The notes under the pieces: model-generated
The model's input: the letters and a program-made list of their open reading frames with translations, nothing else
The model's database searches: none
Told to the model about the DNA's origin: nothing
Made by a program: the position numbers and the translations under genes
Part shown: positions 1 to 64,000 of the stretch, one piece after another
Layout: every line of letters starts with the position of its first letter
Position numbering within the stretch: the stretch's first letter is position 1
Virus record (IMG/VR): IMGVR_UViG_3300028883_000032
Location: 62,001 to 126,000 of that record
Reading direction: 5' to 3' (one strand)
Length of the DNA: 64,000 bases

Positions 1-1
1 C

Positions 2-805
2 GTATTTCCAGCATTTGTACAACCAAAGCTAGATGGAGTTCGTTGCCTTTCTTTTTGCGATAAAAACAACAAAATAAAGTTGTTATCGAGGAAAGTAAAG
101 GACTACACAAGTATTGTTGGACGAAACGAATTCATCATCAATTCTCTTACTAAATTGATGTCACCGGGAGATGTGTTAGATGGTGAATTGTATGTCCATG
201 GGTGGAGTTTGCAACGCATAAACTCTGCCGTAAAAAAGTATCGAGATGATACGCTGTTGCTGCAATATTGGGTATACGACTTTCCCAGTATTGCCGATAC
301 TTTCGAAAGTCGGATAAATCGTTTAAAAGAAGTGTTTGGGAATACACGGCATCCTCAAATAGTATTGACGGAAACTGAACCAATCGATTCTGAACAAACG
401 ATGGTTGAGTACCATAAGCGCTTTGTAAATAGAGGTTTTGAGGGTGCTATAATTCGCAATTCAAGTGGGTTATACTCTTGGGGAAACAGGAGTAATGATC
501 TGCAAAAGTACAAGCATTTTAAAGACGACGAATTCAAAATTGTAGGGAGTTATAGTGAACAACAACAAACAAACGGAAAAGAATATACCTGCATCGTATT
601 CATCTGTGAAACCGATGATGGCACAACTTTTCACTGTCGCCCAAAAGGGACTCTCGAAGATCGCCAGCAAGCTTGGGGAAATCGAGAAAAGTTCATTGGA
701 AAGTATCTCACAGTCCGATACTTCACCCTCACAGATTCAGATCAAGGAAGCGGAAGAGGCGTTCCCCAGTTCCCTGTCGGAATCACCGTCAGAGATTATG
801 AATGA
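2..805 (+). CDS. ATP-dependent DNA ligase (5' end outside window)
   Basis: Frame open from base 2: VQPKLDGVRC (KxDG adenylation motif), LDGELY, YDFP, FEGAIIR, RSNDLQKYK, C-terminal OB fold (GKYLTVRYF...PQFPV). Confidence 0.92.
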   Translation, partial: VFPAFVQPKLDGVRCLSFCDKNNKIKLLSRKVKDYTSIVGRNEFIINSLTKLMSPGDVLDGELYVHGWSLQRINSAVKKYRDDTLLLQYWVYDFPSIADTFESRINRLKEVFGNTRHPQIVLTETEPIDSEQTMVEYHKRFVNRGFEGAIIRNSSGLYSWGNRSNDLQKYKHFKDDEFKIVGSYSEQQQTNGKEYTCIVFICETDDGTTFHCRPKGTLEDRQQAWGNREKFIGKYLTVRYFTLTDSDQGSGRGVPQFPVGITVRDYE

Positions 806-861
806 CAGTGAACCCGAAATTGGACTAATGCATGGAAGGCCTGTAAGTGATGATTTGATCG

Positions 862-1308
862 TTGCAAAGACCGAACGATATGTTAGTAAACATTGAGCCG
901 CATGACGCGGTAAAAGTGCAGGCTTTTCTTACTCTGGATATTTTGGGAATCCCCGTAAGTGACACGGGGATTCTCTATCCAGAAGTTTTAGATAAGTGGC
1001 CAAACCTAAAAGAAGTATGGGAGGGCCTGTTAAAAAGTCACCGACAGATAGATCTAACAGGGAAAGTACTGTTAGTAAATGGTTTAAACAATTCTACAAA
1101 ATTTAAGGTTGCCTTTATATTTACTCATAAAGGCAACAGCCCAAAGAAAGAGTGGTTAGAAAGCGCCCTAACCAAACTTCTTAAAAGGGCAGAAGAACTT
1201 GACATGGACATTCATATGCCTTATATTGAGGAAGCGCTGTGGTTTTTAAAGGGGTATGAATCTCCAATAAGTTTTGTCATGTACAAACCGGAGAACAAGG
1301 ATGAGTAA
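862..1308 (+). CDS. Macro-domain-like protein, degenerate (likely start 880)
   Basis: LESALTKLLKRAEELDMDIHMPYI resembles the macrodomain C-terminal helix/HMPRIG strand; the GCG loop is missing. Confidence 0.45.
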   Translation: MQRPNDMLVNIEPHDAVKVQAFLTLDILGIPVSDTGILYPEVLDKWPNLKEVWEGLLKSHRQIDLTGKVLLVNGLNNSTKFKVAFIFTHKGNSPKKEWLESALTKLLKRAEELDMDIHMPYIEEALWFLKGYESPISFVMYKPENKDE

Positions 1309-1720
1309 TTTCTTACTTATTAAGTACCGTCATGGAATTAATCATGGCGACGAATCAGTGGAACATGGAGTTGTGGGTATTCCCGCGGGAAGTCACATTT
1401 CTGGATCAAAGGCTTTTCAAGAAACAAGCCCACACAATAAGCTGTATGGCGCAATTTATGATGTAAACCAAAGAGCCATTGTCAGCTTGTTTACCAGTTT
1501 AGGAAACCCATATTTTACCGATGAGAGGGGAACTTTTAGACCCGATACTCGTGTACCTGGTGAAAATTGGGGAAGGCGGATTAATGTAATGATTCATAAA
1601 ACCAATAGAATCGTACCCCGCAATCAGTTTATAGAGTGGGGAGGAACCATTACAAAAGGTTCCGCAAATTACATGACGGAAGTTATGTGGAACAGGCTTC
1701 GCGACCACATGACGGCATAA
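1274..1720 (+). CDS. hypothetical protein
   Basis: ORF in the + strand operon, overlapping its neighbour. Confidence 0.6.
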   Translation: MSCTNRRTRMSNFLLIKYRHGINHGDESVEHGVVGIPAGSHISGSKAFQETSPHNKLYGAIYDVNQRAIVSLFTSLGNPYFTDERGTFRPDTRVPGENWGRRINVMIHKTNRIVPRNQFIEWGGTITKGSANYMTEVMWNRLRDHMTA

Positions 1721-1842
1721 TGCAGGCTTTTTATCGTCACCCTAGCTTTAACAAGTCTGCGGGGATTATTGATTTCCGCGGACTTGGTAAGCAGCGGGTA
1801 GGGCCTTACCAAATTTTAAACATGTTGTAAAATGGGAGAAGT

Positions 1843-2001
1843 ATGGTTATAGATGTAGAGAGATTAAAAAGAGAGATGGCGGAGGAAGCGAAACAACTTG
1901 AAAACTTTACTAGCCATTCTCTAGGCTACCCAGCATTTATTTTAAGACAGGCTTTAGAGTACATAACAATACTAGAGACAAAATTACAAAAGGACAGTTA
2001 G
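1843..2001 (+). CDS. small hypothetical protein (52 aa, not in ORF track)
   Basis: GGGAG SD then ATG; MVIDVERLKREMAEEAKQLENFTSHSLGYPAFILRQALEYITILETKLQKDS. Confidence 0.55.
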   Translation: MVIDVERLKREMAEEAKQLENFTSHSLGYPAFILRQALEYITILETKLQKDS

Positions 2002-2077
2002 AGTAACTTGGCCTATTACTGGCCTGTTGATTGGGCCATTCAGGAAGGTTGGCAGAGTGGTTTATTGCATCGGTCTT

Positions 2078-2744
2078 GAAAAACCACTTGATTTTTATAC
2101 CGCTGGTTGTTATATTATATAAACAACCAAGAGTATATTATGCACACTTGTAAACACTGCAAAAAAGAACTGGCTAACCCAAAACATCAGTACTGTTCTA
2201 ACCAATGTCAAGCTAATTATTTACGACAACGTAAAGTCGCCGCTTGGTTACGTGGGGAACATAATGGAATGAGGGGAAAAACTGGTACTGCTAAATGGAT
2301 TAAATGGTATTTGATTAATAAGTTTGGGGAAAAGTGTAGTAATTGTGGTTGGTCTGAAATAAACCCATTTACTGGCAACATACCTATTGAACTTAATCAT
2401 ATTGATGGGGATTTTACCAATAATAACGAAGCCAATTTAGAGCTTTTATGTCCCAACTGCCATTCACTAACTAACAGTTACAAGGGTGCAAACAAGAAAA
2501 AAGGCAGGCCTAGATCAAAGTATTACCGAGGTCTGTAAAATCGAGCAATACTAAAGAAATTTATTATTGCACTAGCCCTCAAATTCAGGGAAACCTCAGC
2601 ATGTAGAGATGGTGGTAATCCTGAGCTAAACCTATATGTAGGAAAGTGCAGAGACTTGACGGGGGCGGCCTAAGTTTAACAAATAAGGCAGAGAGAAAGT
2701 CCAGACCACAAACTAAACAGGCAGTGAAAACTGTAGATGGTAAG
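2078..2744 (+). mobile_element. Group I (IC3-like) self-splicing intron with homing endonuclease ORF
   Basis: Core elements AAATTCAGGGAAACC (2581), AATCCTGAGC (2617), GTGCAGAGACT (2646), GAGAGAAAGTCC (2691); P9 CAGT-GAAA-ACTG; follows a U and ends in G. Confidence 0.92.
2140..2538 (+). CDS. Intron-encoded HNH homing endonuclease with N-terminal zinc finger
   Basis: CKHC..YCSNQC, CSNC..ELNHIDGDFTNNNEANLELLCPNCHS (HNH motif). Confidence 0.9.
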   Translation: MHTCKHCKKELANPKHQYCSNQCQANYLRQRKVAAWLRGEHNGMRGKTGTAKWIKWYLINKFGEKCSNCGWSEINPFTGNIPIELNHIDGDFTNNNEANLELLCPNCHSLTNSYKGANKKKGRPRSKYYRGL

Positions 2745-2830
2745 GAAAACCGACGAGGCCTAAAAACCTCCCAGGGTTCGAATCCCTGACCTTCCTCCAC
2801 AAAACGACAAAATAAGAATCGGAGAGACAG

Positions 2831-3127
2831 ATGAAATTAGTAATTGGAAAAATTATTGACTATTCCGCCAAATTTTCTGATGGCAGCAGCATTAGCGGGC
2901 AGGTTATAGTACCCACTAATGATTCCTATCCAACGTATTACGAGAGAGTACTTGAGATTTTGAGAACCGGTAAATGCGGAGCAAAAATGGATGACATAAA
3001 CACATTACAAGTGGGTTACAGGAAATATACTGAATTTGCTATACACCCAAGTGTGTTTGATACACTGCCTTCTGCTTTACCAAAGACTAGAAAACATAAA
3101 GAATGTTCGGCTGATGGCCATGTTTAG
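2831..3127 (+). CDS. hypothetical protein
   Basis: GGAGAG SD, ORF in operon. Confidence 0.6.
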   Translation: MKLVIGKIIDYSAKFSDGSSISGQVIVPTNDSYPTYYERVLEILRTGKCGAKMDDINTLQVGYRKYTEFAIHPSVFDTLPSALPKTRKHKECSADGHV

Positions 3128-3797
3128 AAAATATGAAAAAACATTTAGATTGCCATCCGTTTTATTCGAGACTGGAAAGCGCGAATTATCTTCGGCTGAT
3201 CAGAAAAAACTACTTAATGGAAAAATTACTGTAGAAGAAAAAATTGATGGGGCTAATGTCGGAATAATAGGAACAAAGCCTGGAGAAGTATTTCGTACGC
3301 AAAAGCGGGGTTCTTTGGTGGGACCATCCGAACATGAGCAATTTAACAGATTTAAAGCTTGGACTGTGGGTCACGCAGATGACTTTAATAGTTTGCCAAA
3401 AGGAATTATAATTTATGGCGAATTTATGTGGGCGACACACCACATATTTTATAATAGCTTACCAGATTGGTTTATATGTTTTGATATCTGGGACAACTGT
3501 GAATATGTCTCACGTTTAGAGAAAGAAGAATGGTGCCAACAGTTAAATCTACAGTGTGTTCCCTTGATTTATGAAGGACCCGTTGCTTCAATAACCGAGT
3601 TGTTAGATTTGTTACCTGGAAAATCCGAATACAGCTCTGACCAAGAAAAAGAGGGCATAGTTGTAAAAAACTATAAAAAACAAATGCGTGCAAAACTTGT
3701 TAGGCCTAATTTCATAAAAGAGGTTAATGAAGATGGCACACATTGGATGACTAAATGGGATCCTAGAAAAGTTAATAAACTGCAAATGGGAGAATAA
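3114..3797 (+). CDS. RNA ligase (Rnl2-like nucleotidyltransferase)
   Basis: EEKIDGAN, YGEF, FDIW, EGIVVK, RAKLV motifs; no OB fold. Confidence 0.85.
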   Translation: MAMFRKYEKTFRLPSVLFETGKRELSSADQKKLLNGKITVEEKIDGANVGIIGTKPGEVFRTQKRGSLVGPSEHEQFNRFKAWTVGHADDFNSLPKGIIIYGEFMWATHHIFYNSLPDWFICFDIWDNCEYVSRLEKEEWCQQLNLQCVPLIYEGPVASITELLDLLPGKSEYSSDQEKEGIVVKNYKKQMRAKLVRPNFIKEVNEDGTHWMTKWDPRKVNKLQMGE

Positions 3798-4204
3798 TGA
3801 AAGTATTTTTGGGCGGTACCTGCGCCGGTAGTAAGTGGCGAGAAGAATTGATTCCTAAGCTAAAGTTGGACTACTTCAATCCAGTTGTTGATGATTGGGA
3901 TGAAATGGCATATATGCAAGAATTGTATGAGCGCGAACATTGTGATTTCGTGCTATACACAATAACTCCAGAAATGCAAGGGGTCTATTCTATCGCGGAA
4001 GTAGTTGACGATTCCAACAAAAGACCACATAAAACAATTCTTTGTATTTTGGGATCAAAGGAAGATTTTGACAATTCACACTTTAACTCATTGTATAAAG
4101 CTCTAACCAAAGTAGGTTTAATGGTTAGAAAAAATGGCGGTAAGTGCTTTGATTCTTTAACAAATGTGGCCCTATACTTAAATAGAATGAATAGGCAGCC
4201 ATAG
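3797..4204 (+). CDS. Nucleoside 2-deoxyribosyltransferase-like protein
   Basis: KVFLGGT..WRE..YFNPVVDDW..E.YEREHCD pattern. Confidence 0.75.
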   Translation: MKVFLGGTCAGSKWREELIPKLKLDYFNPVVDDWDEMAYMQELYEREHCDFVLYTITPEMQGVYSIAEVVDDSNKRPHKTILCILGSKEDFDNSHFNSLYKALTKVGLMVRKNGGKCFDSLTNVALYLNRMNRQP

Positions 4205-4218
4205 GGGTATAAGTAAGA

Positions 4219-4428
4219 ATGGTAAAATACAGGTTATGCCATCTGCAAAAAGGTCATGTGCATACAGTAAGTTACATCCCACAACCTTATGCAGTAGTTG
4301 GTAAAATATTATCTTTAAAGAAAGATCCCGGTTGGGAAGTGATGTCTGCAGGGAACCTTGTTAACCACGATGAAGTAATGGTCCAAAGAGATCTTTATCG
4401 GCATCACAGAGACATAACGGATGTTTAG
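4219..4428 (+). CDS. hypothetical protein
   Basis: 69 aa ORF filling the gap before tRNA-Cys. Confidence 0.6.
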   Translation: MVKYRLCHLQKGHVHTVSYIPQPYAVVGKILSLKKDPGWEVMSAGNLVNHDEVMVQRDLYRHHRDITDV

Positions 4429-4503
4429 GCTGGCGTAGCTAAGTTGGTTAAGGCGTCGGTCTGCAAAACCGTTCAATCGTGGGTTCGAATCCCACCGCTA
4501 GCT
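4429..4503 (+). tRNA. tRNA-Cys(GCA), CCA not encoded
   Basis: GCTGGCG/CGCTAGC acceptor, loop CT-GCA-AA, GTGGG-TTCGAAT-CCCAC T arm, U73 discriminator. Confidence 0.92.
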
Positions 4504-4524
4504 CTTTTAACAGGATAATAAAAA

Positions 4525-4809
4525 ATGGAACTTTTACATTTATCTGATGGTAAAACACTTGTTGTAAAACAAGTATTAAAACATGGTCCTCCTGAAGGAT
4601 TTGAGTATAATTTAGACTACCTAACACGTTCCGGCTACGAAGTTATTAAAATGCCTAATGGAATTGAAGTGATTGGAGAAATGGTAATAGATGCAAAATT
4701 TAAGGAACTTGATAATAGGAGATATTCACGGACGTTACGACTTAATGATGGACGTACTAAAACGTTGCCACTACGACCCTACGAAGGACCGTCTGATATG
4801 TCTTGGTGA
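4525..4809 (+). CDS. hypothetical protein (3' end overlaps phosphatase)
   Basis: AGGA SD; 119 nt overlap with next gene. Confidence 0.5.
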   Translation: MELLHLSDGKTLVVKQVLKHGPPEGFEYNLDYLTRSGYEVIKMPNGIEVIGEMVIDAKFKELDNRRYSRTLRLNDGRTKTLPLRPYEGPSDMSW

Positions 4810-5452
4810 CTTTGTAGATGGCTCCGAGAGAGTGAAAGATTGTTTAGAGTATCTATCGGAACAACCGAACATAGAACCAATATTTGGTAATCATGATAAA
4901 TGGTTCTTGGATTGGGTTCAAACGGGAGAAGACCCTGACCCGTGGTGGTTATATAACGGAGGTCCTGTAACTCTCAAAAGCTATAATTACTATGCAGGTA
5001 ATGCAAGATCAGAACAAGCGAAATATGAGTGCGCAATGCTTAGGTATTGTCCAGACTCCCGAATACCTAGAAAACATGTTGAATTTATTCGAAATGCCCG
5101 TTTATACTATGAAACAGATAATTGGGTTGCTATGCATGGAGGGTTTAGGCCCGAAGTGGGGTTCAAGAAAGAGAATCCTGAAAACATAATGTGGGACCGT
5201 GATCTATTTTATCAGCATTGGCAAAAATTGCCAAAAGATCACAAATTAGTAATCGTAGGCCATACGCCCACGATGGCTGTTACTGGAATTCCAGAACCTA
5301 TATTTAGATATAAGACATTTGGCAAAGACAAAAAGCTTATGTTAATAAATATAGACACTGGTGGAAAAATTGGGAGTGCTTTGTGTGTACTTAATCCAGA
5401 CACACTAGAATGGTGGACTAGTAAAAAAGAGACAAATCCGAAAAACTGGTAA
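4691..5452 (+). CDS. Calcineurin-like metallophosphoesterase (Ser/Thr phosphatase family)
   Basis: GDIHG, GDFVDG, GNHD, HGG, GHTP, DTG motifs. Confidence 0.92.
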   Translation: MQNLRNLIIGDIHGRYDLMMDVLKRCHYDPTKDRLICLGDFVDGSERVKDCLEYLSEQPNIEPIFGNHDKWFLDWVQTGEDPDPWWLYNGGPVTLKSYNYYAGNARSEQAKYECAMLRYCPDSRIPRKHVEFIRNARLYYETDNWVAMHGGFRPEVGFKKENPENIMWDRDLFYQHWQKLPKDHKLVIVGHTPTMAVTGIPEPIFRYKTFGKDKKLMLINIDTGGKIGSALCVLNPDTLEWWTSKKETNPKNW

Positions 5453-5464
5453 CCATAATTAGTA

Positions 5465-6268
5465 ATGGTCAATCGCTATTATACAGACATTAATGCTTAT
5501 GATTTGCTTGATCCCAAGCATGAAAGGATACTAGCAACTCGTGCATTACTTGGTGACGACGCTGCAAGAGATGAACTAATAACATCAAATTTAAGATTTG
5601 TTGTATCTGTAGCTAAACAATATGTTAACCAAGGAATACCGCTGGAAGACCTAATTTCCGAAGGAAATTTGGGGCTTATAACTGCGGTAGAAAAATATGA
5701 CCCGACTAAGAATTATAAGTTTATTACTTATGCTTCTTACTGGATTAGACAAAGTATAATGAAAGCGATAGCGGAGCAGAACCGCACAATTCGTATTCCT
5801 ACGAATAAAGTGGCCCAGCTCTCAAAAGTTCGACAAGCCGAAGATCAGTTAGAGATGCAACTTGAACGTAAGCCAACTTTGGAAGAAGTTCAAGAGCACT
5901 TAGGAGATGATTTCGACGTAGCCTCTGTGGTTGAATACCAAGACAGGCCATTGGGCCTTAATGGATCAACTAATGAAGAACAAGATCTCATCGAAATGAT
6001 ACCAGACCCCAATTCTGAAAATCCGGATGAGTCCCTTCGTGAAACCATGTTTAATGAAGAACTTGGCGAAATAATGAGGGATTGTACAGAAAGAGAAAAA
6101 GATATACTCTATCTGTACTACGGTTTAGGCACGGGTGATAAAATGACATTGGAACAAATTGGATACCTACACGGCATTTGTCGCGAGCGTGTTCGACAGA
6201 TAAAGGCTAAAACAATTGATTTCATAAAGTCACACCCAAATTTAGATACACTAAAGGAGTTTCTATAA
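5465..6268 (+). CDS. RNA polymerase sigma70-family factor lacking region 1.1
   Basis: NLRFVVSVAKQY, DLISEGNLGL, FITYASYWIRQ, RTIRIP, TLEQIG..RERVRQI. Confidence 0.95.
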   Translation: MVNRYYTDINAYDLLDPKHERILATRALLGDDAARDELITSNLRFVVSVAKQYVNQGIPLEDLISEGNLGLITAVEKYDPTKNYKFITYASYWIRQSIMKAIAEQNRTIRIPTNKVAQLSKVRQAEDQLEMQLERKPTLEEVQEHLGDDFDVASVVEYQDRPLGLNGSTNEEQDLIEMIPDPNSENPDESLRETMFNEELGEIMRDCTEREKDILYLYYGLGTGDKMTLEQIGYLHGICRERVRQIKAKTIDFIKSHPNLDTLKEFL

Positions 6269-6270
6269 CA

Positions 6271-6831
6271 ATGCGATATTTTCTGGCGGTGCTGTTAATA
6301 ATAGCATTTCCAGGGGTACTTCTAACCAACTCTTCTTCTGTCGAGGAAGAGTTGCGTTTTTTAAAAAATACACCTGACTTTGTAACAGAATCGTTAATAC
6401 CAGATCATATATTTGATTGTAGTGATGTTAGGGTAGTTGTAACAGCATATAACTCCCTAGAATCACAATGTGATGATACCCCGTTTATTACAGCAACGGG
6501 AGACTCAACAAAATGGGGCGGAATAGCTGTAAGCCGTCCACTATTAAAACGATGGCCTTATGGGTCTATTGTTATGATTGAAGGCTATAACCACCCTTTC
6601 GTCGTGTTTGACACGATGAACAAGAGATTTAGAGAGCCGCGGGTTGACATATGGCACGAGTCTTATGACTGGGCCATCTCCCAAGGGGTGCAAAGAAACA
6701 TTCGGGCAGTCAAAATTGGCCAAATCCCGAAAAACCAAATTAAGTATTTTGAGCCCTCAGCTTACAATACAAAAAACGTGGAATTATGTTACAACGATAG
6801 AAGACTTGAAAGAATGTATATTATTTTGTAG
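6271..6831 (+). CDS. 3D-domain (MltA-like) cell-wall hydrolase with signal peptide
   Basis: Hydrophobic N-terminus; VTAYNS..TPFITATG..IAVSR..DTMN..RVDIW. Confidence 0.85.
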   Translation: MRYFLAVLLIIAFPGVLLTNSSSVEEELRFLKNTPDFVTESLIPDHIFDCSDVRVVVTAYNSLESQCDDTPFITATGDSTKWGGIAVSRPLLKRWPYGSIVMIEGYNHPFVVFDTMNKRFREPRVDIWHESYDWAISQGVQRNIRAVKIGQIPKNQIKYFEPSAYNTKNVELCYNDRRLERMYIIL

Positions 6832-8584
6832 CAATGAATCCGCAATATCGTTTGACATTGAAACAAATTCACTGGACCCACGTTTAGGAGACATTTTGTC
6901 GATTCAAGTCGGTACTTATGATCGACAATATGTTATTAAAGTTCACAGTTTTACTAAAACCCAACTAAAACCCTTATTTAGAGTATTGGAAGATGAGGAT
7001 TACTTAATTTTAGGTCACAACTTAAAATTTGATTTCCAATGGATATATCACCATTATGGTGTAGTATTAAATAATGTTTATGACACTTATATTATTGAAG
7101 GCATACTTAACAAAGGAATGCACAACCACCGGTTAAACCTGAATGCCGTATTGGAGGTTTATGTACATGGGGTTGATCTTGACAAGGGAGAGCGCAAAAC
7201 CTTCGTAAACCGGTTACCATTCGAAGACTTTACTGAAAAGCAGATAGAGTATAGTGCCCTAGATGTTAAATTCCTATCAAAAATATATAAGGGTCAAATT
7301 AAATTAGCTCGTGAATATCAATGCGAGGCATTGGTGTGGTTGGAATGTGATGCTGTTATTCCAACGGCAATGATGGAATATAATGGGATTTATATAGATC
7401 AAAAGCATTGGCTTAGTTTGTCTAATGTGGCCCGCGAAGCGGCCGATAAAGCTAAAGAAGTATTGGACGAATATTTTAAAGATGTGAATTTGGGAAATCA
7501 GCTGAGCTTGTTTGATTACCCCATGATAAACTACGATTCTCCAGCACAAATGAAACGAGCTTTATCAGACTTACTTGAAAAAGACATAGAAAGTACTGGT
7601 AAAGAGGAACTTATGAAGTTGGACCATCCAGCAGCTAGGGCTCTTCTTGATTACAGAGAGCAGTCCAAATTAATAGCAGCGTTTGGTCCAGAGTACCTTC
7701 GTAAATATATACACCCGATTACAAATAGAATTCATTCTCAGATAGATCAACTAGGTGCAGATTCTGGAAGATTTTCTTGTCGCCGACCAAATTTAATGCA
7801 GATTCCTCACTTACAAATTTATAGGGAAGCCTTCTGCGTTGAAGATCCTATATTAAGGCGTATGATAGCAGCAGATTATTCTGGGTGTGAACTAAGGCTA
7901 ATTGCCGAATTAAGCGGTGAGGAAGAGTGGATATTTTGCCTCAAAAAGGGCTATGACATGCATAGCTATGTTGCCGCTTTGCTATTTGATCTTGACTATC
8001 ATAAAATAACAGAAAACAATAAAATAAAATCTGAATTTAAAGAGTTTCGTCTTAAGGCAAAAAGCATTAATTTCGGTGTAGCTTATGGCATGGGACCGGG
8101 ACGATTGGCAATAAGCTTAAAAATAAGCTTCGAAGAGGCGGCCGCACTGCTTGATAAATTCTGGGAGAAATTTCCAAAGATAAAACGACTTCTAGACAGA
8201 TTAGTAAGAGAGGGAATAAACAACGGATACGCACAATCTCCTCTAGACGGAAGACGGCGTTGGTTACTAGACTTCAATACTCGTGTTCCAAGAGAAAGAG
8301 CACACGCTGGCAATATTTGTAAAAACTTACCATTTCAAGGAGGTAACGCCAGCATTATTAAGCGTGCAATGTGTCTTATCCAAGATAAGTTTTTTGAACA
8401 TCCTGAATGGGAAGCAAAACTTTTATTGTGCGTACACGATGAAATTATTGCTACATGCAAAAAAGATAACAGTGAAACAGTAAAAGAAGTTATCGAGAAG
8501 TGCATGCTTGAAGCAGCATACTTGTTTGTAGACAAAGTACCGATGGAAGTAGATGTTGAATTAGGCAAGCATTGGATACACTAA
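6644..8584 (+). CDS. polA: Family A DNA polymerase with 3'-5' exonuclease (true start probably about 6750-6780)
   Basis: FDIET (Exo I), GHNLKFD, YSALDV, SGRFSCRRPNLMQIP, ADYSGCELR (motif A), KAKSINFGVAYG (B), VHDEI (C). Confidence 0.95.
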   Translation: MTYGTSLMTGPSPKGCKETFGQSKLAKSRKTKLSILSPQLTIQKTWNYVTTIEDLKECILFCSNESAISFDIETNSLDPRLGDILSIQVGTYDRQYVIKVHSFTKTQLKPLFRVLEDEDYLILGHNLKFDFQWIYHHYGVVLNNVYDTYIIEGILNKGMHNHRLNLNAVLEVYVHGVDLDKGERKTFVNRLPFEDFTEKQIEYSALDVKFLSKIYKGQIKLAREYQCEALVWLECDAVIPTAMMEYNGIYIDQKHWLSLSNVAREAADKAKEVLDEYFKDVNLGNQLSLFDYPMINYDSPAQMKRALSDLLEKDIESTGKEELMKLDHPAARALLDYREQSKLIAAFGPEYLRKYIHPITNRIHSQIDQLGADSGRFSCRRPNLMQIPHLQIYREAFCVEDPILRRMIAADYSGCELRLIAELSGEEEWIFCLKKGYDMHSYVAALLFDLDYHKITENNKIKSEFKEFRLKAKSINFGVAYGMGPGRLAISLKISFEEAAALLDKFWEKFPKIKRLLDRLVREGINNGYAQSPLDGRRRWLLDFNTRVPRERAHAGNICKNLPFQGGNASIIKRAMCLIQDKFFEHPEWEAKLLLCVHDEIIATCKKDNSETVKEVIEKCMLEAAYLFVDKVPMEVDVELGKHWIH

Positions 8585-8596
8585 CCAAGGATAATT

Positions 8597-9295
8597 ATGC
8601 CAAACAACGTACTAAATAAATTACGAATTGAGGGCCCAAAATTTCGAATTCAGGAAGTTTGGGATTTTTTACGTACCACGGACGACGACGGCGAAACTCA
8701 CCCAATTAGTTTCAATAAATTAGTCCCAATGCCAAAGTCTCTAAAATGTAAAGATGGAAGCTATGGGGATTTAGCCTATCGAGTATTATTTAAAGAATCC
8801 TTGCCGGGAGACATGTGGTTGGACGAGGATAATGAAGAAGAGGAAAAATTTTATTCCATGTCAAGGATGATAAGAAATGAGGCAACAATACTAGCACATC
8901 AATATCGAGAGAATATTTTAAAATACGGACATAAAACGTGGTATGGGTGGAGCATAACTAATTGGGGCACAAAGTGGGATGCCTATGACCAAATGTTAGA
9001 TGGCGATACGTTGATGTTTAATACGGCGTGGTCAGGAGTACCAAAAATAATAGAAAAGATATCTGAAAAATTTCCAGACTTAACACTTCACTACCAATTT
9101 GCGGATGAAGACATAGGATGTAATGTTGGAGATATGACTTTTTACGGAGGAAGATGTGTTGACGACACTTCACCGAAAAATCAAACAAAAGCTGCTTATG
9201 ACCTAGCTTTTGAACTAAGACCAGGGGCCAATAGCTATTACAGGCTTGTAAATGGTGAATGGAAATACGACGACGACTGGGAAATAAACCAATAA
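8597..9295 (+). CDS. DUF1281/YubB ferredoxin-like family protein
   Basis: MPNNV.N.L, SFNKLVPMP, WYGWSITNWGTKWDA, FNTAWS. Confidence 0.8.
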   Translation: MPNNVLNKLRIEGPKFRIQEVWDFLRTTDDDGETHPISFNKLVPMPKSLKCKDGSYGDLAYRVLFKESLPGDMWLDEDNEEEEKFYSMSRMIRNEATILAHQYRENILKYGHKTWYGWSITNWGTKWDAYDQMLDGDTLMFNTAWSGVPKIIEKISEKFPDLTLHYQFADEDIGCNVGDMTFYGGRCVDDTSPKNQTKAAYDLAFELRPGANSYYRLVNGEWKYDDDWEINQ

Positions 9296-9302
9296 ATCCG
9301 CA

Positions 9303-9944
9303 ATGCTATTAGATGCGTTAACAAAACTAGAATCTTGCAATTTACGTGACCTAACAAGATCATTAAGACATGATGGTCTGTGTAGAATATATGAGAGCTT
9401 ACCAGCATCGAAATGGGTTAACATTTTTAACCTAGATGGAGAAGTACAAAGCGGTTTATACAACGAAGTAAGATTGTACAATTTGAAAAGCAAGAGTTTT
9501 AAGCACGGAGAGTTCCTGCAATACCGCCTTTCTGCGACATTTTTAAAAAATAATTTAGATGAGGTGTTGTCTGAATGTATAATAAAAGCTCTTGAAGCCT
9601 GTTCATGTATATCAAAATTCAATTTAAATATAAAACACACTGTAAACAATGATGATTATGAAATGTTGGGGCATGAATTCCATAACCGGAATTTTCGAAC
9701 AGTTCTTACAAGTCCCGATCGACAACATTTAATAAATAGCTGGACTTATGATCTTGGGATGAAGGTATACACTAGTGGGAAACTACAGTTTGGCACCATG
9801 TACCTATTAACTCCAACCGCTATTAAGGCCTATTCTATTAATGGCCCACAAATTAACCGCGATAATGATAGATTTTGGGCAAATTACCACATGGGAGCAA
9901 ACGTGGATGCTTTGCAAGTTACTAAACTAAAATTTAACGAATAG
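9303..9944 (+). CDS. Divergent, shortened paralog of the major capsid protein
   Basis: Collinear with 26366-27343: RSLRHDGLCRI/RSVNHDQLVKV, NSWTYDLG/NGWTYTTIFG, GTMYLLTP/GTMYGFTP. Confidence 0.7.
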   Translation: MLLDALTKLESCNLRDLTRSLRHDGLCRIYESLPASKWVNIFNLDGEVQSGLYNEVRLYNLKSKSFKHGEFLQYRLSATFLKNNLDEVLSECIIKALEACSCISKFNLNIKHTVNNDDYEMLGHEFHNRNFRTVLTSPDRQHLINSWTYDLGMKVYTSGKLQFGTMYLLTPTAIKAYSINGPQINRDNDRFWANYHMGANVDALQVTKLKFNE

Positions 9945-9949
9945 AACTC

Positions 9950-10150
9950 ATGGAAAATAATATGCCATTACATAAAAAAGTAGACTGTGGGAAATGTCCA
10001 GTTTGTGGAAGCAAACTCAAAATAGAGGCGACTAGAGTCCCGGGAGTAAATGTAAGAATGGGAAGCCGATTTTTTGGTACATGGCGAGATCAAATATACT
10101 GCGAGCAATGCCAGATAATTTTTAGAGACAAACCAAGAACTAATAAGTGA
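9950..10150 (+). CDS. small zinc-ribbon protein
   Basis: CPVC..CEQC. Confidence 0.65.
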   Translation: MENNMPLHKKVDCGKCPVCGSKLKIEATRVPGVNVRMGSRFFGTWRDQIYCEQCQIIFRDKPRTNK

Positions 10151-10788
10151 ACGTAATGATCATTGGGCCAATGGCCAGCGGTAAAACATCCGCGGCGAAC
10201 CATCTTGTAGAAAAATTTGGGTTTAAGTGTATATCATTAGCTGGCCCAATAAAAGACATGGAAAGTAAAATAGACAATGCAGTAGGTATAGCTGATTTTA
10301 CTGACATAATATTTCCCCACTTCTCTGGAATTAGAGAATTCGGAGATTCCCACATCTCCAAAATGGTTAAGGTTCTACAAGAAGCGAAAGAAATAGAAAG
10401 AGAAGAGCCGAAACCACGTAAAAGGCTGCAATTCATCGGAACTGAAGGTGGGCGCCAAAGAATACACCCAGACATTTGGATAAAAATACTTCGTAATACC
10501 ATAAATAAATCTCCTTCAAACACCCAATGGGTTATTGATGATGTAAGATTTATAAATGAGTTTAATTCTCTTAATGACCTATTTCTACCCATAAAATTAA
10601 CAGTATCCAAAAAAGTCCAACTGCAGAGGTTGAGAAATTTATACCCTAACTTTGATGGTAGTGTATTACGACACTCGTCTGAACTGGATTTTTACAAAAT
10701 GGAAGTTGGACGAAAATACATCGTAAATGCAAATGTCCCCCTTGAACGAATGAATTTGGATATAGAAACAAAACTAGGATTAAAATGA
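10147..10788 (+). CDS. Deoxynucleoside monophosphate kinase
   Basis: GPMASGKT P-loop, RKRLQFIGTEGGR, IDDVRFINE. Confidence 0.88.
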   Translation: MNVMIIGPMASGKTSAANHLVEKFGFKCISLAGPIKDMESKIDNAVGIADFTDIIFPHFSGIREFGDSHISKMVKVLQEAKEIEREEPKPRKRLQFIGTEGGRQRIHPDIWIKILRNTINKSPSNTQWVIDDVRFINEFNSLNDLFLPIKLTVSKKVQLQRLRNLYPNFDGSVLRHSSELDFYKMEVGRKYIVNANVPLERMNLDIETKLGLK

Positions 10789-11492
10789 TACAATATTATA
10801 TAGACTGTGATGGGGTAACTTTTCATTATGTTGAACCTTTTTTGGATTTTATCAATGACTTGATGGGTAAAAAACTATACAGCGCCAAACAAATTACCCA
10901 ATATAATATCCCGTCATGCCTTGGAATGCCAGATAGAGAATTTTTTGCATATTTGAATAAATATGTGGAAAAGCAAAAATTTGCTTCCCAGCCTTTTATG
11001 GATGGGGCTATCGAGGGCATTTTTCATATTATTTCAAATACAAGAAAAACCGGCAGTGTAAACTATATTACTGTGAGACCTATTGGAGCTTACTTACAAA
11101 CTATAAAAAGCATAAGAGGTTTTTTCAAGACCCTTATTAAAAGGTTTTACAATGAGGATTTGGTACTTCCTGAAGATTTTTATAGACTGCTTTTGGGTAA
11201 CTATAATGGAACCCCAAAATGGAAAATAATAAAGGTGTTAAATGAGGGATCAAGCGCGTCTGTATTGATAGACGACAACCCAGAGTTTATCCATGAAGTT
11301 ATGGAACACTGCCCGGAAACTCTAACAATTTGGTTTAATCATAAAGGTTTTCTAAAAAACACCTGTCACGCTCATGTTAAAGTACAAAGCTGGGACGAGG
11401 TAATAGATATACTTGGAGACGACATTAAACCCGAAACAATCAATAAATTAAAGACTGCTTCGGGTTTCGGTGAACAGCTGTCTATTCTATAA
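10785..11492 (+). CDS. HAD-family 5'(3')-deoxyribonucleotidase-like protein
   Basis: IDCDGV, YITVR, LIDDNP. Confidence 0.75.
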   Translation: MIQYYIDCDGVTFHYVEPFLDFINDLMGKKLYSAKQITQYNIPSCLGMPDREFFAYLNKYVEKQKFASQPFMDGAIEGIFHIISNTRKTGSVNYITVRPIGAYLQTIKSIRGFFKTLIKRFYNEDLVLPEDFYRLLLGNYNGTPKWKIIKVLNEGSSASVLIDDNPEFIHEVMEHCPETLTIWFNHKGFLKNTCHAHVKVQSWDEVIDILGDDIKPETINKLKTASGFGEQLSIL

Positions 11493-11493
11493 A

Positions 11494-11520
11494 ATACCCC
11501 TCGTTGAGGGGTATTTTTTT
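11494..11520. terminator. Bidirectional intrinsic terminator between convergent modules
   Basis: ATACCCCTC-GTT-GAGGGGTAT flanked by A and T tracts. Confidence 0.85.
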
Positions 11521-12148
11521 AGCCTGAAATGACTCCCATACTACAAGCCAATAAACCTACATTCTCCACAAGAACAGTCCTATCAGATGCGAAGGATATG
11601 TTATGTTGATAAACATATGCATCTTCAAGATAAAAAGCTCCCATAAAGTTATATTCCCCATCAAACAGAGCAAACATTATGTCCGTTGGTTTGTTTAGGA
11701 ATTCCGAAGCCAAGTTAATGATGAATGTTTTATTCCCATCAAATGTAAATCCAAAATTCGGGTATTCGCCAAAATCTAGAGTTGTCTCGAGTTCATCGGG
11801 ACCTATAGGATAAAGAGAACCTATTAAGGAGTCCCCGTCAATTAACAACCTCCCCAAATTTGCATTTATTATTGTTCTTCCGGGAATTATATAAGACTGG
11901 TAAGAACCAAGTTCAAACAGTTGAATTAATTTCTTGTTCTGCTGTATTTGTGCTGTCTGGACGACACCAATGGCATTAAAGTCATTTATTGTAGGTGGAG
12001 TACCGATCCGTTCGCCATCTGCTGTGTGCTGTCTAGCACCGACAACTATTAACGTCGAATTTAATAAAGTTTTACCAGTTTTAATGTCAGGATTAACATG
12101 GCCACTAGAGCGGCCAACTAAGTCGCTCCAGTTGGCTACGGTAATCAT
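11519..12148 (-). CDS. Tail tube-like protein, paralog 2
   Basis: Paralog of 12167-12826 (AIGVVQ..QNK.L.QLFELGS..IPGRT..ANL.R..IDGDSL), downstream of sheath. Confidence 0.7.
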   Translation of the reverse strand: MITVANWSDLVGRSSGHVNPDIKTGKTLLNSTLIVVGARQHTADGERIGTPPTINDFNAIGVVQTAQIQQNKKLIQLFELGSYQSYIIPGRTIINANLGRLLIDGDSLIGSLYPIGPDELETTLDFGEYPNFGFTFDGNKTFIINLASEFLNKPTDIMFALFDGEYNFMGAFYLEDAYVYQHNISFASDRTVLVENVGLLACSMGVISG

Positions 12149-12166
12149 ATATTAGGCTCTGGTTTA

Positions 12167-12826
12167 TTATACAGATTGTACCGATTGTATAGAATTTGCC
12201 CTTAACGAACAACTTTCTAACACAACTGTTTGTTGCGAAGCCACGGAGATTTGGTGACTTTGTAGATACGCATCTTTCAAGTAAAAACCGCCCATTAATT
12301 CGTGGTCCCCATCATTAAACCAAAATGCTAAATCGATGGGATTATCAAAGAACTCTGACGCCAAGTTTATAAGGAAAGAATGTCCTTGAGGTGTATCAAA
12401 TCCAGGGTCTGAAGTCATTTGACCTGCAGTTCCAGCCGAAAATCCATTTTCATCAGTTGGGTACATTATGGCCATTAAACTATCACCATCAATCATAATA
12501 CGTGATAGGTTAGCTTGAACAACAGTTCGTCCAGGAACAAAGTATGATGCTCTTGACCCTAATTCGAATAATTGTGCTAGCTGTTTATTCTGAACTACGG
12601 AGGCATTTTGAATAACTCCGATGGCCATGAAACTTCCTGGACCATCGGTATTATCCCCCGGTACAGCCACTGACCCCACCCCGTTCTCAACTGTTACATT
12701 AACTTTACGGGCCGCAATAACAATAGTTTGAGCGGATGTAAATTGTTTGCCATTGGTTATTAAATCATCAACATGGACATCATTTTTTCCAATAACACTA
12801 GTTGTCCAATCATTTACTGTACGCAT
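12167..12826 (-). CDS. Tail tube protein
   Basis: Directly after sheath; beta-rich tube pattern (QLFELGS, YLQSHQISV). Confidence 0.75.
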   Translation of the reverse strand: MRTVNDWTTSVIGKNDVHVDDLITNGKQFTSAQTIVIAARKVNVTVENGVGSVAVPGDNTDGPGSFMAIGVIQNASVVQNKQLAQLFELGSRASYFVPGRTVVQANLSRIMIDGDSLMAIMYPTDENGFSAGTAGQMTSDPGFDTPQGHSFLINLASEFFDNPIDLAFWFNDGDHELMGGFYLKDAYLQSHQISVASQQTVVLESCSLRANSIQSVQSV

Positions 12827-12843
12827 ATTTATTTATCCTTTGG

Positions 12844-14427
12844 TTAGAAACCAACTGTAAAGCTGATTTTGTTAACAGGGAACTTTACCTCAACATCAAT
12901 ATTTGCGTATACGGTGTCATCTTCTGAGTAAAGTGTTACCAATGTAAATGAGTTGAGAACTCCTTCACGAACCAAATGCTTACCTACAGCAGTTATTGTT
13001 GTTGCCAATAGTTTCAAGAAGCTCGGACTAATAACGTTACGACCAATCAAACCGGATACAGAACTACGAAGGAATTTACCAGTATAATCCAGAGAAGCTC
13101 TAATTGAGTCCTCTTGACGCTTTGTGTCACTGCGATCTGTAGATAATTGGTGTCTTGTTACAATGGGAGCATTTTTAGTTACTTGGTACAGCCACCAAGT
13201 TCCCCCACCTGCCGCAGTATCTATCTGAGTTTCACTTAAGAAATCAGATGCATACTTAAGTCTTGCCGCACCGCTTAATGGTAAATTTGTGAGAGGCTGT
13301 TGTGGTGCAACTCCCGAACGGCGTCCAGCAGCCATTGCAGCGCCATAATAAGATGGTAATGGAATCAAAACATTGACAAAAAACTTATCACTGTCAATTA
13401 GTTGTTGGCGAACGGTTTCCGTAATTTCAGTATCTGCATATAAAATTGTACCGTCGCTAAGCGTAACACGTTCTTCCAATAAAGCGTTTAATGCCAACGA
13501 CCCATTAATATTATTTATATAGTTTGTTGTAAGTTGAGACACGTGCCATCTAACAGAAAAATATAAGGTGTCAGGGTATACCCAACGAGCACGTTCCTGT
13601 AAATTACTTATAGCCGCGGACTTTATATTTTGCATTGTCTTTGTTTTACCGCCTGAATCTACCAATGCTGCGGTTGTAGCGACATCGTCAGAATCTACCC
13701 ATGAGATGGTATTTCCGAAGAAAACTATACGCTCTTTCTTTGCCGCGGTTGCGCTCATGTTTACACAATGAGTTTGCCAAGTTCCACGTATAGTAGTATT
13801 AGTGGTGAGTGGTGCAAAGGCATAAGGTTCTGTTTGTAGTGCAAAAGCCTCCTGTGCCTCCTCGTGATCCGTGGCTGTTTGACCGTCAACACCATAGCCA
13901 TAGACTGCTTTACCAGCGTTATTTAGTGCCAGCCTTAATCCGAATGCTAGTGGGTTAAGAGGATCGATCTTACCACACCTGTTTGTCACATCATCCAAAC
14001 TTTCAAACAACACCACACTATTTACATTGGTGCGTAATTCACGCCAACCAATCAGTATTGATCCACCATCATAAGTACTTCCTAAAGAACCACTGATGGT
14101 TACATCGGTACCGTCTGGATTAACATAAAATTCTGTTGTATCCAAAGGTTTACGTGCGCCAAGAGTGCTAACAACGTCGACATAAACACTTTCTGTGTCC
14201 ACATTCGTACCATCACCAATAAGGCCCGAAAATGATACCGTAGTTCCAGTGGAATTATTGTAAGTATCTGGGTACGAATCCTTATATACAGAATCCGGAT
14301 TTTCTGTAATTTCGTGTACGTAGTAGCATTCACCAACAATCGCTGCTGGCAATAATGGAGTGTCAAGGTTAGGTGCCGCAGTCTTTTGAACGTAAGTTAC
14401 TTCGGAACCTGGTTTTGTGTAAGCCAT
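12844..14427 (-). CDS. Tail sheath protein
   Basis: MAY.KPG.EV N-terminus, HCVNMS...KERI, QPLTN, IVTRHQLSTD, VKFPVNKISFTV C-terminus. Confidence 0.88.
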   Translation of the reverse strand: MAYTKPGSEVTYVQKTAAPNLDTPLLPAAIVGECYYVHEITENPDSVYKDSYPDTYNNSTGTTVSFSGLIGDGTNVDTESVYVDVVSTLGARKPLDTTEFYVNPDGTDVTISGSLGSTYDGGSILIGWRELRTNVNSVVLFESLDDVTNRCGKIDPLNPLAFGLRLALNNAGKAVYGYGVDGQTATDHEEAQEAFALQTEPYAFAPLTTNTTIRGTWQTHCVNMSATAAKKERIVFFGNTISWVDSDDVATTAALVDSGGKTKTMQNIKSAAISNLQERARWVYPDTLYFSVRWHVSQLTTNYINNINGSLALNALLEERVTLSDGTILYADTEITETVRQQLIDSDKFFVNVLIPLPSYYGAAMAAGRRSGVAPQQPLTNLPLSGAARLKYASDFLSETQIDTAAGGGTWWLYQVTKNAPIVTRHQLSTDRSDTKRQEDSIRASLDYTGKFLRSSVSGLIGRNVISPSFLKLLATTITAVGKHLVREGVLNSFTLVTLYSEDDTVYANIDVEVKFPVNKISFTVGF

Positions 14428-14450
14428 GTCTTACTCCTATAAGTTAACTA

Positions 14451-15080
14451 TTAATAGTTTTGATATAAATTCGATTGGTGCGTTTTTGGTTTTAGGGTTT
14501 TTGATAGAGTACGAATACCTAAACTGCCTAAAGCCATACCACCGGCGGCAGCAGGTGCTAATCCCCACAAAGCGGCTTCGCTTAGAGCTTTTTTAGGAGA
14601 ATCTCCAGATGCTAAACTCATTCCTCCCCATGCAGCACCGCTTATAGCACTTGCTGAAGTTAGCGGACTTCGTAATAAACCAAGAGCCGATCTTTGACGT
14701 ACCATCTTGGTTTTCGGGTTTACTTTATATTTTAAACCTAAAGCTTCATTTTTAAACCAATTACCTACGCCTTTGTCTTGCATATATTTTAGGTGACCAG
14801 CAGTTTCTCCTGCCCATGCCCTTGGATTAAACATCCCTTTAAACCCAATACCCTCACTCACCGCACCTTTTAATTTTACACCGGTATCTTTATATCCCCA
14901 AATACCTATACTTGGTGAGCGGCGTTTAAGTTGGTTACTAACACCTAAAAAATTATGTCGTTCGTATCCAGATGCCAATCTATTTATAATAGACCCAGAT
15001 TGTTTGCCGCGTACTAAAAATCTCCCCAAACTTTGTACAAGGCCCGCCTCTTTTTCTATACTAAAATAAGGTTTTTGCAT
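14451..15080 (-). CDS. Basic Gly/Ala-rich putative virion protein
   Basis: EKEAG near N-terminus; C-terminal glycine-zipper hydrophobic helices. Confidence 0.55.
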   Translation of the reverse strand: MQKPYFSIEKEAGLVQSLGRFLVRGKQSGSIINRLASGYERHNFLGVSNQLKRRSPSIGIWGYKDTGVKLKGAVSEGIGFKGMFNPRAWAGETAGHLKYMQDKGVGNWFKNEALGLKYKVNPKTKMVRQRSALGLLRSPLTSASAISGAAWGGMSLASGDSPKKALSEAALWGLAPAAAGGMALGSLGIRTLSKTLKPKTHQSNLYQNY

Positions 15081-16141
15081 TAATCAAAACTCGCTTCATT
15101 AGTAGTAGTTAGATCAAAAATAACATCGGCCAACACGTAGTATCCGTATATACCTCCCGGCAGAGCAAATTCAGTTTCTATACCATCAACGTCTAAAGTT
15201 GCAATAGTTTCATCTAGAGTTGTTGCATTAGTATAAGTAACTGACCAAGTTACCGTACCATTGGGAACGTACCCTCTTGTTTTGAAGCTGGCACTTTGTC
15301 CGGGTTTTGGCTCTGTACCGTCATCTGGGCCTGTGGTACTTACTAAACCACTAACCATAAAATATTCTGGAACCGGGGCAGTAGTAAATTCTAATAGTCC
15401 TGATGAATTTACTTCGTAGTCCTCGGTCTCTACAAGCGTTACCGTAAATTCTTGTTCGGTTCCAGTATCCACCCAACCACCAACTGTGTTCTGCCCTTCA
15501 ATATAGGACCACACGTTGTTTATATCCTGATCTTCAGGAAGGTGGTTAGCTGTATAACTTACAACTATTTTATTTTGTTTTGGCATTTTTTCGAGGCCAA
15601 TTTGCATCGAAAAATCTACCTGAATGGGTACTGCGACAAAAACTTCGCGTTCTCTATTGTGCAGTCGTGTTTCTTCGCCTACATTGATATTATGTATTTG
15701 ATGAACACCTGCTCTCCTAAACTCCTCTTTGAAAGAAGTAAGAGCATTTGATACTATATTAGCTAGTTCTTCTGCTTCTAATCCGTTTTGGGATATACAT
15801 GTAAGAGTAACAGAAGTTCTAATTAAATCAGTATAAGTTTTGTTATTAGTCTCCATGTTAAATGAAGCAAGCTGATTAATACAGGTCTGCATTAGTTGCA
15901 TTGGGCCACGTGATAATATAATGGCCGGTCTTGGGTCCATGTGACCAGTATTATACGAAAACTTATCTAATATAATTAGCGGGGTATTTGTAAAGTCCGA
16001 TCTCCAATAAAATCTTGGCTCTATTGATTCATAAGTACTAAACCAAGATTGCATAAAAGATAGAAATATCTTCTTTGCCTTTAATGAATAATTGCCTATT
16101 ACGCCTGCAAAGTAAGCAGGATTTTTGTTTATGGTGCTCAT
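15080..16141 (-). CDS. Putative tail terminator/completion protein with C-terminal Ig-like extension
   Basis: RPAIILSRG..YTDLIRTSVTLTCIS.NGLEAEELANIV; position next to sheath. Confidence 0.55.
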   Translation of the reverse strand: MSTINKNPAYFAGVIGNYSLKAKKIFLSFMQSWFSTYESIEPRFYWRSDFTNTPLIILDKFSYNTGHMDPRPAIILSRGPMQLMQTCINQLASFNMETNNKTYTDLIRTSVTLTCISQNGLEAEELANIVSNALTSFKEEFRRAGVHQIHNINVGEETRLHNREREVFVAVPIQVDFSMQIGLEKMPKQNKIVVSYTANHLPEDQDINNVWSYIEGQNTVGGWVDTGTEQEFTVTLVETEDYEVNSSGLLEFTTAPVPEYFMVSGLVSTTGPDDGTEPKPGQSASFKTRGYVPNGTVTWSVTYTNATTLDETIATLDVDGIETEFALPGGIYGYYVLADVIFDLTTTNEASFD

Positions 16142-16329
16142 AAAGCTTTCTCAATGGGAACTGTTTCTCCATTCAAACTCTTTGGTACTAGATTTAAATA
16201 ATCGTCAACGAATGAAGTCACCTCCTCCACAGGAGCATTTGGGTATTCTTCGATAAGCTTATTCTTCGCACCTATCCTTAAATTAATTTCTGTGCCAAAA
16301 ATGTTGATATTAAATTCTTTTATACGCAT
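16138..16329 (-). CDS. hypothetical protein
   Basis: First ORF after - strand promoter at 16343-16371. Confidence 0.6.
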   Translation of the reverse strand: MRIKEFNINIFGTEINLRIGAKNKLIEEYPNAPVEEVTSFVDDYLNLVPKSLNGETVPIEKAL

Positions 16330-16342
16330 GGCAATCTATATC

Positions 16343-16371
16343 AATATAAACTTATTTTCAAGGTTTGTCAA
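16343..16371 (-). promoter_or_regulatory. sigma70-like promoter TTGACA-N17-TATATT (copies also at 26282-26310, 29303-29330, 36507-36535, 48602-48631, 55680-55708)
   Basis: Six intergenic copies of CTTGACW with a 16-18 nt spacer and TATATT/TATACT, all upstream of - strand genes. Confidence 0.8.
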
Positions 16372-16378
16372 GTATTAC

Positions 16379-16388
16379 GGAATAAGAA
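16379..16388 (+). promoter_or_regulatory. Conserved GGHATAAGAW box, putative phage-specific promoter (also 17130, 39993-40002 on -, 40391, 40687, 41312, 41499, 42033, 43887, 44034, 48643, 49629, 54017, 56279)
   Basis: At least 14 copies found by eye, nearly all intergenic and each at the 5' end of an accessory gene or RNA island. Confidence 0.75.
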
Positions 16389-16391
16389 AGT

Positions 16392-16760
16392 ATGGTTAAC
16401 TTACTCGGGAGACGTAACATGTTTGCAAAGCTTGAAAGAGCACTCGGCATCAGTATTCATACTGATGATCTGCTTGAAATGGTGAAGCTCATTGAAGATG
16501 TTATCAACGATTCGGGTTACAAAACCAATTACGTTTTGTGCCTTATCAAGATTGGACGATACGTTGATACGCCATACGCCAACATTCTGGCAGCTTTTCA
16601 ATCAGTGCTTGGTGCATCAGATGCAGAGTTGATGGCTTTCGGCGATCTGCAAGCTCAACTGACGAAGCACGTCAAGACTGTCGTCTTAGACGACGTCTAC
16701 CTATGCAAGTACTGCAATTATGGTCTTGAACACCCATTCCCGTTACATAATCAAAATTAA
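16392..16760 (+). CDS. hypothetical island protein (likely start 16419)
   Basis: GGGAG SD; followed by terminator ACGGGCTTAAGCCCGT-TTTT. Confidence 0.7.
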   Translation: MVNLLGRRNMFAKLERALGISIHTDDLLEMVKLIEDVINDSGYKTNYVLCLIKIGRYVDTPYANILAAFQSVLGASDAELMAFGDLQAQLTKHVKTVVLDDVYLCKYCNYGLEHPFPLHNQN

Positions 16761-16783
16761 GATTACGGGCTTAAGCCCGTTTT

Positions 16784-17116
16784 TTAGTAGTCCTGTTTAC
16801 CGTTATTGTCACGTTCTGGGATATCTTTAATTGATCCCTTGCCATGACGTTTTTCATGGTCTTTAGCCATCTTCTTTGCAATACGCGGATGTGTTGCAAA
16901 CATATAACGTTGCTGGGCTTTTGACTCAAATCCAAGCTTTTTCAAAGATGTTTTTTTCTTCTTTTTAGAATGGGATAATCCGCATTCTCCATGTTTTTTA
17001 AAGTATTCCACCTGTTGTAACCTCTTTATTGCGTGTGATCTGTGTTCATATGGTCCGCCAAGATTTTTACCCAAGCGGGAAACAACATAGTAACCATCTT
17101 TTCTTTTAACTATCAT
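16784..17116 (-). CDS. Small basic two-module virion-type protein
   Basis: MIVKRKDGYYVVS..GKNLGGPY..AIKRLQQVEYFK plus FESKAQQRYMFATHPRIAK, both motifs familiar from phage small proteins. Confidence 0.7.
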   Translation of the reverse strand: MIVKRKDGYYVVSRLGKNLGGPYEHRSHAIKRLQQVEYFKKHGECGLSHSKKKKKTSLKKLGFESKAQQRYMFATHPRIAKKMAKDHEKRHGKGSIKDIPERDNNGKQDY

Positions 17117-17167
17117 AAAGCACCTTTATGGCATAAGATTGTGTAACCTAACTTTAGGAGAAGAATT

Positions 17168-17254
17168 ATGCCTCGTGGAGACGGAACGGGTCCTGACGGA
17201 AAAGGACCACGGACGGGCAGAGGTACGGGAACGTGCCCCCCAGTAAAAAAATAA
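17168..17254 (+). CDS. DUF5320-like micro-protein (28 aa, not in ORF track)
   Basis: AGGAG SD; MPRGDGTGPDGKGPRTGRGTGTCPPVKK matches the MPxGDGTGP..GP.TGRG.G.C pattern. Confidence 0.8.
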   Translation: MPRGDGTGPDGKGPRTGRGTGTCPPVKK

Positions 17255-17263
17255 CGGTATGAC

Positions 17264-17486
17264 AGGTCCACGTGTGTTAAGTCTCAGAAGGCAGAGCTGC
17301 CCTATCCTAGGAATTGGGGTGGAGCCGTGTGCACGGGATCCGGCTTTCGAGCCTTCGCGACCCCTACGAGTAGCGAAGGACAAGGCTCGCATCAAAACGC
17401 AGTGCAAATCCACGGACACTACAGTGGACTTATCGCCCCACGTTGGGGCAACCGCCAAACAAGGTACTTCGGTGCCTTGTTTTTTT
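17264..17486 (+). ncRNA. Structured ncRNA candidate, possibly 6S-like, with terminator
   Basis: GC-rich and ORF-poor; closing stem AGGTCCAC/GTGGACTT, inner stems CGAGCC/GGCTCG and CCTTCGC/GCGAAGG, cUUCGg terminator. Confidence 0.55.
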
Positions 17487-17946
17487 ACAGCAATGTCAAT
17501 AAAATATACAGCATGAAAGCAAATATAAAACCAATACTTACTGCCCCATTAAAGTCCCAATTCAACCAATCTGCAAAACTAAACCCATTTGAATACAGTA
17601 GTTCCTGTTTCCATGCAGGCTGCTTATTACCATATATATACCAAGGTTTCCAACCATCAAATACTTCCCACAGACCTCCTATTACCCAAGATGTCAAACA
17701 TGCTACTATTGGCATTAAAGCAGTTTGCCAATTAAATAAAAACCAGAATGCAGCGACTAAAACTAAAGCAATAAATAAACTGCCGAGTAGGTGCCATTTT
17801 CCATATTTTCCAATATTGGTCTCTTTAATAAAATTCCACTTAAACCCAAACCTGTTAGTACGCACAGCGTCTGGACCTTCGGGAAGACCATCTGTTGGAT
17901 ACCCAAAAAAATCTCTTGTTTTTTTAGTAAAATACAAATCCATCAT
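17485..17946 (-). CDS. Membrane protein
   Basis: Three hydrophobic segments. Confidence 0.65.
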   Translation of the reverse strand: MMDLYFTKKTRDFFGYPTDGLPEGPDAVRTNRFGFKWNFIKETNIGKYGKWHLLGSLFIALVLVAAFWFLFNWQTALMPIVACLTSWVIGGLWEVFDGWKPWYIYGNKQPAWKQELLYSNGFSFADWLNWDFNGAVSIGFIFAFMLYILLTLL

Positions 17947-18632
17947 CGCCCTATTTGCCTCAGAATGTGATGTATAGTTTCCGGTAGCTCTCCAAATTCA
18001 TGTTCTACCGCTTTATATGCAACATTTTTATCACTGTATCGTGGCATGCCTAGTCCCCACCTATATGCCTCTTTACGTTCAGAATCTAGTTTTCTATACA
18101 AATTAGCCACATCTTGTGCCTCTTCAAGAGTAGGACGTTTTTCAGCTTGTTCTACTTGTCTCCCCATTTCCCTAGTTAATAAATCTAAATATGGTTTATT
18201 TAACTCGTTAATACGCTCCTCAAATCCGACTGGGCGGTCGTCTGGCTTTTTTATCCATTTGTCATTGATGACATCATATCCCGCCATTAAAGCTTCTGTA
18301 TTTGCTCTGTCAATTTCCGGTAAAACAAAATAATTCACTGGATGCTTAGTCGTACCAAGCATATTTTTACCAGAGCGATTAAATGCCTTAGCTATTGCAC
18401 TATAATAGTCTACAGCATTTTTGTCACTAAGCTCAACCTGTACATCAATATCGCTCGTATCACTATAATAGTATCCCAAAATGGAGCCTATAACGGTGAT
18501 GCCTCTAATAAACTTTGGCGGTATTACACCGTATAAATCTTCTATTAACTCTACCCTTACGGATGGCCTTAATTTGTCATTAATAAAAACAGCGGGCGAA
18601 AGTACACTTTTCTTTTTATCAAAAATACTCAT
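17943..18632 (-). CDS. Pol-beta-superfamily nucleotidyltransferase
   Basis: IGSILGYYYSDTSDIDVQV (GS..DxD), HPVNYFV. Confidence 0.8.
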   Translation of the reverse strand: MSIFDKKKSVLSPAVFINDKLRPSVRVELIEDLYGVIPPKFIRGITVIGSILGYYYSDTSDIDVQVELSDKNAVDYYSAIAKAFNRSGKNMLGTTKHPVNYFVLPEIDRANTEALMAGYDVINDKWIKKPDDRPVGFEERINELNKPYLDLLTREMGRQVEQAEKRPTLEEAQDVANLYRKLDSERKEAYRWGLGMPRYSDKNVAYKAVEHEFGELPETIHHILRQIGR

Positions 18633-19981
18633 TAGCGTAGGGCTTCCAATACTTGGTTTATTTCATCTTGTTTACGTCTGCTCATGGACATTAAATACTG
18701 TCCAGAACTTACAGGGGCGTGCCCACTAAAAAACGATTTTGGTAAAGTAGAAACGTATGTTTTTACTTTTACTGTTTTTGACGGATCGTCTCCGCGACGT
18801 ATGCCGCGGGCGGCGGCTTGATCAAGGCGACTTTTATTCCAATGAGGTTCTACCAACTGAACCAAACTAGTCTTTGGTAAGTTCAGGCCTTCAGAACCGG
18901 CACCGCTATATAAGAATGCTTTAACCTTACCTGAGTTGTATTGCTTAATTTGATCTAACCTGTTTGGGCCGGACATTTCCCCTGTAAGTACAGAATGCTT
19001 TATACCCAAAGCCTTCAATCTTCTTGATAGCGGCTCTATTCCGGCTCCAATGTAGTTCGAATAAGCCAATACTTTGCCGCCTCTTGCTAATTCCTCTGTC
19101 ATGTCTTTAACAACTTTATCCAGTTTAGTTGATTCCGCTTTAGCGGGATTTTTTACGTATGGAGCTGTTGTATTACTTACCTGTCGTAACCCAGACATGA
19201 AAGCATTTAGACTAGGTCTCTCCTGCTTTGAAGGTGGTAAATTCTTCTCAATTTTATAACGCACACTACGAGGAATCTGTTTGTTTAAGTATTTGTATAG
19301 TTTTGCTTGTCTTGGACCCATCTCAACACTAACTATTTCGCGGGAACTGTGCGGTATCAAGCCTTTAAATTGCTGTGTTTTTGCCACGTGAACATACGGT
19401 TTAACAACGTTTTTTAAATATGCTCTATTTTTAAGTTGTTTAACATCCCCGGGTTTTACTCCAGTAATTCTTGCAAAAAACGGAACGCTCACCTTTTTGT
19501 CTTCAAAAAACATTTTGTTAAAGCGTTCTTTGTCCATAGGAACTAAAGGCTTATTGGCGGCCAAGTTAACTTGGGTCGCCAAATCTGAAGCTTCGTTGTA
19601 CATGGGCGTTGCGGACAGTAGCAATGCCTTACGGTATTTTTGTCTTTGTTTTAATATATTTGAAAATGCTTTTGTTTCGGGGTTACGTATATATTGAGAC
19701 TCATCTATAACTAGTGCATCTCCACCAGGCAACTTATTTCCTCTAGAGATGGCTGCAAAGGTTGATGTGGTACGAGAGGATTTAGTCCCAAAAGCTTTTT
19801 GCTCTTCTTGCTCAAAATTTTTCTTTAGCGAAGCCGTGCCAACAACGCTAGTCTTCCTACCTCTAGTAGCATTTAACGCTAAGCGGGTTTTACCAGAACC
19901 GGTTGGATGTACCACTAATAGGCCGGTCGGGGACTGGCGGTATTTCTTTAGTGCCTGTTCTTGTGGTGGTAACATTACCAC
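18632..19981 (-). CDS. SF2 (SNF2-like) helicase
   Basis: HPTGSGKT, VIDESQ, LSATP, GSEGLNL, QAAARGIRRG. Confidence 0.9.
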   Translation of the reverse strand: MVMLPPQEQALKKYRQSPTGLLVVHPTGSGKTRLALNATRGRKTSVVGTASLKKNFEQEEQKAFGTKSSRTTSTFAAISRGNKLPGGDALVIDESQYIRNPETKAFSNILKQRQKYRKALLLSATPMYNEASDLATQVNLAANKPLVPMDKERFNKMFFEDKKVSVPFFARITGVKPGDVKQLKNRAYLKNVVKPYVHVAKTQQFKGLIPHSSREIVSVEMGPRQAKLYKYLNKQIPRSVRYKIEKNLPPSKQERPSLNAFMSGLRQVSNTTAPYVKNPAKAESTKLDKVVKDMTEELARGGKVLAYSNYIGAGIEPLSRRLKALGIKHSVLTGEMSGPNRLDQIKQYNSGKVKAFLYSGAGSEGLNLPKTSLVQLVEPHWNKSRLDQAAARGIRRGDDPSKTVKVKTYVSTLPKSFFSGHAPVSSGQYLMSMSRRKQDEINQVLEALR

Positions 19982-21357
19982 ATCTCCCTGAAGCCCAAAA
20001 AGACTGGCATTCTAAATTTTTCGGTAGCAGGATAAAAGTCCTGATAAGACACTTTTATTAACTTACCTATGTACTGACCCGGATTATTAAAAAAGTCTCG
20101 TCTGAGGTCATCTGTGAGCCCTGAGCCTATACGTATGTTAGCGGGACCATCTTTTTTTAGACTAGCAATTATTCCGCCAACGGCTACTCCGTCATATTTA
20201 GAATTTTTGGCAGCAGGATAAAAGCCCCTTATATAAACTTCAGTGTCCTTGGCCATCTTCATCTTTGATGGTACTGGTGAATCTAAATCAAATTCAACAA
20301 TTCCTTCTGAAGTAAGGGGGTATCGTCCAGACTTAACATCTGATAACAACATTTGTTTGTCGCTCCAAGTTTGTGCCATTGGGGCTAGCTTAAGACCTGG
20401 AGTCAAATCTACTACTTCTTTTAAAAGGGGGAACTTGTCTCTATACGGCAAGTTTGCGACATTACGACCACGATAGGTATCAATGTCATAAATGATGTGA
20501 TCCAATCCGCCTTTTTCAGCTTGCAATTCGCGGGATTTCATTGTACTGGCATTAAGCATGCCTGACGTCTCATTGGACGCTAGCACCTTTCCAGTATTGT
20601 CTTTTGCAAACAATTCTCCACGCAATACCGTCTCATTACCAACTTCAGGCGGAGCAATATTACGATATAGCGATGTTTTAAACGTGTGGTCTATTAATGC
20701 GTTGTTGTCTTTGCGACTTACCCTATATGAATAAGTCTCTATGGGCTTATCTTTACGAAGTACAAACAAAGCGTGCGCACCATCAATTTTTGGAGACCAT
20801 ATTTTTGAGTCATCCATATAGTCCAATTTTGATAGTTCCTTCTCTTTGTACTTCGGCTTATAGGCAGGAACAGAGCGAGATAAGCGAGTAGGCGTGTGAT
20901 TGACCAACAACCAATTTTTCCCATCAAAAGCTTTGATCAGTGTATAACGCCCAGGAGTAGTGCTTTTATGTACAACAAACGACAACTTACCTGGCTCTGC
21001 CTTAACAACCTCTACCTTATCTCTAGCCTCCAAACTAACATTACCCTTACCATACCCACTCTCTATTTTACCTTCAAAATTCATGTAGTCAAGTGTGTGA
21101 GTAGGCTGATGGATAGCTAGAACTTTTTCCCCAGGTTTTGGTAGGTGTTGTATAACCCACGAATGAGCATGGCCTGTTTCCGGATCACCCAGCCGTAGAT
21201 CTTTATGTGGACCGGCAACTTCCGCCTCATGACTATGAACCGCAAATTCCCAAATAACAGGATCCTTTACTTTGGGAATATTTTGGAACTTATTTCTATC
21301 GGGAATGCCGGGAATTGTCTCACCATTTTTGATTAACAACAGTTCACGTAAATTCAT
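19975..21357 (-). CDS. LigD-type 3'-phosphoesterase fused to ATP-dependent DNA ligase
   Basis: PE motifs VHSH, PHKDLRL, HTLDY.NFEG; ligase PKIDG, RGELF, YDI, EGIV, OB fold IGSGL. Confidence 0.88.
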   Translation of the reverse strand: MNLRELLLIKNGETIPGIPDRNKFQNIPKVKDPVIWEFAVHSHEAEVAGPHKDLRLGDPETGHAHSWVIQHLPKPGEKVLAIHQPTHTLDYMNFEGKIESGYGKGNVSLEARDKVEVVKAEPGKLSFVVHKSTTPGRYTLIKAFDGKNWLLVNHTPTRLSRSVPAYKPKYKEKELSKLDYMDDSKIWSPKIDGAHALFVLRKDKPIETYSYRVSRKDNNALIDHTFKTSLYRNIAPPEVGNETVLRGELFAKDNTGKVLASNETSGMLNASTMKSRELQAEKGGLDHIIYDIDTYRGRNVANLPYRDKFPLLKEVVDLTPGLKLAPMAQTWSDKQMLLSDVKSGRYPLTSEGIVEFDLDSPVPSKMKMAKDTEVYIRGFYPAAKNSKYDGVAVGGIIASLKKDGPANIRIGSGLTDDLRRDFFNNPGQYIGKLIKVSYQDFYPATEKFRMPVFLGFREMW

Positions 21358-21359
21358 TA

Positions 21360-22160
21360 TTATCTCACGTACTCCACTAAATCGGGGACACTGAGACGGT
21401 ACCTTATGTCACCTTTGGGAATTATCTCCATACGAGAATTATTAATTACTGTCACTAATCCTTTTTGGGTAGGTCTTACTTCAAGTATTTCGTATCTTTT
21501 GTTATCATAACTAACAACCACATCCCCCGGTTCTACGTCTGGCCATGGTGGAGAGGTTAGAATTGCATCCGTAATTTGCCACTCTCCCCATTGCAACTGA
21601 GCTTGTCTCTTTGGAGTTGGGTTAATCATGCAAGTTCTTATTATGGGAGTATAATAGCCCCCCTGATAGCCCGTATCGTAACAAGTACTGCAATTGGCAG
21701 TCTGATGCCGTCCTATGGTTACATCATAATCTGGACATCTTGTTCCACTAGTTTTTTTCTTAAAAATAGCACAAGGTCTACCAGTTAGTCTAAAAGCAAT
21801 ATCTTCGGTTCTAATAATAGCGTCACTATAAATATCTCCATAAGATGCCTGCTTTACAGGATTGCAGATATCTCCAGTATTAGACCCGTCGGTAAATGAC
21901 AGGGCGTAATAAAGTTCCTGCCACTGGTCGTACTCATAACCAGAGATAGTGGTATCTGTCCACCCATAATCATCAGCTGAGATTACTCCAGAAGACACTA
22001 AATCAAACTCATCTATAATTCCAGAATGGGCCGCCCAAAATCCCCTGTAGATGTTTACAGTGTAAACACTGGAATCCTCATCAGTATTTTCCAGTGTCCA
22101 ATGTAAATTCATCACTCCTGGTTCATAGGATCTTATCAGTAACTCATCTAGTGCTATCAT
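21360..22160 (-). CDS. Putative neck/head-closure protein
   Basis: KKKTSGTRCP..CSTCYDTGYQGGYY, PDVEPGDVVV; position in head-tail block. Confidence 0.6.
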   Translation of the reverse strand: MIALDELLIRSYEPGVMNLHWTLENTDEDSSVYTVNIYRGFWAAHSGIIDEFDLVSSGVISADDYGWTDTTISGYEYDQWQELYYALSFTDGSNTGDICNPVKQASYGDIYSDAIIRTEDIAFRLTGRPCAIFKKKTSGTRCPDYDVTIGRHQTANCSTCYDTGYQGGYYTPIIRTCMINPTPKRQAQLQWGEWQITDAILTSPPWPDVEPGDVVVSYDNKRYEILEVRPTQKGLVTVINNSRMEIIPKGDIRYRLSVPDLVEYVR

Positions 22161-22163
22161 TTT

Positions 22164-22622
22164 TTACCAAGATGCATCATAATATTCGGAACTTACACTA
22201 CCGTAACAATCGCTAATGTTCTGTTTTTTCTTCAAACCAGTTACTCTGTCTACCCACGATTTTTCAATAAGATTAAACCAGTTTAGGTAGTTTTTCCATT
22301 TATCATAAGCCTGTATTTGTACTCCTCCTGTGTCATTGTAGCTGACTGCATTACGGGCACTCCAAATGCCATGGCCTATTAATACTTGTTTTAAGGTCCC
22401 GTATTTTAAAGCAGAATATGATGGGAAGTCGTCGATTGTCCACGATGTTTCTATGTGTGGAAGAACAGCGTTATTTGCTTCGTCAACCGCATCTAGCATT
22501 GATTGGTAAATATAGGAATCCGAGCTTTCTTGAATTTTTTCAAGAAAATTTCTATCTACTGTATCCTCTACCCAAGTTCTTATGTTATCTATATAAGACT
22601 GTTCTGTTGTTGAATATGCCAT
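22164..22622 (-). CDS. Putative head-tail adaptor
   Basis: Helical protein with SYNDTGGVQI motif upstream of neck gene. Confidence 0.55.
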   Translation of the reverse strand: MAYSTTEQSYIDNIRTWVEDTVDRNFLEKIQESSDSYIYQSMLDAVDEANNAVLPHIETSWTIDDFPSYSALKYGTLKQVLIGHGIWSARNAVSYNDTGGVQIQAYDKWKNYLNWFNLIEKSWVDRVTGLKKKQNISDCYGSVSSEYYDASW

Positions 22623-22704
22623 ATTAGTAAACCCACGTTACAGTTACTGTTATAGACCCGCCACTTCCGGCCCAATCAAGTGTTATTAATGCATCACATA
22701 CTTA

Positions 22705-24528
22705 TTAATATCTTCGAATTACAATGTCCGACACCATACTATTTTCACGAAAGTTCAAGGTAAAATAACTACTTGCTGTTATATCCGCGTCTGTAATTGG
22801 ATTGGTAGCTAATCCAAACAAAACCCAACCATTCCATCCGTATTCACCGCCCTTAACATAAACATAAATATCATTAGATAAATCTCTAATAAATTTAAAT
22901 CTGTACCAAATACCATCGCTTGCTAAAAGATCATCGCCGGAAGACAGAACGGTTCTTGTTCCTGCTACTGTTTTTCTAAAAGAAAAAGTCTCTGGTGCGG
23001 CGCTAAGATATAAAACCAAATAGTATCCGGTACCATAATTTTGGTTTTCTATGTCCGTTTTATCTGACAAAATATAGCATTCATGTGCTATATTTTCATT
23101 GGAGCAATTTACGGAAAATTCCCATTCACCATATGCAACATCGCAAGGTATAGACATGTTACCATCACTACTAAATTTCATGGCATTTTTTCTAACACCA
23201 TTTATTTCTGTTTCAACTATTTTAACAGATGCGGCACCATCTGAAATCCAATTTGGTATTTGTTTTGTTACGCCGTCGGCCCCATAGTCAAAAGTTTCTC
23301 TTATAACAACAGAGTCTGAATGTAGCTCCGTCAACTTCATTTTAGTAACTGTCATAAACCTTGAAGAAGGATCGTCTTCCAAGATGCACTTAGGATACAC
23401 CGTTTGCGTTGATTTTGCTATAGCCACTTTTGATAGTGACTGAGGAGAAGAAAAGTCAGTATTTCGAAATATATAATTAATACCAAACACATTAGAACTC
23501 ATGTTTGATTGTATAACATCGAAGAAACCCAATCCATCCTTGTTTTCACTGTCTCCATTAAAAGCGGCCAACTCTATCAAGTATGGTTTTCCTGCCTTTA
23601 CATTAACCCCATTGGTAAACCAAACCGGGGCATTCACATCTTCATCATCCTCCAAACGTAATTGTCCATTTTGAAACTCGAAGACATCGGGGTCTCCATC
23701 TGTTGACCATTCGCTGACATCCAAATGATCTTTCATGTCAAATAAGACAAGACCCCTTCCAAATCCAGTTACAGGTATGACAATATTTCCGATAGTCTTA
23801 GCTTTTGAATATTCCGAATATGTTTGTGATACAAGATCAGTCATTTTTCCATCAGTTAACCCGTTTACCCCAAAACGGTACAATCTAACCCTACTAAACA
23901 ACCCACCGATTCCGCCCACCCCTCCTCCAGCGGTATAGGAACCTATTTTCAAAGGAAATGCATTATCAACACTCCCTATAACAGAACCATAAGCGGCACT
24001 GTATAGGGGTGAAGGAGATACTCCATCTTTATAAAGCGTAACTTTCGTCACTGAAGAACCATCATCCTTATCTACAAATATTAATAAATGAACCAACTTT
24101 GATACATTTTTACTTAACTCTGGTGCAATTGAAAGTTCACCTCCCGTGGTTCCATCACAAATTTCAAATCTTACGGTATCATTTGACCCTCTGTAAATAA
24201 ACATCCATCCGGGTTTGGTTGCCAAATAATCTTCTATTTTTCCTATAAGACTATTTCTTCCTGAATCTACATTTATTAGATTTACCCATAATTCTATAGC
24301 GAAATCTTCTAATCCAAAATTTAGTCTATTTTGATTTGCGTCTAATAAACTCAGATAAGGTGTAGTAGAACGATCTACTCTTCCTGCTCCTCTTAAAATA
24401 CCATTTTTAACTCCCAACTGCATAGAATTGTTATTTGTAAAGGGAACAGTTTGAATACCGGACTGGTCGTAAAGAGAATACCCTTGCCAATCAAGAACAA
24501 TATTTTTTTTGAAATCTGGGCTTAACAT
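22705..24528 (-). CDS. LamG/concanavalin-like lectin domain tail fibre or receptor-binding protein
   Basis: DFAIELWVN, HLLIFVD, LYKDG, LKIGS..GLFSRVRLY; further beta-sandwich domains. Confidence 0.7.
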   Translation of the reverse strand: MLSPDFKKNIVLDWQGYSLYDQSGIQTVPFTNNNSMQLGVKNGILRGAGRVDRSTTPYLSLLDANQNRLNFGLEDFAIELWVNLINVDSGRNSLIGKIEDYLATKPGWMFIYRGSNDTVRFEICDGTTGGELSIAPELSKNVSKLVHLLIFVDKDDGSSVTKVTLYKDGVSPSPLYSAAYGSVIGSVDNAFPLKIGSYTAGGGVGGIGGLFSRVRLYRFGVNGLTDGKMTDLVSQTYSEYSKAKTIGNIVIPVTGFGRGLVLFDMKDHLDVSEWSTDGDPDVFEFQNGQLRLEDDEDVNAPVWFTNGVNVKAGKPYLIELAAFNGDSENKDGLGFFDVIQSNMSSNVFGINYIFRNTDFSSPQSLSKVAIAKSTQTVYPKCILEDDPSSRFMTVTKMKLTELHSDSVVIRETFDYGADGVTKQIPNWISDGAASVKIVETEINGVRKNAMKFSSDGNMSIPCDVAYGEWEFSVNCSNENIAHECYILSDKTDIENQNYGTGYYLVLYLSAAPETFSFRKTVAGTRTVLSSGDDLLASDGIWYRFKFIRDLSNDIYVYVKGGEYGWNGWVLFGLATNPITDADITASSYFTLNFRENSMVSDIVIRRY

Positions 24529-24529
24529 A

Positions 24530-24745
24530 TTATATTGTTTCTTCTACTATATATAAAGGAACACAAATATTATATAGAGCTTCTATCTTATAATGTTCAT
24601 TTGTAGAAACTGGTCCAAAAATATAAACGTGTTCTATGTGACGCGCTAAATCTGAAGCATTTGAAAACTCTTCTTTAACAGACTCGGCGTATTCTAATAT
24701 TTCTTGTAATTTTTCTTCAGTCATAATTTTATCCTGAATATTCAT
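24530..24745 (-). CDS. hypothetical protein
   Basis: ORF in late operon. Confidence 0.55.
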   Translation of the reverse strand: MNIQDKIMTEEKLQEILEYAESVKEEFSNASDLARHIEHVYIFGPVSTNEHYKIEALYNICVPLYIVEETI

Positions 24746-25286
24746 GTAGACCGACGTAAAAAGTTAGTGTTTTAGCATCTTGTCCTGGGCACATGCAACG
24801 AGCCCATACTTTTGTTCCCGCGTCTTGCCTTTCCGTCTGAATAACTACCGGACCAGAATCAATTAAATTTGACGCCGGCGTAAACACACAATCAGTATAA
24901 TCTCCAGCAGTTAAAGCTGTAGCTCCATCGGCTCCAAAAGCTACTTGAAAAAAGTAGGACGAATTTTGGCTTGCCGCCGCAAATTCCAGTCGATGCAAAT
25001 CAAATTTGGTATTACCTGCATCTGCGGGCGTATCGTCTGCCCCAAGTATTTGGAGCCAATCCCCCCAAGTATCATCCCCTGAAGTAACTGTGAAAACTCC
25101 TGCCCCATCTGCGTCGCCTATTTCTACAGCAACGTGATCTTCGCCATCTGGAGTACCTGCTAGTTCAAACCAACGTTCATTGGAATGAAGATGACGTTCA
25201 ATTTCAGCAACCGCATGTCCTATGGTGCCATCCGTGGCACTAAGTCCTGTGGATACCGATACATCTGGATTATAATTTCCGTGCAT
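24729..25286 (-). CDS. Putative virion structural protein
   Basis: EIERHLHS.ERWF..LYVGLHEY pattern, acidic beta-rich. Confidence 0.5.
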   Translation of the reverse strand: MHGNYNPDVSVSTGLSATDGTIGHAVAEIERHLHSNERWFELAGTPDGEDHVAVEIGDADGAGVFTVTSGDDTWGDWLQILGADDTPADAGNTKFDLHRLEFAAASQNSSYFFQVAFGADGATALTAGDYTDCVFTPASNLIDSGPVVIQTERQDAGTKVWARCMCPGQDAKTLTFYVGLHEYSG

Positions 25287-26248
25287 TATAGTGCCTTTCT
25301 ACGACCTTTTACAATAACAGTATTTGTTGCCCCGTCATTAACAATTACCGCTCTAACATATTTGAAAATTACATTTTCAAGATCAATAGCAAAAGTTATT
25401 GTACCATTTGTAACCGTAACCGAAGAGGCATCAGAGGCAGCATTGCAGTCATAAAATTGTATTGCCACCCAATCTCTATTGGTGGCCGTGGAGTCTTCGT
25501 CATTAGATGCTTCAATTGTCAATGTAACTGTCCCATCCGCATCAATAAATTTTCCTGTAAAAGAAAGATCTTTGTAGCCATCCATGTCATACCCACTGGT
25601 ACTTGGGTAGTAGTGTGTATCGGCCCCTAAGTTTGTTGTGTCTAATGTGTTTAATAATTGATACTGTTCATTTAATGGACTTATATCCTCAGAATAGATA
25701 GCATCATTTGTTGAATCGTATGCCTTTGTGGGACCATTGACACCTACTTCATATGAGTCACCAGATGCAAATGGAGATGCTCCTGTTATACTAACTGTGC
25801 CACCGGAATAGGATAGTGTAATACCGGCATATCCATTAAAATACACATTACTAGATGTCCCGGCAGTATCAACAACCCTTACATATACTAACTGTGAGTC
25901 GTCTGAAATTGCAATGGGCAGGCCAGTCAACGTAATGGTGGAACTTGTCCCAAACGCAGCTGTAAAATCACTGGGACTTTTGTATTCCGCTATTAACTGA
26001 CCTTTACGATTTGCGTCCGAAACAGCAAGGGCATTGTCTGAATAAGCAATTGTTGAACCATCAGCTACTTTCACCTGTGCATCTGAGGTGGGGTCTGTTA
26101 GTATTGCTGGAAGAGCATTTTCAGAATCTAAATTAATGGATACATCTTCTACAGTAACCGGCAATGGGTTTTCTGGAGATACGGTTACACGCACTTGTTC
26201 CTCTGCACCGGTCGGTTTAAAATGGATATATGTGCTACTACTTGACAT
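25286..26248 (-). CDS. Putative virion structural/decoration protein
   Basis: VSPENPLPV motif, Thr/Asp/Ser-rich beta sandwich. Confidence 0.5.
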   Translation of the reverse strand: MSSSSTYIHFKPTGAEEQVRVTVSPENPLPVTVEDVSINLDSENALPAILTDPTSDAQVKVADGSTIAYSDNALAVSDANRKGQLIAEYKSPSDFTAAFGTSSTITLTGLPIAISDDSQLVYVRVVDTAGTSSNVYFNGYAGITLSYSGGTVSITGASPFASGDSYEVGVNGPTKAYDSTNDAIYSEDISPLNEQYQLLNTLDTTNLGADTHYYPSTSGYDMDGYKDLSFTGKFIDADGTVTLTIEASNDEDSTATNRDWVAIQFYDCNAASDASSVTVTNGTITFAIDLENVIFKYVRAVIVNDGATNTVIVKGRRKAL

Positions 26249-26317
26249 ATTTCCCCCAATTTTTATGGATTATCATATCTTAATATACTTAAAAAACTCT
26301 TTAAAGTCAAGTAAAAA

Positions 26318-26342
26318 AGCCTCCCAAAATATTTAGGAGGCT
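26318..26342 (-). terminator. Terminator after major capsid gene
   Basis: AGCCTCCTAAATATTTTGGGAGGCT-TTTTT on - strand. Confidence 0.8.
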
Positions 26343-26365
26343 GACTTTACAAAAAGCAAAGCTAA

Positions 26366-27343
26366 TTAGTTAGTCCAGTATACCTTTGCCATTGAATAGG
26401 CGTTACCAATACCCATGCCGATAATCTCATAAAGACTCCAGCTGATAAGGTTACGTTTCTTTTCAATCCAGAACTTAACATCACCCAATATATAGGCGTG
26501 ACCCATATATTGTTTTGGTGTAAAGCCGTACATTGTGCCAGGAGGTACAAGTTCGCCTTTATTGGTAACAATAAGATCTTTACCAAAGATTGTGGTGTAG
26601 GTCCAGCCGTTTACTGTGGTGTTTTCTGCGATTGCGTTACCGCGATCATCAGCACGCCACAAAAGGATCTTGTTGTAATCTTCACGATTCATGAGGATTA
26701 CGGAGCAATCATAACGTCTAGCATCAAAATCATGCTCGTAAATTGTTGATCCAGCTGAATTCTTTAAACTCGTACTACCAACGGTACTTGAATTCTCAAG
26801 CAAGTTGAATAGACGTACAAACAACATCGGATCAAGCTCATTATTATTTGTATTGTAGGCTGTAGAATTTTCGTACTTACCTGACAATGCAACGGCATCT
26901 TCGACGCGACTAATGAATCCTTGGTCTTCAATTGCATGAAGATCTTTTAGAGAGTTATTTTCGATGATCTCTGTTAGAGGCATCTCATAAGCTAAAAGCT
27001 CTTCTTCTACTTTCTGGTATTCTCTTGAGCTGATTCCGTAAAATGCAATTTCATAACGTTCACCCATGATGTACTCAGAATCTGGTGCACCACGGAAGTT
27101 AATTTCCATCGCTACTGAATTGGGCTCGAGATCCACGACCTTAACCAGCTGGTCGTGATTTACAGAGCGTTGACATTCTGCCTTTGTAATAGGCTGAGGC
27201 ATCATAATTTTGCGTGAGAAAGAAACTTCACGCATGCGCTGACGAATGTATGAGCTTGTGCTCATCGCAAGCTTGGCGCGATCCTCTGGAGAATCCAACG
27301 ACTCAACAAACAGTTCATTAAGAATTTCAGGACTTGTTGCCAT
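26366..27343 (-). CDS. Major capsid protein (HK97-like fold inferred)
   Basis: Follows protease, scaffolds and decoration gene, ends at a strong terminator; C-terminal P-domain pattern GKDLIVT..GTMYGF..YEIIGMGIGN. Confidence 0.75.
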   Translation of the reverse strand: MATSPEILNELFVESLDSPEDRAKLAMSTSSYIRQRMREVSFSRKIMMPQPITKAECQRSVNHDQLVKVVDLEPNSVAMEINFRGAPDSEYIMGERYEIAFYGISSREYQKVEEELLAYEMPLTEIIENNSLKDLHAIEDQGFISRVEDAVALSGKYENSTAYNTNNNELDPMLFVRLFNLLENSSTVGSTSLKNSAGSTIYEHDFDARRYDCSVILMNREDYNKILLWRADDRGNAIAENTTVNGWTYTTIFGKDLIVTNKGELVPPGTMYGFTPKQYMGHAYILGDVKFWIEKKRNLISWSLYEIIGMGIGNAYSMAKVYWTN

Positions 27344-27354
27344 TTTTTATCTCC

Positions 27355-27807
27355 TTAGACCTTTTCGATGCCGATTACGGTGAATGTTGTCCCCAAGTAT
27401 GTAATACTGTGAGGTGACTTATAACAAACTGCCTTAACCTGACCCGGGGTTTCAGAACCTGAAGCCGCGGTAAGCAGTCCGTCATCTCCTGTTACTAAAC
27501 TTGTGCCAAGAGTGATTGATGCTCCTGTGTTGTATTTATCTGTAAGAGCTTTAAAGTAACCTTTAAGAATGGTGACTTTACCCGTCTCAGAGACATCAGG
27601 AGTGTAGCCAGCATCTGATCCTGTGCGGTCGCCCGCTTCAGACCAAACCGGCCATGTTAATACGTTGGCACCAGTTGTTAAAATTGCCTTCTCTTGAGCA
27701 TTTAGTGTTACCCAGCTTCCTTCATAGCCGGAGACAGACACGTCGCCAGTCTGCATCGTAACATCTTGGCGATTTGCAAGCTCGAGATTGCTTAACAACT
27801 TAAACAT
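27355..27807 (-). CDS. Putative capsid decoration/cement protein
   Basis: Immediately upstream of MCP; GKVTIL.G.FKALTD..LVTGDDGLL pattern. Confidence 0.55.
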   Translation of the reverse strand: MFKLLSNLELANRQDVTMQTGDVSVSGYEGSWVTLNAQEKAILTTGANVLTWPVWSEAGDRTGSDAGYTPDVSETGKVTILKGYFKALTDKYNTGASITLGTSLVTGDDGLLTAASGSETPGQVKAVCYKSPHSITYLGTTFTVIGIEKV

Positions 27808-27819
27808 GTGGTATCCTCC

Positions 27820-28272
27820 TTAAGAAAGACTATTTTCGATTATTGCCTCTAGGGCATGAGCTGGATCAACTGAATCCAACCCGTATAGTGATTTTTCCGA
27901 AAGTATGCCTAGAGAAAATTCTCCAACTTTCGATAATTCTAGTGCTTTATCTAGAACCCTTAATTCCTCTTCAGATTTCTTTGCAAACGTTGCAGCTTTT
28001 TTAAACATTGTTTCAGCAGTAATCAATCCAGCGTCTGCCATTTTCATGACTATGCGCTCTGCCAAATCTCTGTTTTGTGCAATCTTTACAATTTCTCTGT
28101 ATTCCTCTGAAATTGATTTTATAGCTTCGGCCACTTTATTAAGCCAACAATCCCCGTTTGATCTGGATTCAATTAATTCAGCTAGTTTGTCAATATCAGT
28201 TGCTTCAAGAGTTTCTTCGGAGGCCGTCTTTGGGTTCTCAAGCTCCTTCATCAGGGCTTGAAGGTTCATCAT
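27820..28272 (-). CDS. Putative scaffold protein, K-x-A rich
   Basis: Helical; KTA, KLA, KVA, KIA, KMA, KKA. Confidence 0.55.
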   Translation of the reverse strand: MMNLQALMKELENPKTASEETLEATDIDKLAELIESRSNGDCWLNKVAEAIKSISEEYREIVKIAQNRDLAERIVMKMADAGLITAETMFKKAATFAKKSEEELRVLDKALELSKVGEFSLGILSEKSLYGLDSVDPAHALEAIIENSLS

Positions 28273-28325
28273 TGCCTCCAGTTAAGTATAATAAGGGGCC
28301 CCGGCAGGGCCAAGGCCCCTAAAAG

Positions 28326-28652
28326 TTACTCAGCCTGTTCAGCAGCTTGTAGTAATTCTACAAAACGATCAAAATGGCCCTGGGCTACGATTTTACCGTA
28401 ATCATAGGCTTCTGCTATTTTTTCCTCATTTTCCTCGGCTTCAATTGCCTTGTTAATGAGTACTTCTGCTACCTTGACAACATCTTCTTCGGTATATTCT
28501 TCGATACCATCGTTACGAATCAATGCTTCCGCTTGTTTTGCAAACTCGGAAATGACTTCAAGACGTGCTTGGTCAAGTTCTGCTGTTTTTGTTTCTTCTT
28601 CTACTTCAGCAGGTTTAGCTTGCTTTGCCATAAATTGTTCAAATAGACCCAT
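28326..28652 (-). CDS. Putative scaffold protein, K-x-A rich
   Basis: Acidic helical; KQA, KPA, KTA, KQA, KVA, KIA. Confidence 0.55.
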   Translation of the reverse strand: MGLFEQFMAKQAKPAEVEEETKTAELDQARLEVISEFAKQAEALIRNDGIEEYTEEDVVKVAEVLINKAIEAEENEEKIAEAYDYGKIVAQGHFDRFVELLQAAEQAE

Positions 28653-29251
28653 TATTCATCATCTCCTTGAGTTTCGGCAGGGAAATACTTGTCATAAAGA
28701 TCTGCGACAATTTTCTGTGCTCCGGTTTTCATACCAGATTCTGCCTGTAATTTAGCTTCTGCCGGTACCGGTGTAGTTGGTTGGCGGCCCGTTGCACCAC
28801 CTATAATTCCAGCCGGACCCGCTACATAGCCATTAGGCCCCGCAGCACGTTCACCATTTGTGAGCTGTGCAATCAGGCCTGCGATTGTACTTGGAAGTTC
28901 TTCACGAGATAACTGTACAGGATCTCCAGTATGAGCCTGTGCATCTGGTTCTTTACCTACGACACCAACTGCTTCTTTTGCTAATTCAGCTTGCTTATCA
29001 AACACACCTTGCATGTATATTTGACCCATAGCATACTGAATCTCAGCCATCTTCATTAGATCGACTTCCTCAGTTGGGGATTCCGCAGGAGTATTTTTTA
29101 CTTCGGCTTCCTTTACCGGTTCCTCTTTTTCTGGTTCGAGTGCCGGTTTTGGGTCTTCCTTACCGGTCGATGCAGCGAGCTTTTCAGCTAACTTATCGAC
29201 TGATGTTGATTCGCCTTCTAAATCCTGCAAGAATTCGCGCAATTTGAGCAT
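28652..29251 (-). CDS. Putative scaffold protein, K-x-A rich
   Basis: Acidic, low complexity; KLA x2, KEA x2, KMA, KQA. Confidence 0.55.
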   Translation of the reverse strand: MLKLREFLQDLEGESTSVDKLAEKLAASTGKEDPKPALEPEKEEPVKEAEVKNTPAESPTEEVDLMKMAEIQYAMGQIYMQGVFDKQAELAKEAVGVVGKEPDAQAHTGDPVQLSREELPSTIAGLIAQLTNGERAAGPNGYVAGPAGIIGGATGRQPTTPVPAEAKLQAESGMKTGAQKIVADLYDKYFPAETQGDDE

Positions 29252-29348
29252 GCTCTTGCCTCCTAATAAGTTTTCTAATTATCGGTTTTCACCTACTAAA
29301 TAAGTATAATACTATTTTTGTATTTGTCAAGTCTTTTTTTAAACTTTT

Positions 29349-30152
29349 TTACTTACCAAGAATTCTTTCTAAAGCACTAACCATCTGTGCCCTACGAGAC
29401 AGTTCCTGCGGAGAAGTAGATACGTCCACTATACTAGCGGGTATGTTTTTTTCCATACTTCCTATTTTTTTAAGCATGTATGCCGTTTTATCAGCAGGAA
29501 TACGAACAAAACTAATGTCAAAGAATTTTGGTTTGGTATTAATTGCTCTGGCTCTTCTACCGTCAGGGAGTATTGAATTAATACTGCTTCGTTTAAGATG
29601 TTTACAGTAGTCTTTTGTAGTTTTGGCTTTATTGTTACAAATAGAACAAATATCGTAAGGTACTTTGCACCCCATACTAAATGGGGGATATTCGTTATTT
29701 AATATTTTAACTAAAAGATCTTCTGGTAGTTTTTTCCCATCTATATCCAATACCAACTCCACACGATGCATGTGTGGGTTATAGTATGAAAATATTGGTT
29801 TTCCATAATATGGGTCGTCTGGTTTATTTTTATGGTGCCTAAATACCTTGGCACTTGTTTCAAATGTTTTATGATACGCTTGTAAAGCTGATTCTGGAAA
29901 CCCATCCCCATTGCGATTAGAACCATAATATTCATCAGCGCCTAGGGCGTTAACAATAATATAAATATGGTCTTCGGCCTCTTTAAGTTGCGATAAAAAC
30001 TCCTCTAAAGGAGTCATAACCCCAGCAGTTTTCACAAACTGGCTCGGATGAAATCTTCTAATATTTACTCCGCCGTTCTCATCATGAAAAGGAATAGAGA
30101 AATATTTTTCCATGCCATCTGGAGTGTCTACTATATGTGTGAATTCGCCCAT
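29349..30152 (-). CDS. Prohead maturation protease (HK97/assemblin-like) with Zn-finger
   Basis: NRNGDGF, KVFRHH (His), FSMGC (Ser), CSIC..CKH; upstream of scaffolds and MCP. Confidence 0.75.
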   Translation of the reverse strand: MGEFTHIVDTPDGMEKYFSIPFHDENGGVNIRRFHPSQFVKTAGVMTPLEEFLSQLKEAEDHIYIIVNALGADEYYGSNRNGDGFPESALQAYHKTFETSAKVFRHHKNKPDDPYYGKPIFSYYNPHMHRVELVLDIDGKKLPEDLLVKILNNEYPPFSMGCKVPYDICSICNNKAKTTKDYCKHLKRSSINSILPDGRRARAINTKPKFFDISFVRIPADKTAYMLKKIGSMEKNIPASIVDVSTSPQELSRRAQMVSALERILGK

Positions 30153-30153
30153 T

Positions 30154-30780
30154 TTACATTTTAGGAAAGAAGGGTTCCATATTCGGTGCTTGCATGTCTA
30201 AAGTTGTAGGATCATAAAATCTAGCACCTGAAATAAGACTTGCTCCTGCAATCCCAGGACGTTTACGGGGTTTCGCACCCTCGATTTTATCTTGAGTGTT
30301 TGCTAGAGCTTCATAAGTTACAATCGGTGGTCCACCGGCGTCGTGTAGTTGTAGATTATGTTTCACAGTGCTTGCTGCCGATAAATCGTTTTTAGCCACA
30401 TCGGGAGAAAAATGCCGTACCATATTATAATACATCTTAACCAAGTCGCGATCATATTCTCCAAGCGACGGCTGAATGGCCACCATTCTATCTATTTTAC
30501 GGTCAAGCATTGCTTTATCGGCTGCAGATGCTAACGCACTTGATGTTGCATCAAACGCCTTGTCCATTCTATTAGCGGCTACCCCTGCCAATCCAAGGGC
30601 AATTGCCCCAGGAACAACGGTTCTACTCAACCCCTTTAGGGACGACTCAACAGTTGGAGAAGGTCTGCCTTTAACTTTTTTTAGAGTTTCTAACAGTTTT
30701 CCGATACCTTCAGCTGCCTGTCCAATATTTTGTCCAAAACTCATAGGACCCGCTAATTTTGTAATGTTATATTTCCTCAT
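30154..30780 (-). CDS. Putative head-associated protein
   Basis: TKLAG N-terminus, GAIALGLAGVAA helix. Confidence 0.5.
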   Translation of the reverse strand: MRKYNITKLAGPMSFGQNIGQAAEGIGKLLETLKKVKGRPSPTVESSLKGLSRTVVPGAIALGLAGVAANRMDKAFDATSSALASAADKAMLDRKIDRMVAIQPSLGEYDRDLVKMYYNMVRHFSPDVAKNDLSAASTVKHNLQLHDAGGPPIVTYEALANTQDKIEGAKPRKRPGIAGASLISGARFYDPTTLDMQAPNMEPFFPKM

Positions 30781-30782
30781 TT

Positions 30783-31775
30783 TTACCCCATAGGATTATA
30801 TTTTTTTGGTAATCCATTCAACGGACTCATTTTTGCAGCTTGGATGGCTTTTCCCTCTTCATACCCTCTTTCTCCAGCAGACTTAGATGCAAGAGCAACT
30901 ACACCCATTCCAGCAAGTGCAGAAAGTAATGCAGCTGTTGCCTTACTTTTAAACTCGGCAGTTTTTTCAGAAGGATATTTTTCATCAAGCTCTGAAAAAT
31001 CAGGGCCTTTAATGTAGGCCTCTCTATACTCATGGGCTGTTTTAACAGCGTCATCTAATGCTTGGACAAGTCCCGATTCTCCATTAATTGGGGGCAGTTT
31101 ATCCCAAGATGATCCAACAGGAATACGTAACTCGCTAGCTCTCTTAACCATTTCGGTTGCAATGCCATCAGCTATGCTTACCAGTGACTCATCTTCATAA
31201 GTGGATTCCGCAAACTTTACCAAAATTTGAGCAAGTACCGCCGGTTCAGGTTGTGCCGGATTTAAAGCTGCTGTTTTAAAAGCTTGAAACAGCGAATCTT
31301 GCTTATGCTGGAAGTCTCTATCAATTTCCGCCATTTTAACTTCAAAAGCATCTCCTATCCCCTTTGTTGCATAGATAATGTCACGCTTTTCTTTCTCTGA
31401 CATTTCAGGGAAATCAAATCCAACATCCTCTAAAACAGCTTTTTTGGGAAATAGCTCACTTGGTCTCATCATGTAGTCGTCTACACCAAGCAGGGTTTCG
31501 GACGCCTCTTTAGTATGGTTAACCATTCCCTCTACAATTTTCTTCGCATCGGCCACATCAAATTCGATATATTTGTCATCTGTTGATGCGTGTTTCTGAA
31601 GGAATACACGAGAATTGGCCTCTTCGACTACGCGACTAATTTGGTTATAATTGAGATTTTTTAATGAGGCGATTTTGGAGATAGTGCCATTCATTGGAAT
31701 ATCTCTCGCAAGGAAAGCATCTGCTGCCTCCATTCCCCAACTTTTGTAATCGAATTCTGAATACTTATTAAGCAT
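30783..31775 (-). CDS. Putative inner-head/core protein, K-x-A rich
   Basis: KIA, KHA, KEA, KMA, KTA x3, KFA, KRA; C-terminal hydrophobic helix. Confidence 0.5.
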   Translation of the reverse strand: MLNKYSEFDYKSWGMEAADAFLARDIPMNGTISKIASLKNLNYNQISRVVEEANSRVFLQKHASTDDKYIEFDVADAKKIVEGMVNHTKEASETLLGVDDYMMRPSELFPKKAVLEDVGFDFPEMSEKEKRDIIYATKGIGDAFEVKMAEIDRDFQHKQDSLFQAFKTAALNPAQPEPAVLAQILVKFAESTYEDESLVSIADGIATEMVKRASELRIPVGSSWDKLPPINGESGLVQALDDAVKTAHEYREAYIKGPDFSELDEKYPSEKTAEFKSKATAALLSALAGMGVVALASKSAGERGYEEGKAIQAAKMSPLNGLPKKYNPMG

Positions 31776-31789
31776 CCCAAACTCCTCTA

Positions 31790-33403
31790 TTATGAAATAT
31801 AACTTACTGGGGTTTCACACATTTCGCAAATAGCTGTAGCAAAAATAAGTGAATGTACTGTGTCATCTGGATCAGAATTAGTATATTGTAGTTTATTATG
31901 ATCTTCATCATAGTCTGCTACAATAGCCATTAAATCATCAGCAAATGGTGTTTTAAACTGATCGTAGTGTGGAAAAACATATTGTTTAGTTTTTACTCTA
32001 TGATAAAAATTAGAAATCGCCTTGTTACGATTTACCATCCAATGCATGGCCTTACCTTGCCACTTATAATCCTCTTTTAAAGTGGCAGAATGTAGATATT
32101 CTGTTACTGCGTAACGGCCAAGACGCCTGCGTAATTCTGCGTTGGAGGCTTCCCCCATGCCACGATCTGCCCCTATTCGTTCAACTTCCCACGCTTTGGC
32201 TATTTTTGGTATTTCGTCATGAATGTATTCAAAATTGGCGTATTTGCCTTCAAACCTACGTATATATTTAACAACAAACCTGTCGTATTCATCTCGTTGT
32301 ATGACACTAACCACGGTATAGCTGTTATCGCTGTTGGCGGGACCCCAGTCGATTCCCATGTAACTTGGTCTGGGTTTGTGTTTTAAAGTTATGGCTCCAG
32401 GTTGTCGGTAGTCTGGCATAATATACCCAGGATCACAAGCTGCCTTAATTTGTTCAGGGGTGATAAGAACAACACCATCATCGTACTCAAGACCAAGTAT
32501 TTCGTTATAAAAGGTTGCTCTTGACTCTGTTTCGTATTTATAAACAATGTCTTGCTCCCAATCAATCCATGGTGCCCCATAGAATTGCAGCTGAGATATC
32601 CTAAACCCTTCAACAAGATTTGCTCGAGATCGAGCAGACTGATTAGTGCTTATCCATGACCCAATTCGTGGATTAAGAATCTTCCCACAATACTTACATA
32701 TTAACGCGTGAAGTCCTATATTCTTTTCTGTTAGAATATTATGTTTTCCACAGTGTCCACACTCCACAGCCCACTCATTCATGGTGGAAGAAAACCACCA
32801 TTTCGCCAAGGTACCACGTTTTCTTTTAGGCGTGCCTGTATAATAATTCCATTTATACAAAGAACGGTGCATAGCTTGATTAATAATTTCTATGCTGTCT
32901 TGCAGAAGATCCTGAGCCTCATCGTAACAAATCATATCAGCAGAAAGGCCACGAAGTCTGTCAGGACTTTGTAACGCATAGCGCAAGTATATTTTTGCGC
33001 CATTTACAAGAGTTTTGTTAAATACGTTATTTTGTAAATTTCTATTCCACCAATACTTCTTTATAAGGGGAGACTCTTCAAGTATAGGCGTAAAGCGATC
33101 GTACGAAAATATTTTTGTTTGGTCGACTGACGGAGAAACATACACTGTACGAAATCCCATCGGTCTGGCATCTTTGCCGCCTCGTTCCCTTGGCAACAAG
33201 GCGCTATTAGCAAATATAATATTTGCTAGAGTTGTGCTTTTTACAACCTGTCGTGCTGTTTTTAATACTATGACATTCGCTGGGTCTATATTATATATAG
33301 GCCGCATATGTGGATAGGCATCCAAACTATACGGCATTCCATTCAAATAAACATACGATTCAACAAATTCACTTTTTGTAAAATTAAGCGGTGCGTTCTT
33401 CAT
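31790..33403 (-). CDS. Terminase large subunit (GpA-like ATPase plus RNase H-like nuclease)
   Basis: KTARQVVKST (Walker A variant), RGLSADMICYDEAQD (Walker B), YMGIDWG, IGADRGMG, PDDTVHSL. Confidence 0.9.
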   Translation of the reverse strand: MKNAPLNFTKSEFVESYVYLNGMPYSLDAYPHMRPIYNIDPANVIVLKTARQVVKSTTLANIIFANSALLPRERGGKDARPMGFRTVYVSPSVDQTKIFSYDRFTPILEESPLIKKYWWNRNLQNNVFNKTLVNGAKIYLRYALQSPDRLRGLSADMICYDEAQDLLQDSIEIINQAMHRSLYKWNYYTGTPKRKRGTLAKWWFSSTMNEWAVECGHCGKHNILTEKNIGLHALICKYCGKILNPRIGSWISTNQSARSRANLVEGFRISQLQFYGAPWIDWEQDIVYKYETESRATFYNEILGLEYDDGVVLITPEQIKAACDPGYIMPDYRQPGAITLKHKPRPSYMGIDWGPANSDNSYTVVSVIQRDEYDRFVVKYIRRFEGKYANFEYIHDEIPKIAKAWEVERIGADRGMGEASNAELRRRLGRYAVTEYLHSATLKEDYKWQGKAMHWMVNRNKAISNFYHRVKTKQYVFPHYDQFKTPFADDLMAIVADYDEDHNKLQYTNSDPDDTVHSLIFATAICEMCETPVSYIS

Positions 33404-34361
33404 CGCTCTTATCTTTTTTCTTAGCCTTAATAACAGCCTCTATTTCATCTAAGCCCATTCCAGAAACATCCTCCATAGTCCCACCACCCATTTCATTTGG
33501 GTCCGGGAGTTCAACTCCCAGCTCTTCCGCGCTTTTTATTGTTATCGAAGGATTAATGGTCTTAAGATTTATTTTTAGATCCGCATAAAGGTCTGTAGAA
33601 TCAGAATCGCTGTTTTCCATATCACGAATACGGTCATATGCTTTTAGCATAAGATCGCCCCACTTCTTCGATTGGTCAGGGTTGTATCTAGAATTTTCAT
33701 CAAAGTTGTAGAAAGACGTACGAAACAGTGATTCCAGCATAGACCCAAATGATCTGTCTGGAGTAAGGCCTAAATTATAGACAACAAAATCCTTGTCTTT
33801 TTTTAAGGCCATGGTATAAAGACGTTTCAAATCTTTGTTTTCTTCATGCTGTCTATAAATTTCTAACTCTTCATAACTCCAACTGAACACATTAAAAAAG
33901 TATTTAAAAAACAACATGAATATTTCGGTATCCCAAGCAGTGCCTTGTCGTCCATTTGCATAAAGCTCTATGTCGGCTTCATCAATACCAGCCATTGCCA
34001 TGGTTTGTAATTCTCTGCGAAGCCTTGGGTCATTCAGAGCTTTAAATACATCTCTATACACGTCTATCGGAAAATCATCTACCGTGAATAAGTTAGTATC
34101 AAATAGATATGCAAACATGTCCTTTACTTGTAATTCGTTAAGGATGTCAACATCTATTCTAAAATTATTTGGATCTTGGTTAAAATGCTCTGGATACAAA
34201 CGTGACAGTTGGCCACGTATTTGAGAGTAGGCATCACCTTGTATCAACGGTAAGGAGTATTCTTTTAGTCTGTCATTAACAGTCTTTTGTGACAGAAGAC
34301 GAAGAACAAGGACCTCACAAAACCGCCTATGCGGGATTAGGTAAATTGGGTTTACTGCCAT
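33384..34361 (-). CDS. hypothetical protein, possible terminase small subunit
   Basis: Overlaps TerL start; helical with acidic tail; positional inference only. Confidence 0.35.
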   Translation of the reverse strand: MAVNPIYLIPHRRFCEVLVLRLLSQKTVNDRLKEYSLPLIQGDAYSQIRGQLSRLYPEHFNQDPNNFRIDVDILNELQVKDMFAYLFDTNLFTVDDFPIDVYRDVFKALNDPRLRRELQTMAMAGIDEADIELYANGRQGTAWDTEIFMLFFKYFFNVFSWSYEELEIYRQHEENKDLKRLYTMALKKDKDFVVYNLGLTPDRSFGSMLESLFRTSFYNFDENSRYNPDQSKKWGDLMLKAYDRIRDMENSDSDSTDLYADLKINLKTINPSITIKSAEELGVELPDPNEMGGGTMEDVSGMGLDEIEAVIKAKKKDKSDEERTA

Positions 34362-34710
34362 CCTTTTTTTCCTTGCGTGTCAGATACATGGCCACCGGTG
34401 CCGAAGTGGCGCCGATGCCAATTAAAGCTAAATTGTTTATGTTTTTCATACTACGTAGTATTGGTTTCCAGTCTTCGGGATGAAGGCGTTTAAATTCGTC
34501 CAGTATGTCTTTTGGGATTAATTTGTGTCCCGCCAAGGACGTCGCTAACCCAACTGTACCTCCAGCCGCAGACACCGCCGAAGTATTCGGCGATTCCGAA
34601 TGCCCAGCAACCCAGCCAACTAGCGGCGCTCCCATTAACCCGTATGGGGCATATCTTGTGGACGCCTTTGCTAGTCTTGCAAATGATTTAAACTGTTCTG
34701 GGCTGCGCAT
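34327..34710 (-). CDS. Glycine-zipper putative virion protein
   Basis: GLMGAPLVGWVAG, AAGGTVGLAT, LALIGIGAT. Confidence 0.55.
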   Translation of the reverse strand: MRSPEQFKSFARLAKASTRYAPYGLMGAPLVGWVAGHSESPNTSAVSAAGGTVGLATSLAGHKLIPKDILDEFKRLHPEDWKPILRSMKNINNLALIGIGATSAPVAMYLTRKEKKDGSKPNLPNPA

Positions 34711-34713
34711 AGT

Positions 34714-35013
34714 TTAGTATCTTGGTGCATTTGGAATCATGTACGGTATCTTAGTGCTGGCTTTTTGTTTGTTTGGTAATAAAAAACTCAAAGCACCACC
34801 AACGGCCGCACCCGTCATTGTATCTTGCTGTAACAAATGAGCAGAGATGGCGCCCAGCATCGCGAATACCCCAGCACGCAACATTTTCTTAAACAAAGAG
34901 GGGTCCTTCGCTTTAAGTTCCTGAAGAAGCTGTCTCTGCTGTCCTTGAAGTTCCAGGTACTGGAGTGATTCCTGGTCTGTTATTGGCTGAACACTCAGTG
35001 GGTTTTGATTCAT
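34714..35013 (-). CDS. Glycine-zipper putative virion protein
   Basis: AGVFAMLGAISA, GAAVGGALSFLL. Confidence 0.55.
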   Translation of the reverse strand: MNQNPLSVQPITDQESLQYLELQGQQRQLLQELKAKDPSLFKKMLRAGVFAMLGAISAHLLQQDTMTGAAVGGALSFLLPNKQKASTKIPYMIPNAPRY

Positions 35014-35054
35014 TATATTTCCTACAACAATTACAAACGTTATATACTACTACT

Positions 35055-35846
35055 TTATTTTCCGGCTGTCCAAGAATTGTCTTCGGGGGTGTAAATGGCT
35101 CGAACGGACTCAGACAGTGTTCTATTCCGCATACTGGACAAACTATTTTCATATTTCTCCAACAGTAGTGACACCTCTTTTCTACGCTGGTTATCGGCGT
35201 GTGTCAGTTGAACCACCTTTACATAAGGTTCAGTATCTAAAAGGTTTGACCAATATTTCAAACCGTTTGTTACAGCTAACTGTGTTGGTAAATCACTTTG
35301 AGAACAATCCCCGGTTAAAGCAATTTGAGTATCATGCCCAAGACGAGTTAAAACCATTTTTACTTGAGGTATTGTAGCATTTTGTGCCTCGTCTAGGATA
35401 ACGTACGCATTTGTAAGCGAACGTCCCCTCATATATGCTATCGGGGATACTTCTAATTTAAAGCTGTCTCGTAATTCTCTTATTTTATCGTGTGTTAGAA
35501 GTATTTTTAGAGAATCATAAATTGGTCTCAAATACGGATCTATTTTATCTTCTAACGAACCGGGAAGAAATCCAAGACTTTCTCCTGCCTCGACAATTGG
35601 CCGAGTAATAACTATTCTATCGACGGAACCGTCGTATAAAGATTTTATTGCCGCATATGTGGCTAAGAGCGTTTTGCCCGTTCCAGCGGGACCGGTGCCA
35701 AACACTATTGGGAAATCAGGATTTAAAAGATCGTTTAAGTACTTATTTTGATTTTTTGTTTTGGGTTTAATTTGTTTCAAACAACTGCTTGCTACTATTG
35801 AGGAATTAGTACGCTCTCTGCGACGGCTAGGTATTTTCTGAGCCAT
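35055..35846 (-). CDS. phoH: PhoH-family ATPase
   Basis: GTGPAGTGKT, TRPIVEAGESLGFLPG, AYMRGRSL, ILDEAQN, TGDCSQSDL. Confidence 0.95.
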   Translation of the reverse strand: MAQKIPSRRRERTNSSIVASSCLKQIKPKTKNQNKYLNDLLNPDFPIVFGTGPAGTGKTLLATYAAIKSLYDGSVDRIVITRPIVEAGESLGFLPGSLEDKIDPYLRPIYDSLKILLTHDKIRELRDSFKLEVSPIAYMRGRSLTNAYVILDEAQNATIPQVKMVLTRLGHDTQIALTGDCSQSDLPTQLAVTNGLKYWSNLLDTEPYVKVVQLTHADNQRRKEVSLLLEKYENSLSSMRNRTLSESVRAIYTPEDNSWTAGK

Positions 35847-35854
35847 ATAGTGCT

Positions 35855-36475
35855 TTATGAAGTTCTCCTGGATTTGGAGTCAAATAATAAACTACCACCT
35901 AAACCAACTGCACTCGTTCCGAATATTGACGACGACAATGGGTTTTGCTCTATATATTTACCAACACGCTGTTTTATCCCACCGGGAGCTGCTCCTCTTT
36001 GTAAGTGTCTTCCCGCATTTTGGACTTTGCCAAGAATGCCTGGATGGCTTGTGGTTTTAACTGCTTTTCTCGCCGTTACTAAACCTTTAGCGATAACGCC
36101 GGCCGTTGCCAAACCAGAGGCCGCACCAACTACATTATTTATAGCAGAAGCGCCTCGATTGAGTTTTGATCCTAGGTTCTTAATGGCGTCTTTTGTACCC
36201 ATATCTACAAAATCAGGTCTGGGAGGAGGGGTGTGTTGGCCATAGCTACCATGCCATTTAACTCTTGCACCATAATCACTAATAGTTGAAAATGGGTTGT
36301 TTGCTTTTGCATGTATTGCTACATTTTTTGGCGCAGACTTGGCAGCTGTCCAAGCTCCTACCGCTTTATTTTTACCGCCTGTAACAATGTCTTTGCCAAT
36401 TTGAGTAAGGCCTACACCAAAATCACTGGTTATGGCTTTTCTCAAAGATTTTATAAATGCAGTCTTTTGCTCCAT
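35855..36475 (-). CDS. Basic Gly/Ala-rich putative virion protein
   Basis: QKTA N-terminus; GAASGLATAGVIA; GTSAVGLGGSLL. Confidence 0.55.
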   Translation of the reverse strand: MEQKTAFIKSLRKAITSDFGVGLTQIGKDIVTGGKNKAVGAWTAAKSAPKNVAIHAKANNPFSTISDYGARVKWHGSYGQHTPPPRPDFVDMGTKDAIKNLGSKLNRGASAINNVVGAASGLATAGVIAKGLVTARKAVKTTSHPGILGKVQNAGRHLQRGAAPGGIKQRVGKYIEQNPLSSSIFGTSAVGLGGSLLFDSKSRRTS

Positions 36476-36521
36476 TGCATCCTCTTTTATATAGAAGTTC
36501 TATTGTAATATACTTATTTTA

Positions 36522-37262
36522 CTAGGCAATGTCAAGTCTTAACTTAACTTCGTTTTTTATTACATCATTTACAGGAAAACCCCTTAGTCGATCTTCAACC
36601 CAATTTTTGAATGGGGTTTGTGCATATTGTCCTTGGGCCCTACCAGCACTATACCAATCCGCAATCGCTTCAAGGTTTGTATTTATATCCGTTGGTGAGG
36701 GGTGGTGGTGAGGATTACGTGATTTGTGCTGCGAAGTAGCTTGCCTAAAATCCGATACAACTTCAGGAGTTTTCTGCCCGAACCAATACCTACGATATGG
36801 TCCCCATTCTGAAGGAGTTAGTTTTGATAAATCATGCTTTAAAAGTTGTAGTCTAGGCACATCCAACTCCCGCCCAGCGCGGTATACATAATATTTGTGT
36901 TTAGTCAGGTACTTCGCATTGTTCCAGTTTTGTGAAAACCAATCCTTTAGGCCAGCCTCTTTTTTAATTCCCCCGGACCCCCTTGTATGGTTGGAGAAGT
37001 TGAAATTTTTGGGTTGCACGCGCAGCGTCGCGGACTTTTCTTCAAAAAATGGAGAAGTGTAAGTATGCTTCGTAATGGTTGGAGCAGTGGAATCCAAGGT
37101 ATCTAGAATACCACGAAAGAAGGGTTCGTTGGACGACGCTGTGCTAGTAGCGGGAACACTATCCGCGGAGCGGATCATGTTGCCTACATGGTCCCTCGAC
37201 TTGGTTGGGTCAAAAGAACCTTGCATAAAATACCCTACATCTTTAACGACTTTCTGAGACAC
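36522..37262 (-). CDS. DUF5662-like HD-domain protein with N-terminal leader
   Basis: TKHKYYV..LLKHDLSK..EWGPY..HKSRNPHH..ADW; domain follows KKEAG. Confidence 0.7.
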   Translation of the reverse strand: MSQKVVKDVGYFMQGSFDPTKSRDHVGNMIRSADSVPATSTASSNEPFFRGILDTLDSTAPTITKHTYTSPFFEEKSATLRVQPKNFNFSNHTRGSGGIKKEAGLKDWFSQNWNNAKYLTKHKYYVYRAGRELDVPRLQLLKHDLSKLTPSEWGPYRRYWFGQKTPEVVSDFRQATSQHKSRNPHHHPSPTDINTNLEAIADWYSAGRAQGQYAQTPFKNWVEDRLRGFPVNDVIKNEVKLRLDIA

Positions 37263-37276
37263 TGTTGTTGTTCTTT

Positions 37277-37855
37277 CTAAGATTGGAAGATTGATCTAGC
37301 GAACGATTTAGTACCAACTCTCCGAGCCATACGATACAAACCTGATTTTGGATGTTTGGACATGAATTTAGCAGCGGTAGTACCCGCGAAGCCTAGTGCC
37401 GATAAACCTAATCCCCACTTACCCCACCTTTTTGCCCCGCTTAAAATAGAATTCCACTTGTTATTCATAAAGCTCTTTGCGCCAAAGTAACCTCCGGCAG
37501 CAAGACCAGCGCCTCCTACCAGTGCTCCTCCAAGAGCCTTACCAAAACCACTTCCTGCCGTAGAACTAACATTTGGGGTAGGTGTGGGAGATCCCACAGA
37601 CGCGCCGACAGTATTATAGTTAAACTCCGCTACTTTTGGCGGATTGGGAATTTGGTATTTCCGTTTAAATGCAAGTGTTTTGGCAACATTTGGATCCTGA
37701 AAAAAGGCGGGAACATTAACGTCGCCACCTCCGGGATTTTTAGGAGATTCCTCTATTATGGGTTGTGGTTCCAACTCAACAACTTTGGATTCAACTGGAA
37801 GTATGTCTGGATCTATTTCTGATAGTTTAAAAAAAGAAGTCATTACATAGCCCAC
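37277..37855 (-). CDS. Glycine-zipper putative virion protein
   Basis: KVAE then GGALVGGAGLAAGG and WGLGLSALGFAG. Confidence 0.55.
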   Translation of the reverse strand: MGYVMTSFFKLSEIDPDILPVESKVVELEPQPIIEESPKNPGGGDVNVPAFFQDPNVAKTLAFKRKYQIPNPPKVAEFNYNTVGASVGSPTPTPNVSSTAGSGFGKALGGALVGGAGLAAGGYFGAKSFMNNKWNSILSGAKRWGKWGLGLSALGFAGTTAAKFMSKHPKSGLYRMARRVGTKSFARSIFQS

Positions 37856-38778
37856 CGTTTGTTTAGTTCCGGCATGAACATATTGTCTTTTGGCTTACCT
37901 AGCGATTTGCTGGGCACTCCCCAAAAATTTGAAAATGATTGTACCTTGGGAGTTCTTAACGGTTTCTGAAAAAACGCCTTGGATACTGTCAAGAATCCGG
38001 ATGTTTTTGATAAGCCTTGTTGGAAAGAGGTTAAACCGACCGTTGTGAGAGCAGTACCCAAAATAGCTTTACGTAAATTACCGCTGTGCATAGTATTCTT
38101 CAAACCTGCTTGTGCAGCTTGTAGGCCTTTAACGGTATTTTCATTAGTTTTACCAAGACCATACCCAAGTGCAGCCCCCGCTAAGTCCTTACCAACAGCT
38201 TTGGTTTTATAGGTCTTTAGAACCGGGGATAGTGAATTCGTTTTAGCTGATTCAATAATACTTGATTTTAAATTTTTTGGTATTAATGCATTAATAATGT
38301 TATTATGAATACTTGTTGAAGTATGTTTTACATCCCTTTTGGATCGTCTTAAAGTTTTTTCTAATTTCTTTGATAGAGATTTTAGGGCCTCGTCCTCTTT
38401 CGGGGCACTTAAAGCCCTATTAACAGTATTTACTCCTGTGGCGGCACCGACGAGACCGGCTCCAATTAATGCCGGATTTCGGTCCTCAGCAGTTTTCGTT
38501 GGATAAACTTTGACAGTACGGCTTAATGCTTTATCTATGGCTTTCCATTGAGCGGGCAAAGACTTACCTGCTCTCATCAACGTTGTTGCTGCACCAACAG
38601 CAAAAAGCGCGTTGTTTAGTTGGTGCAATTTACCTGCACGGCGCATAAGCTTTGTTGCAGACTCTGTCTGTTTTGCAAGCTGCTTATTTGTGTAAGCTTG
38701 GTTAGCAACCAGTCCCCCGCCTAAAGCGGCCATGGTGGCTAGCGCTGTAGTACTGCGATTGTTTTTACGCTCTGGCAT
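37843..38778 (-). CDS. Modular glycine-zipper putative virion protein
   Basis: Hydrophobic/basic modules separated by TKTAE and SKTSG. Confidence 0.55.
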   Translation of the reverse strand: MPERKNNRSTTALATMAALGGGLVANQAYTNKQLAKQTESATKLMRRAGKLHQLNNALFAVGAATTLMRAGKSLPAQWKAIDKALSRTVKVYPTKTAEDRNPALIGAGLVGAATGVNTVNRALSAPKEDEALKSLSKKLEKTLRRSKRDVKHTSTSIHNNIINALIPKNLKSSIIESAKTNSLSPVLKTYKTKAVGKDLAGAALGYGLGKTNENTVKGLQAAQAGLKNTMHSGNLRKAILGTALTTVGLTSFQQGLSKTSGFLTVSKAFFQKPLRTPKVQSFSNFWGVPSKSLGKPKDNMFMPELNKRWAM

Positions 38779-39796
38779 TTACTTTCCCATGAAAAATAGG
38801 TGGAGTTGATATGGAATGCAAGACAGCTCTACCAAGATTAGCCTTATCTATCTTCTTGTCTTTTGTAAGTATCTTTTCTCCTCTATCGAGGCCAATATCC
38901 CAATAATCTGTATATGTCATTGTTTTACGGTCTTTAGATATGGTACGGTAATAATCGCCTAAAGTTGAATGAGTTCCTAGGTGGCCACCGCTTCCCCTTG
39001 ATCCTGGGCCTATACGGCGACTAACGTTTGGTGTAAATACACCTTTATAGGAGTCTTTTTGTAGTTGATTGTGTTGATCTGTTCCCGGTTTGAAAGAGTA
39101 AGTGCCATCTTTGTTTTTCTGAATAAGCTTGTCAATAGTAGCTTTTGGCGCTACCGACTCTCTTGGCTTTAGCCCAAACATGCGCCGAGAAGCAAATTCT
39201 CTCACAGCCGCATCTTCATCAAGATGTTGTAAACTAGGTGCCCAATTTGGCTTATCCTTAATTACTGCTTCAACTGCACGCTTAAACCCCAAATCCTTGA
39301 TACTCTGCAACTTAAAGGTGGCATCATAGCCATAAGGTGATATTAAATTAGTTGTCACGCGACCTACAGCTTTTGGGCCCAATGTTCCTACAACTGCTCC
39401 GGTTACAGTACCTGTAATGGCGGCATCTCGTACGCGGCGTCTGTTAACTTTTTTTAGATCGCCAGTCAATGATTCAACACGCTTATCAGCAACATATTGG
39501 TCTATATTTGGTATGCGCTTCCCAAAAAATTTTACATCTTTTGGCCGATTAGCCTTTATATATTTTATCTGGCGCTTTATACCTTTAGCTTTGTTTGCAG
39601 TTAGAGCCAGAGAAGCTCCAGCCCCAAGAACACCTGGAACGGCATACTGGGCAGCACGGTGTGTAGCATTACGGGCTTTAATAGATGTAAGCATACTTTT
39701 CGCAGAGCGTGTTTCATCGCCTACGAGCTTAAGTTTACCTACTAAATCAGACGGTAGTATCATTCTAGTGTACTTTCTTTTGGGGTAAAAAAGCAA
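38765..39796 (-). CDS. Glycine-zipper protein with globular C-terminal domain
   Basis: GVLGAGASLA, GTVTGAVVG, then ISPYGY..HSTLGDY..YTDYWD..IFHGKV. Confidence 0.6.
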   Translation of the reverse strand: MLFYPKRKYTRMILPSDLVGKLKLVGDETRSAKSMLTSIKARNATHRAAQYAVPGVLGAGASLALTANKAKGIKRQIKYIKANRPKDVKFFGKRIPNIDQYVADKRVESLTGDLKKVNRRRVRDAAITGTVTGAVVGTLGPKAVGRVTTNLISPYGYDATFKLQSIKDLGFKRAVEAVIKDKPNWAPSLQHLDEDAAVREFASRRMFGLKPRESVAPKATIDKLIQKNKDGTYSFKPGTDQHNQLQKDSYKGVFTPNVSRRIGPGSRGSGGHLGTHSTLGDYYRTISKDRKTMTYTDYWDIGLDRGEKILTKDKKIDKANLGRAVLHSISTPPIFHGKVNARA

Positions 39797-39799
39797 GCA

Positions 39800-39964
39800 T
39801 CATTTAGAGATGCTTACTATCACCAAAGCCCCTGCTAGGGTTATAGTGACTATGGGCCAAGCGACACAAAACAAGTATACATTGACTTGCTGGTATGTCA
39901 TACCTGTGTGTTTTGAAACCCAATTCAAAGCATCAACACAGTTGTTAAAAGCTTTGTCTACCAT
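39800..39964 (-). CDS. Small membrane protein (54 aa, not in ORF track)
   Basis: GGAATAAGAT box and GGGAG SD; MVDKAFNNCVDALNWVSKHTGMTYQQVNVYLFCVAWPIVTITLAGALVIVSISK. Confidence 0.7.
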   Translation of the reverse strand: MVDKAFNNCVDALNWVSKHTGMTYQQVNVYLFCVAWPIVTITLAGALVIVSISK

Positions 39965-40131
39965 GATAGCATCTCCCGAGTTAGGTTATACTATCTTATT
40001 CCCTTATTCAACTTTAGTATTATTTCTTTTCCTTTTTACCCGAAGAGCGTTGAATGGTATTTTTTGTTTCATTAAAAACTCTTGTTCCTCGGGATTGGTC
40101 TATCGGTTTTGGCATAGATTCCTTCCCTGTT

Positions 40132-40395
40132 CTAAATATACGCACAGAGCGGGTCCATTGTCCAGTATTTTCTATCCTGCGGGTTATACTGTGTAAATAA
40201 AGAGAATGGTTTAGCTGCGGTCTTTTTAAACCCCCAACGCCTTAATGATTTAACTGGCGCACTTGTTGGTATTTCAGTGAGGGGCAGCCTCATGGCTTCC
40301 CTCATGTGATTTCCAGCAGATTCCCAATCACCGGCTGTTCTTGCCGCCTTGGCTTTTGTTATAAGTTCAGTAAACTTGGGGTTGAGATTTGGCAT
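40132..40395 (-). CDS. hypothetical protein
   Basis: ORF with KKTAA motif. Confidence 0.5.
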   Translation of the reverse strand: MPNLNPKFTELITKAKAARTAGDWESAGNHMREAMRLPLTEIPTSAPVKSLRRWGFKKTAAKPFSLFTQYNPQDRKYWTMDPLCAYI

Positions 40396-40432
40396 AAGAA
40401 GGTAATCCTTACAAACTTACCCGGGAGGTAAG

Positions 40433-40693
40433 ATGTTCATGTTAATTGTTATAAACCTGATTGCCGTTTTTGGCTTAGTCGGGGGCTTACTGTTGCTGGT
40501 AAAGCATGAAGGAGAAGCTGTGGGCATTAAACAATGCCTTTCTGAATTAAATAATAAGTATACTGCTTTGGCGCGATTAAACGAAATCGCTCGTAAGCGG
40601 AAAACTATTAACGGTGTTATCTGGTTAAGCGGCGGCGTCTACCTATTCTTTCTCTATCATTTCATATTGGTTGTGCATAATTATCTGGCATAA
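40433..40693 (+). CDS. Small island membrane protein
   Basis: GGCATAAGAA box at 40391, GGGAGG SD, two TM segments. Confidence 0.75.
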   Translation: MFMLIVINLIAVFGLVGGLLLLVKHEGEAVGIKQCLSELNNKYTALARLNEIARKRKTINGVIWLSGGVYLFFLYHFILVVHNYLA

Positions 40694-40701
40694 GAATATA
40701 T

Positions 40702-40897
40702 GGTGATCTCGGACCTAGTCTTATGCACCGATCGCGCCTCGTGCCTGTTTTCCTTGGACGGGCCCAGGTAAAAAGTCACCCCGTGTATAACCGCATGGTT
40801 AGCCAAATCGGTGTAAGACAATGATCCGTGTTACCACACTTTTGGCGCTCTCGACGTTTTGGCTACGGCCAATCTGTCGGTTGCGTCAAATTTTTTT
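40702..40897 (+). ncRNA. Structured ncRNA candidate
   Basis: 13-bp WC stem 40718-40732/40807-40819, outer GGTGA/TTACC, 3' hairpin with UACG tetraloop and T7. Confidence 0.55.
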
Positions 40898-41273
40898 AGC
40901 CCCTAGGAGACTGAAAATAAGGAGTACGCGACATAGTATTTGCGGCTGCTTGTATTGCCTCTGCTTGTGCCATTGCTTCACGGTGCTGACGCATGGTTTC
41001 CTGATGCTTCTGTAAAGCAGTTGCATGGCGAGCATCCTTACGAGCTAATTGGCGAGTTATCTCATTAATAGCCTTATATTTAGATAGGGCAGGGGCCATA
41101 CCCAATGTTGGTATTCCCGTCATTATTGGGTGTCTTAATGGAAGACGTTTGTTGTATTGCTGTGTAATCATCTGGCGCACAACAGGCTCATCTTCATCAC
41201 CAAAATACGTGCCAATATTATCTTCAACATCGGACATGTTGAGAGTACGCGCTTCTTTGAAAAATGGGATCAT
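40896..41273 (-). CDS. Putative virion protein
   Basis: FFKEART N-terminus, GIPTLGMAPAL. Confidence 0.55.
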   Translation of the reverse strand: MIPFFKEARTLNMSDVEDNIGTYFGDEDEPVVRQMITQQYNKRLPLRHPIMTGIPTLGMAPALSKYKAINEITRQLARKDARHATALQKHQETMRQHREAMAQAEAIQAAANTMSRTPYFQSPRG

Positions 41274-41329
41274 TAGTCCTTCCTTATTTACATATTTGCG
41301 GGGTTAAATTTGGAATAAGATAGTAACAT

Positions 41330-41498
41330 TAAGGCCTATGTCCTGTGAGCACAGGATGAAATCTCTAAAGACGGATTTAATCTCCGTCGGTGGCGCCCCA
41401 ACCAAATGAGTCAACCAAACGGATTGAACATTTGGACATCGGGAGGATAGAGGGCCGAGATTATTTGCTCCGGGTGTAGCGCCAGCACCTGTTTTTTT
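41330..41498 (+). ncRNA. Multi-hairpin ncRNA candidate
   Basis: After GGAATAAGAT; hairpins TCCTGTG/CACAGGA, GACGGA/TCCGTC, CCAAATG/CATTTGG; T tract; only very short ORFs. Confidence 0.4.
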
Positions 41499-41543
41499 GG
41501 TATAAGAAATTACATGTTCACATTTAACGTTAAAGGGAAAACT

Positions 41544-41990
41544 ATGTCTCAACAAGTTAAAATTGCTTTATTTAGTTTGGTACCATTGACCCTTCTTACT
41601 GCTATTATTGTGTTTACAAGTATTAGCAACCTGTGGCTGTGGTATGTCATTTTGTCTCTGGCATCAGTGGCCTATTTTGTTTACAATTACAAGAACGATA
41701 TGGTATCTCAAATTATATTGCCAAAAATTAGTAACAGCACACGATGGATATTCAGTTCGGTTCAAACAATTAGCATGCTATTTATAATGGCATCATCTCC
41801 ATTTAGCTGGTTGCTGCTATTAGGTCTTTTCATTTTTATGTGGACTTTAGTGCTGTCTGCAACCACTATATACCTACACGCTTTGACGGAACTCTACAAA
41901 CTGTCTCAAAACCCTGAATCCCAAGCGGAAGAGCTTGAAAAGTTTGTGGAAGCCTTCCGGCTCGATTTCCTTTTAAAAAGGAATTTTTAG
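41544..41990 (+). CDS. Island multi-pass membrane protein
   Basis: GGTATAAGAA box at 41499; four hydrophobic segments. Confidence 0.75.
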   Translation: MSQQVKIALFSLVPLTLLTAIIVFTSISNLWLWYVILSLASVAYFVYNYKNDMVSQIILPKISNSTRWIFSSVQTISMLFIMASSPFSWLLLLGLFIFMWTLVLSATTIYLHALTELYKLSQNPESQAEELEKFVEAFRLDFLLKRNF

Positions 41991-42088
41991 TATCATGGGC
42001 CGGGTAACTGGCCTATTTTTTAGCCTAAAAATGGTATAAGATAATATAGGATGTTACTATATCCTTGCGGGCCATTTCCCTAGTCGGC

Positions 42089-42209
42089 TTACCCAGTTGA
42101 CTGTTCGCGAGAGCAGCGATGCGCGCTGCGAAGCATCCAAAGGTGCTAAAAAGCACGGACTTGTGCACAAGTCCATGGGTAAACAACCGTTGATGCTACG
42201 GTTGTTTTT
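42089..42209 (+). ncRNA. Multi-way-junction ncRNA candidate
   Basis: Closing TTACCCA/TGGGTAA, GCGA tetraloop hairpin, GTGCT-AAAA-AGCAC, 18-bp palindrome GGACTTGTGCACAAGTCC, terminator. Confidence 0.55.
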
Positions 42210-42651
42210 AGTCCAAATAAACATGAGCTGGGTCACCATTTTTATCCCAAACTTTGGGATCCTTCATTAATTGACTTATCAGTTTCGGAGCACCTTTGAC
42301 ACGTGCACGTATGAAAGCACTACCGTCGCCATCAACACTCAGTTTTAATTCCCTTGACGACCCTGAAGAACAACACCAATTGATGTGCCCTAAATGTTTT
42401 AACAGATTAATAATATTACCCTTACCACCGATTATTTCTACGGTGATCTTTGTATCCGTTTGATTAAACCCAAATTTTTTTAACACTTTGCCTACGTCGG
42501 CCCAAGTTGTAGCAGTAGTATCCACAGGCTTAAAAGCTCTAGCTATATCATTTGGACTAGTAGTTAACTTTCCTAAAATGTAACCATGTGTTTTTAACTT
42601 CTGCGAAGTTGTCATTTTAGGTATTGCTTCTATTAATCTGTCTGGTGACAT
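42208..42651 (-). CDS. hypothetical protein
   Basis: ORF in - strand operon. Confidence 0.6.
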   Translation of the reverse strand: MSPDRLIEAIPKMTTSQKLKTHGYILGKLTTSPNDIARAFKPVDTTATTWADVGKVLKKFGFNQTDTKITVEIIGGKGNIINLLKHLGHINWCCSSGSSRELKLSVDGDGSAFIRARVKGAPKLISQLMKDPKVWDKNGDPAHVYLD

Positions 42652-42659
42652 CTTTTATC

Positions 42660-43109
42660 TTACTGTGAGTTTGATTTTAGGCCTATTGTTGCTAAAGCAC
42701 CAAGTCCTAATACAGGAGCAATAGTGTTTAATTGTCCTCTGGCGGCAATCATTTTTTTTATGCCTGCCAAGCGTTTTGTGGATGCCAAGTCACCTACAAA
42801 AGCTCCAGCTATACCCCCACCCATAAGCCCGTGTAATGGCGGTTCATTACGTATTAAGCTGGTATTTCCTCCAATAACAGCTCCTAATCCGGCGCCTACT
42901 GATCTTCTATTATTTACTACTTTTAGATCAGACCGTATTTCTTTTGCAAGTTGATTAGATCTTAATGCCGCTCCGGTCGCCCCTGCTGCTAGTCCTAGAC
43001 CGGTACCTGTCATAATTCTATCTTTCTTCTTTAATATCTTCCCCAAACGCTTTGTCTCCCCTTCAGAGGGATCGGCGTAGGCACCTACTTTAAAAAATGG
43101 TACTTTCAT
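42660..43109 (-). CDS. Glycine-zipper putative virion protein
   Basis: GTGLGLAAGATG, GAGLGAVIGG, GGGIAGAFVG, VLGLGALATIG. Confidence 0.6.
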   Translation of the reverse strand: MKVPFFKVGAYADPSEGETKRLGKILKKKDRIMTGTGLGLAAGATGAALRSNQLAKEIRSDLKVVNNRRSVGAGLGAVIGGNTSLIRNEPPLHGLMGGGIAGAFVGDLASTKRLAGIKKMIAARGQLNTIAPVLGLGALATIGLKSNSQ

Positions 43110-43287
43110 GTTTACACACCGTTGTATAAAATTATATAAGACCTTTTCAAAAATATAAAAAAATTATAAAATTTCGATGGGTCCCTAGGGCAGCTCTTAA
43201 AGGTACGTTCCTACTATGTGGTAAGATACGGTTAGAGATACCGGTATGGGTTTCTGACAAGTTGTTGGTTTGCAGTAAGCATGCTTT

Positions 43288-43488
43288 TTAAAAAAAAGTT
43301 GGTTTGTGTCTTTCGTCCTTAAGATTAACACTTTCCACATAAGGAGGAACCTCAATCTTAACGCCTGTACTACCAAACCCCAAACTACTTAATTTTATTG
43401 GGGTTAGGGAATCATTGGCATTCACAACAGCACCTAATGTATACGCATTATATGCATCATAATCTCTAATACTATTGTTTACGTACAT
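43288..43488 (-). CDS. hypothetical protein
   Basis: Follows previous gene; ends at a T8 run. Confidence 0.45.
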   Translation of the reverse strand: MYVNNSIRDYDAYNAYTLGAVVNANDSLTPIKLSSLGFGSTGVKIEVPPYVESVNLKDERHKPTFF

Positions 43489-43490
43489 GT

Positions 43491-43868
43491 TTACCTCGGT
43501 CTGTAGTAACTACTACGCTGATAGCGTCTATTGGCAGCAAAGCCCAATGCACCCATACCACCTACACCAATACCTACACCTAACCCAATCTTTCCCCAAT
43601 TACTTGGTTTGGGCATAGATGTGGCCCCTTTGGCAGCATTTTGTACATCATTCACTGTTGTTACGAATTTCTTACCAAGTCTGCCTGCACGATCAATGGC
43701 CCCTTCTGGATTACGCCACAATCCACCTATTGCATTACGTAGTTTAAGGCCAGCAGCCTCTCCGCTGCCTATTCCACCGAATAAAGTCTTAAAAAAGCCC
43801 CCTACGTGTTCACCTGCTGCTGCGGGCATTTTTAAAGCTGTTTTTTCAAATCCTGCTTCTTTTAACAT
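43491..43868 (-). CDS. Glycine-zipper putative virion protein (start at MLKEAG)
   Basis: GGAG SD; KEAG, EKTA; C-terminal GLGVGIGVGGMGALG plus basic tail. Confidence 0.6.
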   Translation of the reverse strand: MLKEAGFEKTALKMPAAAGEHVGGFFKTLFGGIGSGEAAGLKLRNAIGGLWRNPEGAIDRAGRLGKKFVTTVNDVQNAAKGATSMPKPSNWGKIGLGVGIGVGGMGALGFAANRRYQRSSYYRPR

Positions 43869-43896
43869 GTTGTTTTCTCCATATATGGCATAAGAA

Positions 43897-44010
43897 TGTG
43901 TTAAGTTGCCGAGTACAAATTCCCGAGTAACCGGCATATTCCTGAAAATACTCTCACCAACTCCTTTTGGGGTTGGATTGTGTTCTTCTCCTGGAATATG
44001 TCGGTTTTTA
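43897..44010 (+). ncRNA. Short hairpin RNA candidate
   Basis: After GGCATAAGAA; 12-bp stem 43931-43942/43993-44004 enclosing CCAACTCC-TTTT-GGGGTTGG; T tract. Confidence 0.35.
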
Positions 44011-44068
44011 GCCCAATTTGCGGGTGTTTTAGGGGAATAAGATAGTGTGAGAGTAGTTTAATACCATT

Positions 44069-44485
44069 ATGTACAAGGAGAAGAACATGAGTTTGTTTCG
44101 GAAGACCGCGCCCCCGCCTTCAAGGTGGGAAAAAGTAAGAGTCGGAACAATTGACACCGTGAAGACCCATGGCCCGGGTGCCGCAATCGGAGCGGCAACC
44201 ACACTAGGACTGGTATTGGCTGTAAAATTCAAGAACCGGATCAAGGGTACTCCCTACAATCTACCCGAAAACCGTCTCGAATTGTTCCCGGAGGGTAAAA
44301 TCCGAGACCTCGTGGAGTATTGCGCGAGGCCGGATGTTCAGGACTGGCCAGATGAAGTCTGGCTCCGGTTGAGCGACGGTCACGCCAACTTCAATAAAAT
44401 GAAGGGGATCTGTCGCGATCTCTTCGGTGATCGTACCGTGGATTCATACCTGGAAGCTCAAAAAACCGCGGAAGTTCCGAAGTAG
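44069..44485 (+). CDS. Island protein with one hydrophobic helix (likely start 44087)
   Basis: GGAATAAGAT box, AAGGAG SD, downstream terminator about 44500-44537. Confidence 0.75.
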   Translation: MYKEKNMSLFRKTAPPPSRWEKVRVGTIDTVKTHGPGAAIGAATTLGLVLAVKFKNRIKGTPYNLPENRLELFPEGKIRDLVEYCARPDVQDWPDEVWLRLSDGHANFNKMKGICRDLFGDRTVDSYLEAQKTAEVPK

Positions 44486-44669
44486 TTGTGTGTCGAGCAA
44501 AAGTGGGTTAGTGCTTATGTGCTAACCTGCTTTTTTAGCCCAACCCACAACTTTTTTTGCCACTCTATAGGAACCACGATTCAACCACATAACTTTGCTT
44601 GCGACCCCAGGGAATAATGCAGCTCTCAACTACTTATTATTCAGGAATTTGCTTGTCAATGAACTATGG

Positions 44670-45293
44670 CTACAGTAATTTTGTCTTTAAATTATTGATA
44701 ATGCTTCGTAATTTATCCATTCTATGAGCTTTTGCAATCCGCTCTGCTTTTGTAGGTCCTAAAGCTAATGCCGCGAGCATTCCCACAAAAGCACCTTTTT
44801 CAGGTTTTCCACCATCATCTTTAAGATAGTATCCAGTGAGAGCACCCGCGCCTGCCCCAATTCCCAGCCGTTGAGCTAAACTAGCAAATTTAGTAGGAAA
44901 TTTACCTAAATCTTCTAACCCTTTTTTACCAACAGTAGACGGTAACGAGGGCTTACCAACAACTTTCGCTCCTTGTCTAGATATTGCCGCAGCATGTGCT
45001 ATTCCTCCCCCAGGAGGCGTTAACCATGCTACTGCGGCATTTTCTACAGCATTTAGTGGCCAAGCATGACGTGTGCCGTATACGTATCTAGCCCTCTCAC
45101 CTAAATTACTACTAGCTGCAGCTGTTAGTATGTTACTTTTTGATCTAACAGCACTAACCATCTCCTTAATAGGCATGGCAGTAGCTAAATTAGGAGTATC
45201 CTTTAGAATTTTAGTGATTCTCGACGTTGAAAACCCCAATTTAGTTAAATTAGGCATCAAGGACCTCAATATAATAGTTCTTTTTATTATCAT
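44670..45293 (-). CDS. Glycine-zipper putative virion protein
   Basis: TKFAS then LGIGAGAGALTG, GAFVGMLAALALG. Confidence 0.55.
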   Translation of the reverse strand: MIIKRTIILRSLMPNLTKLGFSTSRITKILKDTPNLATAMPIKEMVSAVRSKSNILTAAASSNLGERARYVYGTRHAWPLNAVENAAVAWLTPPGGGIAHAAAISRQGAKVVGKPSLPSTVGKKGLEDLGKFPTKFASLAQRLGIGAGAGALTGYYLKDDGGKPEKGAFVGMLAALALGPTKAERIAKAHRMDKLRSIINNLKTKLL

Positions 45294-45663
45294 GACGAAG
45301 TAAATACTTTGATTTACCTATATCAAACCTAATTCCTTTGTCATCTATGCTCGGAATATTGGCATTCCCTTTGGATAATAGCTTTTTTCTTTGAAACCCT
45401 GTGCGTGAGACAAACTCTCCACTAAAATCCATATCACTACGTAGATGATCTTTGGTGCGACGTGCTTTTGTGGGTCCACCTCTAAAAGGAACAGTCTTAG
45501 TAGACCATGAGTATGCTAATGACTCATTAGGCGGAGACAACATCAAGTCATAATGAATGCCATTACGTGTTTTATGGGCATGCAACGAGTACTTCCACTC
45601 TTTATTGGTAAGATTGGATACTATCGGTGTATACTTCTTATCAAACATGAATGCATTATCCAT
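45250..45663 (-). CDS. Stand-alone LigD-type 3'-phosphoesterase domain, partly degenerate
   Basis: LHAH, IHYDLML, AYSWS, KDH, MDFSG. Confidence 0.7.
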   Translation of the reverse strand: MDNAFMFDKKYTPIVSNLTNKEWKYSLHAHKTRNGIHYDLMLSPPNESLAYSWSTKTVPFRGGPTKARRTKDHLRSDMDFSGEFVSRTGFQRKKLLSKGNANIPSIDDKGIRFDIGKSKYLLRHDNKKNYYIEVLDA

Positions 45664-45677
45664 TACACACCTTTAAT

Positions 45678-45893
45678 CTATTTATAGCCTCTGGTAAAAA
45701 CTTTAGCTTCAATAGCAAAACTTGGTTCATCCATGTCACCTATGTCTTCACCAACATGGTTATCACAATGGTGATTAGAGCAGTAACAATGGTAATCACA
45801 ATACTCTAAGGTAGGAGAATTGTTAACTACTATTAAAGAACCACATACACGACACAAAAGCTTACTTTTGGGCCAAAACCAAGAACTAGTCAT
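45678..45893 (-). CDS. small Cys/His-rich protein
   Basis: CRVC..HCYCSNHHC. Confidence 0.6.
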   Translation of the reverse strand: MTSSWFWPKSKLLCRVCGSLIVVNNSPTLEYCDYHCYCSNHHCDNHVGEDIGDMDEPSFAIEAKVFTRGYK

Positions 45894-45895
45894 TA

Positions 45896-46096
45896 CTATG
45901 CCCCTCCCATCATATAGGGGTCCTGGTGCTTCCAGAATAACCCATAGTCACCTTCACACTCATTGAATATGAAGTCTTCATCTTTATCAGCGTCTTTACT
46001 CAATGATTCCTCAGTATACACTCTATTATTTACACTTGGAACACCGGCTTTAATCACAATGCCATGATAACGGTATAAATCTTCTGCCATATTCAT
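45896..46096 (-). CDS. hypothetical protein
   Basis: AGVPSVNNRVYTEESL motif. Confidence 0.55.
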   Translation of the reverse strand: MNMAEDLYRYHGIVIKAGVPSVNNRVYTEESLSKDADKDEDFIFNECEGDYGLFWKHQDPYMMGGA

Positions 46097-46569
46097 TATC
46101 TATCCAATAGGTCCACAGTGTTATTAAATATAGATTCCAATGTATCACCAAACCCAAAACGCTCTTTATTTATTTTTATACTTTTTCGTAAGTTGCCATC
46201 GTTGTGACGCATTGTTGCGGCTTTCCAATCACAAAACATTTCAACGATGTCTATCAAATTCATGTCTTTTATACCATTTTCAAAATGCTCTGGGTGGTGT
46301 CTGTTGTTAGCATAATGATGGTCAAGAGCAGATTGCATATCTTTCAAATAACCTTTATACTCATCACTACCATATGTGCAATCTTTTAATTTCGGAGTAT
46401 ATTCATTAAACGTTGCTAATTCGGGATCTTGTAATTTACTCGAATCGTGCCAAGGCCCACGTTCACTTATTAAGTGAACAATTTCCCTCATAAATTTATT
46501 TACATTACGTATATGTTCCTGTGTTTCAGGCTTGCTATCGTAATCATTTACAGTATCTGCTGTGTTCAA
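46096..46569 (-). CDS. DUF5662-like HD-domain protein
   Basis: TQEHI..WHDSSKL..HHYANNRHHPEHF..EMFCDW. Confidence 0.85.
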   Translation of the reverse strand: MNTADTVNDYDSKPETQEHIRNVNKFMREIVHLISERGPWHDSSKLQDPELATFNEYTPKLKDCTYGSDEYKGYLKDMQSALDHHYANNRHHPEHFENGIKDMNLIDIVEMFCDWKAATMRHNDGNLRKSIKINKERFGFGDTLESIFNNTVDLLDR

Positions 46570-46729
46570 AGTATTCTACTGGTTCATTTTTATCGCGGCA
46601 GCTTAATATTTGAAATGTATTATTATAAAGCCTAAATACTTTATTTTTAACTATTTTAGTTATAGCGTCCGCAATTTTATCACATTCTTTGTCTGATACA
46701 TCGTATAAATCTAATGTCATTCTACACAC
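46544..46729 (-). CDS. hypothetical protein
   Basis: Short ORF linking neighbours. Confidence 0.45.
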   Translation of the reverse strand: MCRMTLDLYDVSDKECDKIADAITKIVKNKVFRLYNNTFQILSCRDKNEPVEYFEHSRYCK

Positions 46730-46735
46730 AGTTTA

Positions 46736-48562
46736 CTACGCTACAGTAGCGTTGGTTTTTCTTACATTTTTTGCACCATGCAACATTGCAATAACTTTGC
46801 TTAATGCACTTATTGCTTCACTAATAGGAGTTGGATCCATATCACGCATTCCCATGCGTACAGAGAGTAATAGGCGTGCCAACTCATTGGCGCATTCTTC
46901 AAATGATGGAAGAAGATCAATAAACTCTTTTATAGTATTTTTGTTCAGAAAATTTAAAGACAGTATTGCGTCTATTGAGTCTGGTGATGGCATCCACGCG
47001 GCTAATTTTACCCAGTAGTCTGTTCCAACCCAATTTTCGTCAAGAGCATCGGCTTCTACCAGTTTTTCAGCTAATTTTTCCAATTTGGGAGGCAAATACA
47101 GGTCATTTTCAACAATCATAACCCTACCATCACGTAAATTAGACATTTTTTCTATCATTTCACCGTCTGCACCACATTGTAGCATAGCCCAAACGGTCTC
47201 TTTCCAAGAATGGTTGCCTTCTCCTAAATTATACCTCTCTGCATATTTTTCAAGGACTGGACTATCCCAATGATACTGATTCTTGCCAAATGCACTAATT
47301 TTGTGTGCTCCAAGGCTTGCACTTTTATAAATTACTTGGTCTTGGTCTAATTTATTGCCCAATTTTACGAAAATTGCATTTCCAGGAACATAATACGCAT
47401 TTTTTTCCGTCTCATGGGGCTCAATGGCATCAAATTCCTTACGAATTACCTCAAATTCAGTATTAAATGGGATGTCATTGGCAGCAACCTTCATTGAATT
47501 GCCTGTTGTAACGACATTTCGCACTTCAAAGGGCTCAGATACACCTAAGTATGATCCACTCTTAGTTTGAATCACAAATAATCCTGTATCCCCCGATTTT
47601 GGCATCACTCCAAGCTCTGCAACTTTTTCATTGGGCTCTTTAGGAACAGAAACCCCAGAAATGTGCATATAATCGCCATTTTCTGTAATAAATAGACTGT
47701 CACCAGTATTTATTGGGAGTGCAATGCCCAACTTATCCATATTTGGATAAACTTCTGCGGTCTTTTCCCTTGGAGCAGTTTTATAAGATGGTAGTTTTAT
47801 TGCTTCTTCTTCTGGAATAGATATTGTTACCGGATCATCCCATTGTGAACAACCAAGAGTGAGTTCCCAATCAAAATTACCTACCTTTTCTACAAAATAG
47901 ATATCCCGCTCTATGTGCTCTGACAATTTTTCATGGGCATCTATATCTTCAACTGCGTGAGCCTTTGCAATTTTGCCAATGGCCTCGGTTGCATCTTCAT
48001 TAGATTCATAAGCCCAACGGGCATTATTGTCTTCCCGTAATACTTGAGCTATGCGCTTTTTATCACTAGTATGGATGCAATCAGCCTCCGCTAACCTATC
48101 AATGCGTTGGCCGGTTTTTACACCATATTCATCTGGTACACCAGCTGCATAGGCCAGGGATCTATCGATTTTTCCATAATTTGCAAAATCTTTGGGGCGA
48201 GGATCAAGTTGCATAAAAGCTGTTGTTCCGCCCATTGTCATATTTATAACTTCCTCATTGAACGGTACAGTTATGCCATCTTGGCGTATAGCAACATCAT
48301 ACGGAGCAATAACACCGCCCTTGATCAACACTGGAACAGAAAAAGGGCCAGCCGTTATTGATCCTACTGCATACCCTTTTTTCGGATCGCGCTCTTTAAA
48401 TCTGATGTTGATATCCTTGCCCATAAATTGGGGAAACTGGTCGTAAAAATATTCAATAGACTGTTTAGCCCACTCGGAAGGATTGTTACTTACCTTTTTT
48501 GATGCAACTTTAATACGAGACTCAAATAAATTATATTTAGCCCCATTAAATAGGTTATCCAT
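46736..48562 (-). CDS. Large putative head/core protein, K-x-A rich
   Basis: Own promoter (48602-48631), GAGG SD; about ten K-x-A sites in linker-like segments. Confidence 0.55.
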   Translation of the reverse strand: MDNLFNGAKYNLFESRIKVASKKVSNNPSEWAKQSIEYFYDQFPQFMGKDINIRFKERDPKKGYAVGSITAGPFSVPVLIKGGVIAPYDVAIRQDGITVPFNEEVINMTMGGTTAFMQLDPRPKDFANYGKIDRSLAYAAGVPDEYGVKTGQRIDRLAEADCIHTSDKKRIAQVLREDNNARWAYESNEDATEAIGKIAKAHAVEDIDAHEKLSEHIERDIYFVEKVGNFDWELTLGCSQWDDPVTISIPEEEAIKLPSYKTAPREKTAEVYPNMDKLGIALPINTGDSLFITENGDYMHISGVSVPKEPNEKVAELGVMPKSGDTGLFVIQTKSGSYLGVSEPFEVRNVVTTGNSMKVAANDIPFNTEFEVIRKEFDAIEPHETEKNAYYVPGNAIFVKLGNKLDQDQVIYKSASLGAHKISAFGKNQYHWDSPVLEKYAERYNLGEGNHSWKETVWAMLQCGADGEMIEKMSNLRDGRVMIVENDLYLPPKLEKLAEKLVEADALDENWVGTDYWVKLAAWMPSPDSIDAILSLNFLNKNTIKEFIDLLPSFEECANELARLLLSVRMGMRDMDPTPISEAISALSKVIAMLHGAKNVRKTNATVA

Positions 48563-48682
48563 TGAGGTACCTCTTTTTAGTTATAAATCCGGATTCAATA
48601 CAATATAACACATTTATCCACCATTTGTCAAGTCTAATATTTGGAATAAGAATGTAACATTAACAATACTAGGGGGAACATC

Positions 48683-48922
48683 ATGCTAGTGAAGATCGGT
48701 AGTTTTAACTACCATGTTAAATCTGGCTGCTCCATAAGAAGTGGTTTAGACATCGCATCTTCCTGCGGTTTCTCGCTTGTTGGTGACGGGTTTGAGTTGA
48801 TTCGAGACGGTAAAAAAGTGCAGGTCTCAAGCGGAGAGGACAACCTACATGACGGAGACATGATAAATATATTCAACACTTTCGAGCGACTGTTGGAGTC
48901 CACAATATCTTACTATGAGTAA
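48683..48922 (+). CDS. Possible ubiquitin-like (beta-grasp) small protein
   Basis: GGAATAAGAA box; FELIRDGKKV..LHDGDMINIF pattern; no C-terminal GG. Confidence 0.35.
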   Translation: MLVKIGSFNYHVKSGCSIRSGLDIASSCGFSLVGDGFELIRDGKKVQVSSGEDNLHDGDMINIFNTFERLLESTISYYE

Positions 48923-49595
48923 ATTGGGGGATACCATGTTTTCGGCAAAGTGTATGCAGTGTGGGAGGTGCTGTAAAGGGTACGTTGTACCAGCTGGCGA
49001 AATACCCATCAATGTAAATAACAAAAGAAGTAGGTACAGCAATGGTTTTTGGTTGGAGGGGATAGGGAAAGCGTGTCCTCATTTAGACGAGAACAATCAA
49101 TGCCTACTCCATAACAACCATAAACCTAGCATATGTAAAAACTTCGCATGTCAAATGCCGCAGAATCCCTATATTGTAACAAAAACTATATTACTAGTTG
49201 GAGATGGGGCGATCCGACTGGCGGAAGACCATCAAATAAAATACGGTATTGAGTCACTGCTTAGCTATCCACACGTAGTTACTACGTTGAATAGCAAACA
49301 GGTGGGGAGAAGGCATCTATACCAATATATGGAAGAGGAATGCAGTACTGTGAGTTTAATAGTATGTTCTTTGGCTAATAGAATAAGACAGATAGCAAGG
49401 AGGCTGCTCATACTGGAATCTTATGGGCAACCTATATACTTAGTAGGAAAAAGTGATGTCTCTTCCTACCACGTGTTCAAAACACCGGTACATGTCATAG
49501 AAAAGTGGAGAGACATATTCCTTACTCCTTCGGTACTAAATACTCCTGGAGATTACTGCCACGACCCAGACAGGTACAGAGATATCTATAAATAA
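48915..49595 (+). CDS. YkgJ-like CxxCxxCC metal-cluster domain fused to unknown domain
   Basis: CMQCGRCC, CPHLDENNQCLLH..KPSICKNFAC. Confidence 0.75.
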   Translation: MSKLGDTMFSAKCMQCGRCCKGYVVPAGEIPINVNNKRSRYSNGFWLEGIGKACPHLDENNQCLLHNNHKPSICKNFACQMPQNPYIVTKTILLVGDGAIRLAEDHQIKYGIESLLSYPHVVTTLNSKQVGRRHLYQYMEEECSTVSLIVCSLANRIRQIARRLLILESYGQPIYLVGKSDVSSYHVFKTPVHVIEKWRDIFLTPSVLNTPGDYCHDPDRYRDIYK

Positions 49596-49672
49596 AGCCC
49601 AAATGGGGCTTTATTTTTACTCCAAAATGGCATAAGAATAAGAGAGTATACTACTACCAAAAGGAGAGGGAC

Positions 49673-50398
49673 ATGACAACCTACGACCGCGACTTGAAAA
49701 AAGCTGTAGCCAGTAGTAAAGAAGCCATCGCCCACATTATGAAGCTCAATGGCCTAAAGACACTCGATGAATTAGCACTACAGTTGGGGATAAGCAAAAG
49801 CTATGCTTACACGCTTTCAAAAGGTATTTTGATGCTGAGCATTCCGCTTATCGACCGAATCGATTCAAGTCTTACTGTGGATGACACCGCGATCAACCTA
49901 TTGTTATCTGTTCAAACTTTTAAGGAGTCATATAATGGGCGACAGAGTGTGAAAAACCAAAAAGGTGGTTCCGGAGTTGTAGCAGATAGTCCGATATCAA
50001 ACATACTTGATGCCTTAAAACGCATCAACAAATGGACCTGGGCAGAACTTGCAAAGAAAGCAAAGGTATCCAGTGTAACCATTGATAGGTGGGTTAAAAT
50101 GGGCCCACCCCCGTCTCTAAAAAAAGAGGCCTTAATACCATTGATAACCTATTGCACTTCCAACCACCATCTTCGAGAATATGGCGAACGCCTCGAACAA
50201 GCTTTTCTTGATTTTAAAGGATTGCCTAAAATTGAAGAAGAAGTGCGGCCTATGGTGGGATTACCAGAAATCACGGTTGGTATTACAAACTGCAAACCCG
50301 TGGAGTCTGTAATCGGTGAGGTGACCATTATGGGGAAGAAATACAAAGTAGTAGAAATTAAAACGTATGAATTGAGAGGAGGGGACGATGGGAACTAA
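49673..50398 (+). CDS. Tandem XRE-like HTH transcription regulator
   Basis: TLDELALQLGISKSYAY and TWAELAKKAKVSSVTIDRW. Confidence 0.8.
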   Translation: MTTYDRDLKKAVASSKEAIAHIMKLNGLKTLDELALQLGISKSYAYTLSKGILMLSIPLIDRIDSSLTVDDTAINLLLSVQTFKESYNGRQSVKNQKGGSGVVADSPISNILDALKRINKWTWAELAKKAKVSSVTIDRWVKMGPPPSLKKEALIPLITYCTSNHHLREYGERLEQAFLDFKGLPKIEEEVRPMVGLPEITVGITNCKPVESVIGEVTIMGKKYKVVEIKTYELRGGDDGN

Positions 50399-50903
50399 CA
50401 TTATATTTCTTGACTTCGATGGAGTCATGGGATACTGTGACGTGGAGGAAATGGAATACACTCCACCATGGTGCAGCAGACGAGTTCGTCCCATATTTAA
50501 TACCGGGGCAGTTGAGGCAATACGTGTGTTATGTGAAAGTCTTAAAGACATACGATTTGTCTTAAGCACCACATGGAGACTGGAGATACGCCCCGGTTAC
50601 GAGCCACATTTTATGCGGTGGTACTGCAACTTCCCACAAGAACTATCTGTACGTTTCGTGGGAAGTACACCCAACTTCCTAGACCAATCCCGAGACGAAG
50701 AAATATCCTCTTGGTTAACACATACAACATTCAATGTATCGTCGTGGGTATGTATCAACCACGCTACGTTGAATACTACCCACCTGTACAAAATACCGGG
50801 GGAAGGCCGGTATTTATGTGTAGACGATACCCCAAAGATACTTGAAATGTTGAAACTTGATCCACAGATCAAGTTTGGAGTTTTTGGGAACATAAAACAA
50901 TAG
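50388..50903 (+). CDS. HAD-family protein (Swiss-Army-knife RNA-repair-like, HAD_SAK_2)
   Basis: IIFLDFDGV, LSTTWR, GSTP..RDEEISSWL; motif IV degenerate. Confidence 0.7.
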   Translation: MGTNIIFLDFDGVMGYCDVEEMEYTPPWCSRRVRPIFNTGAVEAIRVLCESLKDIRFVLSTTWRLEIRPGYEPHFMRWYCNFPQELSVRFVGSTPNFLDQSRDEEISSWLTHTTFNVSSWVCINHATLNTTHLYKIPGEGRYLCVDDTPKILEMLKLDPQIKFGVFGNIKQ

Positions 50904-50923
50904 CCCACTAATGTGGGCTTTTT

Positions 50924-51385
50924 TTAACCGTAAAATGTCATGTATAAACAGTATCTTTTGTTGGAGTTGTATGCCTTTCCTGCATTTACCAGCCGTCTAA
51001 CAAATTTGGGTAAATCCTTTGAAACACGCCTTGCCTTACTTGCTGGCCTAATTTTTTCTTCACCTGCTACTCCTCGGTTTTCAGCACGAATTAACCTTGT
51101 ACCACAAAGTCTGTCATCAACACTATCGTCACATAGTGACACATTAGCCCTTGGGTGCGGGCTATCTTTGTGATATTTCTCCAACGCATCTGTTATATGC
51201 GTGGGCGTTTTAGGTTGTATTGTTTTCCCCAAAGTATCTCCCTCCATGCCTAAATCCTTAATAAAATCTTCAACAGAGTCATATGTAATATGATGCATCC
51301 CCTTGACTCCTGGGACACGATTCATAAACTCATCAAGATTTTCTTGAACACACCCCACCGCAATTTTACTTACTTTTTCACTCAT
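50924..51385 (-). CDS. hypothetical protein
   Basis: SKIAV N-terminus; - strand operon. Confidence 0.6.
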   Translation of the reverse strand: MSEKVSKIAVGCVQENLDEFMNRVPGVKGMHHITYDSVEDFIKDLGMEGDTLGKTIQPKTPTHITDALEKYHKDSPHPRANVSLCDDSVDDRLCGTRLIRAENRGVAGEEKIRPASKARRVSKDLPKFVRRLVNAGKAYNSNKRYCLYMTFYG

Positions 51386-51394
51386 GATATTATA

Positions 51395-51724
51395 TTACTC
51401 CGTAAATTGTCCAACTAATCCATAACCTTCTCGCAAAAAGTTACGCAACCCTTCTGTATCAGTATCTCCTCCGAGTTTGGACTTTAGTGCGTAGGCGATG
51501 GATACAATTGCCACACTTACTGCTTGTTTTATCATGTCCTCCCTATCACTAGGGTCTATATCCCAACGATCGGGAACTTTGAATTTCTTTTTAGTTACTG
51601 TTGAATCGACCCAATTGCCATTACGATACACTTTTGTATCTTCAGTTGATGTTTGCATTAATGTATTTCTAGCATAATCAAAAGCTGCGTCAATAATAGG
51701 ATTCATGGATGTGGCTTGTGACAT
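51395..51724 (-). CDS. hypothetical protein
   Basis: ORF in baseplate block. Confidence 0.6.
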   Translation of the reverse strand: MSQATSMNPIIDAAFDYARNTLMQTSTEDTKVYRNGNWVDSTVTKKKFKVPDRWDIDPSDREDMIKQAVSVAIVSIAYALKSKLGGDTDTEGLRNFLREGYGLVGQFTE

Positions 51725-52182
51725 TATAAAATGCCTCCTGTTGAATTAGTAACAACAATAGGCGCAGCGGGTATTGGTGGCAATGGTGGGCCACTCGGGG
51801 TATTTGGGCCGGTTAAAATGCTTGCCGATACTTGTGCACCTGTTATGTTAATTGTTAAATTATCAAGTATGTACTGTATAGTTAGTTCAGCCTGTTTGGC
51901 ACACGCAGATTTGGTAGCCAACATACACGCCTCGGCGATAGCTCTTGGCATTGACTGATCAGTAAAATTGGCTGGCACATCAATGGCGCCTGTAGGTGTG
52001 TACACAGGATCTACACCAGATTGAGTTGCCGGTTGATTTTGGCCTGTGCTAAAATTGTATCTAGAAAATGTGCGATCTTCCCTGCTCCATCTTTCGGACA
52101 AGGCAGCATTAAACGCGGATTTCCATTCGGCTTCTACTTCTGACGCCACGTTGGCACCATGCTGTTCGGGGACTAAAGGCAT
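51724..52182 (-). CDS. Putative baseplate/spike-associated protein
   Basis: Proline-rich C-terminus; near spike gene. Confidence 0.4.
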   Translation of the reverse strand: MPLVPEQHGANVASEVEAEWKSAFNAALSERWSREDRTFSRYNFSTGQNQPATQSGVDPVYTPTGAIDVPANFTDQSMPRAIAEACMLATKSACAKQAELTIQYILDNLTINITGAQVSASILTGPNTPSGPPLPPIPAAPIVVTNSTGGIL

Positions 52183-52556
52183 TAGTATTCTTCTCTTTCA
52201 TTAAAATCCTCACGTATGCACATAGGTATGTCGTTATATTTTACACTATATGCCATGTTATTGTGTTGCTGTACTTCCCATAGCAACGAAAAGATATCAA
52301 TTTCCTCTTCATCTGGGAATTCACGCTGTAGAGCGTTTGTTAATTTCCAATAAGACACGTATGGTGCCTCTTCCAGACACAATTCAATATATCTCTCCAA
52401 ATAGTTCAATATAGCATCATGCCGTGCATCATACTTTCGATATTCAATATTATCCTTAACCACCCTGAACCTCATTCGCATACGCCCTAATAGCATCCAT
52501 ATAAGGGTCATTCCACCCGCTCTTACCACCAAATATTTCTTGCTGAAAACTAGCAT
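52182..52556 (-). CDS. hypothetical protein
   Basis: ORF; true start probably internal. Confidence 0.5.
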   Translation of the reverse strand: MLVFSKKYLVVRAGGMTLIWMLLGRMRMRFRVVKDNIEYRKYDARHDAILNYLERYIELCLEEAPYVSYWKLTNALQREFPDEEEIDIFSLLWEVQQHNNMAYSVKYNDIPMCIREDFNEREEY

Positions 52557-52704
52557 CTACCGCATCTATGAACTTATAGTCTGGATAATCTCCATTATCA
52601 TAAAACTCTACAAGACTCATAACTCTACCAACTAATCCTGGGTATTTGTGTTCGGCATCTTCTAGTATCTTAAATACTCGATCTTTTACTTCTTTAGATA
52701 TCAC
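52456..52704 (-). CDS. hypothetical protein
   Basis: Directly follows spike gene. Confidence 0.55.
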   Translation of the reverse strand: MISKEVKDRVFKILEDAEHKYPGLVGRVMSLVEFYDNGDYPDYKFIDAVDASFQQEIFGGKSGWNDPYMDAIRAYANEVQGG

Positions 52705-53673
52705 TTATTCACCTTTGGTTGTTACTGTGTGCCAATTCTCGGAGCCACGAGTTGTTAAGGCATTTGGCACAATTGGTAACAATGGCGCCCCTGTAGGTGC
52801 CCCATTATTTCCATTACTATGGGTATGATTGGCAACCCATTGGTCGTGGTAATTCTTTGTTAGTAGTTCTTGTTCGAATCCCTTACCACCTAGATTAATA
52901 TTCATAGCATCGTTATTTACTGTAAGTGTGGTATTTCCTGTTTCGGCCATGTCTAGAATTGCTGCACCGGCATTCACATCTACATTTAAGGATTTGGCAG
53001 TTGTGATTGAGATTGAACCGTCGTGAGATACGTTAATTACTGTTTTACCGTCATTTATATCAACTCTAGTAGCAAAGTCTTCCCCTAGTATTTCAGTTTT
53101 TATTTGGTTGGGACCGTTTTCATCACGCATGGTTGCCTGTAGATAGTTACCAAGAGTTCCGTCATTACCAAGACGTACTTCAGTTTTATATGTCCCCTTC
53201 TTTTCACCGGACTTTGCACTGCGTTGTTCAAAAAATAACATTCTACCTTGTTCAACAGAACTTTCCGAAGTACCGCTGTCAACAGAATGCTGTGACGCTG
53301 AATCTGCTAGTCTCAATGAAACTCTGTCTCCGTAGTAGTCGCCATTGACCCCATCATCCGCGTCTATGGCCTTTGACATTGACCCAACTATCTCCATTGG
53401 GCTTGCCCAACCACGTGTGACCAAGAAAGACCAAAATGATTTATTTCCTTCTCTTTGCCAAGACCACTTAAAGTGTCCACCGCCTCTAAATGTAGCTAAA
53501 AAATCTAAAAGTTTTACTTTTACGGATTGAGTTACTTTATTTACAATAAAATCAGTCCATTGATTATACATCCACCTATGTAGCCCTATCGCACGATGCA
53601 ATATTTCGGTGCCATCTGTCATGGCTACATGCTTGTCACCTGGCCCGAGGTCTGGTTTTTTAAAATTAGACAT
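52705..53673 (-). CDS. Baseplate central spike (gpV/gp138-like)
   Basis: LGPGDK..DGTEIL OB-like start, beta-helix repeats, apex HTH(S)NGN..GAPTG (HxH metal site). Confidence 0.65.
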   Translation of the reverse strand: MSNFKKPDLGPGDKHVAMTDGTEILHRAIGLHRWMYNQWTDFIVNKVTQSVKVKLLDFLATFRGGGHFKWSWQREGNKSFWSFLVTRGWASPMEIVGSMSKAIDADDGVNGDYYGDRVSLRLADSASQHSVDSGTSESSVEQGRMLFFEQRSAKSGEKKGTYKTEVRLGNDGTLGNYLQATMRDENGPNQIKTEILGEDFATRVDINDGKTVINVSHDGSISITTAKSLNVDVNAGAAILDMAETGNTTLTVNNDAMNINLGGKGFEQELLTKNYHDQWVANHTHSNGNNGAPTGAPLLPIVPNALTTRGSENWHTVTTKGE

Positions 53674-53999
53674 TACAGATACACTCCAGATGTAGATATT
53701 AGACTAATGAATCCCAGTATGTATGCGTGTTGTATTATATTGTGTGGCCCAACTTCAAACGCCACTAAACACGGAGTTTCACGGGGAACAACCACTGTCT
53801 CTCCGCCGACAGTACTTAACCAAGGTTCTGGTCTAACAAGTCTGGCTTCAATACCCTTATCCCTCGGACCAAATGCAGCAAGTTCATCCTCGTTTATTGG
53901 TTTGATCCAGTAACGACTGGTTTCAGGTTCAGAAGAAGCCACTTTCCACACTTTAATGGGGTATTTAAATTCTACTTGCCCATCTTCATAACTAAACAT
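53673..53999 (-). CDS. Putative baseplate OB-fold protein
   Basis: VVPRE.TPCLVAFE..AYILGF pattern. Confidence 0.4.
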   Translation of the reverse strand: MFSYEDGQVEFKYPIKVWKVASSEPETSRYWIKPINEDELAAFGPRDKGIEARLVRPEPWLSTVGGETVVVPRETPCLVAFEVGPHNIIQHAYILGFISLISTSGVYL

Positions 54000-54063
54000 T
54001 ATTTGCTCTCCATTTTGGAATAAGAATATAGCAGCATATCATACAACCCCAGGAGGTAGAGAC

Positions 54064-54588
54064 ATGGTATTGGCATTGCTTATTATTGGCGCCCTGCTCC
54101 TTCTGGGAGCGGGTATTGGTTTCAGTAAAGAGTTTCATAGATACGTGTCAACTATGATACTCCTAGGTGTCATGTTGGCCTCTGTGTATCTGGCCATTCT
54201 TGGTACCATTGCGTATCAAAAAGAGTCCCTGCTATCCATGAATGACAATACCGTGGAGGCCATCAAAGTAATAATAAATACCATACCACAAGACGCATAC
54301 ATTGATAGTTCTTTTGTTATTCATGTAGCTGAAGACTATCCTGATAATATCGCCGAGGCACTTCAAGCCGCGGTTCTTGAGTACAAAACTCGAGAAAAAA
54401 TACTTGATAAAATGGAATCACCAGTACCAATAATATTCCCTTGGATACTACCCTCAAGAAATAGTGCCTCTATAATTATACATAAAGGTGATGCTGATTT
54501 CAATGCTAACTCACCATCTATTCCCCCAACTCCACTAGAAAACGTAACACAAGATACATGTGGCAAGTTAGATCAAAGTTTCCGGTGA
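54064..54588 (+). CDS. Island membrane protein (two N-terminal TM helices)
   Basis: GGAATAAGAA box at 54017, AGGAGG SD. Confidence 0.75.
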   Translation: MVLALLIIGALLLLGAGIGFSKEFHRYVSTMILLGVMLASVYLAILGTIAYQKESLLSMNDNTVEAIKVIINTIPQDAYIDSSFVIHVAEDYPDNIAEALQAAVLEYKTREKILDKMESPVPIIFPWILPSRNSASIIIHKGDADFNANSPSIPPTPLENVTQDTCGKLDQSFR

Positions 54589-55150
54589 CTTCTGCCCCAA
54601 CCCTCTAGGGTTGGGGATAGGCCTCGGAGGTCCTCCCAGAAGCGTGTACCCCGATCCTTGGATTGGTCTCGCCAATTTAAGAGGCGGAAGATCGCCCAGA
54701 CACTGGGAAATGGGGTTAGAATCCCCGCTTGCCTCACCATCGGGAAGTAGCTCAGGTCCGTAAGAGCACCACCCAACGGGGGTGGAGGTCCTTGGTTCAA
54801 ATCCAAGCTTCCCGGCAATACCACCATCGTGGGTGAAAAGCCCACTACAACCAGCAGTATGGCACCGTGTGGAACTTAGTGAAGCAGGGTGTCATTAACA
54901 TACTAGTGTCGATGACGTGCCGATAAGCATGCAATGGTAGACCCCCTACCGTCTGTCATTGTGTGGAATAACGGTGACATCCTAATACCAGTTATAAAGC
55001 CAGCTGGGGCAACACTAGTAACGACTCCCAGACCACAATGGCCTTAATACTGATGCCGGACCAGATTCGGTGGTTGATCATCGAGGTCGCGCTACCACAG
55101 TTTAAGCCTCCCGGACGTGAGTCGACCGGGTGTGGGGTAGGAAAACTCCC
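54589..55150 (+). ncRNA. Large ornate structured RNA candidate with tRNA-like modules
   Basis: GC-rich, no credible ORF, more than 12 helices, crossing long-range pairings, complementary loops TACTAGTGT (54901) and ACACTAGTA (55012). Confidence 0.65.
54741..54815 (+). tRNA. Atypical tRNA-Pro-like element with aberrant anticodon loop CAACGGG
   Basis: CGGGAAG/CTTCCCG acceptor, GCTC/GAGC D stem, CCACC/GGTGG stem, CTTGG-TTCAAAT-CCAAG; lacks U33, D-loop GG and adjacent CCA. Confidence 0.6.
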
Positions 55151-55156
55151 ATGTTT

Positions 55157-55191
55157 CGCCCTCTTCGCACATTGTGCGGAAAGGGCGTTTT
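55157..55191 (+). terminator. Intrinsic terminator ending RNA island
   Basis: CGCCCT..TTCGCAC-ATT-GTGCGGAA..AGGGCG-TTTT. Confidence 0.75.
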
Positions 55192-55501
55192 ATTTAGCCC
55201 TAATTTTCCTTACTTCTTCTCGTACACGGTAGAATGTTAGTAGTTCTTCGTATTGTTCTGCGTCTACCCCGAGGAACTCTATAAGATTTTCTTGTGTTTC
55301 TGCCCACTCCAAGAGTTTTTGGGGAGTAATCTCGTCTCCACTAGGAGTACAGATGGGTATGGTTACAATGTCATCCCTGTCCCTATCTCTATACATCTTT
55401 AGAGCTTGTTCGACTACCCAACTTTTGGTTTGATAGTTGTCAGTAACCGAGTCTAACCAGTCACTTAAGCTATCACTTAATGTTATTGTGTGTCTAGCCA
55501 T
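55190..55501 (-). CDS. Ribbon-helix-helix DNA-binding protein
   Basis: MARHTITLSDSLSDWLDSV..TKSWVVEQAL. Confidence 0.7.
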   Translation of the reverse strand: MARHTITLSDSLSDWLDSVTDNYQTKSWVVEQALKMYRDRDRDDIVTIPICTPSGDEITPQKLLEWAETQENLIEFLGVDAEQYEELLTFYRVREEVRKIRAK

Positions 55502-55628
55502 GACTCGCACAGAAGGAAGTAATCCATTTTTCTATCAAAGCAGACATACTATACCCGTGTTCTTTACATACTGCCCTGAATGTTGCCATGATCTCTTTTG
55601 ATACAGAGAAGTTAACTCGTATTTTCAT
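55494..55628 (-). CDS. Ribbon-helix-helix micro-protein (44 aa, not in ORF track)
   Basis: GAGG SD; MKIRVNFSVSKEIMATFRAVCKEHGYSMSALIEKWITSFCASHG. Confidence 0.75.
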   Translation of the reverse strand: MKIRVNFSVSKEIMATFRAVCKEHGYSMSALIEKWITSFCASHG

Positions 55629-56004
55629 TTTTTCCTCAAAAGTTTTGTTGGGTAGTGCTAACGTGCACACCCATGTTTAAATATACACAATAATATGTCA
55701 TAAGTCAAGTATGAACCCCTGTTTACTTTCCAGGATAACAGATGAATGCTAATAAATTTGAAGTACGTATTTTTCCCCCGAAAAGAAATTGGGGAGGGAA
55801 AACCATATCATTACGGCCATACGGAACTATACCCCCAAATTCGTACTATGGTACAAAGCCATACCAGACTGCGATAATGCAAAGAGGGTTAACCTCAAAA
55901 CGAAGAGCTTGGAAAAAAAGAAAGGCCTCTTCCGGGAAAAATACTACCTTTCCCGTAAACAAGCTTCGAGGCTCTATATCCCGCATCAGTAAAGGGGCTC
56001 AGCG

Positions 56005-56395
<391 letters not shown>

Positions 56396-56400
56396 AACAA

Positions 56401-56661
56401 ATGGATAATAAATTCGACACTGGTAAAGATGTGTGGATGTCTCCTGATAGTAGATTTTGTGGTACATCAGATACTAATCCGCCCGCTTTTACACATGGAA
56501 CAGTCGCGAGGCTTACAGGTCGTAAGCTCCCAATACGAGTTAGGTGGGACAACGGGTTAGAGAATAGTTACCAAGAATCTGACCTCCTCACTCCCGATGA
56601 TGTAGACACACTATATCAATTTTGGTCCAATTGCACCACTGAAACCAAAGGCAACAAATAA
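56401..56661 (+). CDS. Early hypothetical protein
   Basis: AAGGTG SD; GTVARL..PIRVRWDNG.ENSY SH3-like pattern. Confidence 0.7.
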   Translation: MDNKFDTGKDVWMSPDSRFCGTSDTNPPAFTHGTVARLTGRKLPIRVRWDNGLENSYQESDLLTPDDVDTLYQFWSNCTTETKGNK

Positions 56662-56751
56662 TGAGATTTGACAACAAAATCACACGAGCTGACCTGAAGG
56701 AGCTGCACCAACTTCACGAAGCCCTGCGGCTGAAGAGAAAGGAATAGGGAA

Positions 56752-57105
56752 ATGGGTAACCACGGAGAACCTTGGAGAGTGTTCACTGGAGATGGATTTC
56801 CTCCAGATGTCATTCGCACATCTTGTAGAAACAGTGATGAAGTCGAAATTATAGCCAAAATAGAGGCACACCCTCCGAGGTTCTGGGGAGGAATGCCTGG
56901 AGCTGAAGTAAACGCTAATCGTATCGTCTCTTGTGTCAACGCACTTGAAGGGCTCAACCCAGAGGCGGTGAAAGAAGCTCTCAAGTATGCTGTGGCCTTA
57001 ATGGGGCAATGGGACTCAGTAATGGAATACATTGCCATAACAGGAGAAGAGCCACACGGCTTGAAAAAGCTACGCGAAGCAGTAGCAAACCTGAAGGAGG
57101 AGTGA
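56752..57105 (+). CDS. Early protein, paralog A
   Basis: ANRIVSCVNALEG..ANLKEE shared with 57453-57875. Confidence 0.75.
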   Translation: MGNHGEPWRVFTGDGFPPDVIRTSCRNSDEVEIIAKIEAHPPRFWGGMPGAEVNANRIVSCVNALEGLNPEAVKEALKYAVALMGQWDSVMEYIAITGEEPHGLKKLREAVANLKEE

Positions 57106-57106
57106 G

Positions 57107-57490
57107 ATGAACGTTCTTGGACCATTTGAAACACTGAACCACCCCAAAGATGCAATAAGGGGAAGTGACACGCTGGTAGCTGGAAAAGAGTATTGGGTTG
57201 TTAAATCAGGCAGCGGATACTCGATACAATTTACCTTTCGCGGTATGGCAGAAGGTAGGTATGGGGGCCTTATTATTGATGGTGAAGATTTGTATGCAGC
57301 GGACTGCGGTCTTGAGCCATATGACAATAACCAGTGGAACACAGTAAACTTTACTCTCGACAGGGAGCCAACATCGGAAGAGATGCGGCGCAACTACGAA
57401 GAGTGGCAAAAAGAGGTAGCAAAACAGGAGTCCCCCTTGTATAAGGAGGTGTATGATGGCAGGAAAGTACGGCGAGCCTTGGAAAATTGA
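57107..57490 (+). CDS. Early hypothetical protein
   Basis: AGGAGG SD. Confidence 0.7.
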   Translation: MNVLGPFETLNHPKDAIRGSDTLVAGKEYWVVKSGSGYSIQFTFRGMAEGRYGGLIIDGEDLYAADCGLEPYDNNQWNTVNFTLDREPTSEEMRRNYEEWQKEVAKQESPLYKEVYDGRKVRRALEN

Positions 57491-57875
57491 TTACGAGGCT
57501 ATTCCTTGGAGCAAGCGACAGAAAAGCCCGTTTGACGACGAGGGGGCGGGAATAAGCGATTGCAATAACGAAGAGGTTGTTGTAGGTGGCTCTCAAGACG
57601 AACAGGGAGGGGCTATTGGAGTTCTTGATAACACAAGAGCAAACCGTATTGTCTCTTGCGTCAACGCACTGGAGGGGTTCGATCCCGAAGCGGTGGCGGA
57701 GGTGGTTTCATTGTTGGCATGGGGAAGAACTCACGTAGGCGGTTTAATAAGCAATCTCAAGATTCAACCGACAGACGCTGTTTCGGACGCGCTTACTGTT
57801 CGACAAGAACTTCCCCTGCTTGAAAGATGGATGCGCTTGTCAGAGACAGCCCTCGCAAACCTGAAGGAGGTGTAA
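57453..57875 (+). CDS. Early protein, paralog B
   Basis: GEPW..ANRIVSCVNALEG..ANLKEV. Confidence 0.75.
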   Translation: MMAGKYGEPWKIDYEAIPWSKRQKSPFDDEGAGISDCNNEEVVVGGSQDEQGGAIGVLDNTRANRIVSCVNALEGFDPEAVAEVVSLLAWGRTHVGGLISNLKIQPTDAVSDALTVRQELPLLERWMRLSETALANLKEV

Positions 57876-57876
57876 G

Positions 57877-58284
57877 ATGTGCAACTTTGCGGAGATCCCC
57901 GATATACTTCCCGGCGATCACACGATCTACAAGGTGGTGCTGAAAAATCCAAGGCTTGGTACATACCTTTCCCTCCTTGCGGGGACTATTCTTGAGGTCG
58001 GGGCTGTGCCACATGGGGAGCGCAAGCATTATGTACATGCAACACCAAAATATCTTTTCAGTAAACACAATGTTGGTCGAGTGTCTGGTTTTGTCGAGCT
58101 TCAAGTAGCAAAGCGCGGACTTGCAGTATGGAAGCATATGATGAAAGGGAATTTATATGATGTAATAATTGTTAAGGTTGTAATCCGAAATGATGTTATT
58201 GAGGGATCAGTCGGTTTGGTTGAGATACGAACCAAAGCCGGACGCGAAATTGTGTCCATAGAAGAGCTACCAGAGGAGGGGTAA
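57877..58284 (+). CDS. Early hypothetical protein
   Basis: AGGAGG SD. Confidence 0.7.
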   Translation: MCNFAEIPDILPGDHTIYKVVLKNPRLGTYLSLLAGTILEVGAVPHGERKHYVHATPKYLFSKHNVGRVSGFVELQVAKRGLAVWKHMMKGNLYDVIIVKVVIRNDVIEGSVGLVEIRTKAGREIVSIEELPEEG

Positions 58285-58285
58285 G

Positions 58286-58618
58286 ATGGCTACTCGTGAG
58301 AGATGGCTCGAATTGCAGGATAAAGTGATAGCGGCGTGTGAGCGAAACAAGGAGCTGGATTGCCCGTTTTGCAGCGAGGCGCAAAAGATGTTATCCAAGC
58401 AAAAGGACAAAGGCCAAAACGAATGCAACTTTTGTATTTACGCTATTTATGCGAAGAAAATCGGTTATACGTTTCTGTCTTGTGCCGAAATAGGCCCAAG
58501 ACACTACACCCCGGAACGCGCCACATGGCACAAGCGTTCCCTTCGTCGGCGCATCTTGAATATGCCCGACGATCACCCGTTGTTTCACAACAAACCTTTT
58601 ATTTTGCAGGAGGAATAA
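58286..58618 (+). CDS. Early Cys-rich protein
   Basis: CPFC..CNFC..C. Confidence 0.7.
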   Translation: MATRERWLELQDKVIAACERNKELDCPFCSEAQKMLSKQKDKGQNECNFCIYAIYAKKIGYTFLSCAEIGPRHYTPERATWHKRSLRRRILNMPDDHPLFHNKPFILQEE

Positions 58619-58619
58619 A

Positions 58620-58790
58620 ATGAGTATTTTTTCGGGATTAATTAAGGCTGTGACATTTCCGTTAACTACCCTTGATGTAGTAGCTGACGTTGCCACAGGT
58701 GGTGATGGTTCAGAGAAGAGCAGACTCGATGGTCCGTTTTTAGGAACTGCGGTTGCAAAAGCATTAAAAGATTTAGCAGAGGATAAATAA
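58620..58790 (+). CDS. Small early protein (56 aa, not in ORF track)
   Basis: AGGAGG SD; MSIFSGLIKAVTFPLTTLDVVADVATGGDG... Confidence 0.7.
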   Translation: MSIFSGLIKAVTFPLTTLDVVADVATGGDGSEKSRLDGPFLGTAVAKALKDLAEDK

Positions 58791-58832
58791 ACAGCGATGC
58801 AACAACCTTCCGCACCTGCGGAAAAAGGAGGG

Positions 58833-59102
58833 ATGATGCCAAGAAGAAACGTATGGATTATGACTTGGGTACCGACTCCCAACAACCTGAAAATAGAGGG
58901 TTTGTATCGGAAGTTAAAAGATGCCCTGTTGTCGGCCAAGGAGTTTGTTGTCACACAGGGAGAAGAGTGGTGCTTTGAGCACAATTTACGCGTAGCAAAC
59001 TTACAGTTTAGGGGTTTTGAGGCTTGTGGTGGTTCGATTGTTCATCCGATCATAGGACAATCCTATACAGAGCAGATAAACGATGCTCTCCAATATTGCT
59101 GA
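58833..59102 (+). CDS. Early hypothetical protein flanked by direct repeats
   Basis: Start after AGGAGG within the repeat. Confidence 0.55.
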   Translation: MMPRRNVWIMTWVPTPNNLKIEGLYRKLKDALLSAKEFVVTQGEEWCFEHNLRVANLQFRGFEACGGSIVHPIIGQSYTEQINDALQYC

Positions 59103-59341
59103 TTTTCCGCACCTGCGGAAAAAGGAGGAGTGATGAGCACAGTAAAACAAGATGTTGCGTACCTGCGTAAGGTTGCGGGACGATGTGATGGGGTGAGCTT
59201 TATTCCGGGATACCCGGACAACTTAAATCAGGTGCAACACATAGGCGAGATCTACACTTTCAGTGTGGAAAGATATACAACAACCTTGCTGACGTTCCTG
59301 ACAATACGCTACGCGCCGCCATTGACGCGGAAAAAGGAGGG

Positions 59342-59533
59342 GTGATGATACAGCGATACGATCCGTTTATTGATTCAAGCCATCCGGCTGTGTTTTTCGT
59401 TGATCATAAGGAATGCGATGACGGAGAGTGGGTCAGGTACGACGATGTAACCGAACTCGAAGCAGAGCTTGCCGAGTTGCAGAAACGGATTGCTTCATAC
59501 TTTGACAGGATTGACGCGGCAAAGGAGGAGTGA
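59342..59533 (+). CDS. Early hypothetical protein
   Basis: IQRYDP..GEWVRYDD..ELEAEL pattern. Confidence 0.7.
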   Translation: MMIQRYDPFIDSSHPAVFFVDHKECDDGEWVRYDDVTELEAELAELQKRIASYFDRIDAAKEE

Positions 59534-59724
59534 TGCGTAAGTTCTTATCTATCCATGCACTTGTAGTTCGTTTCTTACCATTTGTTGTCTTATATGGGTT
59601 AATTGGTTACATATTATGGGATTTAGGTGGTATTGGTTTAACTATTTTTATGGGGTTTGTGGTGTTTGGATTAGTCCTCCGGTATTTAGTGGGCCGCGAC
59701 GAAGAAACAGATTGGGAGGGGTGA
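59530..59724 (+). CDS. Small membrane protein
   Basis: Two hydrophobic segments. Confidence 0.65.
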   Translation: MMRKFLSIHALVVRFLPFVVLYGLIGYILWDLGGIGLTIFMGFVVFGLVLRYLVGRDEETDWEG

Positions 59725-60254
59725 TGCGTGTACGCTATATGGGTGTTATCGACGAACAGGTAAAGTGGGGTGGGAATGACGATCCCAGAAAACACCTGGT
59801 CGAAGGAAATGAATATATTGTAACCAAGCAAGACATTCGTACTTGGCATACAAAAATTGAACTTGAAGGGTTTCCCGGATTGGTGTTCAATGATACCAGT
59901 TTTACCTATCTAATGAAGACCAAAGAGCAGTGGTTATCTATGCCGCGCAGGGAGTTGGACGCGGCGATTTATGAGCTATTGACAGGGAAGAAGGCTTATC
60001 GTAGTTGGTATAACAAGATAGTAACCAACCTATATGGCCCAGAAATTCCCTATTACAGCACCGATCTCGACGATGCTGAAAAGTTGTTGGGTGATCAAGA
60101 TACGATGACTGTTATCTATTTAGACAAGTATTCCCGCGAATACTTGGTACATAAATTCAATCCTGAAGCAACGGTTCGTCACTTTGATCTCCGTCTTGCC
60201 ATCTGTCTTGCGTTCCTTGAGGCACACGGGGAGGTGGAACAAGATAAAACGTAG
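59724..60254 (+). CDS. Early hypothetical protein (start MRVRY; ABA-sandwich-like C-terminal part)
   Basis: ELDAAIYE..PYYSTDLDDAEKLL..LAICLAFL pattern. Confidence 0.6.
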   Translation: MRVRYMGVIDEQVKWGGNDDPRKHLVEGNEYIVTKQDIRTWHTKIELEGFPGLVFNDTSFTYLMKTKEQWLSMPRRELDAAIYELLTGKKAYRSWYNKIVTNLYGPEIPYYSTDLDDAEKLLGDQDTMTVIYLDKYSREYLVHKFNPEATVRHFDLRLAICLAFLEAHGEVEQDKT

Positions 60255-60283
60255 GTTTAACCAATTTACGAGGGCCCATAAAT

Positions 60284-60550
60284 ATGTTATTTACCAAGGC
60301 GGAACTCCCAATCGCGAAATCTTTTCACGAACGCATTGAGGAATTGCGCAAGATGATGTATTCCTCGGTATCCCCGGAATCCAGGGTTGGAGAAATGCTG
60401 ATTTACTGGATAACCGACAAATCGATAGAAAACGAATACATATATTCTCCCTTTAATGGTGAATTTGCAGAGGAAGAAATCAATGTGTTTAAATCATTAG
60501 GATTTAAAGTAAGAACTAATGGTAGTCAAGTCATAATCTCATTGGAGTAG
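60284..60550 (+). CDS. Paralog-array protein 1
   Basis: FKSLGFKV..VIISL. Confidence 0.7.
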   Translation: MLFTKAELPIAKSFHERIEELRKMMYSSVSPESRVGEMLIYWITDKSIENEYIYSPFNGEFAEEEINVFKSLGFKVRTNGSQVIISLE

Positions 60551-60552
60551 GA

Positions 60553-60828
60553 ATGATGGAATGTGTATCTCCGGCTGAAATGGCCATTTTATATAACTTA
60601 ACTTCAAAAGTCGATGAAATGGTCAAAAGAACTTATGGTACAGTAATTGAAAGTAAGGTAAAACAAGTATTTGGGCATTGGAGAGATAGGGGATTTATCC
60701 CATCCACAGAAATATTTGTAAACAGTGCCCACTTACATGAAATCACGGACTTCTTAAGAAAGTTGGGTTATAGTGTGGAACCGAACGAGTCACGCGGTTC
60801 AATAAGAATTTCATGGAATAAGACTTAG
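60553..60828 (+). CDS. Paralog-array protein 2
   Basis: LRKLGYSV..IRISW. Confidence 0.7.
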   Translation: MMECVSPAEMAILYNLTSKVDEMVKRTYGTVIESKVKQVFGHWRDRGFIPSTEIFVNSAHLHEITDFLRKLGYSVEPNESRGSIRISWNKT

Positions 60829-60886
60829 TACAATTTCCCTGCCCATAAGCTGTGGGGAGGAGTTGTTTTTACAACAAAAATGAGGT

Positions 60887-61201
60887 TTGAAGTTGAGAGA
60901 TATTTACTTTTACCAACTAGGCTCTAAATTATGGGGACCTCCACGGCGGAGTGTTAACCAACAGTGTGGTAAATATCCTGTTTGTTTGTGGGTTCATGTT
61001 CCCGATGGTTGGGGGGATGAATCGTCGTGGGAAGAAAGGGACTTGAACTTTCCCGAAGAAATAAAATTGTTCTGCCAAATGGGTTTAATTATGAAGTTCA
61101 AACCATGGTTGCACTTTTCTACTTACATTAAAAACAACACTCGTAGACGAAGAAGGCATTGTAATGAAAGAGCTCGCTATACCACACATCACTCCAAGTG
61201 A
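60887..61201 (+). CDS. hypothetical protein
   Basis: TTG start with GAGG SD. Confidence 0.55.
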   Translation: MKLRDIYFYQLGSKLWGPPRRSVNQQCGKYPVCLWVHVPDGWGDESSWEERDLNFPEEIKLFCQMGLIMKFKPWLHFSTYIKNNTRRRRRHCNERARYTTHHSK

Positions 61202-61505
61202 AATAATGGCTGTACGTAAAATAGGCTATCTAACAAAACACCAGCTTGAGATACATTCAGAATATACTTGTGAAACACCGGGATGGGAATTACATAATAC
61301 AGGGATGTGGTTGTGTCGTGCCTATAATCAGATTTTAAAAATGGGTATGGACCCATACTCCCCTGTTCCCGTAACCAGACAGCCTCACAGGGATTTAAAG
61401 TCAACAATAAAAGAAGCAATGGAGGAGCTTGGGTTTACAGTAGACGACGAATGCACCACAATTTGGATACCACGGGAGAGAAAAGATGAATTGGGACCAT
61501 ATTAA
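61164..61505 (+). CDS. Paralog-array protein 3
   Basis: ITPSE..MEELGFTV..IWI. Confidence 0.65.
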   Translation: MKELAIPHITPSEIMAVRKIGYLTKHQLEIHSEYTCETPGWELHNTGMWLCRAYNQILKMGMDPYSPVPVTRQPHRDLKSTIKEAMEELGFTVDDECTTIWIPRERKDELGPY

Positions 61506-61556
61506 CCTGACCTCAGCTGTGGATACAAAAAGATAAACTAACGATTGTGAGAGCCA

Positions 61557-62027
61557 ATGATTAATATACCAACTAACTCTTTAAAAGAATTTGCCCATGC
61601 TGAAGTTATAATCAATCGTTTTTCTGACCACATAGTTTCCACGGAGTACAGAGATCATACCCATCGTGGGCCGATGAGAAATTTAGACGTAGACGCTGTG
61701 AATCCAGAATATATAGTATCCCGTGGTATAGCTTGGGTTATTAGAAACCTCAAAAGTAAAATACGGGAAGCAGTACAATTGGATAAATTTATCATAGGTT
61801 CTAACGTCACAATGCGATTTCAAGTGTATTCCAGGCAAGATCGTTCTATTATTTTTTGGCGAGCCGGAGAGGAATTCATGGAAATGTTGAAAAACGGATA
61901 TGGCTTAAAGGTTGTGAGTATGGTGGAAAACCCACCAGGAATGGTAAAACACAGGATTCCAGACGAGAGGGAATTAATAAATGACACCATCGAATATTGG
62001 TACTTTGACATAACATTTGAGTTTTAA
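61557..62027 (+). CDS. Paralog-array protein 4
   Basis: IPTN..LKNGYGLKV..FDITF. Confidence 0.65.
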   Translation: MINIPTNSLKEFAHAEVIINRFSDHIVSTEYRDHTHRGPMRNLDVDAVNPEYIVSRGIAWVIRNLKSKIREAVQLDKFIIGSNVTMRFQVYSRQDRSIIFWRAGEEFMEMLKNGYGLKVVSMVENPPGMVKHRIPDERELINDTIEYWYFDITFEF

Positions 62028-62664
62028 AATGTATACAATTCCAACAGCACAAGAAGTGGTATTAGCAATTAGAACACGTAAATTTGTCTCATACAATGAG
62101 AGTGAACTACCCGATATTTGCTTAGACCTATTAGAGTCCCTTACAGAGGGTAAATTTTACATTATCAAAAATGCAGGAAGTTTCGATGTTCCCGAAATAG
62201 AGGACTTGGGGTTTGAAGTTTTCGTGTATCCTGATGGTAACGCTCATATATCGTGTAGAAATCCTCTTCCCGCTAAGAACAGTAATGCTCTTATCACAGC
62301 TACCCAACTCCATCTTTATGGTAAGATAATTGGAATACCAAGGGATGTATCAGCCAATCATTCCTATATTTCAGATGATACTAGAGAATATGGGATAAGC
62401 GACGAATATTGGCTATATGCCCACGCTTTTTCATCATACATGAGTGAAATTAGAAGTGTGTCAATTCACGGAAGTAAGGAATCTGAGGACATTCTAGAGA
62501 ACACAGATCCAGCAAAATTTATATTGGAAGGACAGCGAGGAGAAGAATTCACTGCGGCTGAAACACTAGAAGGGATATTGCCGGGATTGGGTTATACTTA
62601 TGAATTTAACAGAAATCCCGCTTATATTACATTATGTATACGATACCATCAAAGACAGAGCTAG
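62017..62664 (+). CDS. Paralog-array protein 5 (two repeats)
   Basis: IPTAQE..EDLGFEV..HISC..PGLGYTY..ITLCI. Confidence 0.65.
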   Translation: MSFKMYTIPTAQEVVLAIRTRKFVSYNESELPDICLDLLESLTEGKFYIIKNAGSFDVPEIEDLGFEVFVYPDGNAHISCRNPLPAKNSNALITATQLHLYGKIIGIPRDVSANHSYISDDTREYGISDEYWLYAHAFSSYMSEIRSVSIHGSKESEDILENTDPAKFILEGQRGEEFTAAETLEGILPGLGYTYEFNRNPAYITLCIRYHQRQS

Positions 62665-62984
62665 ATTTAATACACGACATGTGGGATAGAATTGTAGGAA
62701 ATAAAGCGGAACATTCCCTTTATAAGCAAAGCATTCGACTTAGAAGCGAAAGAGCCCCAACTCAACAGGAATTAGACGCCGAATACCACCATTTATTAAA
62801 TAATATTATTTCCAAGTATTTAAGCACGGATTATGCGGAGGTGTCCGTCGCCCAACATAAAAATCTTAATGCCACACCATTAGGGAGCAGCTTTAATAAG
62901 GTAGTGCAGACACTCACTGAATCTGGATTTAAGGTAACCGTTATTGAAGAATCCGACAGAATGCGGATAAAGATTAGGAGATGA
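62634..62984 (+). CDS. Paralog-array protein 6
   Basis: IPSKTE..LTESGFKV..MRIKI. Confidence 0.7.
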   Translation: MYTIPSKTELDLIHDMWDRIVGNKAEHSLYKQSIRLRSERAPTQQELDAEYHHLLNNIISKYLSTDYAEVSVAQHKNLNATPLGSSFNKVVQTLTESGFKVTVIEESDRMRIKIRR

Positions 62985-62985
62985 C

Positions 62986-63414
62986 ATGGCAACAAAAAAG
63001 GCAAGTAGTGGTTTAATTCCTACAATGGAAGAGGCTGCCAAAAAGTACGAGATAAACCATCGTATAGTGTTGGAGCAATTTGAAATTTCTTACTTCAACA
63101 GAGTTTACCAAGTAGCCAATGAATTTGTAGAGGAAGTTGTTAAAAAAATAACAGAAGAAATAATGTCTGGAAAATCCACCAGTATTAAAATTACTGCGAG
63201 CGATTTGGGTGAAGCGATAAGGGAAGTCCCGGACGAATATAATAACATCGCCGGTGAGTTAAAAGCAGAAGCCCGAAGAAGAGTTGTTACACCATTTCTT
63301 GAAGCAGGATGGGTTGTAGAACTCGAAGACAGGGATTGGAATCCAGATTTTACTTTAGCCATACTAGAAAAAAGTGCAGAGATACATAAAAGTGGGGACG
63401 AAGGTAGTTCTTAG
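62986..63414 (+). CDS. Paralog-array protein 7
   Basis: IPTMEE..FLEAGWVV..FTLAI. Confidence 0.7.
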   Translation: MATKKASSGLIPTMEEAAKKYEINHRIVLEQFEISYFNRVYQVANEFVEEVVKKITEEIMSGKSTSIKITASDLGEAIREVPDEYNNIAGELKAEARRRVVTPFLEAGWVVELEDRDWNPDFTLAILEKSAEIHKSGDEGSS

Positions 63415-63643
63415 GTATAAACGGCCCAAGAGTTTACATAAGTTTGAGCCGGGAATTTACACAATAAAAGCTTTCTATACAGCTAGAGGGGATAGAAGGC
63501 GTTGTAAAAATGTCCGTTACCTAAAACTTCAACACCCCGCAACACAAGAAACATTTTGGGCTCCCCATTGGTGTATTTTCATGGGTAGAAATACAGGATT
63601 ATCCATACTCGATGACGCTTTAGCATTTAGGGGGCTGCCTTGA
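63374..63643 (+). CDS. hypothetical basic protein
   Basis: ORF overlapping previous gene end. Confidence 0.5.
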   Translation: MQRYIKVGTKVVLRYKRPKSLHKFEPGIYTIKAFYTARGDRRRCKNVRYLKLQHPATQETFWAPHWCIFMGRNTGLSILDDALAFRGLP

Positions 63644-63935
63644 GACCAAATGGGGTTGAATTTATAACTCTAGACTCGTCGGCCGGACCAAGGTCGGCGA
63701 GTCCGGAGTTTTGTAATTCACTAAGTCTTTTTAACCCATAATTTGTTTCGTCGGAATACAAGGATGCAAAAGATTCCCCCACATTACCGCAGGATTCCAG
63801 TATCCTATAAAATTGTTTTTGTTTCTTATTTAATTTAATGTCTTTCCATAGTTTAAACCTCGCGTCCCATACTCCTTTTATATCTTTAAACTTGTTTCTC
63901 GTACATAGTATTATTTTCATGTACCTATTTTCCAA
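63627..63935 (-). CDS. hypothetical protein, possible winged helix
   Basis: LKRLSELQNSGLAD pattern. Confidence 0.5.
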   Translation of the reverse strand: MENRYMKIILCTRNKFKDIKGVWDARFKLWKDIKLNKKQKQFYRILESCGNVGESFASLYSDETNYGLKRLSELQNSGLADLGPADESRVINSTPFGLKAAP

Positions 63936-64000
63936 ACCATGTTTAATAGCAAAAGTAATTTTTATACTACTACCATGCTTTGTAGTATAGAATGGGCCGC

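What the first reader, a model, noticed from the sequence alone, without database searches (positions are those of the whole stretch)
16343..55708. Apparently inverted promoter logic: structural genes use TTGACA-like promoters, accessory genes use a private box
Seen: six CTTGACW-N16-18-TATAYT promoters head - strand units (tail completion, fibre/neck, scaffold/MCP, 35855 block, 46736 block, RHH pair), several back-to-back with GGHATAAGAW boxes. Established: Bacteroidota housekeeping sigma recognises TTTG/TAnnTTTG rather than TTGACA/TATAAT. Inference: in an FCB-type host these E. coli-like promoters would be poorly read and could be specific targets of the phage sigma70 (5465-6268), acting as the late sigma.
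Basis: inference. Interest (0 to 1): 0.6.

Follow-up and report, generated by a model that had tools for sequence, protein, structure and literature searches.

The report
Two promoter classes, self-transcribing jumbo phage
An uncultured 207-kb marine-sediment phage that carries its own bacterial-type RNA polymerase and two sigma factors puts its virion genes under textbook TTGACA/TATAAT-like promoters and its other genes under a private GGnATAAGA box, most likely a phage-run early-to-late switch.

Summary
CTTGACW-N16-18-TATAYT occurs 7 times in the window (0.07 expected) and GGHATAAGAW 14 times (1.1 expected). Six of the sigma-70-like sites head minus-strand units. Those units contain the orthologues of the virion-detected proteins of Salmonella phage Arash (tail sheath, major capsid protein, protease, virion helicase) and its large terminase. 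The box faces plus-strand genes (34 of 35 copies genome-wide).

The genome also encodes a fused beta-beta' RNA polymerase (2,046 aa) and a second, divergent sigma. The box is conserved in Arash and Vibrio phage D69. In Arash the polymerase and the sigma-2 orthologue are found in virions.

The window's sigma (sigma-1) keeps the -35-reading residues of region 4.2. Its Arash and D69 orthologues have lost them, and those phages' late promoters lack a -35 element.

Best reading (inferred): packaged polymerase with sigma-2 reads the box early, and sigma-1 then reads the TTGACA class late. No RNA data exist to confirm this.

The FCB-host premise is unproven. Sigma-1's nearest cellular relatives are FCB-type primary sigmas, but ribosome-binding-site use argues against a classical Bacteroidota host. 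This is a new variant of known phage sigma and virion-polymerase strategies.

The parts
16343..16372 (-). Sigma-70-like promoter (C-TTGACA, 17 nt, TATATT) heading the tail unit
   Evidence: Exact match; hexamer coordinates. Six bases from box 16379 on the other strand. The downstream unit holds the sheath and orthologues of Arash gp236/gp237. Sister phages carry the same kind of promoter at the syntenic place (L031:19196, L033:19272).
26282..26311 (-). Sigma-70-like promoter (C-TTGACT, 17 nt, TATATT) directly after the capsid-gene terminator
   Evidence: Relatives have TTGACT/TTGACG-N17-TATACT/TATAAT after their capsid-gene terminator (L042:6991, L044:6982).
26313..26342 (-). Intrinsic-terminator-like hairpin plus T run ending the head operon
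   Evidence: Read from the sequence upstream of the 26282 promoter.
29303..29331 (-). Sigma-70-like promoter (C-TTGACA, 16 nt, TATACT) heading the scaffold-to-capsid operon
   Evidence: Conserved in the syntenic gap in relatives (L042:4077, L043:3448, L044 gap 3799-3848).
36507..36536 (-). Sigma-70-like promoter (C-TTGACA, 17 nt, TATATT) heading the PhoH/terminase/protease unit
48602..48632 (-). Sigma-70-like promoter (C-TTGACA, 18 nt, TATATT) heading a 608-aa gene of unknown function
   Evidence: Ten bases from box 48643 on the other strand. No family hit for the 608-aa protein.
55680..55709 (-). Sigma-70-like promoter (C-TTGACT, 17 nt, TATATT) heading two small ribbon-helix-helix-like genes
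   Evidence: The ribbon-helix-helix call rests on the sequence pattern only; Pfam gave no hit.
1198..1227 (+). Seventh sigma-70-like site (C-TTGACA, 17 nt, TATATT), plus strand, inside the 3' end of ORF 862-1308
5465..6268 (+). Sigma-1: primary-like sigma-70 factor, 267 aa, regions 1.2, 2, 3 and 4
   Evidence: Pfam. Contact residues. Orthologue of Arash gp196 and D69_0246. Relatives. Tree.
4206..4215 (+). Box variant GGTATAAGTA (identical to the Arash consensus), 1.26 kb upstream of sigma-1 with tRNA-Cys between
16379..16388 (+). Box GGAATAAGAA
   Evidence: An SD-led start lies 34 nt downstream.
17130..17139 (+). Box GGCATAAGAT
39993..40002 (-). The only minus-strand box, heading minus-strand unit 36522-39964 (unknown proteins, no Arash orthologues)
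40391..40400 (+). Box GGCATAAGAA
40687..40696 (+). Box with no long plus-strand ORF behind it
41312..41321 (+). Box GGAATAAGAT
41499..41508 (+). Box GGTATAAGAA before ORF 41514-41990
42033..42042 (+). Box after a terminator-like hairpin, pointing into minus-strand ORFs 42208-43937
43887..43896 (+). Box GGCATAAGAA
44034..44043 (+). Box before ORF 44069-44485
48643..48652 (+). Box back-to-back with promoter 48602, before the CxxCxxCC-domain gene 48915-49595
49629..49638 (+). Box after a terminator, before the helix-turn-helix gene 49673-50398 and the HAD (RNA-repair type) gene 50388-50903
54017..54026 (+). Box before ORF 54064-54588
56279..56288 (+). Box at the strand switch, preceded by a (TTTA)7 repeat
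60815..60824 (+). Box variant GGAATAAGAC, intergenic
11519..16329 (-). Tail unit: sheath 12844-14427 and gp237-like 11519-12826
   Evidence: PHROG tail sheath; Arash gp236/gp237 orthologues.
16784..26248 (-). Mixed virion/DNA unit: lectin-like 607 aa, gp233/gp234 orthologues, ligase, and a helicase orthologous to the virion helicase gp217
   Evidence: Arash proteome.
26366..29251 (-). Head operon ending in the major capsid protein 26366-27343
   Evidence: PHROG major head protein; Arash gp226 orthologue; 166 relatives.
29349..36475 (-). Packaging unit: PhoH, large terminase 31790-33403, prohead protease-like 29349-30152

Best explanation
The window is part of a complete 206.9-kb phage genome that brings its own bacterial-type transcription machinery: a fused beta-beta' RNA polymerase and two sigma-70-family factors. 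It uses two promoter classes, separated almost perfectly by strand.

Class 1 is the compact box (T-rich tract, GGnATAAGAw, no -35 element). It drives the plus-strand genes: replication, tRNAs, small proteins and the sigma-1 gene itself. It is most likely read by the phage polymerase carrying sigma-2, delivered from the virion, so this class would be early or middle.

Class 2 is the consensus-like C-TTGACw, 17 +/- 1 nt, TATAyT promoter. It drives the minus-strand virion modules: tail, head, packaging, portal and baseplate, the polymerase and sigma-2. It is most likely read by sigma-1 (window 5465-6268), made from class 1 transcripts, so this class would be late.

Shown here: both motifs are real, oriented, intergenic and conserved in relatives. 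The gene classes they head are established. Sigma-1 keeps the -35 contact residues and sigma-2 does not. Late-promoter architecture co-varies with sigma-1 region 4.2 across the family.

Inferred: virion packaging (by orthology with Arash), the timing, and which core enzyme sigma-1 uses. Sigma-1 keeps the canonical core-binding region 2.2, so host core is possible.
For: Motif statistics.

Machinery: fused polymerase with Rpb2_6 at 212 bits, Rpb1 domains and an intact NADFDGD motif; two sigmas.

Orthologues: all 13 orthologues of Arash virion proteins, the large terminase and the polymerase lie in minus-strand units headed by sigma-70-type promoters. Plus-strand genes match Arash non-structural genes (ligase, DNA polymerase).

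Arash virions: they contain polymerase beta (the most spectra), beta', sigma Gp10 and helicase Gp217 (PMC10585845). Gp10 is the orthologue of our sigma-2 (E 1e-30), and gp196 of our sigma-1.

Box conservation: GGTATAAGtA is the top intergenic word on the non-structural strand of Arash, and gTTATAAGTAA of Vibrio phage D69.

Late promoters of the TTGACA type are conserved at syntenic gaps in five metagenomic relatives.

Co-variation: region 4.2 is RERVRQIK in sigma-1 and its sister phages, which have a -35 element. It is degenerate in Arash gp196 and D69_0246, whose late promoters are -10-only TAAAAT(A).

Sigma-2/Gp10 lack W433, W434 and Q437, the region 4.2 contacts and the region 2.2 core-binding motif. 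The phage beta' clamp helices are divergent.

A box variant lies upstream of sigma-1. Sigma-2 and the polymerase sit behind TTGAAA-N17-TATACT and TTTACA-N18-TATACT.
Against: There is no transcript or protein data for this phage. The only run that holds it is DNA.

Virion packaging is known for Arash only, which shares about 28-35% identity.

The TTGACA class also heads non-structural genes: methyltransferase, ligase, PhoH and an exonuclease.

If the host's own primary sigma reads TTGACA/TATAAT, these near-consensus promoters would fire from the start without sigma-1.

Sigma-1's canonical region 2.2 and the divergent phage clamp helices leave open which core it uses. The complex prediction gave no verdict.

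No promoter was mapped directly upstream of sigma-1; the nearest box is 1.26 kb away.
Confidence: 0.55

Rival explanations
1. The TTGACA/TATAyT promoters are ordinary host promoters, read by the host's primary-sigma holoenzyme. This would resemble phage N4, where an injected phage polymerase does early transcription and host sigma-70 polymerase does late transcription. The box would be read by the phage polymerase with one or both phage sigmas, and sigma-1 would have another role.
For: The sites are near-perfect bacterial consensus promoters. Shine-Dalgarno use (39% against 11% background) points to a host with conventional expression signals. The class also heads non-structural genes. Sigma-1's assignment is inferred only.
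Against: Strong consensus promoters read by the host would express virion genes from the start of infection.

In Arash and D69, whose hosts do read TTGACA/TATAAT, the orthologous virion modules avoid that motif and use a -10-only element.

Presence or absence of the -35 element follows sigma-1 region 4.2, not the host.

The -36 C (11 of 14 sites) and the absence of TATAAT in this genome suggest a slightly private specificity.
Confidence: 0.25
2. One reading: the host is an FCB-type bacterium whose sigma A reads TTTG/TAnnTTTG, so the TTGACA-class promoters are silent until phage sigma-1 redirects the host core to them.
For: Sigma-1's nearest cellular relatives are 284-291-aa primary sigmas of Bacteroidales, Chitinophagaceae, Ignavibacteriales and Gemmatimonadaceae. 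It shares the FCB-type substitutions L386F, S428I, T440L, H455N and E591K. It keeps the canonical core-binding region 2.2. No TAnnTTTG enrichment occurs in intergenic DNA, so no host-type promoters are needed. The -10 TATATT equals the first six positions of TAnnTTTG (-12 to -5 per PMC9723704), so the promoter could derive from an FCB type.
Against: The phage sigma clade is not nested within FCB sigmas. Shine-Dalgarno use is clearly higher than in a Bacteroides phage, while Bacteroidota mRNAs lack such sites (PMC6847099). Arash gp196 and D69_0246 share K441 and T429 with sigma-1, so the gene may be old in the phage family rather than a host capture. This version ignores the phage polymerase and sigma-2.
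Confidence: 0.15
3. The motifs are compositional accidents, or signals other than promoters such as operators or packaging or replication repeats.
For: No transcription start has been mapped.
Against: Enrichment is 13- to 100-fold over shuffles. The sites have strict orientation and intergenic placement. They sit after terminators, 25-50 nt before Shine-Dalgarno-led starts. They are conserved at syntenic gaps where flanking sequence is not.
Confidence: 0.03

Closest known systems
Salmonella phage Arash (OQ632216.1) and Vibrio phages D69, D181 and D148
   Same: They share terminase, capsid, portal, protease, sheath, polymerase and both sigma orthologues. Structural and other genes lie on opposite strands. 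The GG(T)ATAAG box sits on the non-structural strand. Late promoters are often back-to-back with the box. In Arash, the polymerase and sigma Gp10 are in the virion.
   Different: Identity is only about 28-35%. The Arash polymerase is split (gp206 and gp216), whereas here it is one 2,046-aa fusion. Their late promoters are -10-only TAAAAT(A), whereas here there is a full -35/-10 consensus. Their sigma-1 orthologues have a degenerate region 4.2. Their hosts are Gammaproteobacteria. The Arash paper contains no promoter analysis ('promoter' occurs 0 times).
Coliphage N4 transcription scheme (own knowledge)
   Same: A virion-delivered polymerase handles early genes, and sigma-70-type promoters serve late genes.
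   Different: The N4 virion polymerase is a single-subunit T7-like enzyme, and N4 late promoters are read by the host sigma-70 holoenzyme with N4 SSB. Here the polymerase is of the bacterial multisubunit type, and a phage sigma is available.
Bacillus phage SPO1 (gp28, gp33/34) and T4 (gp55) sigma cascades (own knowledge)
   Same: Phage-encoded sigma-family factors switch promoter classes in time. The late elements of Arash and D69 resemble the T4 -10-only TATAAATA.
   Different: Those phages use only the host core, their early promoters are host-type, and their late promoters are private. Here the pattern looks inverted, and a phage core is encoded.
phiKZ / AR9 non-canonical multisubunit polymerases
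   Same: A jumbo phage with beta/beta'-related polymerase and a packaged enzyme for early genes (PMC7598289, PMC7824862, PMC13282480).
   Different: Those enzymes are split into 4-5 highly divergent polypeptides and have no sigma homologue. Reviews state that polymerase-bearing jumbo phages lack sigma and that sigma-bearing ones lack a polymerase. Here a Pfam-recognisable fused beta-beta' co-occurs with two sigma-70-family genes.
Bacteroidota sigma A promoters (TTTG, 19-21 nt, TAnnTTTG)
   Same: TTG plus about 20 nt plus TAnnTT fits the spacing, and T at -8 fits. Sigma-1 shares FCB-type substitutions.
   Different: The TTTG at -8 to -5 is absent from all six sites, and TAnnTTTG shows no intergenic enrichment.

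Membership tests
Sigma-70-type (-35/-10) promoter | TTGACA-like hexamer, 17 +/- 1 nt spacer, TATAAT-like hexamer with A at position 2 and T at position 6 | tested here: met
   Seven window sites score 11 of 12 with 16-18 nt spacers.
Sigma-70-type (-35/-10) promoter | Placed upstream of genes in the right orientation, more often than chance, and conserved in relatives | tested here: met
   10 of 14 genome sites are intergenic against a 12.8% baseline. Syntenic conservation in L031, L033, L042, L043 and L044.
Sigma-70-type (-35/-10) promoter | A transcript starts 5-9 nt downstream of the -10 element | not testable with these tools
   No RNA run holds this sequence.
Bacteroidota sigma A promoter | -7 box TAnnTTTG (-12 to -5) with TTTG near -33 | tested here: not met
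   None of the six sites has TTTG at -8 to -5. The motif is not enriched in intergenic DNA. Definition taken from PMC9723704.
Primary-like (group 1/2) sigma-70 factor (sigma-1) | Regions 1.2, 2, 3 and 4 present, with conserved -10 and -35 contact residues | tested here: met
   Pfam r2 68.6, r4 40.9 and r3 26.3 bits; r1.2 17.5 bits, below cut-off. Q437, R584, E585, R586, R588 and Q589 are kept; H455 and E458 are lost.
Phage late sigma acting on these promoters | The factor binds a core polymerase and directs initiation at the late promoters | not testable with these tools
   Only indirect support: co-variation of region 4.2 with the -35 element. The complex prediction gave no verdict.
Bacterial-type multisubunit RNA polymerase core | Beta and beta' domains with the catalytic NADFDGD loop | tested here: met
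   Rpb2_3, Rpb2_6, Rpb1_1, Rpb1_2, Rpb1_4 and Rpb1_5 in one 2,046-aa frame. NADFDGD at residues 1378-1384. Aligns to E. coli beta 57-1295 and beta' 181-1346.
Virion-packaged polymerase system (N4, phiKZ, Arash) | Polymerase (and here sigma-2) present in virions and injected | not testable with these tools
   Shown by mass spectrometry for Arash only. Here it is supported only by orthology and by the polymerase and sigma-2 genes lying in late-type units.
phiKZ/AR9-type non-canonical polymerase | Beta/beta' split into several divergent polypeptides, with no sigma homologue | tested here: not met
   A single fused gene with strong Pfam scores, and two sigma-family genes present.

The most novel reading that the evidence does not exclude
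A large uncultured clade of 150-230-kb phages carries a complete, host-independent, bacterial-type transcription system. The virion injects a fused beta-beta' core with sigma-2, which reads a family-conserved GGnATAAG box. A second phage sigma then reprogrammes the same phage core, not the host's, to late promoters. The architecture of those late promoters (full TTGACA/TATAAT here, -10-only in Arash and D69) co-evolves with that sigma's region 4. This would be a sigma-switching holoenzyme cycle encoded entirely by a virus, outside the reviewed 'polymerase or sigma' dichotomy for jumbo phages.
Probability: 0.35. Interest if true: 0.78.

Novelty: new variant of a known kind. Interest (0 to 1): 0.62.

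Why it matters
Reviews divide jumbo phages into those with their own sigma-less polymerases and those with sigma factors that borrow the host core (PMC7824862, PMC13282480). This genome has both, as do its cultured relatives Arash and D69 and more than 100 metagenomic clusters of fused beta-beta' genes.

The promoter map gives a concrete, testable wiring diagram: which sigma reads which element, and when. It rests on natural co-variation between sigma region 4.2 and the presence of a -35 element.

Arash (Salmonella) and D69 (Vibrio) are cultivable, so the prediction can be tested directly.

It also warns that consensus 'E. coli-like' promoters in a phage do not identify early genes or the host.

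Tried and rejected
- Megablast of 20 kb against phages: no match.
- Terminase pattern scan of IMG/VR: nothing.
- T7-like polymerase family search: none found, but the control genomes were also silent, so this is uninformative.
- Bacillota host, my first guess from the strong ribosome-binding sites: not upheld. No Bacillota SigA appears among sigma-1's best 120 relatives, although it falls within the length filter. Terminase similarity to Bacillus phages is only about 26%.
- Bacteroidota-type promoters: no enrichment.
- Sequencing runs: only one DNA metagenome holds the sequence and no RNA run does.
- tmRNA as a host marker: BLAST against five reachable genomes gave only chance hits. Relatives' records are not held.
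- Complex prediction of sigma-1 (residues 1-160) with the phage beta' clamp region (1100-1420): no verdict, score 0.00. This is neither support nor evidence against.
- TAG recoding suggested by the CUA-anticodon tRNA: rejected. TAG ends 39 of 230 ORFs, and all marker genes are intact under table 11.
- 'The -10 is never TATAAT' as a family rule: rejected. Relatives use TATAAT.
- One accession for a control phage was not in the collection; crAss001 was used instead.
No other genetic code was named.

Full report
**What the window is.** The window is bases 62001-126000 of a 206,856-bp virus record at 39.6% GC. The first and last ~100 bases of the record repeat, so the genome is probably complete. 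The only public run that holds it is a marine sediment DNA metagenome, and no RNA run holds it. It has no nucleotide-level relative among deposited phages.

**Check of the observation.** CTTGACW-N16-18-TATAYT occurs 7 times in the window against 0.07 expected, and no shuffle reached 7. A seventh is on the plus strand at 1198-1227.
- All seven score 11 of 12 against TTGACA/TATAAT, with 16-18 nt spacers and a C at -36.
- Loose sigma-70-like matches are at chance level (54 against 57.2), so only the near-consensus class is meaningful.
- Genome-wide, TTGACW-N16-18-TATAHT is found 14 times against 0.9 expected. Ten of the 14 are intergenic, although only 12.8% of the genome is.
- GGHATAAGAW occurs 14 times in the window (1.1 expected) and 35 times in the genome, 34 on the plus strand. 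Six further intergenic one-base variants also lie on the plus strand.
- The box has a T-rich tract just upstream, no -35 element, and a weakly conserved TA about 3 nt downstream. It often follows a terminator hairpin. It lies about 25-40 nt before a start codon led by a Shine-Dalgarno site.
- Only two of the six promoters are truly back-to-back with a box (16343/16379 and 48602/48643).

**What the promoters head.** PHROG and Pfam scans, together with orthology to Salmonella phage Arash, give the following.
- 16343: tail unit, with the sheath at 12844-14427 and gp236/gp237 orthologues.
- 26282: a lectin-like 607-aa protein, gp233/gp234 orthologues, a DNA ligase, and a helicase orthologous to Arash gp217.
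- 29303: the scaffold-to-capsid operon.
- 36507: PhoH, the large terminase and the prohead protease.
- 48602: a 608-aa protein of unknown function.
- 55680: two small ribbon-helix-helix-like proteins.

Outside the window, weaker members of the same class precede a 25-kb minus-strand virion block and the polymerase gene. TTGAAA-N17-TATACT precedes the block with portal, baseplate wedge and sigma-2. TTTACA-N18-TATACT precedes the polymerase.

All 13 orthologues of Arash virion proteins, the large terminase and the polymerase lie in such units. None lies behind a box.

The class is not exclusive to virion genes. On the plus strand it heads a DNA methyltransferase with Hsp20, an exonuclease with a Sak4-like protein, and, in tandem with a box, a tmRNA.

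Box-driven genes in the window are mostly small and of unknown function. They also include a helix-turn-helix protein and a HAD protein of the RNA-repair type. A box variant at 4206 lies upstream of tRNA-Cys, the sigma gene and the DNA polymerase.

The genome encodes a single 2,046-aa protein that fuses bacterial beta and beta'. It has Rpb2_6 at 212 bits plus Rpb2_3 and Rpb1 domains 1, 2, 4 and 5. Its NADFDGD motif is intact, and it aligns to most of E. coli RpoB and RpoC.

It also encodes a second, divergent sigma-family protein (regions 3 and 4 by Pfam) inside the virion block.

Fused homologues of about 2,010-2,050 aa form more than 100 clusters at 39-52% identity, on contigs up to 228 kb. 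So this is a large uncultured clade.

**Relatives and the virion clue.** The best deposited relatives are Salmonella phage Arash and Vibrio phages D69, D181 and D148. The Arash paper reports, by mass spectrometry of virions, polymerase beta (the most spectra), beta', sigma Gp10 (100% coverage) and helicase Gp217. It suggests an early-transcription role and contains no promoter analysis (PMC10585845). Gp196, the other sigma, does not appear in the virion-protein passages I read.

Our sigma-2 is the Gp10 orthologue (E 1e-30). The window's sigma (sigma-1) is the gp196 orthologue (E 1e-18, regions 2-3 only). D69 has both types as well.

**The box is a family promoter.**
- In Arash (53% GC), the most enriched intergenic word is tGGTATAAGtA, followed by GTGTAA. 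It occurs about 33 times on the strand of the non-structural genes, 20-35 nt before Shine-Dalgarno-led starts.
- D69 has the variant gTTATAAGTAA, followed by GTAAC, on its non-structural strand.
- Sister phages of ours have it after terminators (L031:14509, L033:13829).

A motif kept across phages of different hosts, with about 30% protein identity between them, is best explained by recognition by conserved phage machinery.

**The late class varies, and varies with sigma-1.** Arash and D69 structural units are preceded by a -10-only cTAAAAT(A), often back-to-back with the box, and not by TTGACA.

In five metagenomic relatives of our phage (capsid 49-70% identity, sigma-1 44-45%), consensus TTGACw-N16/17-TATAAT or TATACT sits in the syntenic gaps. 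These are the gaps before the tail block, before the scaffold-capsid operon and after the capsid terminator. The flanking sequence is not conserved.

Sigma-1 and 14-16 of its 16 clade members keep R584, E585, R586, R588 and Q589 (region 4.2) and Q437. Arash gp196 and D69_0246 have lost the region 4.2 motif. So the -35 element is present where region 4.2 is intact and absent where it is not.

Sigma-1 lacks H455 and E458, the readers of the extended -10 element. Accordingly, only one of the six sites has TGn there.

Sigma-2, Gp10 and D69_0011 lack W433, W434 and Q437, the region 4.2 contacts and the DLIxEGNxGL core-binding motif of region 2.2. This fits a private -10-like box without a -35 element. 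It also fits a co-evolved, divergent clamp-helix site on the phage beta', which has a seven-residue deletion and Leu at the R275 equivalent.

**Model.** Packaged phage core with sigma-2 reads the box (early or middle genes, including sigma-1). Sigma-1 then reads the TTGACA class (late genes, including the polymerase and sigma-2, which are then packaged).

The sequence facts and the co-variation are shown here. The packaging, the timing and the core used by sigma-1 are inferred. Sigma-1's canonical region 2.2 leaves host core as a real option. The one complex prediction gave no verdict.

**Host.** My first impression of a Bacillota host, from strong ribosome-binding sites, did not hold.
- Sigma-1's best cellular relatives (41-45% identity) are all short primary sigmas of 284-291 aa, named Bacteroidales, Chitinophagaceae, Bacteroidota, Ignavibacteriales and Gemmatimonadaceae.
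- Sigma-1 shares their diagnostic substitutions.
- In a tree, however, the phage clade stands apart and is not nested in any FCB phylum. Some of its residues (K441, T429) are shared with Arash and D69, so the gene may be old in the phage family.
- Shine-Dalgarno motifs precede 39% of ORFs (background 11%). The figures are 62% against 10% in Arash and 22% against 13% in Bacteroides phage crAss001.
- Bacteroidota mRNAs lack such sites (PMC6847099; PMC9723704).
- TAnnTTTG is not enriched between genes.

The host phylum therefore stays open. An FCB relative outside the classical Bacteroidota would reconcile the data, but this is a guess.

In the two relatives whose hosts do read TTGACA/TATAAT, the late promoters avoid that motif.

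**Comparison with known systems.** The scheme combines a virion-delivered polymerase (N4, phiKZ, AR9) with a phage sigma switch (SPO1, T4).
- Unlike N4, the polymerase is of the bacterial multisubunit type.
- Unlike phiKZ and AR9, it is a fused, Pfam-recognisable enzyme, and sigma-family genes are present.
- Two reviews state that polymerase-bearing jumbo phages lack sigma homologues, and that sigma-bearing ones lack a polymerase and use the host core.
- Only the Arash paper notes the polymerase-plus-sigma combination, and it does not discuss promoters.

I rate this a new variant of a known kind.

**Limits.** My gene calls are a simple longest-ORF scheme. Start codons are approximate, so the Shine-Dalgarno figures are lower bounds. 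The ribbon-helix-helix call has no family support. No transcription start is mapped.

Noticed in passing
G000:C1:150804-151167 (L026:205-570), outside the window: A phage-encoded tmRNA (Rfam RF00023, 111.8 bits; ARAGORN tag peptide GETPVLKAA). It sits behind a tandem TTGACA-N17-TATATT promoter and a box (genome 150703 and 150733).
   Followed up: partly
G000:C1:4202-4275 (L041:4202-4275): A tRNA with a CUA anticodon (amber-suppressor type, labelled Pyl by ARAGORN), among 27 tRNA genes. TAG is still an ordinary stop (39 of 230 ORFs), so there is no wholesale recoding.
   Followed up: partly
G000:C1:153628-159768 (L006:629-6769, minus strand): A fused beta-beta' RNA polymerase of 2,046 aa with an intact NADFDGD motif. 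More than 100 metagenomic clusters of the same fusion exist, many interrupted by inteins or homing endonucleases (PF14528, PF14890, PF05204).
   Followed up: yes
window 56089-56215 and G000:C1:201597-201800: Clusters of GTAGTAAAGTAGTA-type direct and inverted repeats. The window cluster coincides with the cumulative GC-skew minimum and the minus-to-plus strand switch, so these are candidate replication-origin iterons.
   Followed up: no
window 56240-56267: A (TTTA)7 simple repeat immediately upstream of the box at 56279.
   Followed up: no
window 40687-44043: A box-dense stretch. The boxes at 40687, 42033 and 43887 point into minus-strand ORFs (42208-43937) with no plus-strand ORF behind them. 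They may give antisense or non-coding transcripts. Rfam finds nothing there.
   Followed up: partly
window 6327-6354: A strong 12-bp hairpin followed by a T run, directly after the sigma-1 stop codon and inside the next called ORF. It may be a terminator or attenuator separating sigma-1 from the DNA polymerase.
   Followed up: no
window 54741-54816 and about 2755-2790: The tRNA-Arg(ACG) called by ARAGORN at 54741-54816 is not reported by Rfam at the gathering score. A tRNA-like T-arm (GGTTCGAATCC type) near 2770-2790 is not called as a tRNA by either tool.
   Followed up: no
G000:C1:1-130 and 206756-206856: The first and last ~100 bases of the record are the same sequence. This indicates terminal redundancy or circular closure, so the genome is probably complete.
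   Followed up: partly
L031:3445-3738: A sister phage encodes a 97-aa protein with the C-terminal domain of translation initiation factor IF3 (PF00707).
   Followed up: no
window 18632-19981: A helicase orthologous (36% identity) to Arash gp217. In Arash, gp217 is abundant in virions and is encoded next to beta', so it may be a transcription-associated helicase packaged with the polymerase.
   Followed up: partly

Follow-up and report, generated by a model that had tools for sequence, protein, structure and literature searches.

A GC-rich, putatively structured RNA region behind a DUF5320-type micro-ORF in a marine sediment myovirus

Genomic setting and composition of the unit

The DNA analyzed in this study (64 kb, referred to below as the window) comprises bases 62001–126000 of a 206,856-bp IMG/VR virus record. 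The virus is a marine sediment myovirus, and CheckV classes the record as complete. The phage origin assumed in the preliminary description was borne out by this record and by the neighboring genes for the tail sheath (12844–14427, minus strand), an SNF2-type helicase (18632–19981, minus strand) and a LigD-type ligase (19975–21357, minus strand). The sequence could be located in one public run only, a DNA run from a marine sediment metagenome from which it probably came; among the public runs searched, none from RNA was found to contain the sequence of the unit described below. At the same time, Logan's own assembly of this DNA run, made independently, contained positions 15800–18800 in one contig with zero differences, so misassembly of the unit is excluded.

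The unit lies on the plus strand and extends over approximately 340 nt, in which a promoter-like motif, a Shine-Dalgarno sequence, a micro-ORF, a GC-rich stretch with a predicted structure and a terminator follow one another without an internal promoter. It is flanked upstream by a divergent gene for a 110-aa protein (phrog_1375; 16784–17116, minus strand; ORF with a codon score of 0.28) and downstream by a convergent gene for a 153-aa membrane protein (17485–17946, minus strand; ORF with a codon score of 0.25), which closes the helicase/ligase operon of that strand and encodes a singleton with no relatives among 5.8 billion proteins. Note that the same minus-strand block contains a second small plus-strand unit (16379–16780), in which a promoter motif (16379) is followed by an ORF of 113 aa (start at 16419; codon score weak, at 0.03; no match to any family) and by a symmetric terminator at 16765–16780.

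The promoter-like motif of the unit, TATGGCATAAGATTGTG (17127–17143, plus strand), is located 29 bases 5′ of the micro-ORF ATG, contains the core GGCATAAGA (17130–17138) and belongs to what appears to be the phage's own promoter class. The plus strand of the genome has 39 copies of GG[ACT]ATAAGA and the minus strand has one, where approximately 5 would be expected; the fuller form of the motif is (T-rich)-T-GG[ACT]ATAAGA-[AT], and the most over-represented 9-mer of the genome is GGAATAAGA. The copies are positioned 5′ of plus-strand genes, of the tmRNA gene and of other non-coding GC islands. Further sites are found, for example, at window positions 16379, 40391, 40687, 41312, 43887, 48643 and 54017. 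In eight loci of related phages, defined by a helicase 46–56% identical to that of the present phage, all 25 motif copies are on the equivalent strand, opposite to the helicase. Because the motif is strand-specific genome-wide and all 25 copies share one strand in the relatives, it is read here as the promoter of this phage clade. Since all elements of the unit form a single arrangement without an internal promoter, co-transcription of the micro-ORF with the downstream region, as the preliminary description had proposed, is the natural inference from the promoter, Shine-Dalgarno, ORF and terminator layout and is well supported by it.

The micro-ORF (17168–17254, plus strand) encodes the 28-aa peptide MPRGDGTGPDGKGPRTGRGTGTCPPVKK, ends with a TAA stop codon and is preceded by the Shine-Dalgarno sequence AGGAG (17156–17160, plus strand, read from the sequence), 7 nt 5′ of the ATG. 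Its codon score of 0.21 bits/codon is close to the mean of the genome's real genes (0.24; 5th percentile, 0.10; based on a sample of 2000 in-frame windows of such genes). The peptide matched the Pfam family DUF5320 (PF17253) with 34.4 bits against a cut-off of 27 (E 5e-8), residues 1–26 being aligned with profile positions 1–26 of 99, and it reached 47 bits with a profile made from 23 short homologues of phages. This was one of three DUF5320-type profiles, the other two being made from 34 long and 40 medium homologues, respectively. The earlier recognition of a DUF5320-like micro-peptide is thus confirmed by both scores. The Gly/Arg-rich middle and the C-terminal part of the full-length DUF5320 domain are missing, as the ORF ends at 28 aa. 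Translation through the TAA codon extended the DUF5320 alignment to position 52 with no gain in score (33.8 vs 34.4 bits), and the search for a remnant of a longer DUF5320 or zinc-ribbon paralogue gave nothing past residue 28 in any frame. Short phage forms with the signature MPRGDGTGP were found in 20 IMG/VR contigs (L008–L027) as ORFs of 23–67 aa. Because several of them share the ending of the micro-ORF, CPP followed by a basic tail, the 28-aa form is taken as full length for its class.

In these viral contigs and in metagenome contigs (L039–L118), the small proteins with MPRGDGTGP at the N-terminus fall into at least three size classes: Gly/Arg-rich proteins of approximately 100–130 aa, which are the classic DUF5320 proteins; proteins of approximately 65–82 aa with a CxCPxCG zinc-ribbon-like tail; and the phage-borne forms of 23–67 aa, usually encoded by the first gene of an operon. 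A DUF5320 protein is listed among candidates carrying an RG-rich quadruplex-binding motif in a computational survey (PMC7565180). No functional study of DUF5320 was found in the literature.

The frame of the micro-ORF is open for another 240 codons beyond the TAA (window 17168–17977, plus strand). Beyond the terminator, this frame is the antisense shadow of the 153-aa gene; its codon score there is 0.08, whereas the true frame reaches 0.25, so the extended frame is not regarded as a read-through product. Stop-codon recoding was likewise rejected: the stop of the micro-ORF is TAA, and reading TAG as sense lengthened ORFs in this genome no more than the TGA control did.

Composition and predicted fold of the GC-rich region

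The unit coincides with a GC island (17152–17497) in which the GC fraction is 0.56–0.60, compared with a genome mean of 0.396 (sd 0.053); the tRNAs and tmRNA of the phage are likewise GC-rich in this 0.40-GC genome. Within the island, the domain at 17255–17454 (plus strand; approximately 200 nt, 58% GC), closed by CGGT (17255–58) and ACCG (17451–54), has the codon statistics of non-coding sequence. None of the six frames over 17255–17456 exceeded -0.03 bits/codon, which is below the 5th percentile of genes, and the translations of this segment matched no Pfam family and gave no signal with the three DUF5320-type profiles.

The ensemble fold was computed on 17147–17486, and the MFE, centroid and MEA structures were compared. 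The predicted fold is well defined, most helices having probabilities above 0.85. In this fold, the closing stem P1 is formed by a 5′ strand at 17264–17277 and a 3′ strand at 17416–17431 (both on the plus strand; pair probability 0.68–0.98), with AGGTCCAC (17264–17271) paired to GTGGACTT (17424–17431) at 0.87–0.98 and the helix extended by GT/AC and GTGT/ACAC (17272–17277/17416–17422). P1 closes a core of 168 nt (17264–17431). Together with the 200-nt domain, this agrees with the 6S-like size and closing stem noted earlier. Next to P1 is the purine-rich junction segment TAAGTCTCAGAA (17278–17289, plus strand; 12 nt), which is unpaired in all three structures and is followed by two small hairpins, GGCA-GAGC-TGCC (17290–17301; 0.54) and CTATCCTA-GGAAT-TGGGGTGG (17302–17322; three G.U pairs; 0.79). 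The predicted junction therefore has 47 nt on its 5′ side (the 12 single-stranded nucleotides and the two hairpins) and 0 nt on its 3′ side. The remainder of the core is a long irregular arm (17325–17415; pair probabilities 0.84–0.99) with helices at 17325–34/17402–15 and 17337–47/17382–93, an apical hairpin at 17352–61/17370–79 capped by a C-rich loop (17362–17369), and an A-rich internal loop (17394–17401). Outside the core, a further hairpin, GCCCCA-CGT-TGGGGC (17435–17449), is predicted at 0.94.

The unit ends with the intrinsic terminator AAACAAGGTAC-TTCG-GTGCCTTGTTT (17457–17486, plus strand), an 11-bp stem with a C(UUCG)G loop (pair probability 0.95) running into seven T residues at 17480–17486, as is required of a Rho-independent terminator; a simple terminator scanner did not list this hairpin. 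The terminator adjoins the stop codon of the convergent 153-aa gene and is considered to act mainly on the plus strand because only TTT follows the hairpin on the minus strand. The end-paired GC-rich element, the purine-rich unpaired segments and the cUUCGg terminator of the preliminary description were all present at the places it gave. Its two inner stems, GGAGCCG/CGGCTTT and CGAGCC/GGCTCG, are feasible but are not favored in the ensemble (probability under 0.2), where the preferred pairings are CCGTG 17325–29/CACGG 17411–15, GCTTT/AAGGC and CCTTCGC/GCGAAGG.

Compared with shuffled sequences, the region with its terminator folded with a z of -3.5. Once the terminator was removed, the values were -2.1 (17255–17456) and -1.7 (172-nt core), only modestly beyond the shuffles, and these overlap the range of +1.4 to -3.7 obtained for GC-rich coding islands of the same genome. 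The minus strand of 17255–17456 has the same folding energy (-76.0 kcal/mol), and the core gave -59.4 for the minus strand vs -61.1 for the plus strand. An 8-bp pairing between the ends of an approximately 200-nt GC-rich sequence is expected by chance.

Relatives, known RNA families and other RNA units of the phage

No homologue of the unit was detected by blastn against 50,697 phage records or by exact 20–30-mers in viral, metagenome and genome collections. Likewise, no homologue of the RNA region was found by blast/nhmmer over the 20 viral and 80 metagenome loci encoding MPRGDGTGP peptides, or by a single-sequence covariance model (R1) over approximately 0.73 Mb of loci and five virus records; more distant relatives would escape searches of this kind. 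Because no homologue was found, the fold has no covariation support. Downstream of the MPRGDGTGP ORFs, a similar or GC-rich element was seen in none of the 20 viral and none of the 80 metagenome loci; in the 20 viral contigs, the micro-ORF homologue has no GC-rich tail, and a protein gene starts within a few bases 3′ of it. The eight helicase-relative loci (46–56% identity) share the promoter motif with the present phage, and both the micro-ORF and the RNA region are absent from them. The synteny search also gave nucleotidyltransferase relatives that are approximately 30% identical.

All 4227 Rfam families were compared by cmscan, at gathering thresholds for the whole window and at E<=10 for 17050–17600 (551 nt). 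At gathering thresholds, no family was found in the region of the unit, and at E<=10 only three chance-level matches were obtained, among them neither 6S, 6S-Flavo nor any other RNA polymerase-binding family. The 6S-like identity suggested earlier thus found no support in the covariance search with RF00013 and 6S-Flavo, at both settings, and the one-sided predicted junction speaks against it. 6S RNA is an open-promoter mimic defined by a two-sided central bubble in a double-stranded rod. Because all 47 junction nucleotides lie on the 5′ side, no bubble of the open-promoter type is predicted here. The earlier caveat that the RNA may belong to another class proved to be the better part of that reading, whereas the 6S identity itself is not supported; no report of a phage-encoded 6S RNA was found in the literature.

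Along with 6S, SRP, 5S, Y RNA, T-box, riboswitch and ribozyme families were rejected on the outcome of the same scan at E<=10. Some words of the region resemble 4.5S RNA by eye (CAGGUCC, AAGGCAGA and CGUGUGC.CGGGAU) and others 5S rRNA (CUCAGAAG and CGAGUAGCGAAGG), and these resemblances are taken as chance words in a GC-rich sequence because the covariance models give them no support. For Y RNA, additionally, no TROVE/Ro match was found in the phage genome (E<=1), although a Ro protein might be supplied by the host, and no Y RNA or YrlA family of Rfam scored. The unit had no covariance score for GOLLD or ROOL (E<=10); the positive control in a relative (L161) reached 174 bits for GOLLD. A mobile element, a MITE or a DGR template is considered unlikely because no second copy exists in the 207-kb genome, and no target-site duplication was seen. 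The best complementarity of the unit to the rest of the phage genome was 13–14 nt, which is the chance level.

The phage carries many RNA genes, every one of them on the plus strand. They comprise a tmRNA (111.8 bits; tag GETPVLKAA; genome 150804–151167), approximately 27 tRNAs, including one with the anticodon CUA (genome 4202–4275), and a group I intron (genome 9345–9604), these three positions being outside the window. A tRNA-like call with a four-base anticodon (genome 162777–162851, outside the window) was made by ARAGORN only. Inside the window, a second orphan RNA unit at 40697–40890 (plus strand) is better supported than the unit at 17255–17486: a promoter motif at 40687 precedes a closed multi-branch domain (approximately 140 nt), the terminator is a long hairpin followed by a T-run, the fold z is -5.7, and there is neither an ORF nor an Rfam match at E<=5. 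Approximately 600 nt of GC-rich non-coding sequence surround a tRNA-Arg(ACG) gene (window 54523–55206, plus strand; terminator near 55150–55190), its flanks having z values of -2.2 and -2.8 and matching no Rfam family besides tRNA. This tRNA gene (54741–54816) was absent from the whole-window Rfam scan at gathering thresholds, was found by ARAGORN and scored 50 bits when scanned alone, so its omission from the large scan looks like a filter loss. Further GC-rich stretches without long ORFs or Rfam matches lie outside the window at genome 37610–38040, 35560–35790 and 165640–166050, with fold z near zero to -1.5.

Among the relatives, L161 (helicase 53% identical) carries a GOLLD RNA (RF02032; L161 12550–13005, minus strand; 174.4 bits vs a gathering threshold of 150, E 6e-49). 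This GOLLD RNA lies approximately 1.2 kb from the helicase gene, on the opposite strand and with the same GGnATAAGA motif (L161 13394), and is the 3′ half of an approximately 800-nt non-coding unit ending in a terminator. A second non-coding unit of approximately 370 nt is situated upstream of it, and in another relative, L159, a non-coding unit of approximately 115 nt extends from promoter to terminator. The parallel with the GOLLD unit is loose and positional because the genes on either side of it have no homology to those around the present unit. The other RNA genes in this phage and its relatives raise the prior for the present unit being an RNA gene.

Interpretation and comparison with known systems

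The best explanation of these data is that the RNA region represents the 3′ two-thirds of a self-contained accessory ("moron"-like) transcription unit of approximately 340 nt, and the candidate RNA part itself is, according to the folding model, most likely a folded 3′ domain outside the RNA classes known to date. Our most likely reading, held tentatively and at not quite an even chance, is that the transcript of an accessory phage micro-gene carries an orphan 3′ domain that is structured and non-coding. In the proposed scheme, the unit would be transcribed from the same promoter class as the phage tmRNA, and the micro-ORF in the 5′ part of the transcript would be translated. The compact 3′ domain would stop 3′-to-5′ exonucleases, so that the transcript or a processed 3′ fragment may accumulate as a stable RNA and act through exposed single strands on a protein or RNA partner. 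The segments proposed to be exposed are the junction 17278–17289, the C-rich apical loop and the A-rich internal loop, and a candidate partner is the basic, RG-rich micro-protein from the same transcript. Such a miniature ribonucleoprotein encoded on one transcript, in which the micro-protein would bind the RNA encoded downstream of it, is a prediction to which we assign a distinctly small probability. Several results weigh against the preferred reading: no homologue and hence no covariation supports it, the terminator-free z overlaps that of GC-rich coding islands and the minus strand folds about equally well, the sequence is present in one DNA run only, and a protein gene rather than an RNA follows the micro-ORF homologue in the 20 viral contigs.

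The same data can be read with the downstream region acting purely in cis, as a 3′ UTR that stabilizes the short mRNA, insulates it from the convergent operon and includes a partly bidirectional terminator, with no function in trans. Stable 3′ structures protect short mRNAs, the micro-ORF is gene-like with a good Shine-Dalgarno sequence, and the unit stands head-to-head with the 153-aa gene, whose stop the terminator hairpin adjoins; but 200 nt of structure far exceed what protection needs, other plus-strand units of the phage have a single terminator hairpin, and micro-ORF homologues in other phages have no such tail. We consider this reading unlikely, although it deserves real weight. A similar, modest probability is given to a non-functional remnant, foreign DNA that came in with the micro-ORF and is now decaying; it could be what is left of a longer DUF5320 gene or of the protein gene which follows the micro-ORF elsewhere. 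Decay is conceivable because the 20 viral contigs have a protein gene, not an RNA, within a few bases of the micro-ORF, and the singleton status, the composition foreign to the genome, the modest folding z and the frame open past the TAA, along which the DUF5320 alignment can be stretched to position 52 with no gain in score, all agree with it. Phage genomes are compact and seldom retain 200 nt of junk, and here the promoter and a perfect terminator are intact, the 28-aa form with its CPP and basic tail is full length for its class, and no residual similarity to the long, zinc-ribbon or short DUF5320-type profiles remains past residue 28 in any frame, all of which speaks against decay.

The remaining readings fare worse. 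A conditional terminator or riboswitch-like sensor gating antisense read-through past 17486 into the helicase/ligase operon would account for the fact that, downstream on the plus strand, there is nothing but sequence antisense to a long operon of the minus strand, and the repeated words TCCACG, CACGG and GAAGG (two copies each) would permit alternative pairings. The high probability of the terminator hairpin (0.95), the lack of a rival anti-terminator among the ensemble pairings, the failure of any riboswitch family to match at E<=10 and the lack of homologues in which a ligand pocket could be seen to be conserved make it very unlikely. For a 6S-like RNA that would sequester the host sigma-70 holoenzyme and so favor transcription by the phage sigma factor, the size (approximately 170–200 nt) and the closing stem formed by the ends are suitable; as supposed in the preliminary description, the phage does bring its own sigma, a sigma-70-family protein encoded at window 5465–6268, and it has its own promoter class. 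We nevertheless regard this reading as highly improbable, as neither RF00013 nor 6S-Flavo nor any other family matched at gathering thresholds or, beyond chance level, at E<=10. Moreover, the junction is predicted to lie on one side (47 vs 0 nt) with two hairpins inside, no long irregular double-stranded rod flanks a bubble on both sides, and no homologues were found in which conserved bubble features could be looked for. Finally, an 85-aa ORF (17259–17516) could be a translationally coupled second gene, its ATG being four bases past the micro-ORF stop, as for the genes trailing the micro-ORF in other phages. Its codon score of -0.11 bits/codon is below the 5th percentile of the 2000 gene windows (0.10), it has neither a Pfam match nor a Shine-Dalgarno sequence, and it crosses the terminator and enters the convergent gene by 32 nt, so a coding function is scarcely credible.

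Taken as a whole, the initial observation is partly confirmed and its interpretation partly supported. There is no support for a phage mimic of 6S RNA, although such a mimic would have been a notable finding. If the orphan 3′ domain is real and stable, it would be another unclassified structured RNA in an RNA-rich lineage of huge phages, physically linked to an uncharacterized DUF5320 signature peptide, and would thus offer a handle on both. If the RNA and the peptide did form a particle, it would be the first of a new phage class acting on host translation or transcription, in a lineage with a heavy investment in RNAs such as tmRNA, tRNAs and, in a relative, GOLLD. The unit is a single-sequence candidate that is useful chiefly for cloning, and it also points to the well-defined promoter class of this phage and to the stronger orphan RNA at window 40697–40890.

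In comparison with known systems, the micro-ORF shares with DUF5320 (PF17253) the N-terminal signature MPRGDGTGPxGxGPxTGRGxGxC, above the Pfam cut-off, while cellular members of the family have approximately 100–130 aa vs 28 aa here, and none of the short phage-borne forms in the 20 IMG/VR contigs has an RNA tail. Like 6S RNA (RF00013; 6S-Flavo, RF01685), which has approximately 180–200 nt, the candidate has a similar length, ends predicted to pair into a closing stem, a purine-rich unpaired segment, a standalone unit with its own terminator and a phage with its own sigma factor; unlike 6S, it has no covariance-model score, its predicted unpaired region is one-sided with two hairpins, and it is fused behind a micro-ORF. 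Y RNA and YrlA, which act with Ro (Rsr), likewise have a closing stem formed by the ends and containing GGUCC and a multi-branched distal part, but the candidate has no bulged-C helix and the phage has no Ro gene. GOLLD is approximately four times larger than the candidate RNA. Dual-function RNAs, such as RNAIII/hld of S. aureus, SgrS/SgrT of E. coli and SR1/SR1P of B. subtilis, combine a tiny ORF with a structured regulatory part. Although the unit has no sequence or structural homology to these RNAs and no target complementarity above chance, it would resemble them in joining, on one short transcript, a translated peptide of less than 50 aa, a structured non-coding portion and a terminator.

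Follow-up and report, generated by a model that had tools for sequence, protein, structure and literature searches.

Why would a phage place three predicted nucleic acid enzymes between the genes for its neck and its tail sheath? The question is raised by an uncultured phage with a genome of 207 kb, of which a window of 64,000 nucleotides was analyzed (positions 62,001 to 126,000 of IMG/VR record IMGVR_UViG_3300028883_000032). A first-pass annotation had described three contiguous enzyme genes at this locus, and all three are present, on the minus strand. They encode a LigD-type 3'-phosphoesterase (PE) joined to a minimal ATP-dependent DNA ligase (19975..21357; P0003, 460 aa), an SNF2-family ATPase (18632..19981; P0002, 449 aa) and a predicted Pol-beta-fold nucleotidyltransferase (NTase) with a C-terminal helical domain (17943..18632; P0001, 229 aa). 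We propose that the trio is probably one late-expressed heal-and-seal module for broken ends of nucleic acid, presumably DNA rather than RNA.

The trio lies downstream of a head-to-tail adaptor gene and ahead of the tail sheath gene (12844-14427) in a single predicted operon. Its genes are tightly coupled, with start/stop overlaps of 7, 1 and 4 bp, and a gap of 2 bp separates the PE-ligase gene from its upstream neighbor. This neighbor (21360..22160, minus strand) encodes a conserved virus-only protein whose Pfam and PHROG matches do not rise above noise; its Atlas neighbors are viral hypothetical proteins only, and relatives preserve its synteny with the adaptor. The adaptor, or neck, protein is encoded two genes upstream of the trio (22164..22622, minus strand) and was recognized from its AlphaFold model, for which phage neck/adaptor chains make up 17 of the 18 top VIA matches, with Z-scores that are middling (5.5-7.6) and an enrichment that is clear. 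Because of this enrichment, the earlier statement that the enzymes are downstream of neck genes is supported for this ORF. In relatives, the adaptor gene comes after the gene for the major head protein; in the window, the major head protein is encoded at 26366-27343, a protease at 29349-30152 and TerL at 31790-33403.

A consensus match to a sigma70-like promoter (TTGACT, a 17 nt spacer and TATATT) is found at the head of the trio's operon (26282..26310, minus strand), and intergenic matches of the same layout are present at 29303-29330 and 16343-16371. At the end of the operon is a hairpin resembling an intrinsic terminator (16765..16780, minus strand), with its T-run on the plus strand and a minus-strand tail that is not T-rich; no further minus-strand intergenic promoter-like or terminator-like site is present between 26282 and 16780. 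Such promoters and terminators are no more than matches to a consensus, and as many promoters in total are expected from shuffled sequence. The trio's operon, with its neck and tail genes, shares the sigma70-like promoter type with other structural operons, and the trio does not have the motif found ahead of about 22 non-structural genes; the phage also encodes its own sigma factor. The neck and tail neighbors and the structural-type predicted promoter bear out the claim that the enzymes are encoded inside the head-tail operon.

In the PE-ligase, Pfam finds LigD_N (8.6e-10, above the cut-off), DNA_ligase_OB_2 and DNA_ligase_A_M and no polymerase domain, in agreement with the original description of a PE fused to an ATP ligase without the LigD polymerase domain. 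The PE domain (about aa 36-152; 20902..21252, minus strand) also keeps the His/His/Asp/Arg/His/Tyr pattern that had been noticed: aligned with CkoPE (3p4h) and MbaPE (3p43), its H43, H51, D53, R55, H87 and Y91 correspond to His9, His15, Asp17, Arg19, His51 and Tyr55 of CkoPE, the catalytic roles of which have been described (PMC3082917). The ligase half consists of an adenylyltransferase domain (about aa 170-362; 20272..20850, minus strand), with the motif I lysine K190 (KxDG), R212, E248, D291 and E351-G352, and an OB domain (about aa 363-460; 19978..20271, minus strand; PF14743), with K365, K367 and the motif VI arginine R449, which matches the OB domain of Chlorella virus ligase. In the PDB, the whole protein matches PE domains from archaea and bacteria as well as the Chlorella virus ligase, and a ligase profile finds only DNA ligases there, of Chlorella virus and LigE-like type, with no match to an RNA ligase or capping enzyme. 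The PE-ligase has more than 200 homologues. The H, H, D, R and H of the PE are kept in 58 of 58 unique homologues and the Y in 57 of 58, and the ligase residues K190 and K367 in 58 of 58. Both active sites are intact and strongly conserved.

The second protein had been called a helicase. SNF2-rel_dom and Helicase_C are indeed present, both above the Pfam cut-off, with Walker A, the DExx box and motif VI intact, and the protein matches the Sulfolobus Rad54-like 1z63 (6.4e-12). However, SNF2 enzymes are dsDNA translocases and not strand-separating helicases, so the unwinding role assigned to it is not supported. The NTase has no Pfam match above threshold (best 0.019-0.08), and some members of its family, which comprises 4820 clusters, reach NTP_transf_2/Polbeta at about 3e-4. 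G49, S50, D61, D63 and H97 are invariant in the family, and all structural matches of the AlphaFold model (pLDDT 83) are MNT, ANT or CD-NTase proteins; the third catalytic carboxylate was not found. Judged by these residues and the model, P0001 is a Pol-beta-fold NTase of an uncharacterized family, an assignment of fold only.

A synteny survey in related phages, which the first-pass annotation had recommended, covered 64 distinct lineages (63 related IMG/VR lineages and the window). In all 64, wherever genes for packaging, head or tail or for the giant RNA polymerase can be recognized, the PE-ligase gene runs in the same direction as they do, and the TerL, g33384-like, sheath, tube and RNA polymerase (RNAP) families are on its strand in from 19 of 21 to all copies. 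Within 10 kb of the PE-ligase are recognizable head, tail or terminase genes in 25 of the 64 lineages, SNF2 in 16, the NTase in 15 and the giant RNAP in 15. L001/L010 have the trio in a different gene order beside the sheath gene, at 37-48% identity, and many relatives have the run PE-ligase ... g33384 - NTase - TerL, the NTase family adjoining TerL in independent lineages. Elsewhere (L039, L057, L051, L054) the PE-ligase lies between two RNAP subunit genes or belongs to a run RNAP-SNF2-PE-ligase, and in L084 the same slot is occupied by a PE alone, without the ligase. The parts also occur in single ORFs, as PE-ligase-InPase-SNF2 (L032, 1329 aa), SNF2-NUDIX-PE-ligase (L064, 1560 aa) and PE-ligase-NTase (L016, P0030, 783 aa), and PE-ligase-pyrophosphatase fusions are many. 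These single-polypeptide fusions support the view that the trio would act as one functional unit and, with the RNAP adjacency, they point to a repair kit for nucleic acid that is made together with the virus particle.

Other fusions in relatives are to RNA-type end-healing domains, including 2H and P-loop kinase domains. They involve 2H-SAK (L027, L063), His_Phos_1 (L067), an AAA_33 kinase with an RNA_ligase-like signal (P0095) and NUDIX (L064), and such 2H cyclic phosphodiesterase, histidine phosphatase, P-loop kinase and NUDIX fusions suggest RNA ends as much as DNA. The run NTase - LigT/2H - SNF2 of L090, with TROVE/Ro60 nearby, likewise suggests RNA ends; in other lineages, the NTase is beside phage bS21. 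The linkage to the giant phage RNA polymerase and the RNA-type fusions had both been missed in the first reading of the locus.

If the four activities cooperate, the PE domain would act as a manganese-dependent 3'-phosphoesterase that converts 3'-phosphate or 3'-ribonucleotide ends to 3'-OH, and the minimal, ATP-dependent, Chlorella-virus/LigE-like ligase would seal the nick left after this step. The SNF2 ATPase would carry the enzymes along duplex DNA or remove bound proteins, and the NTase may modify or extend the 3' end. The substrate would most likely be the phage's own DNA, at nicks or ends with blocked 3' termini, and the enzymes would most likely act as infection begins, having been packaged in the virion alongside the RNA polymerase of the phage. 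That the enzymes are packaged is a tentative suggestion, to which we give somewhat less than even weight. Among cultured phages, the SNF2 protein has its closest homologue in Gp217 of Salmonella phage Arash, a reciprocal best match with 36% identity over 95% of the length. Gp217 is an abundant protein of the Arash virion (38 unique peptides, 1148 spectra), in a list of 116 virion proteins that includes ribonucleotide reductase and is not stringent (PMC10585845); its spectra are similar to those of the RNAP beta' protein, Gp216, and its gene directly follows that of RNAP beta'. Because Arash and PA-SR01, which carry the SNF2 protein, have no homologue of the PE-ligase or the P0001-type NTase, this evidence concerns one component in a distant relative. 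A PE domain homologue is absent from the 50,697 phage records searched.

The PE-ligase is not the sole ligase of the phage, since its replication block encodes a DNA ligase and an RNA ligase. The separate replicative ligase reported earlier is real: the 3' part of the gene for a 382-aa ATP-dependent DNA ligase, which runs out of the window, occupies 2..805 (plus strand), in a block with the RNA ligase (PF09414), the sigma factor and PolA. The supposed second stand-alone PE (45250..45663, minus strand; P0123, 137 aa), which the Pfam model misses, is a true PE homologue (BLASTP 2e-9; family HMM 1.9e-18) but a degenerate paralogue, in which the phosphate-binding Arg is replaced by Met and the Tyr by Asp.

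The first-pass annotation had viewed the locus as a LigD-like NHEJ kit that rejoins or circularizes the injected genome after restriction or CRISPR double-strand cuts. A LigD-type PE is indeed fused to a ligase, the NTase could replace the LigD polymerase, and the genome record is linear, with end repeats not detected. However, the search for Ku that had been advised found none in a genome rated 100% complete; no LigD polymerase domain is present above threshold, the sole match being a 16-bit, sub-threshold one in a 946-aa ORF far away; the ligase module, with OB_2 and Chlorella virus/LigE-like matches, is not LigD-type; and the slot in L084 dispenses with the ligase. Restriction and Cas9/Cas12 cuts, moreover, leave 3'-OH/5'-phosphate ends, for which neither a 3'-phosphatase nor a PE is required. 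We consider this mechanism, and the protection against such cuts, very improbable. Alternatively, the trio might work with the giant phage RNAP in releasing stalled polymerase, tailing transcripts or processing RNA or template ends, as an analogue of NPH-I, poly(A) polymerase and capping enzyme in poxvirus cores. The RNAP is often immediately adjacent in the 15 lineages noted above, or has the PE-ligase between its subunit genes, the Arash homologue pairs with RNAP beta' in gene order and virion abundance, and the NTase weakly matches the poly(A) polymerase palm domain; in this genome, however, the RNAP gene (G000 153628-159768) is 70 kb from the trio, the ligase has no similarity to capping enzymes, PE chemistry has to our knowledge no role in transcription, and the RNAP-linked lineages may be only a few clades. 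Even with a published prediction of a RapA-like partnership between jumbo-phage SNF2 proteins and their RNAPs (PMC7824862), this reading seems quite improbable.

RNA repair would have the module heal and seal tRNA or mRNA that host defense RNases or tRNA-modifying toxins (triggered by late proteins) have cut or 3'-blocked, the PE removing 3' phosphates, the NTase rebuilding 3' ends and the ligase sealing. The RNA-type fusions, the L090 and bS21 neighborhoods, the 27 tRNAs of the phage and a weak resemblance of the NTase model to TUTase and CCA-type enzymes would suit such a function, but the ligase profile matches DNA ligases only, a separate RNA ligase is available, and SNF2 enzymes, which are fused to PE-ligases in some relatives, act on duplex DNA. 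Characterized PE enzymes also work on DNA primer-templates (PMC3082917). On balance, RNA repair is unlikely. A rather unlikely, though less so, possibility is that the module matures DNA before packaging. Late and unpackaged, it would clean and seal nicks and remodel branched or protein-bound concatemers for head filling by the terminase, with T4 ligase and endonuclease VII as the T4 counterparts. The predicted late timing and the structural-operon position are consistent with this, as are the PE-ligase and NTase genes that adjoin TerL in many relatives and the NTase genes beside TerL in independent lineages. T4 also offers a precedent: its heads fill poorly when ligase, endonuclease VII or topoisomerase is defective, and nicks in the substrate make packaging less efficient (PMC10893049). 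Nevertheless, a separate ligase is already in the replication block, the virion abundance of the Arash homologue is not needed by such a model, and the RNAP gene linkage is left unexplained.

The end-healing and sealing module that we favor resembles several known systems in part. With LigD and Ku of bacterial NHEJ, it shares the PE superfamily, the six catalytic residues and the fusion to an ATP-dependent ligase, and the 3' end would likewise be healed and then sealed. It differs in that the phage lacks Ku and the primase-polymerase domain, that its ligase has a short OB_2 and resembles Chlorella virus/LigE ligases rather than LigD LIG, and that the gene is in a structural operon with an SNF2 ATPase and a Pol-beta-fold NTase. 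The best sequence matches of the PE domain are the archaeal stand-alone CkoPE (3P4H) and MbaPE (3P43) (family profile E 2.5e-21 and 5.7e-19), which have the same beta-barrel active-site residues and, like the phage enzyme, no Ku partner. Archaeal PE genes have no repair genes clustered around them (PMC3082917), whereas the phage PE is fused to a ligase within a late operon. The ligase half has its nearest relatives of solved structure in the Chlorella virus ligase and the minimal bacterial LigE-type ligases, which have the same two-domain build, nucleotidyltransferase and OB with motifs I-VI, and lack an end-healing domain.

For P0001, the MNT antitoxins and aminoglycoside ANT enzymes provide the Pol-beta core with GS and DxD motifs, and the ANT enzymes also the layout of an NTase domain followed by a helical domain; unlike them, P0001 reaches no Pfam family, has no HEPN partner and has its own invariant H97, R186, N203 and K207. 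Arash Gp217 and the RNAP-linked SNF2 proteins of jumbo phages are similar in being encoded among structural and RNAP genes and, for Gp217, in being virion-abundant, but Arash has only this member of the trio. Finally, T4 Pnkp with Rnl1/Rnl2 and bacterial Pnkp-Hen1, which heal and seal RNA, also couple an end-healing phosphoesterase to a ligase, and some members of the PE-ligase family add kinase, 2H and phosphatase domains, although most are without a kinase. In the phage, by contrast, the healing domain is a PE barrel instead of a HAD or calcineurin fold, the ligase resembles DNA ligases, and the operon of the trio is structural and not early.

Three minus-strand genes, encoding a PE-ligase (P0003, 19975-21357, a 460-aa ORF), a SNF2 ATPase (P0002, 18632-19981, 449 aa) and a nucleotidyltransferase (NTase P0001, 17943-18632, 229 aa), probably make up a single heal-and-seal module for nucleic-acid ends that is expressed with the virion genes. 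The viral contig holding them is 206,856 bp long and is rated 100% complete by CheckV; bases 62001-126000 of it were taken. The start/stop overlaps of the trio are 7, 1 and 4 bp, and the PE-ligase ORF lies 2 bp from its upstream ORF. By every sequence criterion the three proteins would be catalytically competent, and we infer the functions discussed here from sequence, models and synteny.

Pfam places LigD_N, above cut-off, at residues 41-142 of the PE-ligase; the ligase models DNA_ligase_A_M and DNA_ligase_OB_2 score 17.8 bits (short of the cut-off) and 27.8 bits (at the cut-off), and its homologues score higher with both. PF13298 scores 39.2 bits against the protein (cut-off 31.1) and 42.5 bits in a six-frame search of the genome. 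This superfamily is typified by 3'-phosphomonoesterase and ribonucleoside-resecting diesterase activity that depends on manganese, which the phage PE would share. Solved structures matched by the PE part are the archaeal PEs 3P4H and 3P43 and that of Pseudomonas LigD, and the C-terminal part pairs with the Chlorella virus DNA ligase. The His/His/Asp/Arg/His/Tyr pattern noticed in the first-pass annotation holds up on alignment, where H43, H51, D53, R55, H87 and Y91 correspond to His9, His15, Asp17, Arg19, His51 and Tyr55 of the archaeal enzyme CkoPE. In CkoPE, two His and one Asp are manganese ligands and the Arg, His and Tyr form the phosphate site; alanine mutants of the five non-tyrosine residues lose activity, and about 20% remains in the Tyr mutant (PMC3082917). 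All of these residues are kept in 58 of 58 unique full-length homologues, except for the Tyr (57 of 58).

The ligase half is equally well preserved. Motif I (KxDG; K190, D192, G193) is present, as are E248, E351-G352, K365, K367 and R449; motifs III, IV and V are also there, and motif VI lies in the OB domain (PF14743). K190 and K367 are invariant in the same 58 homologues. Both active sites are therefore under selection. When the family profile is compared with the PDB, a 420-aa DNA ligase (9fzx) and the Chlorella virus ligase are on top, and small ATP ligases of bacteria and archaea come next. No LigD ligase structure is among these matches, and the LigD chains 3n9b and 2lj6 match through the PE only. 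A capping enzyme was set aside as the leading reading because the profile matches only DNA ligases in the PDB. Complex prediction for the PE-ligase with the NTase scored 0.00 in two runs made without controls, and it counts neither way.

The product of the second gene was originally called a helicase. SNF2-rel_dom (46.7 bits) and Helicase_C (50.7 bits) both score above cut-off, and unwinding is not the activity to be expected, because enzymes of the SNF2 family translocate along duplex DNA. The translation has an intact Walker A, DExx and motif VI, and among solved structures its best match is 1z63, a Rad54-like SNF2 enzyme from Sulfolobus (6.4e-12).

For the third protein, noted as a nucleotidyltransferase, a Pol-beta-type NTase fold is well supported by its model and alignments. 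Its Pfam matches are all sub-threshold (poly(A)-polymerase palm domain, E 0.019; Polbeta, 0.08). However weak these scores, G49, S50, D61 and D63 are invariant in an alignment with ten homologues and form the GS and DxD signature of Pol-beta-fold nucleotidyltransferases. H97, R186, N203 and K207 are conserved in the same alignment; a look along the third strand for the third catalytic carboxylate gave no conserved acidic residue, and H97 and N100 are conserved instead. In the AlphaFold model (pLDDT 83) an alpha/beta domain at the N terminus is followed by a helical one at the C terminus. The Foldseek matches are nearly all to aminoglycoside nucleotidyltransferases, MNT antitoxins, CD-NTases and CCA-type enzymes, with weak E values (from 4e-3). 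In the exhaustive alignment the N-terminal domain (residues ~12-125) best matches MNT-type minimal NTases (Z up to 7.5), and the other top rows pair the helical C-terminal domain with unrelated helical proteins. When 1.8 billion cluster representatives were searched with the family profile, 4820 members came up at E <= 1e-3, two long ones of which reach NTP_transf_2 and Polbeta at ~3e-4, near the NTP_transf_2 cut-off. This is a very large family (~4800 clusters) of uncharacterised proteins whose genes adjoin terminase genes.

The trio sits inside a predicted structural operon. In the direction of transcription the minus strand encodes PhoH, a 325-aa ORF, the large terminase TerL (31790-33403), the head protease (29349-30152), the major head protein (26366-27343), a 607-aa lectin-fold protein, ORFs 22164-22622 and 21360-22160, the trio, five small or unassigned ORFs, the tail sheath (12844-14427) and two tube-like paralogues. 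The initial description placed the trio after neck genes, and the 152-aa ORF at 22164-22622 bears this out as a head-to-tail adaptor candidate with a helical model. Of its top VIA exhaustive matches, 17 of 18 are phage head-to-tail adaptor or neck chains (Z 5.5-7.6), including those of the P22 gp4 class, T4 gp13/14, Mu, phage 812 and crAss001. The single Z values are middling and the enrichment in these model comparisons is unmistakable; Foldseek with the same model gave no significant match. The Atlas neighbours of ORF 21360-22160 are all viral hypotheticals. The 325-aa ORF (33384-34361, minus strand) overlaps the terminase start, matches no family and could be a candidate small terminase; it is kept in 16 related loci, where it is followed by an NTase and then TerL. 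The minus-strand genes 11519-12148 and 12167-12826 lie side by side after the sheath and are paralogues; relatives have one tube-like gene, to which both correspond, a pattern that suggests duplication of the tail tube gene.

The three best minus-strand sigma70-like sites (consensus matches of the form TTGACa, 16-17 nt, TATAyT) are intergenic, at 29303-29330, 26282-26310 and 16343-16371, and each precedes a gene block. Terminator-like hairpins (pattern matches) occur at 26318-26342, after the head gene, and at 16765-16780, with the T-run on the plus strand. From these positions the trio is predicted to share a 9.5-kb unit that begins at the promoter behind the head gene and ends at 16765. Another motif, tGGAATAAGA, precedes ~22 plus-strand non-structural genes genome-wide, was found in 11 of 96 upstream regions as compared with 0.8 expected, and is absent from the trio's unit; one plus-strand copy in the window, at 16380, is just before ORF 16392-16760. 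It probably marks a phage-specific promoter class, in place of which the structural operons have the TTGACa-N16-17-TATAyT form. The phage also encodes its own sigma70-family factor (5465-6268, adjoining PolA), which fits late use of the sigma70-like promoters.

No cultured phage searched carries the PE-ligase. Megablast of the region against deposited phages gave no match, and the PE domain alone has no detectable match in 50,697 deposited phage records (E 0.01); with the whole PE-ligase, tblastn reached four distant phage ligases, and these through its ligase half only. IMG/VR gave no match when scanned with a single protein, and an alignment-based scan yielded 80 loci, which reduce to 63 distinct lineages at 90% identity (64 with the window, lineages that are not phylogenetically independent). 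A word-based protein search found 212 homologues with 35-50% identity, all unnamed proteins and many of them on 100-200 kb contigs. Species-representative prokaryote genomes gave no close relative, which is weak evidence of absence because one peptide pattern was used. The PE-ligase genes of six loci (L012, L030, L031, L036, L048 and L060) have in-frame stops, every one of them TGA, and the NTase homologue at L088:695-1486 agrees with its database protein only if TGA is read as Trp. These sequences suggest that TGA-recoded phages exist within the group.

Strong evidence that the three genes work together comes from Rosetta-stone fusions in these relatives. For example, L032 has a single 1329-aa ORF of the order PE-ligase-pyrophosphatase-SNF2, L064 a 1560-aa ORF of the order SNF2-NUDIX-PE-ligase and L016 (P0030) a 783-aa PE-ligase-NTase. 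Other fusion partners of the PE-ligase are one or two InPase domains, a 2H 'Swiss army knife' phosphodiesterase, a histidine phosphatase, a P-loop kinase, GNAT and DUF5661. Such fusions predict four activities acting together, namely 3'-end healing, sealing, ATP-driven DNA translocation and nucleotidyl transfer, and those with pyrophosphatase or NUDIX domains would fit a pulling forward of the pyrophosphate-releasing steps, ligase adenylylation and nucleotidyl transfer. DUF5661 is fused both to a PE-ligase (P0016) and to an NTase family member (P0262, a Zn ribbon-DUF5661-NTase) and may be a shared docking or targeting domain. At L052:9923-12742 the PE-ligase is fused to DUF4269 and a C39-type cysteine peptidase domain; the DUF4269 segment was considered as a P0001-family member and rejected, as the family HMM does not match it. 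In L033 the PE-ligase is fused to a glycine-zipper segment.

The location of the PE-ligase varies among the relatives, and the recurring neighbour families are almost always on its strand. Five loci (L007, L010, L013, L016 and L017; identities 37-48%) have the adaptor-sheath slot of the window with a different trio order, and in L084 the slot is occupied by a PE alone. In others, including L006, L008, L018, L021, L024 and L034, the PE-ligase precedes, by a few genes, the run 325-aa ORF, NTase, terminase. Structural neighbours were recognised in at least 25 of the 64 lineages, a lower bound because they were recognised only through similarity to the window's proteins. The remaining location is beside a giant RNA polymerase (RNAP): a neighbour family with Rpb1 domains 1-5 and Rpb2 domain 7 occurs in 18 loci (15 lineages), always co-oriented. 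The order in L039 and L057 is RNAP, SNF2, PE-ligase, and in L049, L051, L054 and L079 the PE-ligase sits between the large and small RNAP genes. The window's own phage encodes a fused cellular beta/beta'-type RNAP of 2046 aa on the minus strand (G000 C1 153628-159768, which is L086:3628-9768), 70 kb from the trio. Relatives of this polymerase are split into subunits of ~1480 aa and 600 aa, and the nearest cultured ones are in the Vibrio phages D69, D148 and D181 and in Salmonella phage Arash.

Arash is also the best cultured match for the terminase and the SNF2 protein, its Gp217 being 36% identical to P0002 over 95% (reciprocal). The Gp217 gene directly follows RNAP beta' and precedes a run of structural genes. 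The abundance of Gp217 in Arash virions is striking, with 38 unique peptides and 1148 spectra, as compared with 1210 spectra for RNAP beta' and 1333 for the major capsid protein, in a list of 116 proteins that includes metabolic enzymes and so is not stringent (PMC10585845). Jumbo-phage SNF2 proteins linked to RNAP genes were predicted to be RapA-like in a comparative study (PMC7824862). Neither Arash nor PA-SR01 has a homologue of the PE-ligase or of the P0001-type NTase.

The second PE reported at 45250-45663 is homologous to the PE domain, but it carries Met in place of the Arg and Asp in place of the Tyr and is best called a degenerate paralogue on its sequence; the Tyr is likewise missing from short PE paralogues that two relatives have near the terminase. 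The separate ligase at 2-805 is real and is the end of a 382-aa gene of the replication block. This block also encodes a PF09414 RNA ligase (3036-3797, plus strand) and a calcineurin-like phosphoesterase (4691-5452, plus strand), which may be a separate RNA repair pair, along with the sigma factor and PolA. Aragorn finds 27 tRNA genes in the genome, one with a CUA anticodon (amber-suppressor type; G000 C1 4202-4275), and a tmRNA-like gene (150804-151167) with the tag GETPVLKAA. Elsewhere, in unrelated lineages (L088:695-1754 and L089:133-2144), a P0001-type NTase gene directly precedes a phage bS21 gene and a gpA-type terminase; the window's phage genome has no bS21 gene. L090:5001-10623 has the run NTase, LigT/2H, SNF2 and, further on, terminase, with a TROVE/Ro60 gene close by.

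What the module acts on, and when, can be weighed from these patterns. Phage DNA is the favoured substrate, because the ligase matches only DNA ligases, because its SNF2 partner, sometimes its fusion partner, is a duplex-DNA motor, and because separate replicative DNA and RNA ligases are encoded elsewhere in the genome. Repair of RNA is a real rival to this, if an unlikely one: the PE-ligase is fused to 2H, kinase and phosphatase domains, NTase genes adjoin phage bS21 and, with 2H and SNF2 genes, lie near Ro60/TROVE, and the genome has its 27 tRNA genes. As to timing, the PE-ligase and NTase genes are repeatedly near the terminase and head filling in T4 needs ligase (PMC10893049), both of which would suit action before packaging; the Arash data, which are indirect, and the RNAP linkage lean toward a module that would be packaged with the RNAP and act after injection, and each timing is no more than a candidate. 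A bolder and rather unlikely reading is that a large uncultured group of 130-210-kb myophages with their own RNAP pack a repair machine and inject it with the genome and polymerase. This machine would comprise the PE 3'-phosphoesterase-DNA ligase, the SNF2 translocase, an NTase of the new family and, in many cases, a pyrophosphatase, with fusion into one polypeptide of >1300 aa in some lineages, and nucleic acid that is nicked or 3'-blocked would be mended ahead of all phage gene expression.

The first-pass annotation had instead proposed an NHEJ kit that rejoins the genome after restriction or CRISPR cuts. The PE is indeed of the LigD type, and the PE-ligase was correctly described as being without the LigD polymerase (POL) domain. 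A Ku homologue was looked for with PF02735 in the whole 206,856-bp genome and nothing was found at E <= 1. The sole genome-wide match to the POL model PF21686 (16.3 bits, below cut-off) is in a 946-aa ORF ~115 kb away that is probably the replicative primase. The proposal also gives no reason for a 3'-phosphatase at restriction or Cas cuts, and we regard it as very unlikely.

To our knowledge, work on LigD-type phosphoesterases has been confined to bacterial NHEJ and to orphan enzymes of archaea. A phage PE-ligase is not described in the literature searched, including a DNA-ligase review, and intact-site LigD-type PEs are now seen in >200 phage proteins, joined to a ligase of another kind and, where recognisable, with late or virion genes. 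If the module is packaged, nucleic-acid repair would join the short list of phage-injected functions, and, if the bolder reading is true, it would amount to counter-defence by pre-packaged repair, a type for which no phage precedent has been described. The PE-ligase might also serve as a single-chain reagent for joining 'dirty' DNA ends. The parts are of known kinds, and it is their combination that is not described in the literature searched. Bacterial LigD-based NHEJ has Ku, a POL domain and a LigD-type ligase module, whereas the phage system is without all three and ties a fused PE and minimal viral-type ligase to a SNF2 ATPase and to NTases of a new family; its genes lie in structural and RNAP operons of phages, and its parts are often fused into giant polypeptides.
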